Assembly: GCA_051294905.1 (NCBI GenBank) | Contig: CM119378.1 | Span: 6,448,001-6,512,000 of the forward strand | Direction: 5' to 3' | Length of the DNA: 64,000 nucleotides | Source: Botryllus schlosseri | Lineage: Eukaryota | Shown here: in pieces, positions 1 through 64,000 of the stretch | Layout: the number at the start of each line of letters is the position of its first letter | Position numbering within the stretch: the stretch's first letter is position 1 | Program-made: the position numbers and the translations under genes | Notes under the pieces: generated by a model | What the model was told of the DNA's origin: nothing | The model's input: the letters and a program-made list of their open reading frames with translations, nothing else | The model's database searches: none

Positions 1-549
1 TACTGCCGAAAGATTCATACGTTAGATGTGATGAGAATATAGATTGAGTTGGGATATCACGAATATCCAAATCCTGGAAGTGAAGTATATCGATTTTTGG
101 TAGTATGACAAACTTGAGAGGTTATTGAAAATACATGTCGCGTGTATAGTATCTATGACACATGTGGATTGTGAAATAAGGATATAGAACTCATGAAGTT
201 TCAATGAATCGTATACCCCTTGTAGTTAAAGTAAAGATAACGACGGGCTCATGGCAGGATTAATTACTGTGCCATGGATTCCACTGTAGCGAAGAGTCTT
301 CGACCTTGTCCTGGCCTGTACTTTGGCTGTGGGGTTTTCGTTTTTTACATATGTATAATGGAATTGTTAGCAGCAATGCATTGAAGGGCGACGTCATATC
401 GCACGATACATTTCGTATATTCCGTTAAGGCTAATGTTTTGAATCTTGTCCATTGTATTAAATATTACAATTGCAACAAAAAATACTTTGCATTTCAGTT
501 GAAAACGGACATCACTTTATCTATATAGTTGTTCCAAGTCGTCTTAGCA

Positions 550-1283
550 ATGCTACTAAGCGCAAGTAAGGCGTGCCTTCTCGTTGGTCTCATACTGTCA
601 GCTAGCACAGTAACCGGACAAAACGCCGTAACAAATCAATCGGTAAAGTCGACCACCACCATTCCTACTTCTCATCCGAGATTCGCAAGACTCACGGTAC
701 GAGGAGAGTGCGGAATATCAGCAAAGCTCTTCAACGCCCTGAAAGATGTAAGCTGCCCGTACGAAGGATCGGGGAAATCTCTGTTGAAGAGTCGCAAACA
801 AGAGTTACGGTGTTGTGCGCTAGTCACTGCAAACTTTGAAATCGAATGGAGCCACGGGGGATCCTATTTGCAGACTTATTTAGAGAAACTCAAGTTGTGG
901 CGTTGCTTCGAACTTGATCATGTCTGCCGGACGGAGGTGTATTCGCGGTTCTCACAGTACTCCAATCTTTCGGTTATGTATTACTGCGACAATGCAAAGT
1001 TTCGAGAGATTTGCGCCCTCGAACTTTCGTCTGCCCGTGGACTTCCAGTCGGTACCGACTGGGAAAAAGCGCTGGACGGGTTTGTTCCATCTCGCTACGG
1101 CCCTGATACCTTGGCGAAACCTTGCATTCAAGTTGCGTCCTACCATTCTGACTCGGGTGGATTGGGATACTACCACGAAGTTGTTCAGGCGCATACGCCT
1201 TTCTGCGACATTTCGTGGTGCGGCTTTGACACTGCGTCGATTGATAAATTTGCACTATCAAGTTGGAACTGCCTCTCTTCATC
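550..1283 (+). CDS. GPCR gene 1, exon 1: signal peptide + cysteine-rich ectodomain
   Basis: ORF 529..1287 starts with TTG; first ATG at 550 (MLLSASKACLLVGLILSASTVTG, signal-like). Cys pattern shared with five paralogs (CC..W..C..C..C..C..PC..PFC..WCG..WxC). Donor TC|GTAAGT at 1284, phase 2. Confidence 0.9.
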
Positions 1284-1518
1284 GTAAGTACATTCGTATT
1301 CAAGGCCCGTTGTTTGTATTTTGAGCATGCCAGTCTGAGAGGTAGGCTTTTCTATGCTGTATTTGATGAGACTAATTTTCCGCATGGAAAACCGAAGCTG
1401 CTCGTGCTGCGACATGCCAATGACGCTGCAGAAAACAGCGTGCATTTGACAGAAGAAAAATGGAACTGCGATCGTTTTGAAGCTAGATTTAGATTTGGAC
1501 TTAAGAATGTGTAATAAT

Positions 1519-1913
1519 TCGGGCAAGCAAATAGTTACATTTAATTTTCACAAAAGTCACACAGAAAAGTTGCATTTATGTGCAAGTTCCTTGAAATTAT
1601 TAGGGTATGAGATACTCGGATCGTTGCGTATCCAAGGCACTGTAGCAAAACTCAATGTTGACGACTTCAACAAAGTCAATAGCCTGAAAAAATTGATCCA
1701 GTCAAAATATAATTTTCGGCGGTCTAGCCTGGATGTACGTCAAATCAGAAAGGACCTCAAATTCAACGACAGTGAAATAATCAAGCGATCTATTTACATA
1801 TAGTGCCAGGTATTAGTTGGTTGCATAAAAAATCGAAAACAGTTGGAAAACGTTGCATGAAAAATTGAAAAGAGTTGCAAAAAGTTGCATGAAAAATCGA
1901 AAAACTTGCCCTA
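1519..1913. mobile_element. Degenerate hAT-type MITE in gene 1 intron
   Basis: Ends TCGGGCAAG / CTTGCCCTA; flanks GTAATAAT / GTAAAAAT (7/8); internal GTTGCA/AAAATCGAAAA subrepeats at 1815-1910. Confidence 0.5.
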
Positions 1914-2272
1914 GTAAAAATGTAATTCCCATGCGACTTTTGTCCTTAGCGAATATTGACTTGGATTTGGATATCCTATACGAATGAAGTCTTGATTCAA
2001 AAATTTAATATGCGTTTTATCTCTGAAACCGAGCAGTACAAGTAGCCTACGTCTGCAGTATATGGTTAGCGGTTAGGTCAGATATCTGCATACTGATGGC
2101 ACGCCATTTTTCATTCAAGCAGTGTCATTTAATTATAGATACCTAATAAATCAATAGATATTTAGCGTAGGCGATGTCGTTTATTGATGTTCTGCCTCCG
2201 GTAATGACGCTATTTCCCGCCTTCGCGGAACGATTAGAAAGTCCCTGTAATCAACAAACTTCACTTTTGCAG

Positions 2273-3635
2273 GTGTCAGACAAGCCTAATCATCGCCTGC
2301 GTAGTATGCGGTCTCCTGGCGTTCGCGATCGTCCTGGCGAACATCACCGTAATCGCCGTGTTCACGACGAGTCCCAAACTTCGAAACAGCCAAGCGGTCT
2401 ACAAAATATCGCTGGCGATCGCTGATTTGATAGTTGGGATATTTGTGATACCTACTTTCATATCGTCGCTACTGCTACTGCATAAATCAGGTTTCAGCAT
2501 GGGGGAAGTTATTGCGAACGCTTCACACAACAGTGTCGGCGCAGCGAAACGTTTGCCTGCGTCTGGAGGCCTAGTAAGCAATTTTACAACGGAATATCTC
2601 AACTTTGTCGGTTTCTTCACCATCCTCTCCTTGATGGTATCCATTTATACTCTTATGCTGGCCAGTTGCGATAGATTCATGGCGATTTACCAGCCTCTGC
2701 GGTACGGCAGACACAACGCGAAAAGGATCGCGACTTGGGCGTCGCTTCTACTCTGGGTGATCGCCATATTTGTATCGGCCCTGCCTCTGTTTCTGCCCGA
2801 GTTCAGCTTCGGAATCGCAGCATCTATTATGGTGGCGGTAGCCAACAGTGACGCCGCGCTGTTCTATGGAATAATTTTAATAATTCCGTTGGTGCTTGTT
2901 TGGATTTCCACGATAGCTACATACGCGTCTACATTGATGCACGCTTTCAAACGCAGGCACTTGACGGTACGGAGGACCAATAGCGGAAGCAGAACTGCCA
3001 GCAACATGGAGACTAGGCTGGCGAAGACGCTAGCTGCAATGGTCGGCGTGTTTACTATCTGCATCGTCCCGCCTGTGATAATGCTTGTAGTTCCGCTTTT
3101 CGTGCCGAAATTACTCCCATTCTGCGTTGACACGTTTCAGCCTTACGACAGCAAAGTTGTCGTGTCTGCCGAATTTGTCGCCATCTTGCTGCTGATGACC
3201 AACAGCCTGTGGAATTGCCTCATATACAATGCTCGAAGTGAGGATTTCAAAATGACCGCGAAGCGTTTGCACAGAAGGTTTCTAGTCAGGATCGGAGCCA
3301 AGTATGTTTGGGGAAGGACCAGGTCTTGGGCTTCGACCACCATGCGATCGGGACGCCACAATTCATCGACTGGGCGACCGTCTCTGCGCAAAATGATCTC
3401 GAAGACATCGTTGCGCACCGTTTCCAGCGAACAGGGCACGGATAATCAAGACAGGAACAACCGAAACAGCACTGACGTCACTCGTACTTCTTCGACCGGA
3501 ACGAAAATCACGGAATTTAACCAATCTCATCCCGGGAAATACGCCGAAACAACCTCTGGAGAGACAAATAATGCCTTTGAGGCTCCAGCCATTCACGAAA
3601 CGGCCCGTGAGAACAGTGGTAGTGACATGGTTTGA
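2273..3635 (+). CDS. GPCR gene 1, exon 2: class A 7TM domain + long Ser/Thr-rich C-tail
   Basis: Acceptor TTTTGCAG|G at 2272/2273 restores frame (S|CQTSLIIAC). Seven hydrophobic helices; SLAIADL (TM2), ASCDRF (TM3), ETRLAKTL...FTICIVP (TM6), NSLWNCLIY (TM7). Spliced CDS 2097 nt = 698 aa + stop. Confidence 0.95.
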
Positions 3636-4791
3636 GTTTCTCACAGCGATCGCAGTGCAACAAAAGCTCCTGTCTGTCTGCTTGTGTAACGAGTCGACTG
3701 TGACTGCTATATAATACTGACTGTGCACTGTGCAGGCAGATTCTGCATTGCGCTTCGAAGACATGGAGGAGGTCTGACGGAACTTAATGATAAAGTAGCA
3801 TCTGATGCCTTCTTCAAATAATTCAATGTGTTGTACGCCACAGATGAAGGTGCATCATCGGCCTATGGGTACTGTAGGCCAGTGGACGGTAACTCGTAGT
3901 CCGCGGGTCGGAACATGTACACTTGTACAGTACACTGTACAGAGTGTACAGTGTACACGTCTTATTCGTCACATTTTGGGCACCTAATAGTGTATGAGCT
4001 GCAATCAATTCTAAATGTTGAGCATTTGCGATTTCTGAATACCGGTCCGCTAAAATAATTCCGTTTTGAAATCGGTTCGCAAAGCAAAAAAAGGTTGCCG
4101 ACCCTTGCTGTAGGCAATATCTGCTGTATGTGACACCATGATATCTGTTGTGCAATTCGAAATGCACCCTCGAAACTAAATATCCGATTTATGTAGAGTT
4201 TCGTGGAACGTTATGATTTACGTCCAAGGTTCGATTTGCATCAAAGAAAGTCTTGGCGTCGACGGCGTATGGCTCGCTTTCGTTCCTGGTATAGTGACAA
4301 AACACGGGCCAGGAGTGTATTTTTGGTCGTTGTGCGTAAAAATTATATTGTACACTGAAATTCTAGTGGTGAACAAGGGACAAACGAACGCAACAGTGGT
4401 TTCTTCGATGAATTCAATCCTTTCAGTATCTACTATTTATGAATGATGCACAATACATATTCTATTACATTCGGATATTTCCGTGGTACTACAGTGGTTT
4501 TGAAGATTGATTTAGTACGACTCTATGCAGTATGCAGCACCAGCTGAACTCTCTGGTTGTATTTCAGTATACGTTACCCAACAGAGTTGAAGGACTAGGA
4601 AACTTTCAGCGGTAATATTTCCAAATTAGATTATAGAATAAAATTATTGATGAAGTCGCAAAAACTGAATTGTATTAAATTTAATTTAGGTCCGAATTAG
4701 AAAGAAAGACACGAAAATTCAAGTTCAGTTCTGCTCATATCAAATCAGAGTTCACTCACCAAGCTTAAACAGCTATAGTTTCGCTCCATAC

Positions 4792-5680
4792 CAGTGGTTC
4801 TCAACCTTTTTGTTGTCTCTTGAAAATAACAACATACCATATGTAGAAATCGGATAGACTTATATGATTTCCAAGGGAACTTTCAAGCTGTATTTATTGT
4901 CTTGAAAATCCGCGTCTTCGATTAGACATGAACGAGTGCTAAAAATCCATTTTCACAAAGATATGTTGGCGGCGAATGTAATATTAACGCGTAACGCTTC
5001 CGACCGCAGATTTTGGTGAGTTTTTATTGAACATACCACCTCCAGTCTAGTCATTTCTATCTAGCATTTCACAGGGTTGTAATGACTCGAGTCGCGATTT
5101 TTTGGTGACTCGACTTGACTCGAGTCATTTCTTCAAATGCGTAAAATGACTCGACTCGAGCTTTTACTAGCTGACTTGGACTCGGACTTGACTCGGTGGT
5201 GAATTGAAAATGACTCCACTTGACTCGAGTCAAAACTGTAAAAGTGAGATTGACTTGTGACTCGGAACGTTGTAACTTGGTTACAACCCTGGCATTTCAT
5301 ATTGAAGGTTTTTAGTGGTTATATCACGGGAGAAAATGGATTTCGTGACGAGTTTTCAATTCCTTAATTGGGGCAGAATAGGAAAAGAATTCCGGAATTT
5401 CTATTTCAAAACGACTGTTTGCTGATATTGACAACTCCAAATCCAAAATGTTTTGCAAACATTTCGAAGTCACCCTGACAATTAAAATGAGCTTGCACAG
5501 TCGGATATTTCATATCAGACGACCATCCGAGTCCTAAAGTTTCAGCATTATGAAGTGAAACTGGCTCATACTTTTCCTAATTAAAAAAAAATAAAGATTA
5601 TGTTGTCGATCATTTTACAAATTGAGAGGCTTCGTGGACCCCCCAAAAATGCTTCACGGACCCCCGGTTGAGAACCACTG
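4792..5680. mobile_element. Non-autonomous hAT (Charlie/Buster-like) element
   Basis: Perfect 15-bp TIR CAGTGGTTCTCAACC; flanks CTCCATAC / CTCTATAC (7/8); carries a nested MITE. Confidence 0.85.
5072..5291. mobile_element. 220-bp hAT MITE nested in 4792..5680
   Basis: Perfect 11-bp TIR CAGGGTTGTAA; exact 8-bp TSD GCATTTCA; filled with GACTCGAGTC/GACTTGACTC subterminal motifs. Confidence 0.9.
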
Positions 5681-6189
5681 CTCTATACAGTTCTCATGTA
5701 TTATTTTTGGGAAAACCATATTAGAATTAAATTAATACCGTAGAAGCGTTTCGCAAGATAGATTAGAACTAAATTATCGCCATTTGTCCCTAGTTAGTCT
5801 AGCTAGAGTTGTCCAGGTCTGCTACCCAATGACGATCACATATTGCTGAACACCTGAGAAGATGTTTAGCTGCAGTAGCGTCACCTTGTGGTGAACGTCA
5901 AATTTAACAGCCTCTGCACATGCCCAGTCTATCGAGAAAGTAACCGTCCTGGTGGCCCGGTTATCGGCGAAAATACATATCACGGAAAAGAATTGGATGA
6001 ACTGAAAAACTGCGCCGGCGGCACGGACATATCGATAACGATATTGGAAATCAGGCCTCGGGCGTCTATATTTCTTAGATATCAGGGGTTGGCAACATAC
6101 GGTCCGCGGGCTGGATCCGGCCCGCGAAGGGATTTTGACCGGCCCACAGAGAGTTTCTACCGTGAAAGGGAAATTCTAATCTGAAATTA

Positions 6190-6703
6190 CAATTGGATAG
6201 TATATTCATATCGAATTGAACCCGAATATTTTCGGCTGACACTCGTCAGGGATAATCGTCAGCAACCATGGCGAAAAGCTCGCCCATGACTCATCCGCTC
6301 AAGCTCGATGCTGAGCGATCAAAGGCCAGAAACTATGCCATTGGCAAACATTTGTCGGATAATCCCGCTTGTGCAAAAAAATAATCAAGACGACAGATCT
6401 TGGCGTCATCGGAAGGGGCCGCTCACACTTTCATCTGTGTGCCTTGGAGTTGACCTTTATCAAAATACACCAGCCCAAGATTTGTCTAGAAAAAGGAGTT
6501 CGTGTAGCCTACCATCTTAAAATAATACATTGAACGCTCTCATATTCGAGATTACATTCCAAGCAGGTGACGTCATATTTTGTGATACGATTGTTGATAC
6601 ACAATGTTCTTTCGAATTCTCTGCTAGTTGCTGACGATTACCGCTGACAAGTGTCAGCCGAAAATCTTCGGGTACATTTCAATATGAATATGGTATTCAA
6701 TTG
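6190..6703. mobile_element. Tc1/mariner-like MITE with long imperfect TIRs
   Basis: TA|CAATTG...CAATTG|TA; ~80-bp imperfect inverted repeats (...ATTTTCGGCTGACAC...CGTCAGCAAC); related copy at 62211..62564. Confidence 0.8.
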
Positions 6704-6843
6704 TATATTGAAGTTCTGTACCCCCGATAAGCTCGTTAATCTAAAAGTATTGACAAATTTTATGCGTCACAAAATGAATCCAAGTGTGCCAACCTGGGCA
6801 AGATGGACATGAAACTACTACTTGCTCTGATCTGGTGTACATG

Positions 6844-8152
6844 CAGGGCCGTAACAGCACTTCGTCCGCCCCCCCCCCCCAAAAAAAAACGTTATTCTTG
6901 GGCCCCCCATAGTGTGATAAACCGAACTTCTGGGGGGCGAAGCTCTCAGCCTGTACGCAGTTTACCGCTGTTAACCATCTATATAGGGTGTCCGTTTGGT
7001 GACTACGATTTCTCGTCTGACCGCGCAGAGCGCGAAAAAAATGTATAATTCATGATTGAATCGGTCAATATGATCAAGAATTTCATATATATTGCTATCA
7101 ATTTTCATCCTCTCTCTGCTCACGTAATCAGATTTACTGGTAGAGCGGAGTGAGGTGTGTTTCAAAAGGTATGTAGGACCACTCAATAATAATAATTAAA
7201 CATCTCCGGGCGTATACCGACAGGAAAAAAACAGCACTTCGTCAGGCCACAAAAAAGGTACTTGGGTCGTGGGCTCCCATAGGGCGACAAACCGACTCCC
7301 CCTCTCATCACGTTGTTCGCTTTTACCACGAAATCAGTAGCACTCTGTAGTAAGCACGCGCCAAGCGCGAAAATTTTCGATGATTCATAATAAAATCGGT
7401 CAATAAGATCGGGATCTGCATATATATTGCAATCAAGTTCTTGTCCTCTCTGCTCGCGTAATCAGATTTACCGGTAGAGCTGATTGAGGTGTCTTGGAAA
7501 CTGCAGGGCCCGTAAATAATAATTAAATTTCTTCGGGCGGGCGGACCCGTTGGTATGACTTAGTTACATGATGTTATTTCGTGACCTCAGCAATATCAAA
7601 AAATGTTGAATCGCATAAACGTACTAAACTAAAAGACGCACACGATTTCAAATTGGTATTTCTTCACCGGCATATAATTTTTTCGTGCGGGGTGATATTT
7701 GTCTTGTGAGATTCAGATAGCCAAGACAGGAACATTCGTCGCCAGTCATTTAGGCGCCTATGGACAATTAAACCTATATGTATCAGCATAAGCGCAGTCC
7801 TTTTCGGCCAGGGTTTTCTCGCTGCCGATCGTTCTGGCACACCTCTTGGAGTCGCATGTTACACTGGCCTAAAACTTTATATCTTGGTGCGTCGTGGCGC
7901 GGTAATGGCCAACGCCGATATGCCTATTTCTATAAATCTTGTGTATATATGTTCTTGGATGAAGAGTGCCCAATAATGAAGATATTTGGCAACTAGAAAT
8001 CGCGCGGGGCGCAAAATTTATTTGAAAAAGCTGCATAAATTTTCAAAAAATACTCTATAATTTATGCTAATTCACGAAATAATTTTGGGCCCCTTCGAGC
8101 TCGCCCCCCCCCCACCAATTGGCGGGCTTGGGGTGCGGCTGTTACGGTGCTG
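6844..8152. mobile_element. Non-autonomous hAT element with internal ~330-bp tandem units
   Basis: TIR CAGGGCCGTAACAGC / GCTGTTACGGTGCTG (13/15); exact 8-bp TSD TGTACATG; internal motifs recur with ~330-bp period. Confidence 0.85.
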
Positions 8153-8826
8153 TGTACATGTACATATATTTTCCACCGTGAACATTAACGAGACAAGGCT
8201 ACGTTCCAATATAACTGATGTTCACGTGCAGTCTTTACTAAGGGTTTCTACATACAACATGCAGTCAGCGTCCAAAGAACTTGTTGACAACTCTGACCCG
8301 CCACAGATGCCCGATTGATCTCAACAGCTACTGTTAATAAATTCATTGAACAGGCTACTGTTTTGGTGTCTATGCTTTAAACTTAATGTTCACATTAAAT
8401 ACGATTTAGTCCTTATGTAGGTGGATAAATGCGATTAATGTATTGTATATATTCTGTAATCAGGCCCGCCAAGTGCTTCATTTTCCCAAATCCGGCCCGC
8501 CGACCGGAGAAGTTGCCCGCCCCTGGTATAGATAAATACGCCGTGAATTGGGATACTGAACGAAATTCGAACCAACATCCCAACACTATGAAAAAGATTA
8601 AAACTTAAGAGATGTGACATGATGAATTAGTCTGAGGTATTTCACAATGAAGTTTTCATGCATATCGACGTTGGTGCAAATGGATGGTATTTCGGAACTG
8701 AAAATGACGTTCAAGTTTTGTGCAGTACTTTCACACTTCGTAGGGCCTACCCAAGGCGGCATTTCTCGTGTAACATATGTCCAGAATCACAATAGTGCAA
8801 TGTGCATTATTGTACGTCTAGATTAA

Positions 8827-10048
8827 TCATTCGTTGGCATTGAAGCCATTGTTTTCTCTTGCGTAGCGATACACAATTGGAGACGGCATTCCCTTGACCT
8901 CGTCAGCGGGTATAGTTTCCGACCTTTTCGTAGGAGATGGCAGCGTCGTGGATAAGGTAGATTTACGCGACCTCCCCCGTAAAATCGACATCCCGTGACT
9001 GTTTTCTGCCGCGCCTCTCTTCCCATAAAACTTCCGGAAAACGACCAAGTACAGGTGTCTTGTGCGCCGCTTGAATTCTTTGCTTCGCGCGTTATAAATG
9101 AAGCAGTTCCACAAGCTGTTAGTCATCAGGATAAGTATGGCCAACAGCTCGGATGACGTGAATGCGGTGTTGGCAACTGGATCGAAGTCGCGAGGGTGAT
9201 CGGGGTCGATGTTTGAGATTCCGTGTGGCACTACAAGTGTGATGATCGCAGGTAGCAAACACAAAGTGAATGTTCCGACCATTGTCGCTAGAGTGCGCGC
9301 GAGCCTCGCTTCAATACTTAACACCCCTGGTTTGTTGCGCAGTCGTTCGCTTCGCACGCTTATATTGTTACGTATCAACGCCTGCTTTCGTGTTATGACG
9401 TAAGCGTAGATTGTGGCTATCCACATAATAAGAAGGGGTATTAACACAACGATTGCGTACATGACAAGGCCTGGTGTTTTTATGGAGACTATCAGGACAG
9501 ACGCCACGACTCCGTACGTCATGTCGCGGACGAAGATGGGTAGAGCTGAGAATAGGATCCCAATCACCCATAACGTTAGTGATGCCCATATCGCGACCCT
9601 TTTGGCCTTGTGGCGGATGTACCGTAAAGGGCTGTGTATCGCTAAAAGTCTATCCAGGCTGGCCATCATTAAAGTGTATATCGATACAAGGAGAGATAAG
9701 CTTGTAGAGAACCCAATGAAACTAATGTATTCCGGCTCAAATCGGAAAGCAGTCGGTGAAATTGCCTTTCGCGGCCGGTACCCGTCTGTATTAGGTTGAA
9801 CATTAGGAATAACATCTCCCAGCTCAAGTTTGTTCTGATACGAAATCAGCAGCGACGATATGATCGATGGCAACACCAGTATACCGACAACCAAGTCGGC
9901 AACTGCGAGAGACGTTTTGTACAAAGCTTGACTGTTGCGCAGCTTTGGAGTCGTTGTGAACACGAGTATAACTGTGACGTTAGCGATTACAATTGCGGCG
10001 GATAGCAAACCGGATATCACAGCTATTACGATGACTCCTGCCTGGCAT
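8827..10048 (-). CDS. GPCR gene 2, exon 2: class A 7TM domain
   Basis: Acceptor TTTTGCAG|A at 10049/10048 (R|CQAGVIV). SLAVADL, ASLDRL, EARLARTL...FTLCLLP, NSLWNCFIY. Spliced CDS 1893 nt = 630 aa + stop. Confidence 0.95.
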
Positions 10049-10719
10049 CTGCAAAATAACATATGATGCATCACCATTAGCAATCGCATTGGTCGATAGG
10101 AATGGGCACAATGATTCGGGTGCTCGAATATGAATCGAGTATTTATTATAATGCTTCTCCTCGAGTAGGCCTAGTGAGAGATAATATTTCCTAGAGTAGT
10201 GAGAGATGCTCCTTTCGGATGTCAAAATATGGTAACCCTACTGTGGGGCACATGCGTAAAACCCGTAGTTTTTGAAACAATGAAATCTTAATTCACCACT
10301 TAATGTCGATTCCGATTATACTTATCTTAGTTATTTTAAACTATCTATGATATGGTTAACATATTTTGTGGATCAAATTCTGGGCACTCTTTAGCGCCCA
10401 CTAACGGATTCTAAAATTAGTTATGACATATTTTCAGTCAATGTGACGTCGCACTAACAAAGCTTTGCCTAACGACCAGAGGTAGTCACGATCCGGATCA
10501 GAAGCCCCTTCCCGCCAAAATTAACACTGATCTGGAACCCGCCATGGGTTATTCAATTCAATGACTACTTCACCTCGGAATCAAAAGCGCACAACTACAA
10601 CACACGCGCGTCCTCGAAGAACAACTACCAAATGTCCAGGAGTGAATACAAGAAAACGCATCGCTCTATCAAATATGCCGTGATGATGATGATGAACTTC
10701 TGGGGGGCTTACAATATGC

Positions 10720-11053
10720 CAATGTTGGGATGACTCGAGTCAACTTTTTCGTATGACTTGACTTGACTCGAGTCACTTTGCAAAAATGACTTGACTTGAC
10801 TCGGCGCTTCAAAAATTCGGATTGACTCGTGACTCGGAGCAAAATTTACGAGTCAATTTCAAGTCATCAAGTAAACGGTATCAAATAAATCACTGTATTT
10901 TGTATATGTTCGTATTGTTCGGGATACGCCTGTGTCACTTGTGACAGTAACCAGGCATTCACTGAATGTACGTTTGAATGATCCTCCACCATTGCATCAC
11001 AAATACATTGACCACAATCGAAATGATCACAGGTTATGTTGTCGTAGTAGTAA

Positions 11054-11092
<39 letters not shown>

Positions 11093-11710
11093 AAGAAGAA
11101 GAATATAATAGCAAAGTATCCATTTTCTTAGACGACCCTGTGCTAACATTGCCCAGTGATCACCTTTACCAACCCTCTTGTATGATTTAAATCTAGCAAA
11201 TATAGTTGATGCGTTTATTTTCTCACGGAAATGTAGACGGTAGTGTATTGTACCAGATCAATTTGTTACAACTTCTTGAGGCTTCGCATTCGATCCTATC
11301 GGCTGATAATAACAGACTGTAGCTTAGCTATGGAGTTAGTCGCGTGTTTTATTTGAGGTTCTACGTGTGCTTGATAGACACAACGCCTTCTTGCACACAT
11401 ATTCAACTTTACATTCGTTATTTGATGCAAGATAAATGGCAAATTGTTCTGTCTTTCTCACAGCTAGCAAAATGTAGTGACTTTGAATCGTCACTGATAC
11501 TTCGAAAATTCAATTTGACTTGAATTGTGACTTGACTCCTGACTCGACTTGACTTGACTTGACTTGACTCGAGTCACATCCAAAAAACGAGTGACTTGAC
11601 TTGACTCGAGTCACCTTCGAAAATCGATTGACATGACTTGACTCGAGTCAAAATGTGCAATGACTCGAGATGACTCGTGACTCGAAGGTGATGACTTGAT
11701 CCCAACACTG
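10720..11710. mobile_element. Non-autonomous hAT element in gene 2 intron
   Basis: TIR CAATGTTGGGA / TCCCAACACTG (10/11); exact 8-bp TSD CAATATGC; GACTCGAGTC/GACTTGACTC arrays at both ends. Confidence 0.9.
11044..11103. repeat. (GTA)n followed by (GAA)n microsatellite
   Basis: Directly visible trinucleotide run inside the 10720..11710 element; explains the poly-Val/Glu ORF 10978..11190. Confidence 0.95.
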
Positions 11711-13697
11711 CAATATGCATTTATTTGCATGCATCTGGTTATTAAATTTTGTGAATGAAGTATGTCAATTATATTGGTTATTCCATATATTACTATGAAA
11801 TTTTGATCCTCGTCTCTCCTGCCATAGTTAGCGGTAAATCTGATGGAGGATGATGGCTTCAAAAATACAGGGGACGAAATTGTTCAAGTGTACATCGTAA
11901 AGTCATGTTCATGTAACACGGATAAGACTATTTATGAGCCTAAATGCCGGTACGAACCAGCAGGTTGCATTCTGGTTGTTTTCAACCTTTTATGGTCGTG
12001 ACTCCATTTCCAACTTGGGCCTATAGTCACGGCGTATGATCGTTATTTTTATGTGGATTTGATTGCATTTTTGCGAGGACGGTGATCCCCACACTAAGTC
12101 GCGCGCAGCGCGAAGAAACATTGCAAGAGCAACAAATCTGCCCGAAAATAATATCTTAAATGCTGATTTTCGAAAAAACTTGATCCTAATTCAAAACCGT
12201 CAAAAATCCGGACATTTAGGTATATTTGTTAATTTCCTCCCGGAATCAAATCGTACAGTGAAATTCCGGACGTATGGCAACCCCAAAACTATGACCAATA
12301 TTTGATGAGGTAGGAGGCTGCACGTAAATCATTGATATCTCTGCAGATTCAAATGTTCAAGTTTTAACAGATTTTCTGTGCTTGGCGTTTGACCTTATAT
12401 AGCCACATTGCAAAGTCAAGATCGAGACACATGTTCCTAGTATAGTTCGGTTATTGAGCCACGAAGGTACTGGCAGTTGAAATGGACTTCAATCTGCGAG
12501 AAATTATTGACTCGGCAATATAGTACTCGGCGAAAACGAATACTTTCTGAATTCCATTCTGAATCGATTTTTCAACTCGGAGTCGATTTCGGGTATCACT
12601 CGTGATAGCGTCATGATAGAGTGAATTTCGTGGAAAGTTCAATATGTCATTTTTATACAAACACAAAGAAAATAGTACCAGTTCTACACTATATTATAGA
12701 TAATTTGGTAGCTTTTCGAGCATACCCACTTCATTGCACTTTGTGACAATGTTGTGGAAGTGTCGATTCAGCACGACTTCACTAATTCTCGTTGACATAT
12801 TAACTCTGACCAGGAAAGTATCGTTTCAGGACTCGAAAAAAATCCTCTCAACACTATTCGACTCGAATCATTGCAATTAACACTCGATTCGGGTGACTGA
12901 TAAGTAACTTTTTTACATTAGGGAAATGACGAGGCAGCTTCGCTTCAAACTGCTAATGTTTCAGTAAGAACATAAATAGAATGACCGTATAAGATTAAAT
13001 ATCCTACTGTGTAAAAACTGTAAACTCATTTTAATTGTCAAATTGCCAATAGCCTACTGATACAAACATATTGCTGTTTAAAGATGTTTTGTTGAGGTTT
13101 GTCGAAACTATTTTTTTTCAAGTCGGTCTCAAAAAAAGGATTAAACCTCATCACGGAATCCATCTTCTACCGTGATATACATAACCACTACTACAGAATG
13201 TCTTCAAGATGAGCTGCTATAGAAATGACTAGTCTGGACGTGGTATAACTCATTGATGTCAAATCGAAGGCGTGGATTTTCAAGACGCGGCCACCAAATT
13301 CAAGATATAAGAAATTCAGCTGCAGAATTCCTTCGAAATAATATAATTCCACCAAATTTCTACAAATTGTATGTTGTTCTTTTCAAAAACGGTCATTTCG
13401 TTACTGTTTATCATCTAGCCTTGAATTTATATTTGCACAAGACTGATGACGGTTACGCGATAATTGAACTAAATTTGAACTCAAGTTTGAGGGGTCCGCG
13501 AGGGTCCGTCACGGTCCAAAAGGTGTCCGCGAGTACAAGAAGGTTCATGACCACTGGCCTAGATATAATCGAGACCTGGCGTCAAATTAACAATTCAATG
13601 TCACTCCACGAAACATTATACTGGCGAACACATTTCGCGCGTCTCAGCCGGCGATTGTAGCGAGTCGTGTCCGCTGCAATTAACAAAGACTACTCAC

Positions 13698-14368
13698 CTC
13701 GACGGTATACAGTCCCAGTGGGATATCCCTCTTTCTTCGACAGTCTTCGCGTCGAACCCGCACCACACACTCGCACAGAACGGTATATCGAACGCGATAA
13801 CCTCGTGATAAAACCCGTAGCCACCAGAGGCGGATTGAAAAGCCGCCACTTGAAAGCAGGGTCGCTTCAATTCGGTCAAGGTGAATTCTGAAGAGTCGAA
13901 ATCGGCGGTGACGTTTTGCCATCCCGCGGACTCGTTAAGGTTACGAGCGCGGGCTATTTCCTCGGTGCATTTCCGTGGGAACTCCAACGTGTCGCAATGG
14001 TACAGGTAGAGTAGCTCGGAATATTCAGAAAATCGTGCGTACACCATGCTCCTACAAAAGCCGCGAATGTGTTGCCGGCAATCCAGCGCTTTTAATTCCG
14101 TGAAGAGATTTTGCAGATACCGTCCGCCGTGAAACCAAGACTTCCTGTAATCTAGTAGCTTCCGCCGGCAGCACGAAAGTCTAGTGTTGGAGTCGCTCAA
14201 GCAGCGGTGTTGTCGTAGTATTTGCTGTACTACATCTGTACCGGATCCGTTATTTTCAGTCGCACTGACTGATGAAGCTTTTCCATGAAGAGAGCATGCG
14301 AGCCCAGCGAAAAATACGAATCCAATCGCGCCGGATGCGTCCGCAGTAAATCGGAATCTCATCTGCAT
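13698..14368 (-). CDS. GPCR gene 2, exon 1: signal peptide + cysteine-rich ectodomain
   Basis: ATG at 14368 (MQMRFRF...GFVFFAGLACSLHG); family Cys pattern; donor AG|GTGAGT at 13697, phase 2; intron 3649 bp. Confidence 0.92.
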
Positions 14369-15164
14369 AAATTATCCCTTACTATATATACATTGGGTAA
14401 GACTAAAGAATTGTCAGTCGGACTCGAAGGCTTCGTATTGAGTCCCACACGCCACTGTTTCAAAATGCTGCTTCTGAAATTCACGTCGAATCGTAAAGTC
14501 GCTGCATCAAGAATACTGTTTCAGTTTGTGATTTTCGATGAGCCGCGTAGCACGCAGTTCCTGGTTTACATAGTATACGCTTCCGTCATAAACTAGGAAT
14601 TGATCAAAACATGCTAAGCGATCGAATGTGAATGTAATATCCGCTTATCGGATGGTGGATCAATCATTTCGCTTTTAGCCATTACTAGTGTTTTCCGTGT
14701 TATACGCCGAGCCAAATCGGAATAATTCGGCAATTTTGTACATTATATTTGATGTTGTAAATGCCTACAATTTCCTTCAGATATAGATATGAGTTATGCA
14801 AGTGCTATAAATATGTGCGCTACAGGGACTATGTAATAATAAGAAATTACCGTCAGAACTTCAAATGTTCATAGTTTTTGGTAACATTTCCTTGGATTGT
14901 TATTATGATCAAAATCAAAATGCTTTTCATTTGCACGAATCTTGCCAACTAATGCCTCGACTATAGCAGTTGTCAAATACTTCAATTTCAAAACGATGGA
15001 CCCCTTCCTGCCGAACAAGCGGTCGGCGTACAGTACAAATCATCTATAATATGTTTGCAAGCTTCACGCATATATGAAAAGTTAGCCGTTCCTACCAAGA
15101 TGAAAACAGCGTCACACAAACCTCAAGTTTCAAAAGTAAATGTCGTTACCAAGATCGTATAGGA

Positions 15165-17032
15165 CAGTGGTTCTTAACCTTGCCGCCAGCGCCCCCCAAG
15201 GGGCACTGGCGATTTTGAAGGGGGCGGAAACGCTCAAGGGGCGATATGCGGGGCGCTGGGCTCAGGGGGGCGATACGGGGGTGCTGGAGAAAAATGGCTT
15301 CGCAGTAGATGATGTGGTAGTAGGACATATCCTTAATGAGTATTCAGAGCGAATTAACACCGAAAACTTCGTTATATATAGCCTACAAAAGACAGATAGG
15401 TTTAATTGTCCATAGGCGCCGGAATGACTGGCACCGAATGTTCCTGTCTTGGCAATCTGAACCTCAGAAGACGAATTCCATCTGGCTGGGAAAAATTATA
15501 TGTCAGTGAAGAAATACCAATTTGAAATCGTGTGCGTCTTTTAGTTTAGTCCGATTGGGCGACAGGGATATATAAAACGAGATATCCCTGTTGGGCGATA
15601 TCCCTGTTGGGCGATTCTATATTTTTTGATACAGCAGACAGGAGGTGACGAAATAACATCATGCAACGAAGTCATACCAACGGGTCCGCCCGCCCTAATA
15701 TGTTTAATTATTCGTTACGGGCCCTACAGTTTCCAAGACACCTCACAATGTTCCCCCTGACATTTTGACGAGTTTGCGCACACTCAACAACTCACTGCGC
15801 AAACCCTTGGACAACAGTGCGTAACGACTAAAAAATGTCATAACTTCGGATTTGTCGTGCGCAACGTAGATTTTCTGTGCGCAGAGACCGTGTCAGCACT
15901 ACGCACGCGCGCAGCTTAGAGGGAACATTGCACCTCATTCAGCTCTACCGGTAAATCTGGTAACGTGAGCGGAGAGGACAAGAAATTGATAGCAATATAT
16001 ATGCAATTCCCGATCTTATTGACCGATATTATCATGAATTATCGAACATTTTCACGCTTCGCACTGGCTCGCTAAACAGAACAGCTGATTTCGTGGCAAA
16101 AGCGAACAACGTGATGGGGGGCGGTCGGTTTATCACCCTATGGGAGCCCAAGACCCAAGTTTTTTCGGGGGGCCTGACGAAGTGTCGTTTCGTTCCTGTC
16201 AACGGGTATACGCCCGAAGATGCATAATTATTATTGAGGGGCCCTACCTTTTCAATCACACATCACTCAGCTCTAACGGTACATCTGATTACGTGAGCAG
16301 AGAAAGGATTAAAATTGATATCAATATATATGCGATTTCCAATCATATTGACCAATTCAATCAATTATTAGTGAAATTTTGCGCGCTTAGCGCGCGTAGG
16401 CGAGAATAGCTGGTTTAGTAAATGGACACCCAATGTAGATGACCAGTATCAGCAAATAGCGGATAGCCGAAGGGGGATCATGGGGCGAAGCCACCCGGTT
16501 TGGTTTATCACCCTATGGGGGCCCAAGACCAACGATTTTTGGGGGGCTGACGAAGTGCTGTTACGGCCCTGGTAACGAATTAATTGTACCTACGGGCACG
16601 CCCGAATATGTTTAATTATCAATTACGTGCCCTTTGTTTTCCAATACATGCAGCAGCTCACTCAGCGCTACTGGTAAATCTGATTTCGTAGGCTGATAGG
16701 ATAAAAAGTTTATAGCGACATATATATGTAATTACCACCTATTCATTCATGCATTATAGAAAATTTGGGCACCTAGGGCGACCAGGCCACACAAACTTTG
16801 CTGACCATAGAAATCACGCTACGGGGTTCTTGGGGGCGAAGCCCTCACAAGTTTGGTTCATCACTCTATAGCTGCGCAAGGCAATCGTTTTTAGGGGGTT
16901 GACGAAGTGCTGTTACGGCTCTCCCTCTTACTCATTGTCTTTATTACATTCCTTACAATATGAGGTTTGGGGCGCCGGAGCACGATAATTTTTGAAAGGG
17001 GGCGCTGGAGGAAAAAAGGTTAAGAACCACTG
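15165..17032. mobile_element. Non-autonomous hAT (Charlie/Buster-like) element with nested elements
   Basis: Perfect 17-bp TIR CAGTGGTTCTTAACCTT; exact 8-bp TSD GTATAGGA; interior ~15410-16920 is a reversed copy of the 6844..8152 family. Confidence 0.92.
15746..15930. mobile_element. 185-bp MITE, third nesting level
   Basis: TIR CAATGTTCCCCCTGA / TTAGAGGGAACATTG (13/15); CACCTCA duplicated on both sides; the uninterrupted site is seen in the paralogous copy near 7480-7500. Confidence 0.8.
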
Positions 17033-18123
17033 GTATAGGACTGTATTAGTTATATCTCATCATACAACCTCTTCAGGGTAAAATGAAGAGCAGTGTGCCC
17101 TATCTATTCCGTGTTTGCGAGCATAATTCAAAATTTTGTTGATATCCTTGTGGTATGTCGTTCACCGGAAAATCATATATACGGCGAGGTATTACAACAA
17201 CAACACCGTGCCGCGTAATGTATCGCACACAAACTTGCAAGATCATAAACGCAGGTATATTAGGATATATATTGTACCCTACCGTTAATGACAGTCTTAA
17301 TAATTGCTTTGTCAGCGTGAAATAGTATACTGTGTTGTAAACGAATATGATGGAAATAGTTGCATTGATATCCGGATTCAATAACTTAAGATTCAAATCC
17401 AAGTCCACATCCAGCTTCAAAACATCCGATCGCGTCCTCCTAAGATTTTTTAATCCGTTTTTATAATGGAAATCCAAATCCTGGATCATTTCTGGTATGT
17501 TCTAATTATTTGATTGTTGAGTTATTATAGATTATGAAGCTCCTACTTCTTTAATATTTATCCTACCTTAACGTATGCTATAGTCATGCATCTATTGGCA
17601 TTGCATATTATTGTGGTATAATTTTACAAATGCTGCATCATTTGTGATCATCTGAACTGAACAGAAAAGAAACTGAATTGTATATCCACTTATCTCACAC
17701 AACGCTGTCTATAGAACAGTACCAACAACGCCTACAGTACATGCGACATTAGTGATAACTAAGCTAATGGCAATGCAGTCGTACCCGCATGACGTATGGC
17801 CTTTGGCCATATCATTCGATGTGGTCAGTATCGATATAATATGGAAAATTACGAACTAATTGAGCTTGCGAATCCTTTAATTGCTGCTGACTGCTGGACA
17901 TAAACCCAACTGATTGATGATTGCTTAATTAGGCTATACCGTGATAACTCTGCTGCATACGTTGGAATAACATCATCACGCTTCAAAAAACGTGCGTGTC
18001 CAACTGTCCATACGATCGATTCGGGCATTGGCGACAAAACGTGTGAAGAAGTGGCAGGTTATACCAAATCTAGGTGACAGGTGAGAAACAATTAGAACAT
18101 ATACTTGGCATAGATATTGATAC

Positions 18124-19398
18124 TAGGGTTGGATTATCCGGATAACGGTTAACCGGTTAACCGGTTAACCGCAGGTATTTTCACTATCTGATATCCGGAT
18201 ATTTTTCTGCCGGTTAACCGGATAAAAAAGAATCGTTGCTAATGCATTTTATACGTTTTAGTAAGCTTCAATAAGTCGTATTCAGTGTTGGCGCGGCCGA
18301 TTACCGAGAAACGTGTTGCCAATTAGCGAGATGCGTCCGTACACATTGCACAATGTAATGTGACGCGATCTCCTGCTGCGAAGATCGTTAAATTAGGTCA
18401 TTGATTGCCGCGCGCTCGGCTATCGTCTCTGGCCTGACAAGCCGATAGTTCCACTGGATTGAAGAATCGCATCTGCAATAGGCCATGTGCAGTGAACACA
18501 CTATTCCATCGCTGGCCTGCATAATCGCATCTTCATTGGATTGGTGCTCACGATATTATCGTTGACCTACACAATCGCATCTGCAATAGGCCTACGAACG
18601 ATATAATCGCTGGCCTAACCATCTCGGACCCAGCATGCGTTGGCTCCTATCTCTCCATGGCTTGTTGACGATATGCCGTTAAGTGTATTCTAATTAGTGA
18701 TTCTGAGAGTGACACCGCGAAACTGAATGACATGGAATGTTCGCAAAAATGTGCGTGCGTGCAAGCATAATTGATTTCCGCTGATGATTAATTCGAAAAA
18801 TAAGATCGAAACCCCCTGATTTTATTTCCATCCCCCTACATTTTCGGCTGGCTGCGTGCCTGATCACGTGAATTAGAGCGAGGTATCATGTCGGCATCAA
18901 TTCCAGTATCAGCTAGTCGTCTTTCTAGTACTCCAAACCTAAACATAAGGATGGTCAAAAGGATGTAAAGCCGTTGAAGTTTCCGGCGTACGACCTGCCA
19001 ACCTTTTGACTCTCTACGAAGCGCTGCTTTCTATTCATCCCACTTCTGTGGAAGCTGAAAAAGCATTCAATGAACGTGGACTCTTTGTTACAAAATTCCG
19101 GTCCCGGCTACAGGATCTCACAATTGATGCATCTGTGCTTTATAGAGAGGGCATTGCAGAAGCAGTGAACATTAAATTTGCGTGGTTTTTCTCGTATTCG
19201 CTCATACTGCGCGCGTAGGTAGGTACTCTACAATAACACTGTGTAATGATTTTGCGATCCGTTTCACATGCAGACCTAATGAAATCGATTGTCTCACTTA
19301 GCAGTTATTATCCGGTTAACCGGTTAGATAAATTCCAAAATATCCGGATATATCCGTTATCCGGATAGTGAAAATTATTGATATCCGAACTAACCCTA
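18124..19398 (+). mobile_element. 1275-bp internally deleted hAT transposon, copy A1
   Basis: Ends TAGGGTT...AACCCTA; exact 8-bp TSD ATTGATAC; subterminal CCGGTTAA and TATCCGGATA repeats; hAT C-terminal remnant; near-identical inverted copy at 41347..42617. Confidence 0.93.
19006..19218 (+). pseudogene. Remnant of hAT transposase C-terminal dimerisation domain
   Basis: ALLSIHPTSVEAEKAFNERGLFVTKFRSRLQDLTIDA matches the hATC consensus (xPxTSxxxERxFSxxGxxxxxxRxRL) from memory; no upstream catalytic domain. Confidence 0.8.
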
Positions 19399-22300
19399 AT
19401 TGATACCCTCCGATACTCCAGCATTGGTGAATTCACGCCAATTTTTACCATATCGATCGCATTGCAAAGGATGAGTCTGTAACACCAGCTCTGTGAAGCA
19501 CAGCATGAGATCGTGTCATTCATGAAGTAATCTGAAAGTTTTAACACATGATATATTGGCTCTTCTTGAAAGGTGTCCCTTGCGAAATATTTTGTGGCGC
19601 CACCGGATCAATATATGCCTTTTGAGAATCACCAATTAAACTATTAACAATTGGACTTACTACCGACTAGCACGCATTGCGCATTTAACTGGCACTGAAA
19701 GAATCCTATTCAGTTCAAGTGCGACCCCCGCTTCATACCACAAGCTTATCCTTCAGCACTTTAACTTTAACTCGAAAGTTCCGTCTCTTGTATAAATGAT
19801 ATCGAGAAAACGACGGATCACACTAAATACTGAAACTGCATTGGCGATTTATCTCTTCAAAACGTTCACCCGACGTCCGTCTAAATTCGTGAAGGACTTT
19901 AAAGATACAGTGCTTGATGTATGGTGTTCTACGAAACGATGGTAATCCGTTACACAGCTGCCCGCGACCAATTCATAGCGTTCATTCTTTCTAGTAGATG
20001 CGTGTGCCAACAATCCAACATCTGTGTGGTGCCGAAAAGTATGTGCAAATGTTATTACAACTCAGCTAGCTTTTTATGATGATGCTTTAGTTCCCGTCTT
20101 TACAATCGCCGCTGCGCGCGATACTTGTATATACGTAAAACTCTATTACGTGCACAACACTCATGACGACAGCGATAGCGTCAATACACAATGGATCAAT
20201 CAGCTTACTGACATTTTCTTGCCGAAGCAGTATGTAAATTCACCCGAGTTTACACACTAACGCGACCGTGGATAGGTCATGAAAGTGAGGAATTCTAGAG
20301 AGACTATAATTTGGTTGGGGCGAAATAAGATTCGAAATATTTACCATCGAATCATAAATTACTAAGAAAGGAAATGACTCTTTCAGCATATACAGTCAAG
20401 TCTTCATCTTGCGCGGTGATTGGACAATGGACATTATAAAAGTCATCACATGAAAACAGATTGTGATCACTTAGAAATGGGAGCTATTTTATTCTTTTAA
20501 ACAAGGAATGCCATGTCCACAAACTCAGAAGATGTGCGAATTGGCGTAGCAAATTCGATTGATGGCTGCCAGACGAACGCAGTCGATATTGTGGTAACGT
20601 CTTTACGGTACGTCTCCGAATATGTCGTTCGATTGAGTGATATCGCTTTGTCACAGGGGAAAAATAATTCATGCGACTTGACTTAAACTCATTGTATTAC
20701 TGGCGTTCGATACTGATCAGAGTCAATGAAAGAGCTATTAGCGACAAAATTTACAATATAAAGTTATTGTTTGCTGTAACGTCACAATGAACTAACGCAG
20801 TCATCTCTGTTCTCATTGCAGCTACAAATGTGGCAACACCGTAGAAAAATTATGCGCCAGGAGTTACGTTTTCGAAACATCTATCGATAGGTAATTTAGG
20901 TATACCGTCTATGTCAGTAATATGCAGCGACATTATAGGTATTCGGAGAGAGGAACAAATTTAGGCAATAGTCAGCCTCCCCCCCCCCTTAACCACATAC
21001 TTTCCGAATTGTTGACTGAAACGTGTTCATATATTTATATAAATATTATATCATGGACAACTGATGACAGTGATAGATACAAAATATACCCCTTGAAAGA
21101 TATGCCAATGATTTTCAATTTGCACAGCACAAAACTCATTTAGTAACTTTATCCTTTAATGTTTTACGTCATTGGGAAGTTCGTATTATTTTACGCTAAT
21201 CATTATCACCACATGATGCTTGCCACTAATTCCCGGCTCTTTTGTGATTATAAATACATGGTGATAGAAACTGTTGCAAAAACTCATGACACGATTTCCT
21301 GCATCAATTTATTTTCCGACAGCTGGGCAGTCTTCAAGCGATACCAACGTAGATACTTGAACGAGTTGATCGGTAAAGGTAGTGTATAGTAAAGTATAAT
21401 TATAATCAGAGGTCGCGGGACCAACCAGCTTTAAGATTTCGCCCCCGCAGATTTTGCATGAAAAGTATACTGTATATGTAGATTACTACGTATAACACCC
21501 CATACAATAGCGGCCGAACACTCGTCGTTCGTGTATACAGTTATGCCATTAAGCAGTATCAATGATGTGCAATTTGATATCTCTCACATTGCTGTATCCA
21601 ATGATTAGGACAAAAACATTTTGTCAAGATCACTGAAGATTTAAATCATCAATGGCGTGTATTTGTGTTGCTTGACACTTGAATTCGATAGCGCATGTTC
21701 AGGTAGAGGAATTAGGCGTTTAGAGAAAATCGATATCCGGACTGATTCGATTCTAAGTCGAGTATTAAGCTTAGTTTCTAGTTGAGTATTGAAGTATTAC
21801 TCGTTATGACGCCACAAGTACACATAGATACGTGAAATGGCCAAACAGGTACTTTTGCTCCACCAAAAAGGTAGTAATGCCTGTTGCCCATTGCGTAAAA
21901 ATGATTTTTAAACCGTAATTACGACAGCGCTTTGCGACATTGCTGCTGGTCGATTACACCATGTAACAAAAATTTAATTGAGCCGATATTTTGATATTTC
22001 CTATATACCGTATTCCTTAGTAAAACATGTTTCTGGCATTTATTTGCCTCAAATGTCGTTTAAAAATGTCATTTGAGCTTTTTAAGCTCCCCGCACCATG
22101 TTTTTCAAGCTCCTTATTGAAATTCCCTTAAGTGTGACGTCACATGGATTCATCATTCAACTCTTAATAGTTGGTTGTTAGCAAAATTCATCTTCTCAGT
22201 CTCAGTTAGTCAGTATTGGCTACAGCAAGCAAGCTCAAATTCCATTTCGTTTTGTTCTGATTGTGGATCTGATTGTGGATCTAGTGAGTACAATCTCATC

Positions 22301-22909
22301 ATTAATGTCAACATCACCAATGCAATCTGTCTGCTGGCCGATTTTGATACATCTTTGGTCTGTATATCAGTTTGAAACAAGTTATGCATAAAATGTAGAT
22401 AGAAGTAAGGTTTATAGGCTTATTAACTTTACTTTGGCATGAAGATAGGGGATAATGATAAAAACTGGGCATTTCATGTAATCTGCGAAACATGCGGATG
22501 AAATATGGGCGGATGTCTAAAGGGATATCGGCATTCAATGTCATTTGTTATTAAAGAAGCTGAAGGGAAATTCGAAACCTTATAGGAGACTGTTATTTCT
22601 GTATGGGTGACATTCCAAGGTTCAGAATAACTAAAAAATGACTTGACATTGCATATCCTTCTATGCCATCTACTCTTAAGCACCTGTTCCGCATTGCAGT
22701 AAGTTTTCACTGCCAAAACTATCAGGCAAAAAAGCTCCAGAAGACTCGACAAGGCTTAAAGATACAGAAAATGACTCCGATGACGACTTCAACATCTCCC
22801 ATATAGATATAAATCTAAAACCACACATTCGTAACTAAGGTTGAAACTAGGGAACGATGTCCTTCGGCGTGAAAAGGGCATGATCGATGTTCATGGTAAT
22901 CGGTAATAC

Positions 22910-23606
22910 CAGCAGATTTCTTTGTTTATAGACTCAAATCATGCAAACAAAATCACTTCGGAAAATTTTTGAAGTGTTTCCATCCTTTTATAATCTATAA
23001 TAGCCACTATTTATGCATATTCTCTCGTTTTGTTAGTGGATTTGTACGTCCAATAAGGAATTATGCATATTATTACAGGGCAATTTTGAGTAAAACGAGA
23101 AATCACAAAAAGTGACATTTCTCAAAGACTAGAGACACTTCAAAAGAAATTTTTGTTTTTTAGTGATTGGTTTGGAATAGCAAAACACAATACGTGAAAA
23201 ATTTTACTCAAATAAAATTTTGCAAAATTTTGGTACATGGTGTTATTTTTGCTACATAATAACAGAAGATTTCTCATTTCTCATTTCACAGACACAAGTA
23301 ACGCAAACAAAACCACTTCTGACGAGTTTTAAAGTGTTGATTTGTTACTTGATGCATGAATAAGCTATATTTGTTCATATTAACCTTTTCATTAGCGTTT
23401 CCTTACCTCCAATAAATAATTATTGTGATTAATACGGAGCAATTATGAGTAAAATCAAAAATTAGAGAAATTGACATTTCTTCAAAATGTGGGACACTTC
23501 AGGAAAAATTTTGGTATTTTTGTAATTAGATTGGAATACTAAAACACAATACATAAAATTTTTTAGTTCACTAAAACTTTTGCAAAATTTTGTTACATGG
23601 TGTTAT
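22910..23606. repeat. Diverged ~360-bp direct tandem duplication (two units) upstream of gene 3
   Basis: TGCAAAATTTTG(G/T)TACATGGTGTTAT at 23221 and 23581; GCAAACAAAA(T/C)CACTTC at ~22943 and ~23303; offset 360 bp. Confidence 0.85.
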
Positions 23607-23825
23607 GACGTCACCGAAATGTCGTCTCTAGGACATTGCTTGCTTAGACTTGTTATGGATGCTATGTGATATGGTTGATGATTCGAAGTGTCAAAGCTCA
23701 AATCGTTATGTCCAGCCGTCGTTTTGACCTAATCAGTATAGATCACTTTGTAAATTGTCAAACTAACAAGGAAAGCGCTTGTGTCTGCTATTTATAGTTG
23801 ATGAAAACGAAAGACAAACTTAATT

Positions 23826-24484
23826 ATGTTTCAGATGCGGTCTAGTAAACGTTTGTGGGGTTCCTTATCTTCTGTCATATTGCTGTTTACTGCATGTGCA
23901 GTATCTCCAGAAAGATTTACCTATCGTAAGTCAGAAGTATGCATTTTGGATCATCCATATATCCACAAATATCCACAAATACGCCGAACTTGCTGCAACG
24001 ACGCTCGCAAAAAATATTACACAACGTGGAATACGATAGAGGGACCGCTGATGCAGTACTTTGAGAAGCTGGAGAGCTGGAAATGCGATATAATGAAAGA
24101 GGAATGCTCCAGGAGACCTTATGCCATAACTCCATACTCAGAGATGGTGTACAGGAGATTCTGTAACGTAACAGAATTCAGGAGAGAATGTTTGGATTCC
24201 ATCCTGCAGCTGACTACACGAAAATCTGTCCTGCCCCGGTCCAATGATTCGATTCCCGACGAAGAGTGGCTGAATATATTGAAACCATTGAAGGAGATAG
24301 CGACCACAGAGAATATTTACAAGAAGCCATGCCTCCAAATTGCCTTGCATGACGTAATGGAGAGCGGGAGATATCATGAAATAATCAACATCCAGATGCC
24401 GTTCTGCGCGTTAACTTGGTGTGGAATGACTGCAGATGTATCGGGTTTTGATAAAATATCAGACTGGACTTGCCTCAGCCGCGG
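23826..24484 (+). CDS. GPCR gene 3, exon 1: signal peptide + cysteine-rich ectodomain
   Basis: ATG 23826 (or 23835); hydrophobic SLSSVILLFTACAVS; family Cys pattern; donor GG|GTAAAT at 24485, phase 2; intron 287 bp. Confidence 0.9.
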
Positions 24485-24771
24485 GTAAATATTACGAGAT
24501 TCATAAAAGTGAAACATTGATAAAATAGATAAAGATATGCCGGTCAGTACCGGTACTGGCTGCCACCTGGAGATTCCTTGCATGTAGTCAAGTTGAACAT
24601 GGCTACCGATAATGACACAAACATAAGTTTGAATGTAAGTTACCGCTGTCTTAATCTCTATTGAGCTCATTATAACTTGTTTTTTTATTTGTATAATTCA
24701 TGACATCGATTGTGCATTGACCACTGCATTGACCACTTCATCTATTCTAAACCGTATGTATTTTCCTTCAG

Positions 24772-25810
24772 ATGCAGAGCAAACGTTGTGATTATCATCA
24801 TCACATGTTGTATCATGAGTCTTACCGTGATAATAGCAAATGTCAGCGTAATCACCGTATTCATAAGGACCAGAAAGTCGATGAACAGCCAAGGAGTCTT
24901 CAAGCTATCAATTGCATTCGCCGATCTACTCGTTGGGATAATAGTGATTCCGACGTTCATATCAACTACGTATCTGTATGTTTTCCAGAAACATACAGGA
25001 CCTTCCACATTGGCTTACACATCAAACTTCTCCAACAAAAGCTACAGCACTTTTCCGCCTAAATACCGAGCGTCAGAGGGATACTACGACACGGTGGGAT
25101 TTTTGACAGCGACATCCTTGTTTGTATCGGTCTACACGTTATTTATCGCTGGATTTGACCGATTGTTTGCAATATCAAAACCTTTGCGATTTAGAAGTTA
25201 CAAGACTAAAAAAATCGCCAAGTATTCGATATGCGTTATTTGGATTGCTTCGCTGATATTTGCGTCCATACCAATGTTCTCGCGACTAGACAATCTGCAA
25301 TACGGCATTCTGACAGGTGTATTCATAGCTCTCCGGGGCGAAGTGGCTATGATCATATATGCGGTTACTCTGTTTATTCCCACCATCATAACCTGGGTGA
25401 ATACAGCCTTGTTGCTGATTGCTATCAAGAAGCATTCGGCAGCAACGCGGGAGCTGCAGACCGCGGGTGAGGTTGAAAACCAAGATGGCGTCCGGGGAAT
25501 CGAACGACAATTGGCGAGGACCTTGATTATCATGGTCGGAACTTTCACTCTGTGCGTGTTGCCGATAGCTATCGTCGCAGCGACCCAACCGTTTATGCCG
25601 TCGGTCAACTTTGACTTTGTTCATATACCCGACGCGAAATCGTTGACAGCAGTGACATCGATTGAATTTTTATCGATCATGATTTTGGCGTCGAATAGCT
25701 TTTGGAATTGCCTCATTTACAATATCAGAAATAGGGATTTCAGACAGGAAATGAAGAAACTGTTCTCTATCCGAGGTACGACTTGTGAATCAACAAAGAA
25801 TCGCAACTGA
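24772..25810 (+). CDS. GPCR gene 3, exon 2: class A 7TM domain, short C-tail
   Basis: Acceptor TTTTCCTTCAG|A at 24771/24772 (G|CRANVV). SIAFADL, AGFDRL, ERQLARTL...FTLCVLP, NSFWNCLIY. Spliced CDS 1698 nt = 565 aa + stop. Confidence 0.95.
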
Positions 25811-26321
25811 TTTTATTACTCTTTTCTTCGTGAACACAATTTGTCTATCTTTAAGATGTCCTGATTGTCGCGTTTTTGAAGAAATTTTACTGTACTTATA
25901 AACTGGTACTCTCGTCAATATGTCTCTTCAACCATTTGACGATAAAACTATTGATTACTACAATACCAACAATCAAAATATATAGTGAAACTATTGGCAT
26001 ATTAGTGACAATTCTGACGCCATCTTACGCCCCAAGGCTTTATGATGATGTCTCCATCTCGCGGAAACAAACTATGTATGACGAGTACAGGATAATCTCG
26101 TGGTTCATTGTACGACCGTTTCTGCTGCTATGTAGTGTTTTGTTCAGAGGTGGTCAGTAACGAAGTACTTCTACTTTTTCGAAGTACCAAAATAGTTTCC
26201 CTACTTCTATTACTTACTCAAGTAGATATAATTTTCCACCACTCCTACTTCTACTTCGTCATATTTTGTGATTTACTTACGTACTTTTCACTATATTTGC
26301 AGTTTGTGAATTAGAAGTATT

Positions 26322-26332
26322 GAGCGAGAGAA

Positions 26333-26365
<33 letters not shown>
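26322..26365. repeat. (GA)n microsatellite
   Basis: Directly visible; a complementary (TC)n run lies at 26526-26547. Confidence 0.9.
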
Positions 26366-26366
<1 letters not shown>

Positions 26367-27328
26367 TGAGATTGAGATGGTGAAATTTAGAAACTGTTTT
26401 CTTTGAGTACCCGCCAACAATAATTTAATTTTCACAAAATTTAAAGTAAAGTCCAGAATGTTCGTCGTGCTTCGCCCGAAATATATGTAGGCCAAAGCAT
26501 CTCGTTGGTGCAGGCAAAAATAAGATCTCTCTGTCTCTCTCTCTCTCATCTTTGATCAAAATTCCTTGGATTGCAGCTTGCTAACACTCTGTAAAGGTGA
26601 CTGCAAAAAGACCCGTGAACACAAAAATAAGATAAATTTAGCATATAGTCGATAATTTGATTGATTCTGGAGAATGTTGCCAGCAATATCACACAGTTTC
26701 AATTGTGAATATTAAAATGCCTCGCCTCCGTCACCGCTACGTGGCTAGCCCGATTTGACTGACGTTCCCGCGCAGTGGCAGAGTCAGTCATTCCTAATGA
26801 AACCATAATGATATTTGAGTAGTGCGATGTCAAATCGTTCGTGAACTCAGAAGGTATATTCTGAACAGCTCAACATTACTGGATACGAATAAGCGGTGTT
26901 TATTAGCCGATAACTAGTCCTGGATCTATTTGAATGGCATGGCATTTCGCCGAATTGACATCATCATAAGTTACATATTTCGAATGGCACCAACCGCGCT
27001 CTGATTGATATCAATATCAATAATACAGTACTTATACCGACAGTGGCTCAGACAGGACTCATGCAAAATGTTATTTGTGTGTAAATTAGCATTGTGACGT
27101 CACATCGTCCCAGATGCTTCTGTTTAATTGTTCGGTGTTCGCAGCGAACATTCTATAACAGATCGTGTTCCCGAGAACCAGAGCCTTGTTGGGGATTCGC
27201 TGTTCGCAGTTGGGACCATCGCTCCGTATCGGTCCGTACCGTTTCACCTTCATGGCATCTCATCATCTGGGCATACGAGCATCTCATATAATGTGCATAC
27301 GAGGCATTCAAGCTGTAATTCTGCATAC

Positions 27329-28574
27329 TCATTCACCAGCTGTTTCAAGACCATCCAACTTTCTTACTGATATAACGGCCACTTGAGGATTTTTGTTATC
27401 CGGAAGCGGTAAATCGGCGGATATCGAGGCTTTGGAAGGGCGCGAATTTCTGCTCCCGCCACCCGATTTCGTAGAAGACAGATTCGTAAACGCCGAACTC
27501 AAGCTGGTGATGGTAGCGCGTCGCTGCGAGGACATCTTGATTCTTCTCCACAAATACAGCAGTCCAAGTTTGTCGGCAACGGCTCTCTCGATATCTTTGG
27601 AATGCTGTTTGAAATCTTTGTCTCTTGACCCGTAGATGAAGTAATTCCACAGACTATTCGTGGCGAGGATTACGACAGCGACCACTTCCGTCGAATTAAA
27701 AACCATAGTCGCGGTTTCGTTCAGGTGTTCTGGACCGTCCAAATGTATGTTGGAAACAAATAAAGACACGAGCAATACAACAATCACAGGAATCAGCGTA
27801 GCACTGAACGCCCCAACCATGACTGACAGGGTTTTTGCCAGTTTTCTCTCGTCACTGGCTATTTGTGAGTGGCTGATCGATGCTATCGAACGCCTAATGC
27901 TTGTGTACTTTTTAGTGTAATAAACGAGGGTAATGTTTGATAACCACACCAGAACTAACGGCAGTAGGAATATAACACAGTATAATACAACGGCATCTTT
28001 TGTACCTATGCTGATAATTACAGAGGCTACAATCGAATATGCAATGGAGCTGATGTACATCGGCAAAGTAGCCAAGAAAAGCACTAATATTACCAAAACC
28101 AGACAACACCATTTGGCTGCACGAAGAGCTGTGCTTCGTATGAATGACATTGGGAAGCAAATAGCGACCATTCTGTCAAAACTCGCCAGCATGAGCGTGT
28201 AAACAGAAATAAGAAATGATGCGATCGTAAAGAAACCTACAAAACTCATGTACCAGCGAGATAGGCTTGGGCCCTTTATGTCACTGGGTAAGCGCGTTGG
28301 AAGGATTCCTCGTGTTGTTTCGTCTATGACCGCTCCCGGATCATCCATTCCACTTTTGGTTGTGTACATCAAGTACATGGTTGATACAAAAGTGGGAAGT
28401 ACAATGGCTCCCACTAAGGTGTCGCCAATCGCCAGAGTAACCTTGTAAACGATTTGACTATTGTTCATCCGCTTCCGGTACCAGTACACTGCTATCACTA
28501 GCACGTTGGTGAAAAGTATTGCGATGCCCAAACAAATCATAACGGCCGCCACGATTGATATCCCGATTCGGCAC
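27329..28574 (-). CDS. GPCR gene 4, exon 2: class A 7TM domain
   Basis: Acceptor ATTACAG|G at 28575/28574 (R|CRIGISI). TLAIGDT, ASFDRM, ERKLAKTL...FSATLIP, NSLWNYFIY. Spliced CDS from ATG 30373 is 1971 nt = 656 aa + stop. Confidence 0.95.
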
Positions 28575-29648
28575 CTGTAATGTTAATCGATTGAGATTTT
28601 TATCTCAGACAATTTCTCACAATTATTTTCCCTCGAGGGAATTTCTTATTACCGACATATAGCGAGTAGGCGTCTAATTCATATTTGATTTGCTACATCA
28701 TTTTCGCCACTTTTCTCGCAGTAAATTGTATCATACCACGATTTCATACAAAGCAAGGCTTTGTGGAAGCGATAAATATGCACTCGTTCCATGATAGTAC
28801 AAGCATTATAAACGTCGATGCATGCAGTCTACATGTTGTTCAGAATTTACAAACCTGGTTGATAAACTACATTCACAGTAAATTCATTTATATGGCGAAT
28901 CTTCTGAAGTGGTGGTCAGTATTAGGTAAATTTTACCGTATCTAAATCTGTGTGCGATATGACGGCGACGTCCTAATCTCAAAAGATTTACGATGACATG
29001 GTATTGTGCACGGTACACCATGCCAGCTGCAGAAATCCCAATATTTATTTCATTAAAGAGGTCAATAAAAATACACAGAAGGGGTGACCACCATTTATAT
29101 ACATTTTTTTCGATCGACAGCCACACAGATACGGGCGATAAATATGAAACAAAGCAAGTATAAAATATTCTCTTTAGTTCTAAAATACGATGAATGGGAA
29201 ACCCCCGGAAAACAAGGCATTTGTTGAAGTTTGTCAATTCTGAACAACTCGAATGCAGACCCATAGAATATATCAGGGGTTCTTGAACCTTTACTATCCT
29301 GGGACTTAGGGAGCCCTTACGCTTATCAGCAATGCTGCAGCGAAACACAGATTTTCGATGAGTCATAAAAATAACATCTACCAAATTACTCGACAAATAC
29401 ATTACTATAGGATACTGGTGCACAAAATGACATGTAGATCAACGATAGCAATCATTAAAACATGTGGTTCAAACAATACAATTAGATTAGTTATCAGATT
29501 AGCAAAACGGTGAGACATTAGCTGTATGAGTATAATGTGTGTCTTGACTTCCAGCAATTCCCTGAGACTGACTCAGGGAGCTCCTGCAGTTCGTGTGAAC
29601 TGAACTAGACTTTATAATGGACGAATCGCTGGTACCTGGTATACTAAC

Positions 29649-30373
29649 CTCGCTGGCATGCACTTCCACACAGATACGTGATCTCTTTCGACCGTGTCTA
29701 TGTCGTAGCCGCACCACGAAAATCCGCAAAAGGGAATCACCGTCTTGATTGTTTCGTGATACCTTCCGTATCCCCCTCTGGCGCTTTCGTATAGAGCAAC
29801 TTGCACGCACGGGTTGGACAGCTCTCCGTATGACATATTTTCTGATCTTAGATGCTCCACCATGAAGTCCCACGTTTCGCTAGTCATGTTTGGTGCGGGT
29901 GAAGATATGTTGAACCTCCCGCCGGAGTGTGTTAATGCGGCGTTTTTGACGGCGTTAAAACAGTGGCGTTGGTAGAGTTGATTGGTGCATGCCCGCATGT
30001 ATACAATATTAGTGAAAGGCGAAAAATCGAAGAAACGCTTCTTGCATTGTTTCTTCATTTGCGGACATTTCCAAGTCTTCATTATATCCAAAAACGTGGT
30101 GAGATATTCGCTCCCGACGTACCATCGGGAATAGAAACGTTTCTCCCAAAACTGGCAGCACTTAATCTCTGCTCTTCTGTTCAGTTTCCGGTAGCCCGGT
30201 CGATACATGCAGTTGCGTATCTGCACTGTAAAGCCCGGCCTCAGTTGGGGAATTCTAGCGTCGCGCATTTCCAAGCTTTCGGCTCTTCGATTTGGCGTGC
30301 TTACATCTCCTGCTCGGCATAGGGCGTCGAAGGTCACAATCACCACGAGACATACTTGGACTAAACCTTGCAT
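29649..30373 (-). CDS. GPCR gene 4, exon 1: signal peptide + cysteine-rich ectodomain
   Basis: Met41 of ORF 29612..30493 begins a signal-like MQGLVQVCLVVIVTFDALCRA; family Cys pattern; donor AG|GTTAGT at 29648, phase 2; intron 1074 bp. Start codon choice is inferred. Confidence 0.88.
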
Positions 30374-33044
30374 ATTTAACTCCTTACATTTCAGTGAAAC
30401 TGCGTAAGCGAAGGCGGAGCATGTGTTGAAAACGTCAATATTTTGATGAGCCGAATATATCGTGCAGATATTAAGTTCTTGCGTGACAAACATACATAAA
30501 TTGGCATGCTTTTATGACTTCTCGCCCTTAAGGCGAGAGGCGTGCACCTGCACAATCACTTGTCCAGCATAAGTGTCTGATCTACTGGTCTACAGCTGGT
30601 CCGTGTAAACTTTGCTCCCGGTCCTCCAAATGTATCATTTCATATCTCAATTGCAAAATGCAAGTGGAAATGCAGAAAATTGAAACGTATAGCCGAGGTC
30701 AACGCAAGCCCCGGTATAGCCTATTTTTATGTATGGTGTCGTAATATAGAGGTCATGATCTACTTGGGACTTCGCCTATAAGTGTTGTAGAAAACTGTTC
30801 AAGTTCAAATGTAGCCCACAATTCGTTTAAGACCAGTTACATTCGTTGAAAATTACTGAGCACAATTCAACGACATTTGGCGGTACAACAGCAGATACCA
30901 GCAAACGATGGTTAACAGTAAAGTTGCTCTTCTTTCAAAAGAAGTCGAACAACCAAACTCGCGATCGTCATGAATACTCACTGCGGGTTTCGTGTTTATC
31001 TTCCTCCACTAAAGCGGCATTGGCACTTTAGAATTTACAAGAACTCTGCCGTTGAAACCTTACAAATTTCCCTTTTTGCCTCAACCGAATTCCCACATTC
31101 ACAATCATGAAACTGTAGCTGACGTTCACCTAATAAAGTAGTAGGCTAATTTCACGCAAATATACAGCTTCTGTGCACTACGTACTATATTGATATAAGA
31201 TAATATCGCGTAGACTGCCGCTAAAACTGGCGTTTCCGAAAGGAACAGCAATTACATATAACTATCCCCGGGAAGATTGTTTGAAACTCTTAGCTGTTGT
31301 GCGTATATACTCATATTTCAGAACAATATAATTCTCAAGGTATTAGCCTGAAATAATAGCATGCGCCGTCTTGTACCGTAATTTCAAGTCTATTACGACT
31401 TGGTAGCGAAACATGGAACACTCGATAAAAACACTGGACTTTAGCTGTCAGCGTGACACTAAATTTCCCAAAGTCATCCTCTCTTGTTTACATTTTATTT
31501 ATCGCAAGATTAACTATTTTAAATAGCTGGCCGTAATATTCGTTTCGAGCTCTCGTAAGAGAATGCTGGAGGGGGAAATCGTGAGCTTACGGATTATTTA
31601 AATAGAATGAATCTTGTTGAAATCTTCCTAAATTTACCGGTGTTTCCCAAGCTTCTTTTAACATCGTAAGCCACGATGAGTGCTTCAACCACGACGAAAT
31701 TTGAAAGTCATTGCCGCAAAGAATGATGTAGCGCACAACGCGTCAATATTTTCAACGACCTTTCGCAAGCGTTTCGACTGATTTCAAGCCACCTACTCGC
31801 CTTATTCTCAAACGTTTTATTACAGCGTACCATTTCGATTTATATACACGTATGCTGTACCCCTTAAAAGAATGTAGCAAAAATGTACGCAATTGAAAAG
31901 ACAAAACACATGAAAGTATTTATTTACACTTTCCACATTATTTCACGCCTTTGATTCAATGAATGAGCTTGACGCTTCTCTAACAGTATATCTATTCTTG
32001 GAATTGTTTTGGAAAGGCACACTCATAAATTATTTTCAACCAAAAGTCTAACACGAAATTTGTTCTTCATCATGCACATGCTTGAAAAATATTACTCACA
32101 ACTTACAACTGTCACTGCAGGTGGATAATGGCAAAATACTATCTACACTTCTTTGACACTGCAGGATATGACTTTACTCTACTAGATCAGATCTATGGCA
32201 GGGAAATAATCCTGGTCTGGCTCATTGCAGAGTCAGTAATGTAAAAGCATGATGATTTCTTAAGCCTTAATAAACGCTTCATTTAGTAAGCTTATACTTT
32301 TTGGACACTTGTACTGTACACGCCTGTTGGGGAATACTGTCACAATGCCAGAATATAATGAAACTGCCCAGTGCTCATGTACCACTGAACGTTCTCTCAT
32401 GCACCCCGGTTTGAGAAACACAGCGCTATACAATATATTACAAAAAGTCTTCCCTGTATACATTCGTGAATGGCATATATGTCTTGCACACAGGCGTCAC
32501 GGATACCTGTACGTCTATCAATTTATCAAATCGCTTGATTGTTATGGTCTAATTTTAGTGAATTGAGCACGCTTTTCTCATAATCACCTCATATCAAAGT
32601 GATATTGATCGCGAATTCCCCGAAATTGTCTACAGCATATCAGCTACCCAGTAGCTTTTTCTTTTGAAACTGCGGAACGTATACTTGGGCATGATAATTT
32701 GGCTCTGATGATTTTGATGATTTTCCCACACTGATTATGTATGATAGCTAGAAGCACAATTTGACGCATTATAGTATTAGCGGAAATGAACCGCAAGGAA
32801 ATGCGTAATCGGTTGCGTTGTATAAGTCAATGTCGCTGCTGCTATTACAGCGACTTTCGGTGCTCGATTGATCTAATAATTAAATCGATTTAATCACTTT
32901 ACTGTAGCCATGGTCTCCGAGTTTCAGGGTATTCCTTACCACCCACCGTGGATCAATCGAATGGCTATTCCGAAAACGAATCCGGTTGCCAGAAACCGGA
33001 AGCCAGTAAGCTATTTTGTTCCATTCCGGCAATACGGTACCATG

Positions 33045-33459
33045 TAGGGTTGCATTTAAAAAAATCAATTTAAAACAAACATGTTTAAAACAATGCCCGT
33101 TTTTTAAATGACATGACGGCACGAATATTCAATTGTTACGTCATAGTAGGTCGACATTGACAATTGAAAATATAGGGTAAATATGGCTCCTTTGACGAAA
33201 TATCTACGTACTATAGCTGTTGAGCCGACTATTTTGAGGGTTCCAACCATCCCATATCGTATAAGTCTGCTATATCGGGCGGTAACGGTCCGTAGGCTGA
33301 TACAACATGTTTTTTGGAAAGTATTTACACAATTTTGGCATGATTTTACAACTTACAAACACACAATTTCTTTTTTAAATGGCCTTTGTTTAAAACACCG
33401 TTTAAAACGTGTTTTAAACGAAGTGCTTTAAACAACCAATTGTTTTAAATGAAACCCTA
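33045..33459. mobile_element. 415-bp hAT MITE (TTTAAAAC-rich family)
   Basis: TIR TAGGGTT(G/T)CATTTAAAA (16/17); exact 8-bp TSD GTACCATG; relatives at 57520..57968 and ~51723..52228. Confidence 0.92.
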
Positions 33460-36400
33460 GTACCATGAAGACACAATTCTTCCGTCGACGTGATAACATC
33501 ATTTATTGGCCTCGCTGCACACGTCCTGTTAAAATGACCATGAGCAGTGGAAGCATGTCACGTTTTTGCTCTTTTTCGGAGGGCCACAAATTTGTATTTG
33601 TTCTGAACTGGCACCATAAGCAAACGCGCATTATAGATTATATTACTCCAGCCAATTGTGGGCCTCAAAATCCGTTGATATACTGATCACTAAACATGAA
33701 CTGGAAAGATAAATGGATATATTTTTAGCATCCTGGGCTCACAGGGTGTATATAAAATATGTGATCATTTTTTCCGAGTGCTACGATAAATCCTAAAATC
33801 GTGCTCATATGACACAGAATAATTAACACTTAACAGTGTCTTGTAGATGGTCAGCATACACCACCGGCAAATAAGGGCATATTACTACACCCAAAAGTGG
33901 TACGTGAACAGAATTTGTGTATTTTACCCATTTACACCAACTGGAATGCGAGTGAGATAGCTAAATTTTGCAACAGAAAGAAGCCCGTTTCGAAAGCTTC
34001 GATATTACGGAAATCAGTGAAATATCGGATTGACTTCTACTACACCAGGGGTCGCCAGCTAAAAACGGGTTGTGGGCCACTTTTCAAATTTCGTAGATGC
34101 CACACAGTTTAACAGCCCGGTTTTAAAAACTTTACGTCAGTGCAGCGCTATGCTCTCTAGCATGAGCGACGTGCATAATTACCACAAAAGAAGTAATATT
34201 TTATTAAAAAAATAAAAATACAACAAATAATATAATGATCATCACTTTGATTGTACTTTGTACTATGAGCTGCGTACGATATTAGGGTAAGCTTGACACC
34301 GTACTTGCTGGAAAACTATCACCTCGTTAAGCCTGATCTTGTGGGGAATCCTCAAGTTATTTTCTAAGCGTCTCGGTCTCAGCGGCGTCTAGGCCATAGC
34401 GCGTCAAGGCAATATATGTCAATGCCCATTTGGGGTGTTGAAAAAAATATTTTTTCTTTCAAATTTCATCGGCTTCATTGTCACATCGTCAGGTTACCTA
34501 AAAAGACATTGCACAGCAAATTTGACTCAATCACAACCAGTAGATGCCGAGGTCAGGCAAATTGAAATTTCGGTCATTTTTGAAATAATAGTGTATTTAC
34601 GGTGGCTAATTTCGTCACTTCGACCTGACCAAAAATCGTGTTCCAGGTATGCGTGAAGAGGCAGAGATATCTTTTCCCCTCGTTTTGATCTTGACAAGAG
34701 CCCATGGTGGAGTTTGGATGAAGACATCACCAGTAAACGAAAAAAAGATATGACGCCGATTAGCTGGAAATTAGTCCACTTCATTGAGATAACGGCGTTA
34801 AAGGATGGTGAGATAATTTTCAAAAATAGTACTTTACGCTCTGAAATTAACTAGCACGATAAGGAAATGGACTGACAATAAGCAAGTAAAATACGGGTAA
34901 ATATATTTCTCAAGTGTTATTCAATATTTATGTTCTTTGTCGGTCTAATCATGGCCATGGTCCAATGTAGATTTCTTCACAATGCAATTTGATATCATGA
35001 TATTCTATCATTTGTGCTTCAGCACTCTTATAGTACTCTCTCAGCTCAGCGTCATCCTCCATACTCGGTGAATACCATCTAATTGTATCTATATATCGTG
35101 GTAAAATATCAATACTTTTTATTACTCTATGACAATAAGGGGTTCCAGGGGATATTGAAAGACCAGCGAAGGACTAATGTGCTGTATGAGCTCAGTGGGT
35201 TACCAACTTGTTTCCCTGAAACTTGCAAAGTTTCGAGCACATAAACAGCTCTATATAGTATCAACGCTTATGTGAGGTAACAGAAATGCTTTTTAAACTC
35301 ATAAATACTATTCATTGGCATAGCCCATTCTCAATTGCAATCAGCACCATTTTAACGCCCTGGATCAGACAATGTCAAGTAGCAGAGAAATATTCGAATA
35401 CTGGGTTGCTGGGGGATGCAATTGATGTCTCTGTGGGTGGGATTTTGGGAATGGCGACTTTGCAATCAGTAAGAACTTTGAATCAAGGCCGAGAGACATC
35501 CGTATGCAATGCATAAATGGGATATGGCACAACAATTTCAACATAAAATGAATTATGCTCGCACCTAGTCCCATACCCGTCTAGTTACCGTCTACTTTGA
35601 ACTGCGTATTTTACACGCTACATACGATGTCGAAGCGGCATTTCTGATTCACATAATTGTTGGTACTATGTTTTGTATGTTCGAAAAAATTTGCAAGCCT
35701 CAAGAAAGCCAAATGGTAACTCACCGAGTCTATAAAGCGCAATATTGATCTGGGTGTTTTTCAGTATCACCTCAAACCGCTGGTCAAAGTATAATTAAAA
35801 GCATCGGCATTTCACTAGGGTGAATGAAGACAATTATATGGTAGGGACCGAATATCCCGAATGACATGAAAAATATATATACTCGTGATGGTGTGAACCT
35901 TAGAAAGGCTCAGGTTCGTGTGAACGCGAACCTTTTTGAAAGGTTCTGTGTGATTGCGAATGTGAACCTCATGACGTCACATCACATCATATTGCTAATC
36001 TCAACCCTACATTTCAGTGCCGCATGCGGTCGTCGGGTCACGTACTGGTGACCCTGGTCTACACATTGAGACAATATCGCAATACTTTTATCAGTTAAGT
36101 TCATTTAAGTCAAATTTTAATTCAGGATACACTTTCCGTAAGCGTTGATCCATTGAATATGGCGGTTACGTCAATTATACGATGTCTTGATAATGATTCC
36201 GCATTAGTTGATTGACAGTAGCAGTCTATAGAAACCTCGTTGCGTTGGTTGAATACGTTTCGTTGAGCGACTGAGGAAGTACGCAACGATATACTCAATG
36301 CTTCATCGACTATGTCGATTGTCGCGTTTCGTGCATTACTTGCATTTGATGCTTGTTACCGCCAGTAAGCCAGCGCAGTGTAATTTGAGGCTAGTTGCGA

Positions 36401-37907
36401 CGGATGGTTAGTGAGTGATTTACGCCGATCTTGCGCGCGGTTATAAGATTGATATACGAGGATTACGATTTGACGACAAAGCTAACGGCTATTTACGTTC
36501 TAGTAGCTGTCGATATAGCCGATTTGTACAACCCATCTTTTTCCGCAAACAACTGTTTTAGTAGGACCAAAACATTAATGCGTATAGGGTCTAATTCTGT
36601 ATTTTGGCCTTGGTGCACATAAGGTCATCAAGCGTCTTGTAGTGGACTTGGAAGCGGAAATGTGGTTTCCTATTATTGGTACAATATATTGCTGTAACAG
36701 TTACTTACAAAGCGATCACATTTCAAGCCATAGTCGAGCAATCTATAAATGACCCAGTGGAATTTGTCTCGGTAATTTATGATCAGACATTACCTTCAGT
36801 CACAATCATTTTCGGTTCTCCGAGTAAAATTAGCTTTTATGTCTTTGCATGCAATCTTAACCGCGATGAGGTTAAATTGCGAAGCAATGGCTCCAGAGAA
36901 ATACTTCATGTTCTGGTAGATTTACATTAACACTGGCCATCCATCTTTATTAGTGTGTCAAATATCTCGTTATCAAATGCATCATTAGACATAGTTTATT
37001 GTTGGGGTGAAAATGCGTTCGTGATATGGATTTATGCGTCAAAATTCTTTATCCCAAGTTCTAGTTATAAAGCCGAGTGCGATATAGATATACCTAAAGA
37101 AAACGCCGAAGTATAGCATTGATACCGTGCCGAGAGTGCGTTGGATGTTGAATAGATCGGTGACGTTGCATTGAAATATATTCAAATGAGACCTGGATCG
37201 AATTAGTATATGTCAATTTCTATTGCGACAGCGCAGTTTTGGATTTTGTGCCGAACTAGTGAGGGTTGCGTATATAGGATATCATAAAAACTTGGATGTC
37301 ACCCAAACATACCGGAGCAATAGATACTGGCGTATGGAGTGTCAGGATCTGCTTCGACTTACTGCGCACACTGCACAGTATCAGATGATAGTGAGCCTGC
37401 GAACAACGAACATCTGTTGAAGATAGGCCGATGAAGGCATACGAAGTTGCCTAGTTTTCATCCGAGGCCGACTTTGGTAGGGTTATAGCATCAAATGTGC
37501 CTACACTGTAGTCTACACCTATACGTATACAGTGCTGTACAATGTAATGTACAAGTACATGTAGGTTACTGTTCATGGCCATGATATTTCTCCTTCAACT
37601 TCACGGAAATCAGGTGTATGCATTACACTCGATGTAGTAGCCTATAAGTTGTTGCAGTTTAATGGTTTTTGTGTTTGACGTTTTACACCACACCGGTGTC
37701 GTTTTTGGGATTATGGGGTTGCCGACTTACAGAGCGGCTCACTTTCGCTCTATAGGCTTTTTTAAGACACCGACTACGCCGTTCGGACGGCGATGAGGAG
37801 CCTAGATAAACCTCCAACACTTGAGAAGTTATTTGTGGTGATATTGCGATTCAGACATGCCTGCCTATCAATGTACGACGTAGTACTGTACGACGTATAG
37901 TACTATG

Positions 37908-38432
37908 CAGGGGCGGGCAACTTCTCTAGTCGGTGGGCCGGATATGGGAAAAGGAAGTACTAGGCGGGCCGGATTCTTGAATCGATACATTAATCGCGTA
38001 TTTAGCCATCAGTACCCCCAGGAAGCTCTCCACCTATACAAAGAAAAATCGTATTTAATGTAAACTTTAGGCGTAAAGCAGAGAGACCAAAAAAGCAGTC
38101 AATGAATTAATTACCGTAAGTTAGGCCTACTCCAATAGCTGTTGAAGTCAATGAGACATTTGTGATCGATCAAAGTTGGCAACAAGTTCTTTGAACTCTG
38201 GCTGCGTGTCGGATGTACATGCCCAATAAGTAAAGACTGCTCGTGAACATGAGCTAGGTTGGAACATCGCTTTGTCTTGTTAATGATCATGGTCGAAAAC
38301 GTTTGCTCGCAAATGTATGTAGACCCGGGCCGCGGGTCACATTATAATGTAAGCCCGGAAGCTGCCCGCGGGCCGCTCAAAATCCCGTGGCGGGCCGGAT
38401 CCGGTTCTCGGGCCGTATGTTGCCCGCCCCTG
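37908..38432. mobile_element. 525-bp hAT-type MITE
   Basis: Perfect 14-bp TIR CAGGGGCGGGCAAC; GGCCCG-rich subterminal motifs; TSD only approximate (TACTAT on both flanks). Confidence 0.8.
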
Positions 38433-41346
38433 TACTATATTGTACTGTACGTACATGGCTGTGTCCATTTTTGACATATATGATGTGATGATTTAGTCAA
38501 ACAACTGAAAGCAAATCAGCTGTGTGAAGAATACCATATGTGTACTCTATATAAAGTAAGCTAATATACGACTGATTCTTCCTGCATGCTTCCCTTCCTT
38601 TTTTCCATGTTGTCGACAGCTGTATACCTGGAAAGTTTGAGAAGGACGTGTTCTATTGACGCCTGTAAAGTGTCAATCTGAAATTGATTATAATCGTGAC
38701 AATCGTAATGCCAGTTGTAGTTTTCCTTAATCTCAGCGACTGGAAAACAAAGGCAGTAGACAGGGTCACGTCACGTCAGGGTATTGATTTGGTAGTAAGA
38801 TAAAGCGAAATAAATTCTACAGTTTGTCCATTCATTTCGAAAGCAGTACCGGAAAGACTCTTGCATTCTTGGTAGACAGATTTGCACGGTTCATCCATGG
38901 CGCCATCCGGTGGTAACAATAAGAATTCATTATCGCATAGTAATAGTATCCCGAACAGATATCGACTTACATGTTCATGTAATCGCCCAATTTGAGGCGT
39001 ATCGTAATACTAGAAAATTCACAAGATCGTTGTTTCCGTGCTCGCGAGCCTTTCATCAGTTATCTCTGTATCAGCAACGGATTGACCCGGATACTGCCGA
39101 GATATCGTGTCTGCTAGTTGCTTCTATTTATTGTTGCGAAACCGCTGACGAACCTGAAACTTGACAGAAATTCGAGTATACACTTTAATGGATAGAAGCA
39201 TATTTGTATTTTCTTAGCCGCTGTTCAGGTGAAATATTAAAGCCTTCCGGCTGACCTGTACAGTGTACATTCGTACGAAAGTTCGGAATAGCCAGTTATT
39301 TATTCGTCCACTGTGTTAGTTAAGCAGCAAGAGAAGAATCCCTCGGAAACCAATACCACTAGTAAACATCAGGGTGTTGTCAGTTAAATTGGCAGCGCTA
39401 TAGCTCCAATCGACATCTATATGAATTGGAATTATCGATAGCCGATGTTGAGGTACGAGAGGTAAAGTGTAGTCTCAACGCAAATCTTTTTGAATTAAAA
39501 ACCAAAGATAGTGGCTTCTGATTGGATTCGAGAGCCAATAAGGTAACCTATGAGAGCACAAAATGTACCGGTCCAGCATGGTAAGTTTCGATTTATCACT
39601 TTTATAAAACACAGGGCAGGACAACCTTTTCGGCCAAAGGGCCACGTAAGATTTACGAACCATTGCGCGGGCCACTTACGTGTTCATGACATTTTCTCAG
39701 GCGTCCGATAGGGCCGAACCGAGTTAGGTTACGATGAAAACAAGACTTAGCCTACTACGCATCAAAATCGATAACAATTATATCATGAAAAGTCAGTGTG
39801 CATTAATGTCCTAGCAACGGCAGGAACGAAATAATTCAAAGCTAATGAATGAATTCTGTCAATTATTGATACTTGCATATATTACGGGTCATCTCTGCAT
39901 ACCACTGGGCTCATTTAGCAAGGAAAGGATTATTCGGTGCATGGACATAACAATATCAAAGATTTCGGCGAATATGCGTCTATCATTTTGTGCAAATGTT
40001 TCATCATCGACGCATGACGCGTAACAATACTAAAAGCAAGAAATCGAGTCACACTAAATCGTGCTAAGTGCTAAGAAAAAAATTCAAGTCAAGTATAGAT
40101 CTGCCACGAAATATTCCCCGTTATATGGTCATATACGAAGATCTACAAAAAATGTGGCTGACCCCTGATGGCTACGCCAATGCGTCGGAACTGATATTTT
40201 ATTCATCAACCTACCAAATTTCGCGGTCAGGCTTATCAAAGTTTTGGTTGGGCTTGAAAATTCAATACTTGAGTAATTTATTTTCTGATGATGTAACTAA
40301 TTTCGAGAATTATACCTCGCGAGCCACTCAAAACCTTCTCACCGGCCACGTGCGTTGGCTGCTTTACCCGCTATCGTACCATCCGGTTATAGTAGCGATG
40401 TAAATTTATCTTTGGAGATAAATTACCTTCTGTTGGTCTTGATTAATGTTCGATCACTCCTATCTCCATATACCGCTAGTAGTGCATTTACACTCTTGTT
40501 TACATTCCATGAGCTGATATCACTTTTGCCGTCGCGACTCCTAACGAATTCCTTACGTACTTAACGTTACGTCTTCGATGATTACGCCATAGATTTATAG
40601 ATACAGCTGACATATGATACAGCGACATTGATAGTTGAATTGATGCATTAGTGATGTATATGGATAGCTGTACGTACGCTATAAACTTCGGACAATTTCC
40701 GTACATGACACATAGTTAATTTACAAGTATAATAAAATTAGCGATTTACAAAACTACTTCTAGTGCGAATAGAAAATTAAAGACCTGAAAGTAAGTATTT
40801 TCGTAACGTAAATTTATTCGAGGGAGCGCATATACTTTTGGCAGTTGATAGGCGGTGGCTACCTTCAAAATTGCAAGATGCACCATCGAGACTAAAGCAG
40901 AATGGCTACAATGAAGCTGAAAATATAGGTGCGTAATCTTCGAAAATGTATTCGGCAGTTACTGCGATGTATATAATGGTCCTTATGACATAAAAGTCCG
41001 CAAACTTATCCCGAAACTACTTTCCTTACTTCTCAATATCCAAAGCGTAAACAATAAGTATAGTTTTGCAGACAAACGATTCAAGTTGGCGCCTAAATAG
41101 CCTGAGAACACGTGAGTAAAGAGCAAGTATAGGTAAACCCGATTCGAGCACTTCGAAAAAGTACAAGTACTCCGTTACTGCTCCTCTCCGCGCACATTAT
41201 ATCGTTTAAAAGGACACTGCTAAAGCGGAAACATGGTTTTTCTAAATTAAAAATCATAACATTCCAGAAACATTACCCAATCGCCTACGCTTTTGTGAGC
41301 TGATATGCGAATTCCCCAAACACTTTACAGCCGTATGCGGTCCGAG

Positions 41347-42617
41347 GGTTAGTTCGGATATCAATAATTTTCACTATCCGGATAACGGATATATCCGGAT
41401 ATTTTGAAATTTGTCTAACCGGTTAACCGGATAATAACTGCTAAGTGAGACAATCGATTTCATTAGGTCTGCATGTAAAACGGATCGCAAAATCATTACA
41501 CAGTGTTATTGTAGAGTACCTACCTACGCGCGCAGTATGAGCGAATACGAGAAAAACCACGCAAATTTAATGTTCACTGCTTCTGCAATGCCCTCTTTTT
41601 AAAGCACAGATGCATCAATTGTGGGATCCTGCAGCCGGAACCGGAATTTTGTAATTAAGAGTCCACGTTCATTGAATGCTTTTTCAGCTTCCACAGAAGT
41701 GGGCTGAATAGAAAGCAGCGCTTCGTAGAGAGTCAAAAGGTTGGCAGGTTGTACGCCGGAAACTTCAACGTCTTTACATCCTTTTGACCATCCTTATGTT
41801 CAGGTTTGGAGTACTAGAAGGACGACTAGCTGATACTGGAATTGATGCCAACATGATACCTCGCTCTAATTCACGTGATCAGGCACGCAGCCAGCCGAAA
41901 ATGTAGGGGGATTGAAATAAAATCAGGGGGTTTCGATTTTTTTTTCGAATTAGTCATCAGCGGAAATCAATTACGCTTGCACGCACGCACATTTTTGCGA
42001 ACATTCGATGTCATTCGGTTTCGCGGCGTCACTCTCAGAATCACTAATTAGAATACACTTAACGGCGTATCGTCAACAAGCCATCGAGAGATAGGAGCCA
42101 ATGCATGCTGGGTCCGAGATGGTTAGGCCAGCGATTATATCGTTCGTAGGCCTATTGCAGATGCGATTGTGTAGGTCAACGATAATATCGTGAGCACCAA
42201 GCCAATGAAGATGCGATTGTGCAGGCCAGCGATGGAATAGTGTGTACACTGCACGTGGCCCATTGCAGATGCGATTCTTCAATCCAGTGGAACTATCTGC
42301 TTGTTGAAGACGCGATAAATCAGGCCAGAGACGATAGCAGAGCGCGCGGCAATCAATGACCTAATTTAACGATCTTCTCAGCAGGAGATCGCGTCACATT
42401 ACATTGTGCAATGTGTACAGACGCATCTCGCTAATTGGCAACACGCCTCTCGTTAATCGGCCGCGCCAACACTGAATACGACTTATTGAAGCATACTAAA
42501 ACGTGTAAAATGCATTAGCAACGATTCTTTTTTATCCGGTTAACCGGCAGAAAAATATCCGGATATCAGATAGTGAAAATACCTGCGGTTAACCGTTATC
42601 CGGATAATCCAACCCTA
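41347..42617 (-). mobile_element. Internally deleted hAT transposon, copy A2 (inverted relative to A1)
   Basis: Reverse complement of 18124..19398 with few mismatches (2 in a ~95-nt stretch checked); own 8-bp TSD GGTCCGAG (41339-41346, 42618-42625); terminal TAG lost at one junction; hATC remnant near 41580-41740. Confidence 0.92.
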
Positions 42618-45330
42618 GGTCCGAGGTTACTTGTAAAACAATATTTTGATTTTTTCACAATTTGGTCGGTTTTCTCTATAGTTCCATAGGTATTTGCTCC
42701 CATGGTCGAAATCAATGCGTCCGGGATAACTGCAGTTGTCAACTTTCAGAATAAACGATTAATTGGAATCCTTGTTCGATTGGTTCGAAAATTATTAGTC
42801 TACTGATATGCGCTGAAGATAGTGCACACCAGAGTTGGATCCATTGTAATTTGCAATTGAGCTGAATGTAATTAATTACATTTTTTCATGTAATTGTAAT
42901 TGAAGCCTTTCTATTTTGTGTAATTGTAGTCGTAATTTGATAAAAATTTTGCTCAATTACAAATTCAATTACATTTTTATGGAAACCTGACAATCACAAC
43001 ATAAAATAATCAATCAATCAATCAGTTATTCGTCACACCAGAGAAAATCCGGTACACTGAAAAAAAATTTACCTCGAAATGTCTGGAAGCAGGGTGGCCA
43101 GCCACTTGGCAGTAATATAGCATTACCGTCACTCAATGTAAATTTAACTTACACCCGTCCGGTAATTTAACTTTACACGCCAGACTGTAATGTTACAGTC
43201 ACCTCTGGTATATTCAATCTACATTTTCTTCAGTACATTTACCACCGAGACTGTAATTTTACCGCCTCACCTACCTACAACCCTACATGCTGTCCTTGTA
43301 AATCAGATTACATGCCAGCTTGTAAATTCACATCTCAGCCTATATCCGTACCTATCCCAAAGCAACGCGATGCCAAAATACCGCAAAAGTTTCTTCACGC
43401 TCTCAAGACGACATTAGGACAACTGTATAATGTGTATATTCATTCATGATTCACGATGAAAAAGTATTGCTGCTGGAGGTATAATTCTTGTTTAGGAGGC
43501 ATGCAAATATAGCACGAGTGGTCCCAAGAAAAGGTGAATTAATTCCACCGCCGGATAAACTTCCAATTGTTACTTTTTCTCGTCTTCACTCCTTCTGTGT
43601 GACTAGTATCTTGCAGTTCCACTAAAAATAATTCATGCGTAAGTCGCTATACTAAACTACGTTGCTAACCTAGACACGACTTATAAAGACTAAGACAAAT
43701 AGGCTAACAAAAATATAACAAGTTTTGAAGTACCGGTACTGGTACATGGTACATTGTGAGTTGACGACTCCTCATTTGGCATGATATGGCAGAGATTCAC
43801 GACTTAAATGATCAATGTATTGAAAGAAAAGGTGCCTCAATTGATGCGGCATGTGAGCCAAACATATCGAGCAGTGGATGAAAACATATCTAAGCTATGA
43901 CCCGATAAATGTCAATAACAATCTAACAGTTTCAACTACTCCGCGGCAGAGTATGTGGTGTCGCAGGTCATTATACAAGTCGACTAATATCCCAAAATAG
44001 AACTGAGAATGCGGCGACTGAAATATTTAAATAATGAAACCGAAGTCATCCGGGTGGTGTGCACAGTCGTAGATATTCACGGTAACTAATACTATACAGT
44101 ACTGTACCTTTTACGATGCGCATCCCATTCATCAGTCCTGGGAATCTTCAACGAAAGTTTAATCTTCAATCATAAGTCACAAGCTTCGCACCGTCAGCCT
44201 TTGCATGCCCAAAGCTCAATATTAATGACCGACCAGTCGGCTACTCGGCTCGACACGCAGACGACTTTGAAATAAGTGATATTCATCCGCTCACATATGC
44301 CACCAATAATATTTACTGTCCACGTTATAATGTTCAATCCAGGTTGGTTTTTCATACAGAAACATCTATCAACACATATAGTCCCTTACTTTCGCAACTA
44401 ATTTCGTATATATTTATCTTTATTGCTCCACGTGTGGTTCCCTACTTACTTACCTAACCGGACGCTATCTGTGATGTCACAGTTGATTGTTGGTTGTTTA
44501 CTACGAATCTCAGAAAAACCCGCACGCGCAACCTAAGGTAACCTATTATAGGTCGCCGTGTCCGCCATTAAGAAATGGTCAACTGAGCCTGCTGTGCTGA
44601 TATTTCTAGTTTCAGGAATAAGATGATATATCCTAAACTGATTTTTGTAACTCATCAGCCCTATCTGTTACAACAAATCTAACCGCCGAGACCGACCGTG
44701 TAGCCATAGCCTTATAATATAATGTCTATGGTGTAACTACATTGTCAGCTGCTTCTTGCACCCAACTATACACTATACCGAAATTGGTACTAGGGTCAAC
44801 CAGTTCCGTGTGACCTAACCCTGTCTCGCGAACGAGGTTGAATCAGGTCAAATCGCAACGAGAATGATATCACAGTGACATGCACTTCCACGTATCTACT
44901 GGTCACTGGGGCTTGGAAGCTAATCAATTTTGCCAATAGCTTGGTAAAATGCCGTAGCGAGTAACTGTCAGTAACCTTGTGAAGAAATTCTGGTAACTTG
45001 ACTTAGCAGCTAAATTAATGTAATATTGCATATCAAAATGTAAAATGACAAGCTACACGCTGCTACTGGCTGCGACCGGTAATTCGTTGTAAAATTTACA
45101 TACATTTCTTTGTAAATCTACCAGATTTTTTTGTGTGTACAGACCAGGATGACGACGAGAGGCCGCAAGGCCTTAAGGCCTTAGTACACAGTCGCCACCT
45201 GAAATAATTAGCTTATTTACATCGGTGTTCTGTGCGTGCCGCGTTACAGCTAGATAATTCAGCCATGCTAAACTGTTTCCCATACTTCAATAGCAACAGA
45301 AAACTTTGTGAATTACAAAATAGGCTAAAC

Positions 45331-45561
45331 CAGTGGTTCTCAAACTGGGGAGAGTGCCCTCCTTGGGCGGCGTGAAAGCATCTGAATGGGGTGCGAAGCT
45401 CCGGTAAACTGAAATTTGTTCCGCGCTTAGCGCGATTCACCTCCATTTCATAGTTATTGCTCTGCGTATATAGTCTGAATTTCATATTGGAGAATAAGGG
45501 GGGCACGAAATATTTCACCGTCATAAAGGGGGGCGTGTCTAAAAAAGTTAGAGAACCAGTG
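45331..45561. mobile_element. 231-bp Charlie-like MITE nested in 42830..47601
   Basis: TIR CAGTGGTTCTCAAACT / AGTTAGAGAACCAGTG (14/16); flanks GGCTAAAC / GACTAAAC. Confidence 0.75.
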
Positions 45562-46033
45562 GACTAAACTAAATCTTACTATATTAAAAATGAATGAACA
45601 GCAAGTAAACTCTTCTGAAACCTGTGCTGAACCATTTCCTACGACACGGTCATAGTTTTATTTTTAAACCTCTTACCAGTACCGAGGCTTGATGCAACAA
45701 TTGCAAAAATAAATTCAAGTTTCCAATCAAGGCTTCATAAAACTTCATCACGCATTTGTTGAGATATCCCAATCTTACCTCCAATCTTGGCCAAATTTAC
45801 TGGGGCCAGAAACTTTCGCACCCTAATGCTTATCAAATGCAATCTAACAGTTTACGTGCAAGTGAAAATGTAAATGCGAACCACAATGTTGTAATTCGTA
45901 GTTATCAGGAGGTTCTTTCCTTTTGCATTTATTTCAATTTTACACATCTTATCGGCATCATCCTTATCGCTGACGACTTACCAATTACATTTCATTATGC
46001 TCACTCAGCTCTGAGTAGCCTAATCGTTTGATT

Positions 46034-47187
46034 CAGGGGTCTCCAACACGCGGCCCGCGGGCCGCATGCGGCCCGCGAGGTCATATTTTGCGGCCCGCGA
46101 CCTGATTTGAAAAAATTTCAGAAAAACGTTTAGTAAATCATTTTGAAACATATTGTTGTTGTTTTTCAAAGTAAGTCATTCTATGTGCCCAATATCACTA
46201 TTACTCACTAGTTGATACGGCTTCGGCATGGTAATATCATTCCATGGATGAACAATTTGCTGGTGCGAATGTGCATATTGCCTTGACGTGCAATGGCCCA
46301 CCACTGCCAAGACCGAGACGCTTGAAAAACGACTTCGGGCTCTCCAAAACACCATGCTTTACGAGGAGACAGTTGTCTACCAAATAGGCCTACCGTGTCT
46401 AGCTAACCCCAATATTGAATCTTTAATCCAAGGGTGGTCAATCTGCGGCAGTAGAAGGGAAATTATGCGGCTGTCGACACTTTTAATAACTACCCTAAGT
46501 TTTCGAAGATACCCCCTGCATCAGCTGTATCGGTGAATCTGATCACATTGGCCGAGAAAGGATAAGTATTTTATAGTAATATGTGAAACGATACTAATAT
46601 TTATTGACGAAATTCACTCATGAACATAAAAAATTTTCGCGCTTCGCGCGACTACAGAATGGTTTCATGTGGCTCTTTACAACATAACTACTAGCGTTTT
46701 CAGTGCGCATAGTAAGCCGATATGCGTAAATAGATGAGTTGGGAGTGTACCGGCAATGGACATGGACAGTTTAACGTGGGTATTTGACCCCAGTTAGTTT
46801 ATCACGAATATCCACCGGTATGCGGCCGCAGGCTGCATGAGTAATCGACATGCGGCCGTGAATAGCAAAAATCATGGCCACCCCTGTTTTAGCGGCTACA
46901 GCGTGTTGTCAGGTATCGTGTACAGCTCATAGTTCAAAATGTAATGAAATTGATCATCATGATACTTTTTGTTGTATTTGTGTTAGTTCAATAAAAAATT
47001 ATTTCTTTTGTGGTGACTATAGCCGTCGCCCCGGTTAGAGAGCACAGCATTGTAATAACGTAGAGTTATCAGACGTGGTTGTTGAACTGCGTTGCCTACT
47101 TTTATCTCGATATTGATGTCATGCGGCCCGCGGCCTCTAGGAATTTGGAAAAGTGGCCCGCGACCCATTTTGAGTTGGCGACCCCTG
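46034..47187. mobile_element. 1154-bp hAT element nested in 42830..47601
   Basis: TIR CAGGGGTC(T/G)CCAAC (13/14); exact 8-bp TSD GTTTGATT; GCGGCCCGCG motifs. Confidence 0.88.
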
Positions 47188-47939
47188 GTTTGATTATATT
47201 TCATTGACTGTCCTGTAGCCTACTGGCTGTTAGTCGCTCAAACTTTTGGCAGCCAAAAGTCGCTTGAAACATGTTTCTGTGATTTTTGTTTACATTATCA
47301 TGATTAGGAATAGTTCGAATACGTTCGAGTTTTTTTTTGATTAAAGGGTATTATACGTATCATGAATGAAACATGAATACTGAATAGCTTGAGATTGCTG
47401 CTGTCAAAGAACACCTCTCTACCGATTCAATTACATGTTTAACAGTAGTTGTAATTGTAATTAATAACATGTTCAACAGTAATTGTAATTGTAATCCGAT
47501 ATTTTTAGCATTGAGTAATTGTAATGGTAATATAATTGAAACATGCAAGGGAGTAATTGTATTTGTAATTGAACTGAATTATTGTAATTGATCCAACTCT
47601 GGTGCACACTATAATAAGAAGTACTAGATTGTGTAATTGGGCGCTTTACAGTCTTTCAAACCATGAAATACGCGACAGTACTTCACACGGTATATTTACC
47701 ACTATATGAAGCGGGAATTTTCTAATATAAAACAGAACCAAGTGGAAGTAAGTAGGCGAGTAACTTAAGCATATCGAAGAAGTCAAAAACTGCTCAAATC
47801 CGTACCAAACTTTCACAGGATATTATTCGTTCCTCATTGCGAAACTCATATACGTATCTGTTATACAAGCGAGTTGTTGATATTTTGGAAACTGGCACAC
47901 TGCAATCTGCATACGTACTTTGTGATCTACTAGCTAGAC

Positions 47940-49986
47940 CAGTGGTTCCCAAACTTTTTCGCTGTGAGGGCCAAATTTAGAATTTCAGAGTACGGTCGGG
48001 GCCGCACGAATACTACGGCTATGGAACGGACCCAAACAGTGATCATGGCTATTTCGCAGTAGTTCTATTGCCCTGGCGAGATTTCAAAACTGTACACTGT
48101 TTACCGCTACTTATCTGCTGCATTGGGTGTCCGTTGAGTGAATCAGCTTTTCTAGCCTAAACGAGCGAAGCGAGAAATTTCTTTAGTTTCATGACTGAAT
48201 CGGTCAATATGTTCGGGAATTGCATGTATTGCTATCAATTTTCATCCTGTCTCTGTTCACGTAATCTGATTTACCGGTAGAGCTGAGGGAGGTGTGTTTG
48301 AAAAGGTAGAGGCCCCTCAATAGTAATTAAACATCTCTGGGGGTATACCCGTTGGCAGGAACGTAACAGCACTTCGTCAGGACCCCGGGCTCCCACAGGG
48401 TGATGAACTGACCCCGCATCACGTTGTTCGCTTTTGCCACGAAATTAAAGCTGTAGCCTACTGTTTAGTGAGACAGCGCGACGCGCGAATATTTCGATAA
48501 TTCATGATAAAATCGGTGAATAAGATCGGGAATTACATGGTTGTCCTCTTTGCCCACGTAATCAGATTTACCGGTAGAGTGCCCACGTAATCAGATTTAC
48601 CGGTAGAGCTGAGTGAGACGTGTCTTTGAAACTGCGGACCCCGTAAAATTAAACATCTTCGGGCTGGCGGACCCCTAGGTATGACTTCTTTACATGATGT
48701 TATTTCGTGACCGCCTGTCTGCTATACTAAAAAATGTAGAATTGCCCAAACCTACTAAGCTGAAAGATCACACGATTTCAGATTGGTATTTTTCTTCACT
48801 GGCATATAATTTTCTTTCCTGCGGGATGGTAGCCTTTGTCTTGTGAGGTTCAGATTGCCAAGACAAGAACATTCGGCGCCAGTGATTTAGGCGCCTTTAT
48901 GGACAATTAAACCTATATGTGTTTTGTATATATAACGAAGTTTTTGGTCAGCATAAAAGCAGTCCTTCACGGCCAAGGCTTTCTCGCTGCTGATCGTTCT
49001 GACACACTTCTTGGAGTCACAGGTCGTGGTGCGTTGTGGTGCGGTCATGGCCAACGCTGATATGCCCATTTCTATAAATCTTGCGTATTTTTTCTTGGGG
49101 AAGAGTACCCAATAATCACAATAAGTTGCGAATTGAAATCACGCGTATCGCGAAATTTTTTTGAAAAAGATGCATAAATTTTCAAAAATTACTCTATAAT
49201 TTATGCTAATTCACAAAATAATTTTGGGCCCCCTTCGAGCTCGGCCCCCCTCAATTGGGGGGTTTGGGGTGCGGCAGCTATGGCCCTGACTATAGGACTA
49301 CCAATTATGCGGCTTTTAGCCAGCTAAGCAGTATGCATCTCGGCGTATTCAACCGTGAGTCACGTGTTGCACATCTAGTTACCATAGGGTTACCATTACC
49401 ATACGTCCTCTTTTAGGATGATTTGTTTTTTTTTTTTTTTTTTTGAGATTTTGTCTTCTTTTTTGAGGATTTTGGTTACATATAGGGCCAAATTCGCCTG
49501 ATAGACATTAAGTCAGCACTGTAGGAACGCTACGGCGGCTATTTCGGGAGCTGGACCGGAAAGTTTACCTTTTTTTTCAGTCAACCACCTGTTAATGTGG
49601 AAGAAAAACTGTATTTTCCGGGAATTGAGCCTCTTTTTTATTTTTAGTCAAGCGACCACGAAGTGGGAAAAATTTACCATTTTTTCAGGATTTTCCTCCG
49701 GTTTTGAAAGTTATCAATACGGTACCTATTTATATCTACTACTCGTTCAACTGGAAAGTTAGGGCACATTGCATTGAAACAGCAGTGACGTAACGTTAAC
49801 AGTCTATACTCACAACTTTCCTGCAATTCTATAATTAAAAACTACAGAGGCCAAGCCAAGCAAGAGTATTTTATAAATATAAATTTTATTTTTGTCATAA
49901 ATCGATTTCTTAATATATGTTGGGGGCCGCAAGAAGGCTATCTGAGGGCCGCATGCGGCCCTCGGGGCCGCACTTGGGAATCACTG
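47940..49986. mobile_element. 2047-bp Charlie/Buster-like hAT element containing a truncated copy of the 6844..8152 family (~48090-49288)
   Basis: TIR CAGTG(G/A)TTCCCAA (12/13); exact 8-bp TSD AGCTAGAC; perfect 29-bp tandem duplication at 48551-48608; T19 run at 49426-49444. Confidence 0.9.
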
Positions 49987-51722
49987 AGCTAGACTATACA
50001 GCAGGGGTCATCACGAGTGGCATGCGAGATGATTTTTCATGGCACGCCAAATGATTTCATGCACGATGTATTGTAACCATGTTTGTTGCAAAAAGTAAAA
50101 CAAAAGTTTTCAAAATGGAAAATCATGACGCCACCGGGACGTGAGCCCATCAGCTATGATTTTGTTGACAAGCCAATATGTGACACTACATGGCATAATG
50201 CGGTCCATGTTTACTACTCATTTTCAGCTTTTCTCGAACCGACTTTCCCTAGTTTTCTTGAAAGTTAGTGTGAAGCGAGTCAAAACCTATGTGGTAAGGT
50301 GAGGCCGTTGGGCTGCTTTAGTCTAGGGGTGTGCACGTGCAACATTTGGGAGCGGGACTTTTAGGATCCGGCATTTTTTGTAATAAGCTGTGCAAATATT
50401 TACGTGCATTAAACGATAGCTCTTGCGCGGAAGCGACATGAATGCATACATACCCTTTGCGAACCATACTTTGAGAACCACTGGCGTAACCGATTCCGTT
50501 GTCAACTTTAGCAAAGCGGTATACCTATAGGTGGGATTCCTTGCTTGAAAAGATGATTAGGGAAAAACGAATTAAGTTTGGCACGCCAGTTGGTCATATT
50601 TTGACATTGGCATATTTTGTCACGCTACATACGAAAGTTTGCCTATAGCCAATAGTTTGCGCTTACAATATTCATTATTTTCATATTCATTCCGATATCG
50701 CGAAGAGTTTAGGCGAGTGTTGTCACCGATTCCACTCGAAGATTAGAATTGCGATGCCATGCTATGCTACAGCTATAGGCTATACCATAATTTATTCTGT
50801 AGATATACACTCATGTCATTGTCCATTTATTGGAATTCAACGGTCACGTAAATTCTAGTTATGATGTCGGAAGCGGAATTTGGCGTTATGGAAGCAACAA
50901 AACATTCCACACGGGAGTATTTTCTGATCTACCCCTAAATCTGACAATTGAATTCTTCATTTTGTAGAGGTAACTACCTGAATACTTGATTCAAAGATGA
51001 CGTTTAAAATGGTCGTCTATTATATGTTTTGAACGGGATTCATACATAAAATATTAAAAACCGATGCATAGTAGGAAAGAATGTAAGTTACAACTCATGG
51101 AACAAAACAGAATTTTCTACACGTCATCGATAATAATATGCCGGAAAGGACAGTTGGACGATTATCTGGCTCTGGAATAGAGAAAATAGTTACACCACCA
51201 CATCCATGGTCATATATCTTTATTTCGATCTCATAAAACTTGTATGGAACGCTGTAATGAGTCGCATATATATCACAGCAGTTCCCAGAAAGTCACTCTA
51301 TGAGAGTTCTTTCCCACATATCCGTACTGAAGTTGAAACATGTGTCAGTGTAAATTTAAAAAGATTGATCACAATTTCCTGTTGCGTTCGCATTATGAAT
51401 TAAAGTTATTTCTCTATATGTATCCCTCCGATACCAGTCGTATAATTCGAGGTATATGTTTGTCGCAAATATGGGGAAGTAGTTTGAACATTATGTAAAA
51501 AGGAAATATTTGCAACTATATGCATTTTCAAGTTTTTGATATTGGTGCAGGGTTAAGTCAAGAAGAGTAGGTATATCACTCGAGGGAACAATCATCATTA
51601 TGTTATTCTGCATTCCCGTGTTCAGTATTGTTTCGTTATTGCTGGGGTGTTCGGTCGTGGCGGGATTACATGGACAATGGACAGGAATACCATGTGCAAA
51701 TCTAGACTGGTTATGTACATCT

Positions 51723-52228
51723 GCTGGTTGTTTAAAACACCTTGTTTTAAACAAAGGCCCTTTTTTTTAATAAATTGTGTTTTCTCTAGTTGTATTGTAT
51801 AGTTATGCCATAATTGTGTAAATACTTTACAAAAACATGTTGTATGAGCCTACGGACGACGATTACCACACGATATAGCCGACATATACGATATGGGATG
51901 GTTGGAACCCTCAAAATAAAGTCGGTTCAATAGCTAGATCATTGGTCCGGAAGGAATGTTCTGATGATGATGAATGCTGACCGTAAAAATGCCGCAAGAC
52001 AAAGTATTCCTAGTTAAAGATATTTTCAGTCCTATATGACAAGGGATGGAAGCCTATTTCGACAAAGGAGCTATATTTACCCTATATTTTCAATTGTGAA
52101 TATCAATCCACTATGACGTCACAATTGAATATGCGTGACGTCATGGATTGATAAAAAAACATGTTTTAAACAAGGGCCTTGTTTTTAACATGTTTGTTTT
52201 AAATTGATTTTTGTTTTAGACACAACCT
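51723..52228. mobile_element. Degenerate reversed copy of the 33045/57520 MITE family
   Basis: Internal sequence matches the reverse complement of 33045..33459 (e.g. GATATGGGATGGTTGGAACCCTCAAAATA); ends decayed; flanks GTACATCT / GTACATCA. Confidence 0.65.
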
Positions 52229-53148
52229 GTACATCAGATCGCTGTGCCCGACTCTATTCTAGACGTAGTATAATTTACATACTTCAAATCAGTCAGGATC
52301 ACGTCACGATATTTAATGATAAACCCGCATATCAACGAAACTACTATATGTGATTAACACCACAGTTTCTGACGTGTACAACAGACAGCCAGCGCCATCT
52401 CAATGCATCACAGCCTACATATAACATGTAACTGGGGTCTGACCTCGCAGGACGTGCACCATGTTACAATTTATTCCGAGCTCAGCTTAACACGTATAAT
52501 ATGTATAGATAATGAGATCGAAAGCGTGCAGGATTTGATGTGCGCAGCTTGTTGCTGTTATGCTGATGCTTTAACGGTGTTTGACATCTATGGTCATTGG
52601 TCATTGGCCATCTTGGTGCCTAACTCAGGTATATCGACTTATGATACGGACTATAGGCTTAGGCGAGGCACTGCCCATGAAAGTTAGGTGACGATGAGCA
52701 GCTCAGATAAACTCCAATACTTGAACTCGTGCTCACAACTCATTGTTGCGACAGGTGATGAGAAAAGTCTTGCAATGAGATTGCGACATATTTGATGGAT
52801 CGGCCAGCCTATATACTTTACATGTATTGTAGTAAATAGTAGATGCACTATATTTGTAGTAGATGTACGTGACCATGAGTTCAAGTTATCCATAATCGAC
52901 GAATTCGTATGTCGTCCCGCCCGATATTTAAGCATACGACCCAACCATAATCAATGGTCAATGGTCAGTGGTCATGCTCAAGTGTCGCATGACTAAGTTT
53001 CCGAGTCCATGGACCGTAGACTATATCGACATATGAAAACGAATTCTTGCCTGTGGTTCATATGACGCAATTATACCCTTGACAATAACAAGTTTCATCA
53101 TCGTAGCAGTACTTTCTTTTTTCAGGTCAATTTGCTACAGCTTTAGAC

Positions 53149-53888
53149 ATGTATCATCTATTCCTCACTGTTTCGACCATCGTGATATCAGTTGGTTTTG
53201 CCGTACAATCCACATCGGGTGGACCTGATTTTCGCACTACCACAACCAATCAGTCGGACTATATCCTAACATCAATTCCACACAACCCATTAGAAGAGCC
53301 ATCGACAAGAAAGGCTTGTTCATCTGAAAGCAGTGTCGATATGAAATTTCGCAATGAGTCGGAGAAGGACGCTTGCTGTCGCGAAATCGTGGATTCCTTC
53401 AGTTCCATTTGGACTGGGATAGTGTATCGTATAACTGATTACCTTCGCATTTTGAAAATGCTGCGATGCCCGCAATTTCACCGGGAATGCGAACATCGTA
53501 CTTACGACTTCACCGAGTTTACCGGACTAACTTATGATCGATTCTGTGATGCGCAAAGTTACGATCAAAAGTGCGGTGCCGCCATCAACGAAACAATGCA
53601 AAAGCACGTCACTCGATTCAGTTCGGAGCCCGAAATAATCTCTCAAGCCGTCCGGAACAACACATCAGTTTCCAGGTTGAATTCATTGCGAAATCTAACC
53701 CTCGACATGGAGGACTTGTTGAAGCCGTGCGTCCAAGCTGGCTTAATCGATACTGAGCGCTGTGTCGAAGGTACATTTTATGAAATGAAAGAATTTCAAG
53801 CCCCGTTTTGCGGTTTGATATGGTGTGGATTCCCTGGGTACGCGTTCGAGAGTCATGAAATCTCCGAATGGACGTGCATGCCAAAAAC
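53149..53888 (+). CDS. GPCR gene 5, exon 1: signal peptide + cysteine-rich ectodomain
   Basis: ATG 53149 (MYHLFLTVSTIVISVGFAVQS); family Cys pattern; several N-glycosylation sequons; donor AC|GTGAGT at 53889, phase 2; intron 1884 bp. Confidence 0.92.
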
Positions 53889-53953
53889 GTGAGTTTGGGC
53901 ACATTTCAGAAAACTTCTTGACATATGTCTCTGAGCGTGTCGGGCACCATATT

Positions 53954-54865
53954 CAGGGGTCTCGCACTCAAATGTGATGGCGGGCCAATTTTCTAGAGTT
54001 TGATGGCGGCGCGGGTCCGAGCACCGAAACTAGGGGTATTCAATGTATTATGAATTTCCAAGTGGGCCTATTTTAAAGGGACCTTGCCGACTGGCCGTGC
54101 ACACCCAGCGTGAAAATGTGATTTCTATTCTGAATTCACGCCTAGCACGAATAAAATCAGACTTTTAAATATTTGAATAAAGTGTTTGTTGCACTTGGCG
54201 TAATTTGTCGAAATAGTTATTTTTATTTATAGACACGATGCTAGAGTACAAATGCATCAAGACACGCTGTCGCGTTATAATTTTTCAGCTAACGGCCATA
54301 TTACGTGCCACAATTATGAGTGGAATATTTTAGAATTTCACAAAGATTTATCCGATATCAGAGCATTGGAGCAGTACAGCCTAATGCGGGCTTCTAAGAT
54401 ACTCCTGATCCTGTCATGCCAGGGTGTAACTAACTATTTATACATCGAGGAGCATTCTTACTTTTCATTCAGTGTGCATGCCTCCTTTTTACTTCGCCTA
54501 TAGGCCAGGTGGGTGTCTGATGTCGAAGACTACTCCAAGTCGTTTCAACACCTTCCTATCTTGTATCGCAGTCTTGTGGTATATTGAAATGGTGAAATTG
54601 TTACCGATAATTGAATTGAATTGAATTGAATATAATTGAAAAAACACCTAATATGACGTAATAGCCGATCTTCCACCGAAAGTGATGTGATGGTGGATTT
54701 TGATGAGTAGTTTCAGGTTTTTTGGGTAATTTTAGAGCGAATTTCAAGTTCTCAAATCTCAAAATAAAGATACGTGGCATTTAAATATGTCGAATAATTC
54801 AAAATACAAAATGACGACGCGGGCCGCACAAATTAATCTCTCGGCCCGCGTGTTTGAGACCCCTG
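53954..54865. mobile_element. hAT-type element in gene 5 intron
   Basis: Ends CAGGGGTCTCGCAC / GTTTGAGACCCCTG (12/14) with GCGGGCCG motifs; no TSD recognisable. Confidence 0.55.
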
Positions 54866-55772
54866 TATAATACAGAGATGATGACATATCATACATAACC
54901 AATGGAATTCATCTATAAGTGGTGTAAAAATTGGACATGAAAAAAGGATATCAAAGTGGTTTAGCAAATATTGCTCTCTTAAATTTCTCTCACATTTTTA
55001 ATACCTCCGATGCGATTACGATTCCCATATACTCTAACTCTGATAAGCACTCATATTCTCTACAATGATATTATCTTTATATGGGGATATATCGCTAACT
55101 TCTTCCACGCGTGCTTACGTAGTAAAATAAAATAGGTAAATTATATATATATATATACACACAGGACAGCGGTTCTTAACCTTTAACATGCGTAGGCGAA
55201 ATAACGCGCTTACTTTTCGAAGACCACTCACTTAATTTACAAATATTCTGTTGAGCAGTTGGAAGCTATAGCTGAGAGGTTGATTTTCGAATATTTCCCG
55301 ATATACATATGAAACGTGATGACCTTGCAAGTTCATTTGCAAATTAACGTAACTTCGTTGATATTTCTTCAATGATCGCTTTTCACATTCGTATATCTCA
55401 AACCAAAAGTCTTGGGGTCCTGATGTTCCTTTGATTGCATTTTGGCGAACTTTCATTTTCTTACATGTGATGCTCTTGAGAATATAAGTAAGACCTCGGA
55501 GAATAATAGGCTAAAAAGCTGCAAGTGAAGTAAAGTTGTTTAAGATCTTGGGTTAACCTCTAATTAAGGATAAGGTGATATCCCGCCTAAATGATATATG
55601 TGACGCGGGGCGTGATTTCGGTTTTCATTCTAAATTTAAGGGGTGTGAAGGAATATATGGTTAGTTAATGCGGTGACAAAGAGAAAGTTAATAATCACTG
55701 ATCTAGGAGAAAACCATAGTAAGATTACCAGAACTTGCTTGTAATAGTTTTAACGCAATGCTATATTTTCAG

Positions 55773-56859
55773 ATGCCGCATAAACGTGTATATTCTGATG
55801 GTGGTTTGCGGAATTCTCGCCTTGGTGAGCGTCGCGGTGAATTTCCTGTCGCTAGTGATATTCAGCAAAAACCAGAGACTCCGAGACAGTCAAGGGATCT
55901 TCAAATTTTCGCTGGCTCTCGCCGACTTACTGATCGGACTGATTGTGCTTCCGTTAGGGATAGAGACGATGCGCCGCACTTACATGCCGGCGACTGTTCT
56001 CTTTCGGCCAGAGGAGCACGGGAGCTTTTATTTGAAGTTTTACACCTTCTCAAATCCGTACCATAATTTCGCTGGATTTTTCACGACGCTTACCAATTTG
56101 GTGGCGATTTTCACGTTGGTGATCGCAAGTTTAGACCGATTTATGGTTGTCTTCCGTCCGTTGCGTTACAATGTGTACACGGCGAAGTCGTGGGCTGTCA
56201 AACTTTCGATAGGCGTGTGGCTAGCATGCGTGTTATTGTCAATCATTCCGATAATTCATCCGAATATGAGATACGCGTTGATCGCCGGATTTTTAGAATC
56301 GCCTATGGGCGGTGACGAGGTCATTATATTAGCCATATATTTCGTTATCCCGCTCATATTGGTGGTTTTAATCCACGTCGCTACGATAGTGTACTCGCGA
56401 CGAAATGCCAGAGCCAGGCCAAAAGCTATATCGAATAGAAACAAAACAAAAGAAATTAACATCGAAAATCGTTTAGCTAAAACTCTCGGCATCATGGTGG
56501 GAGCTTTTTTGTTGTGTTTGCTGCCGCTTGGAGTCATGATAATAGCGCACGCATTTATGCCCGACATCAATCCCGCTCGGCCTAACCTACTAAGCCCTGA
56601 AAAATTGGTGATGATGTCATCTTTGGAGCATATATTTTGCGTTGTTTTTTTGTCTAACAGCATATGGAATTTTGTCATCTACAACGCGCGCAGTGCAGAA
56701 TTTCGGGCAGCTGCAAAGCGATATTATAACGGACTCGAGACTAAACTATTCTCTAAACTGAAATATTCTACTGCAGAGGAACGCAGAAGGAAACCATCTG
56801 CTGCGCTTTCGTCGTCTCAGGTTCCGTGCAACACTGCGTCGACGGCGTTAAACATTTGA
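55773..56859 (+). CDS. GPCR gene 5, exon 2: class A 7TM domain
   Basis: Acceptor ATTTTCAG|A at 55772/55773 (T|CRINVYI). SLALADL, ASLDRF, ENRLAKTL...FLLCLLP, NSIWNFVIY. Spliced CDS 1827 nt = 608 aa + stop. Confidence 0.95.
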
Positions 56860-57232
56860 ATATTGGCTATCCTATATAGTTTGTAATGCATTTACCTGTT
56901 CTTACTCTGTGCTGTTTGTATTTGCCGAATTCGTAGTTTTGTGACAGGAGATAATTACAATGTACAATTTGCTCCTATAAAACATCGACATCGAATAGGC
57001 ATGTATGTTCTTCTCGGCAGCGCACTTTTCAGTGTCATTGTTTTTAGTTGTTACCCAAACTTGATTTCAAGGTATATGTCGTGGCGTCGAAACACCCTTT
57101 CGAGTGTTGATGTGGTTTTGCACAAGGTCATTCACGAATCTTACGATATATGGCTGTTTCTGTGGTTATATTTTCTATACCATTTTTGTAATTTTCCAAT
57201 TCATTTGACACCTTATTGATATTTGTAAGTCG

Positions 57233-57238
57233 AATAAA
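57233..57238 (+). terminator. Candidate polyadenylation signal for gene 5
   Basis: AATAAA ~375 nt after the stop, followed by T-rich sequence; the hexamer is common by chance in AT-rich DNA. Confidence 0.3.
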
Positions 57239-57519
57239 CTTTGTTTACGAAATTTTGAAAAATGACGACCATCACCTACACTTCAGATATTTGTCGGGTA
57301 TGAAATAACGTCTGAACTTATGTCGAGGCACCTGCAGTCGGATAAATATAGTACACGCGTGGGATGCTAGGCCACAAACAGGCTTAGTATGTCTGCAGAG
57401 GGTTGGTTTTGAGAAAACATGACGCATTGGGTCGTAACAAGCCATTGGGTCTGCTCTAGACGACAGACTGCCTTCCTTCCTTCCATACTTCTTACGTTAT
57501 TTCTGTGGCATGGTGGAGA

Positions 57520-57968
57520 TGGGGATGCATTGAAAACAAAAATCGATTTAAAACAAGCATGTTTAAAACAAGGGCCTTGTTTAAAACACGTTTTTTATTG
57601 TTATTATCTTTTTTTTGGTTTTTAGGCTATGACATCACCAATATTCACTTGTGGCGTCATAGTGGATTTACATTGACAATTGAAAATATAGGGTAAATAT
57701 AGCTCCTTTGACGAAATATCTACGTGCTATAGTTGTTGAACCGACTATTTTGAGGGTTCCAACCATCCCACATGGTATGCATCGGCTATATCGGGTGATA
57801 ATCACCCGTAGGATCATACAACATGTTTTGGAGAGTATTTACACAATTATGGCGTAGTTATACAACTTAAAAAACACAATTTTTTTAAAGGCCTTTGTTT
57901 AAAACACTGTTCAAAACATGTTTTAGACAAAGCGTTTTAAACAACCATTGGTTTTAAATGCAGCCCTA
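57520..57968. mobile_element. 449-bp hAT MITE (family of 33045..33459)
   Basis: Exact 8-bp TSD GGTGGAGA; degenerate TIR TGGGGATGCATTGAAAA / TTTTAAATGCAGCCCTA; long internal match to the 33045 copy. Confidence 0.88.
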
Positions 57969-58169
57969 GGTGGAGATGCAACTGCAGCAATCTTCCTGTG
58001 TTATTCCTTCGATAACTTTGGTAATTTATATATGCCCCTGTTACTTAGACGTTCGCGCTTACGTTCATGATGTTTTCGACTGCAGTGGTCATTTACACCA
58101 GATCGATATTCTTTATTATTATTTTTCCGCATCTGACACATAGCGTCAACGGTTAAACGTTCCCTACAC

Positions 58170-59349
58170 CAGGGCTGTGGGGTCGGAGTCGGAGTTTTGC
58201 TTATTTACCCTGAATGGAGTTGGAGTCGGAGTCGTGAAAATAATAGTGGCTGGAGTCGAGGTCGGAGTTTGTGAAAATGCTCCTGACTCCGACTTCGACT
58301 CCAACTTCTTTAATATGTAAACAACTTTTTTCCAATGTCTCCTAAAATTACTAATAATAATAAAATAGGATTTGTATTTACCACCAACAATCACTGTTAT
58401 TGGTAACGATATTGCTAGAATTGGACATTATATGCAATTGCAATTCGGTTGCATAAAGGCAGAAAATTGCAATTAAATCGCGACCAACACAAAATTACTG
58501 TTGCAGTCGGAAATTGGTGCAATTTTTCGAATAATACTATGATACTGTTAAAGGGTAAATACGTCGTCTGGTGTTCTACCTGACATCACTTGTTAAATCG
58601 ATGCAAATATAACCGAACGCTGCTTCCTACTTGACAAAATCAAACGTATTTCTTTTAAATAGCTCAGCCGCCTGGTCCGAACAAATGTTTAAGAAAAAGT
58701 GCAAGTATATAGTCCTAGTCCATGAATACTTGACTAAGTGCATGTAGTTGTAGACATATGTAATTTGACTACTCCTTAAATTTCGTTTCTGACCACCTTT
58801 TATGAGTATACTAATACTAAACTATGGTCGGACGTGTGTGCTTCTCATCAGTATAATGTAGTGAGAAAATCTGTGCGTCTCTAGTTGCTGATTCATACAC
58901 AAGAGCTACACTTTTATTGTTTTATACACACTTTAATGATACAGGGTGGGATATATATCGTGTTTGAATGATTCATGCATAGTTAGAGTATCTGTGCCTT
59001 TTCTATGCCATAAAAACCTAAATCATATCAAAAAGGCAGGAAGTTTCGAAGTTGCTACTGCCATGTTAATTGCACTGTGGATATTACGAGCTGAATGAGC
59101 ACAATGCAACAATTTTGCATGTCATCTTGAATAATATATTTTCATCCATTTAATGGTTATATGAGAATCATTTAACCGTCAATGTTGCATATAATTTTTT
59201 CGCAGCAAATTTGTAGCAATTTTGGAGACGGAGTCAGAGCTCAGTGAGGAACATATTCGGAGTCGGAGCTAGAGTCGGTGTCGGTACGTTCAAAAAGTTG
59301 GGAGTCAGAGTTGGAGTCGGTGGTCAAATTTACCTATTCCACAGCCTTG
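58170..59349. mobile_element. 1180-bp hAT element with GGAGTC subterminal arrays
   Basis: TIR CA(G/A)GGCTGTGG (10/11); flanks CCCTACAC / CCCTACAT; GGAGTC/GACTCC repeats at both ends. Confidence 0.82.
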
Positions 59350-59896
59350 CCCTACATACGCCGTCGTCCAAATATAATAACTCTACTATTTGCTGGGGGA
59401 CTGAATTCGTTATATCCAACAACAATTACCATTCTCGTATATGGTATTTTAATGTAATATGAACATCGTCGATTAAAGTGTCGAAACAAACCAAAATTTA
59501 TTATTATCAATATCCTTTCTCCGGGTATCTCTACTTTTGAATAATAATAATCCACTCGGGAGTTCATAGCATTCTGGAACACAGTGCTGGCCTATTTTCG
59601 CGCGCGTGATGTACCGTTATAGAGAAGAGTTTAAAATGAAAATGCATTTAAAACACAGGTATTTAACACATTTTTAGCGATAACCAGTGAATAATTACAT
59701 AAATATTATAGTTTTGGTTGCATGTCATATAATGCTTTAAAGTTATACTTTACCCTAGTGTTCAAACAATATGGCATCCACGCTCGGCAGATTAAGCTTC
59801 CGTGAGAAGCAATTACTTGACTTTCACGCATTATCATCAACATGCAAAACATAGTACAAAGTATATTCAGAATGTGTCATAATGATAATATTAGAC

Positions 59897-60374
59897 CAGT
59901 GGTTCCCAACCTGTGGTACACGTACAACTAGTGAGTGGTACACGAAGGTCTTCCAGAGGGTACTCGAGTAGATTCTCTTTTTTCGACCGAAGGGAATTGT
60001 TAGTTCAGGCGGGGTTGATATTGAGTTTTTAGAAGACGGTCGTCGTGGTAAGGTCGTCGTCGTGGGTAGGGGCAATCCCACAAATGACGGCCTAAGGCAG
60101 GAGGAGATTTAGTCGTAAAGCATTGGGATTCTTATCGAACCAAATTCCGTTTTAATATATTTGACCACAAGAATTCCAGATGAATGCACTACAGAAATCA
60201 TATACTACGAGTTAGAATGGGCAGTTTATTTTCTGTTTCGCTGCATTTGGCAGCTCAACACGGTGGAAACATTTTTGAACGCCTTCGGCGCGCGTATCGT
60301 ATGTATACGTGGTACGCGAGCACTGCATAAAACCTCGAAGTCATACGTGGGTGAAAAAAGGTTGGGAACCACTG
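59897..60374. mobile_element. 478-bp Charlie/Buster-like MITE
   Basis: Perfect 16-bp TIR CAGTGGTTCCCAACCT; flanks TATTAGAC / TCTTAGAC. Confidence 0.88.
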
Positions 60375-60954
60375 TCTTAGACCGACGGTGCATCAGAGAT
60401 GCGCTGAGATAAATTCGATGCTCTTGTATCGGTTTGTTTCATTAGTGTGAGTAATACGGGCGAAATTATCGAATGCTACTAAAGTCGCATATTATCACCA
60501 TGGAAGATATTCGGTAAGCAGTAGCATTAGTAGAGATCATGTATTTAACCAGCTGCTCAAATGTCATAAATTTCATCTTCGATTTGCCACTTGCAAAAAT
60601 GGCTTTCGTATTGCTGCCTATAATGCTAGCGCGCGCAGCTCCTTCATCGATAAGCCATGGGTTACATTCCCGAACGCCAAACCAAAAACTTGATCGTACA
60701 ATTGGTGCCGCTCAAAGTCACGGGATAGCGCGGAGAGTGAAAACGGACGTTTCGTGGTATTTTTATCGTTTCATAGCCCCGATGGTGCAGACAACCATAA
60801 ACTGCAATTAGTGGAAGGTTGTCACCGTACGCGGAATCCCGATGTCTCATCGTCTCAGATTACAGTTTACGTCGGGGGGAAATTGCAGAGATTGGAAAAT
60901 GGAGATTTTAGCATTTGGCAATTGATTTGGAAGCTGGGTAACATCAACGTACTG

Positions 60955-62017
60955 TTAATCGTAGGGTTCAACTTGATTTCGTTCAGCCGAAAGCGTTCTG
61001 GTGCTCCCAATCCAATACGACGACGTTTTAAGTCCATCGCTTAATGTTTTTCCCGCAACTCTACTTCGCAGGCCGTCGCCAATCTTCTTTCTCATGTCGC
61101 AGAACAGAGAGTACACGGAGCTTCGGAACTCCAAACTGCGGACATTGTATATGATAAAGTTCCAGAAACTGTTTGACATAAGTATAAACATGCCGATAGC
61201 TTCCAGCGTGCTGGCCGTTGCGTAGGCTCCCGATTCGTGTTTGTCAAAGTGTCTCCATTGCGTGGTATACGCTACAACCATGATAGCCAAGAGAGATAGC
61301 AAACAGAATGTAAAAGCGCCGACCATAATTGACAAAGTGCGCATTAAGCGTTTTTCACTCTCGCCGTCTACTTTGCCGCCGTCTGATGATGTTTTTTGGG
61401 CGTTACAACGATAATAGCAGTAAGTTCCGATATTCAATGCCCACATAAGTAAAAGCGGCGCTCCAATTACAGCACAGTATATGATTATCGCGAGCTCATC
61501 TATAAATGTGACTATGACTCCGTTAACACCGTAATACAGCGAGTCTACAATGAACGGCAGCGCTGAGTAAATGGAACATCCACCCCATAATATGAAAACA
61601 GACAACTTTGACAATCGAAACGCTTTATGCTTCTCGTAGTCGAAGGGGCGATAAACAACCATGAATCGATCGACACTTGCGATTAGTAGGCTGTACACCG
61701 AAACTGTAAGCGATAAATTTGTGAAGAATCCTATCGCTCCAACAACCTCTTGCGGTAATTTCGGATTAATCAGTATCCTATTCCCTGTGACTTTGTAGTA
61801 ATCGTAAAAATTATGCGCGACTATTACGACCATTCCCGGTAGTGCAATTAAGCCTGCGACCAGATCCGCGACTGCTAGAGATATCTTGAACACCCATTGG
61901 CTGTTGGCGGTCCGCTTCAGTCTGTAAAGGATTACTAGTACCAGGGTGTTTCCAAGCGTTACTCCGACGCTCAGCGCAGTCAGAAAGGACAGATAAATCA
62001 GTAGTGCGTCTCGGCAT
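60955..62017 (-). CDS. GPCR gene 6, exon 2: class A 7TM domain
   Basis: Acceptor TTTCTTTAACAG|A at 62018/62017 (R|CRDALLIY), open in frame to the listed ORF at 61893. SLAVADL, ASVDRF, EKRLMRTL...FTFCLLS, NSFWNFIIY. Confidence 0.93.
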
Positions 62018-62210
62018 CTGTTAAAGAAATGTTATCAGTAGGATGGATGTATAACCCTATATCTTAATACAGTGATTCGTAAGTATTCTGACATCAAAGC
62101 AGTCCTTATAGTGGATGCACAGATGAATTAGAGAATCGAATCAGGAGATTGGTCACTTAGGAGTCTTAGTAGGTCGTATTTTGAAGAGCTTCTTGGAGGT
62201 ACGGATCATA

Positions 62211-62564
62211 CAATTGAGTAGTATATTCAAAATTGAAATGAACCCGAATATTTTCCGCTGACACTCGTCAATGGGAATCGTCAGCAACTAGTGGAGAATT
62301 GGAAAGAACATGGCATATCAACAATTGTATCACAAAATATGACGTCACCAGCATGCAATTTCGAATGAGAAAGCGTTCAATGTGCTATTTTTAGATGGTA
62401 CAATAAAATGCACCAGCCAAGGCTGTGTCAACAAATAGAGTTCGTGTACCATCTAAAAATAATACATTGAACGCTCTCTTATACGACATTTCATGCTGAT
62501 GATGTCATATTTTGTGATACGATTGTTGATATGTTCATTTCAATATGGATATACTATTCAATTG
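62211..62564. mobile_element. Deleted copy of the TA-flanked MITE at 6190..6703, in gene 6 intron
   Basis: TA|CAATTG...CAATTG|TA; left arm and internal AAATAATACATTGAACGCTCTC shared with the 6190 copy. Confidence 0.8.
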
Positions 62565-62618
62565 TAGATCGTATTTTGTGATTTGCGGGAAGTAGGTTGG
62601 TAGCCAGTAATGCTAGTA

Positions 62619-63018
62619 CAGGGGCTCTTAAACTGGGGTCCGCATCCTAGTTTTACGGGATCCGTGGCAGCGCAATGTTGAAATACAACATCAAGAGACT
62701 ATAAAAAAGATTACGCTACTTTTGCGACCGACGCCGTGCATGGGATTGTGGCTGCCTTGCTTGGTTGTTTGTTTGTTTGGTTGGTTGGTTGTTTACTTAG
62801 CAGCTAATATGGGGCATGGAATAGCCTAAATTTAGTTGCACTTGATGTGAAGTCTTTTTTTCACCAGGTAGCTTTTTAAATCTCAAGTAGCCTAAATCGA
62901 GATTGTGGCGGAAGGGGAGACCTTTATTAGCCATCGGCTTCTGAAATTTTGGGGGTATACGCGCAGCCGCCCACAAAACTTGAAGGAGTCCATGATCAAA
63001 AAAGTTTAAGATCCCCTG
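62619..63018. mobile_element. 400-bp hAT-type MITE in gene 6 intron
   Basis: TIR CAGGGG(C/A)TCTTAAACT (15/16); TSD not recognisable; contains a GTTT/GGTT run at ~62761-62796. Confidence 0.65.
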
Positions 63019-63515
63019 GGCTAAGCTATCACCGCCTCATTATTTTTACACTTACACTCTGTTTCTATTAACCATGCCGCATGAGTTAATTACAATGGTC
63101 GAATTCGTAATTGCAAATGTGATGTGGTGTTGTGAACCTGAATCACAGTGATAAATTTGAGTTATGAAAATAGCGCGATCGCTTGTACGTCATGACATAG
63201 AGCGATAAAATCGACTTGTATTCTAATTCGAGCAAACTTTTTAACGTTGCTTTCATTTTCGCTTCACGACACACATACATACATTCTCTACCGGTTGCTG
63301 ACGATAAGGCTACCCCTGACGATGGCCAGCCGAAAATATCCCGGTTTATTTCAATAAGAATATATAATATTCAATTACATGTGTATGTGCGCGAGTGCAT
63401 TAGACACAGACCTTATACAGCTTGGTCTTTCTGTCATTTGTCAAATATAGTCCATAAAACAATAACTTAATTTGAAACAGTCGCTATCGCATCCAATAAG
63501 ATCCATCTTGCTTAC

Positions 63516-64000
63516 CTCGAAGGAATCAGTGTGGAACGAGACACGTCAAACTTGGTAAAAGCAGTTGTGGGAAAGGCAGTCCACACGATACCGCAAAATG
63601 GAAGGCCTGTTATCCTCACTTCTCGATAAGAGAACGACATACTTTTGTACCTAGCTACTTCCAGTAATGCTTGAATACATGGCTCCAGCAAGACGCCAAG
63701 TCCGTTCTTGGAATCGTAAAATGATCGCACAGTGATATTGCCAACGTCTGCGGCATAGTCTGAATATGTAACTCTGTCAGTAGGAATCCTGTAGCCCTGG
63801 AGGGCGTTCTTGCACTCGGTCTGGAAAACTGTGAAATTACACAGTCGCCAGTATACCAGTTGCGTATATCTCGTAACGGCGAAGATTTGATCCTTGCATT
63901 CTTCTTGGATGTCAGGACAGTTCATGTCTTTCAGTCTAGTCAAGTACAGTTGCAGCTTCGTCGATTTTACTCTCCAGCGTTGATGAAAATCCTTTTTCAG
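63516..64000 (-). CDS. GPCR gene 6, exon 1 (5'-truncated by window edge): cysteine-rich ectodomain
   Basis: Frame open from 64000 (LKKDFHQRWRVKSTKLQLYLTRLKDMNCPDIQEEC...); family motifs PC..Q and PFC; donor AG|GTAAGC at 63515, phase 2; intron 1498 bp. Confidence 0.9.

Follow-up and report, generated by a model that had tools for sequence, protein, structure and literature searches.

A cluster of six tunicate peptide-receptor family members in Botryllus schlosseri carries an undescribed ectodomain of apparently new fold

Four Ciona receptors, Ci-LF-1-R, -2-R, -5/6-R, and -8-R, were deorphanized in 2019 as receptors of short Ciona-specific neuropeptides, the preferred peptides acting at an EC50 of 0.7-5 nM (Shiraishi et al., 2019; PMC6475428). 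The urochordate-only "LF-R clade" is 21-26% identical to cannabinoid, adenosine, and adrenergic receptors, and most Ci-LF receptors are expressed in the siphons (PMC6475428). Several candidate receptors failed expression, and the authors proposed swapping N-terminal regions (PMC6475428). The main text of that paper handles the receptors as 7TM proteins and mentions no ectodomain, with neither "cysteine" nor "extracellular" occurring in it (PMC6475428).

A folded extracellular domain preceding a rhodopsin-type 7TM is known from glycoprotein-hormone receptors, LGR4-8/RXFP1-2, and the LDLa-GPCRs of Ciona (PMC2396169). Frizzled and Smoothened likewise carry a helical disulfide-rich domain, the CRD, N-terminal to their 7TM. 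The ectodomains of the glycoprotein-hormone receptors, LGR4-8/RXFP1-2, and the Ciona LDLa-GPCRs are composed of LRR and/or LDLa modules plus a hinge, and class B receptors, whose ligands are 30-40 residues long, have a small ECD that adopts an alpha-beta-beta-alpha fold and contains three disulfides.

Here we describe six receptor genes in one window, the whole 64,000-nucleotide stretch of B. schlosseri DNA that was analyzed. They join an already known tunicate peptide-receptor family as new members and carry an undescribed ectodomain of apparently new fold. With the Ci-LF receptors they share this ectodomain, its Cys11-x4-Cys12 junction to TM1, a similar length (575-624 aa in the Ci-LF receptors), and a homologous 7TM (Ci-LF-1-R and Styela P0002, for instance, share 37% identity), but they fall into other subclades, beside Styela genes.

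Gene models and the exon junction

The window contains six intact two-exon genes, whose models were rebuilt mechanically. Exon 1 of each encodes a signal peptide and a ~175-residue Cys-rich domain, and exon 2 a class A 7TM:

550..1283, + strand: gene 1 exon 1, signal peptide and ectodomain Cys1-Cys11 (gene model, P0004 alignment)
1284..2272, + strand: gene 1 intron, 989 nt, GT..AG, phase 2 (gene model)
2273..3635, + strand: gene 1 exon 2, Cys12, 7TM, and C-terminal tail (PF00001, 2.2e-24)
13698..14368, - strand: gene 2 exon 1, signal peptide and ectodomain (gene model; AlphaFold2 input sequence)
10049..13697, - strand: gene 2 intron, 3649 nt, GT..AG, phase 2 (gene model)
8827..10048, - strand: gene 2 exon 2, Cys12, 7TM, and tail (PF00001, 6.9e-26)
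23826..24484, + strand: gene 3 exon 1, signal peptide and ectodomain (gene model; Styela partner P0039)
24485..24771, + strand: gene 3 intron, 287 nt, GT..AG, phase 2 (gene model)
24772..25810, + strand: gene 3 exon 2, Cys12, 7TM, and tail (gene model, tblastn)
29649..30373, - strand: gene 4 exon 1, signal peptide and ectodomain (gene model)
28575..29648, - strand: gene 4 intron, 1074 nt (removal seen in an RNA contig)
27329..28574, - strand: gene 4 exon 2, Cys12, 7TM, and tail (gene model, tblastn, RNA contig)
53149..53888, + strand: gene 5 exon 1, signal peptide and ectodomain (gene model)
53889..55772, + strand: gene 5 intron, 1884 nt, GT..AG, phase 2 (gene model)
55773..56859, + strand: gene 5 exon 2, Cys12, 7TM, and tail (gene model, tblastn)
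63516..64000, - strand: gene 6 exon 1, ectodomain from the conserved Trp onward, its 5' part lying outside the window (gene model)
62018..63515, - strand: gene 6 intron, 1498 nt, GT..AG, phase 2 (gene model)
60955..62017, - strand: gene 6 exon 2, Cys12, 7TM, and tail (gene model, tblastn)

All six models have a GT donor, an AG acceptor, and a phase 2 intron, which lies at the codon between Cys11-x3 and the residue preceding Cys12 (between R and C of ..C-x-P-x-RC..). Every CDS length is divisible by 3, with the terminal stop as the sole stop. A tblastn search of the window with the six models recovered the 12 exons and no extra copies, and Rfam gave no matches in the window. The ORF of gene 1 is open from 529, with its first ATG at 550; the start of gene 4 is ambiguous, since the ATG at 30373 gives a signal-peptide-like start and an upstream ATG at 30493 is likewise open.

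The first-pass annotation had proposed that each Cys-rich ORF splices in frame to the adjacent 7TM ORF, and this holds in all six models, in gene 4 RNA, and in other ascidians. For gene 4, a 937-nt contig of same-species RNA (run X2, record 15) joins 28574 to 29649 on the minus strand, leaving out 1074 nt bounded by GT..AG, in exact agreement with the predicted junction (joint 28572>29647, cut +2). The RNA check covered genes 3 and 4 and bore out only the latter: the gene 3 intron has no RNA depth, yet none of the contigs listed bridges it, and gene 3 contigs from two runs extend 38-58 nt beyond the donor. Direct RNA proof accordingly stands for one of the six junctions, and junctions 1, 2, 5, and 6 are based on colinear full-length proteins of other ascidians and on the same intron in Styela and Ciona. 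Those proteins align across the intron site, and gene 1 exon 1 is colinear with the transcript-derived P0004 (691 aa; 57% identity over 691 aa). The phase 2 intron of the six genes, found also in Styela and Ciona genes, is ancestral to ascidians. The joined models are further supported because 71 of 88 ORF-only family matches end one residue past the ectodomain.

The pairing could be an artefact if exon 1 belonged to a gene of its own, encoding a secreted Cys-rich protein and lying beside a GPCR gene, a reading that might draw on the 38-58 nt passed by the gene 3 contigs and on the stop codon met immediately on donor read-through in five of the six genes. That stop arises automatically wherever a phase 2 intron opens on a GTRA donor. 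The spliced gene 4 contig contradicts a separate gene, P0004 (691 aa from a 2410-nt contig) and P0007 (712 aa from a 3160-nt contig) leave no space for an intron, and both parts are joined in RefSeq models of three species and present in the cloned Ci-LF receptor cDNAs. A separate gene is largely refuted already, and we give it almost no credence. A secreted isoform ending at the donor stop codon was also considered and dropped, because any phase 2 intron with a GTRA donor makes TAA or TGA there.

The cysteine-rich ectodomain

The cysteine spacing given in the first-pass annotation is correct for genes 1-5 and fails for gene 6, in which Cys10 and Cys11 are both replaced (WTAF and STLIPS instead of WCGF and W-C-IPS). 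Joint loss of this kind suggests disulfide pairing of Cys1 with Cys2 and of Cys10 with Cys11, the only pairs so assigned. Among the six paralogs the ectodomain diverges slightly faster than the 7TM, with mean identities of 28% and 33%, respectively.

The ectodomain is undescribed and has no recognizable relative. Pfam returned no family at E<=1 for the six exon-1 products and no consistent match at E<=1 across 108 aligned ectodomains, the best family reaching three members at E 0.12. LRR, LDLa, GPS, Fz, and folate-receptor domains are absent from the Pfam families listed for the 108 members, in agreement with the first-pass annotation, which recognized no LRR, LDLa, GAIN/GPS, or standard Frizzled spacing. 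The ectodomain profile found only noise among PDB sequences (E>=0.18), and literature searches, in which PMC6475428 was represented by its main text, found no description of a tunicate GPCR ectodomain of this kind. A word-indexed search with the P0002 ectodomain alone returned only two Styela proteins and was uninformative.

The AlphaFold2 model of the gene 2 ectodomain (pLDDT 95.6, pTM 0.89) is predicted to be helical and disulfide-rich with one beta hairpin, consistent with the helical, disulfide-bonded module first envisaged. Foldseek against PDB, BFVD (viral), and AFDB clusters and an ESM Atlas shape search gave no fold match outside the family, nor did VIA-align over 48,161 PDB chains. 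The predicted fold matches no known structure and is apparently new. A MAM domain, suggested as a look-alike by a language model (score 0.82), was rejected, as the score lies within the chance range and MAM is an all-beta fold.

It is very improbable that the ectodomain is a highly divergent member of the Frizzled-CRD/folate-receptor/NPC1-NTD superfamily, a remote link raised in the first annotation on the strength of a CC...C-x6-C stretch. The likeness is only general (a helical domain of about 10-12 cysteines placed before a 7TM), and the link finds no support in sequence or fold searches, with neither an Fz or Folate_rec profile match nor fold similarity. Frizzled and Smoothened also differ in their 7TM class and in having a CRD-7TM linker, and show no detectable similarity in sequence or fold. 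In contrast to the glycoprotein-hormone, LGR, and relaxin receptors, the ectodomain of the window genes lacks LRR and LDLa modules and is predicted to be helical, and there is no hinge, because only four residues separate the end of the ectodomain from the cysteine at the start of TM1.

Seven-transmembrane part, family range, and ligands

The initial assignment to class A GPCRs is confirmed by PF00001, at E 2.2e-24 for gene 1 and 6.9e-26 for gene 2; the 7TM matches no profiles other than 7tm_1 and related class A ones, and GPS, the mark of adhesion GPCRs, gave no matches. The nearest solved relatives by sequence are beta-adrenergic, adenosine A2A, histamine H2, and 5-HT receptors (E 1.6e-12 to 1e-7), which agrees with the published affinities of the LF-R clade, and the P0002 fold matches beta1/beta2 adrenergic and A2A receptors at a Foldseek probability of 1.00. 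With alpha-group class A receptors (beta-adrenergic, A2A, H2, 5-HT) the family shares D2.50 (39/39 members), DR (38/39), P6.50 (37/39), and N7.49 and Y7.53 (both 39/39), but it lacks Asp3.32, Cys3.25, W6.48, and P7.50. Position 6.48 is L, I, or V and position 7.50 C or F in all 39 members, suggesting an activation route unlike that of standard peptide receptors. Position 3.32 is Thr in 32 members, Ser or Ala in six, and Met in one, leaving no aminergic Asp3.32 as amine counter-ion, and the TM3-ECL2 disulfide is absent because Cys3.25 is missing. These features lend no support to database names such as "dopamine-", "cannabinoid-", or "thyrotropin receptor-like", which are taken as automatic.

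A profile of the six ectodomains retrieved 191 cluster representatives at E<=0.001, 91 of them at E<=1e-30, and wherever a long protein matches nearly the whole domain, as 39 do, the ectodomain lies N-terminal to the remainder. The family is lineage-restricted, all of its named members being tunicates: Styela clava, Ciona intestinalis, Clavelina lepadiformis, Phallusia mammillata, and B. schlosseri. A 1117-aa leafhopper protein (P0138) was rejected as a tandem-repeat artefact of 19 sub-threshold pieces. Genomes hold at least a dozen family members each. The ectodomain is conserved through all sampled ascidian orders and apparently also in a larvacean.

Four of the Ciona members have been published as Ci-LF neuropeptide receptors: UniRef names P0197, P0200, P0201, and P0204 as the Ci-LF-1, Ci-LF-5/6, Ci-LF-2, and Ci-LF-8 receptors, and an ectodomain profile from window and family sequences matches Ci-LF-1/2/5-6/8 receptors at E 3e-64 to 6e-54. 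The family, at first labeled orphan, is therefore not wholly so. Ci-LF-1-R also retrieves P0002 (E 8e-99) and P0113 (E 6e-79), members of the Styela clades that include g1/g2 and g6. In a tree that is unrooted and has no outgroup, the Ci-LF receptors belong to a clade (12 rows, SH-aLRT 99) made up solely of Ciona, Clavelina, and Phallusia sequences, and the six window genes group outside it with Styela genes. The Ci-LF peptides could bind wholly inside the helix bundle; the published Ca2+ assays, run in Sf-9 cells with a Galpha-q16 fusion, used whole receptors (PMC6475428).

Each window gene pairs with a different S. clava gene outside the deorphanized subclade, and the divergent Styela neighbors P0002(-)/P0039(+) mirror g2(-)/g3(+). 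Because of this gene-wise pairing and conserved g2/g3 neighborhood, the cluster is not a recent local expansion, and the same two observations speak for a stable function.

Role of the ectodomain

The six window paralogs belong to a tunicate-restricted family and are probably two-part peptide receptors in which the ectodomain forms part of a peptide-recognition or gating surface. Each protein runs from a signal peptide through a ~175-residue six-disulfide ectodomain directly into TM1 of a rhodopsin-type 7TM, and Cys11-x4-Cys12 would staple the ectodomain to the top of TM1. The ectodomain may sit rigidly atop the helix bundle on its extracellular side, not flexibly tethered, and contribute to the surface that recognizes or gates the peptide; like the Ci-LF receptors, the six would sense short secreted peptides. 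In the Styela P0002 ectodomain-plus-7TM model (pLDDT 85.9, seven helices), the pTM of 0.84 for a two-domain prediction suggests that the two parts hold a defined mutual orientation. A functional analogy, with no homology, may exist to class B1 peptide-hormone receptors, in which a disulfide-stabilized ectodomain and a 7TM recognize a peptide, though the known ligands of the present family are short peptides. A stronger version, which we hold only tentatively, is that a new fold of the tunicate stem became the primary module by which a class A receptor recognizes, or is gated by, very short neuropeptides, the disulfide staple to TM1 compensating for the missing W6.48 and P7.50.

The ectodomain might instead be a structural cap, a folding or trafficking aid, or a built-in modulator, with peptides bound in the transmembrane pocket as in ordinary class A receptors. 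The Ci-LF ligands are very short and could fit a helix bundle, the divergence of the ectodomain only slightly exceeds that of the 7TM, and the expression failures and N-terminal swap proposal of PMC6475428 hint at a role in biogenesis. However, a six-disulfide domain kept this widely among tunicates would be costly for a mere cap, and the absence of W6.48 and P7.50 suggests non-standard activation; we find a cap possible but doubtful.

Among the functions first guessed for the family, peptide sensing is supported by the Ci-LF receptors, and no evidence was found for the chemosensory and immune roles, in which the ectodomain would recognize environmental or non-self molecules. Tandem clustering and the dozen or more members per genome would suit such roles. 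Rapid birth-and-death turnover is typical of chemoreceptor or immune receptor families, whereas the gene-for-gene Styela pairing and conserved neighborhood speak against it here. Most Ci-LF receptors are expressed in siphons, which touch sea water, but the tested members answer nanomolar endogenous neuropeptides (PMC6475428), and we regard a chemosensory or immune function as improbable.

A large, conserved, six-disulfide ectodomain that lacks both a Pfam entry and a structural neighbor is thus common to the Ci-LF receptors and to related sequence clusters numbering at least about 190. Its presence alters how these receptors should be modeled, expressed, and deorphanized; the N-terminal replacement proposed in 2019 would delete it. 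The ectodomain also offers structural study a candidate new fold that is compact and predicted with confidence, and the ortholog groups matched between B. schlosseri and Styela can steer ligand pairing outside Ciona.

Gene models and the exon 1-exon 2 junction

The open reading frame (ORF) listing of the window holds six pairs in which a Cys-rich ORF of 220-290 aa adjoins an ORF of 310-425 aa matching PF00001. Gene models for genes 1-6 were made by joining a GT after the Cys-rich ORF to an AG before the seven-transmembrane (7TM) ORF. Every join is canonical (GT..AG), lies in phase 2, splits the same codon (..C-x-P-x-R|C..) and gives one CDS with no internal stop, 514+ to 705 codons long, across introns of 287 to 3649 nt; gene 6 is cut by the window edge. 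The six two-exon GPCR genes with a Cys-rich ectodomain proposed in the first-pass annotation are thereby confirmed, with in-frame joins in 6/6, and tblastn with the six models found no extra family fragments in the window beyond these 12 exons. The 22-kb gap between genes 4 and 5 (30500-53100) holds no ORF >111 aa and no family fragment, and an inverted pair of (GA)n and (TC)n microsatellites lies at 26328-26378 and 26525-26547, between genes 3 and 4.

The RNA check of the junction suggested by the same annotation yielded a spliced contig for gene 4: a 937-nt same-species contig joins 28574 to 29649, exactly the predicted junction, and the 1074 nt that it leaves out are bounded by GT..AG on the minus strand. 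For gene 3, the 24582-24772 bin, inside the intron, has no RNA depth, and none of the RNA contigs listed bridges that intron. Contigs of two RNA runs extend 38-58 nt past the gene 3 donor (24485-24543) and then stop, and a GT lies at 24543, downstream of the predicted donor. These extensions could reflect pre-mRNA, intron retention or splicing at an alternative (unproductive) donor; with retention, the stop directly after the donor would leave a truncated, secreted ectodomain.

All six models are colinear across the junction with full-length proteins of other ascidians, as in gene 1 and the family protein P0004 (57% identity over 691 aa). The source contigs of P0004 (691 aa on 2410 nt) and of another member, P0007 (712 aa on 3160 nt), are too short to hold an intron. 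The one intron of the Styela clava P0039 gene is in phase 2, at CLPT|RC, and the Ciona P0042 gene has a 60-nt phase-2 intron at CVTE|RC. Among ORF-only database matches, 71/88 end one residue past the domain, which is a signature of the shared intron since a phase-2 GTRA donor reads TAA or TGA.

Three further RNA features were recorded around gene 4. Short contigs of RNA run X1 lie within the gene 4 intron (28817-28993 and 29108-29291) and overlap a 179-aa minus-strand ORF (28884-29423). At 27230, past the stop codon of gene 4, an X1 contig lacks 10 nt that the window has; the difference is probably allelic and within the 3' UTR. A ~35-45-nt motif (26143-26187, beginning CAGAGGTGGTCAGTAACGAAGTAC) occurs once in the window and reaches a summed contig depth of ~13,000 in X1 and ~1,700 in a second run, X2; it has many different flanks on either side, is matched by raw reads of two further runs, and may be a transposon or MITE end carried by many transcripts.

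The receptor family and its ectodomain

An ectodomain profile built from the six genes matched 191 of 1.84 billion cluster representatives at E<=0.001, 91 of them at E<=1e-30. In 39/39 long proteins that match nearly the whole domain, it lies N-terminal to the remaining protein. All named members checked are tunicates (Styela clava, Ciona intestinalis, Clavelina lepadiformis, Phallusia mammillata and Botryllus schlosseri); a lone non-tunicate match was rejected as a tandem-repeat artefact. Members are annotated as 'uncharacterized' or as dopamine-, cannabinoid-, thyrotropin-, S1P-, melatonin- or histamine-receptor-like, names that look like automatic copies from the 7TM. One member, P0197, is named 'Ci-LF-1 receptor' in UniRef, and a search with it retrieved the Ci-LF-5/6, Ci-LF-2 and Ci-LF-8 receptors. 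The ectodomain is present in 4/4 of these Ciona neuropeptide receptors (E 3e-64 to 6e-54), and the Cys3-Cys12 pattern is plainly visible in the Ci-LF-1 receptor.

The 12-Cys spacing of the first-pass annotation proved right for genes 1-5. Exon 1 holds Cys1 to Cys11; the first complete codon in exon 2 encodes Cys12, immediately before TM1. Gene 6 has lost both Cys10 and Cys11, which is also how 108 family ectodomains most often deviate from the full pattern (the sole deviation in 18, with 3 more lacking both among other differences), and Cys1 and Cys2 likewise tend toward joint loss. Cys3-Cys9 are nearly invariant both in the 108 ectodomains and in 33 full-length proteins, 32 of which keep Cys12. 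The paired losses against otherwise nearly invariant cysteines point to Cys1-Cys2 and Cys10-Cys11 as putative disulfide pairs.

An AlphaFold2 model of the gene 2 ectodomain, built on the 108-sequence alignment (pLDDT 95.6, pTM 0.89), shows approximately nine helices, after which come a beta hairpin and one final helix. Against the PDB the best Foldseek E was 2.7, with TM<=0.23, the ESM Atlas gave TM<=0.35, and BFVD gave no match. AFDB clusters returned three entries only, all GPCRs: F6UX23, A0A6F9DI97 (Phallusia) and E4YX06 (TM 0.50, probability 0.99), the last presumably an Oikopleura protein by its accession style. That assignment fits the statement in the main text of Shiraishi et al. (2019; PMC6475428) that LF-R relatives occur in Oikopleura. 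No Pfam family recurs among the 108 ectodomains, and the Frizzled/folate-receptor link raised earlier is unsupported by Pfam (108 members) or by fold searches. The earlier view that the domain fits no recognised ectodomain type held up, as Pfam and Foldseek gave no outside match; in these sequence and fold searches the ectodomain has no known relative, although remote similarities between helical folds can escape both VIA-align and Foldseek. We regard it as a so far undescribed family of domains whose fold appears to be new.

The Ci-LF receptors were cloned by Shiraishi et al. (2019), whose main text reports Ca2+ responses to Ciona-specific Ci-LF peptides (EC50 0.7-5 nM, preferred ligands), expression of most of the receptors in the siphons, and a urochordate-only 'LF-R clade' that takes in Botryllus and Oikopleura sequences and shares 21-26% identity with cannabinoid, adenosine and adrenergic receptors. 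In that main text 'cysteine' and 'extracellular' have zero occurrences, and the sole 'N-terminal' sentence concerns swapping N-terminal regions to rescue expression; the family is therefore published, and its ectodomain is undescribed in that main text.

The 7TM bundle and receptor function

The closest solved 7TM relatives are the beta-adrenergic, alpha-1A, H2, 5-HT and A2A receptors.

Table. 7TM positions in 39 family members.
D2.50: conserved, 39/39
DR(L/F): conserved, 38/39
P6.50: conserved, 37/39
N7.49 and Y7.53: conserved, 39/39
3.32: Thr 32/39, Asp 0/39
3.25: Cys 0/39
W6.48: L/I/V instead, 39/39
P7.50: substituted, 39/39, mostly C/F

Judged by these positions, family members are not amine receptors and have unusual activation switches. 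In a two-domain model of Styela P0002 (residues 45-600; pLDDT 85.9, pTM 0.84), the ectodomain continues straight into TM1, and from the high two-domain pTM we infer that it would pack in a defined manner on the helix bundle.

The six genes probably encode LF-R family peptide receptors. The ectodomain, which would be stapled to TM1, might help peptide recognition or gating, a role that we propose tentatively. The main rival, rather unlikely in our estimation, is that it serves as a cap or biogenesis element while the bundle alone binds the peptide. The ectodomain evolves slightly faster than the 7TM (mean identity among the six paralogues 28% vs 33%; ectodomain identity below 7TM identity in 81% of all family pairs), which does not discriminate between a recognition or gating role and a cap.

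Placement and inheritance of the cluster

The six genes form three divergent pairs. A maximum-likelihood tree built from 44 full-length members matches each of them with a partner, or partner clade, of its own in Styela and puts the four Ci-LF receptors within a separate Ciona/Clavelina/Phallusia clade (SH-aLRT 99).

Table. Strand and Styela partners of the six genes, with SH-aLRT support.
Gene 1, plus strand: clade of genes 1 and 2 with P0002, P0003 and P0004, 99
Gene 2, minus strand: same clade as gene 1
Gene 3, plus strand: P0039, 100
Gene 4, minus strand: P0023, 100
Gene 5, plus strand: P0054, 100
Gene 6, minus strand: clade with P0113, P0116 and P0121, 97

At a Styela clava locus (OZ123517.1, 1-13046), P0002(-) and P0039(+) are divergent neighbours, mirroring gene 2(-) and gene 3(+); a sodium:solute symporter gene comes after the pair. 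A Ciona intestinalis locus (AP043569.1, 9950-16581) carries three tandem same-strand ectodomain genes (E 1e-64 to 5e-55), directly adjoined by a RIG-I-like helicase gene. Given the Styela partners and the matching gene 2/gene 3 neighbourhood, the cluster is old and stably inherited rather than a recent local burst. The proposal of a lineage-expanded orphan family stands as to lineage restriction, all named members checked being tunicates, but not as to a recent local expansion or a wholly orphan status, four Ciona members being deorphanised. The six genes are new members, in un-deorphanised subclades, of a receptor family that was known before and of which a part has been deorphanised.
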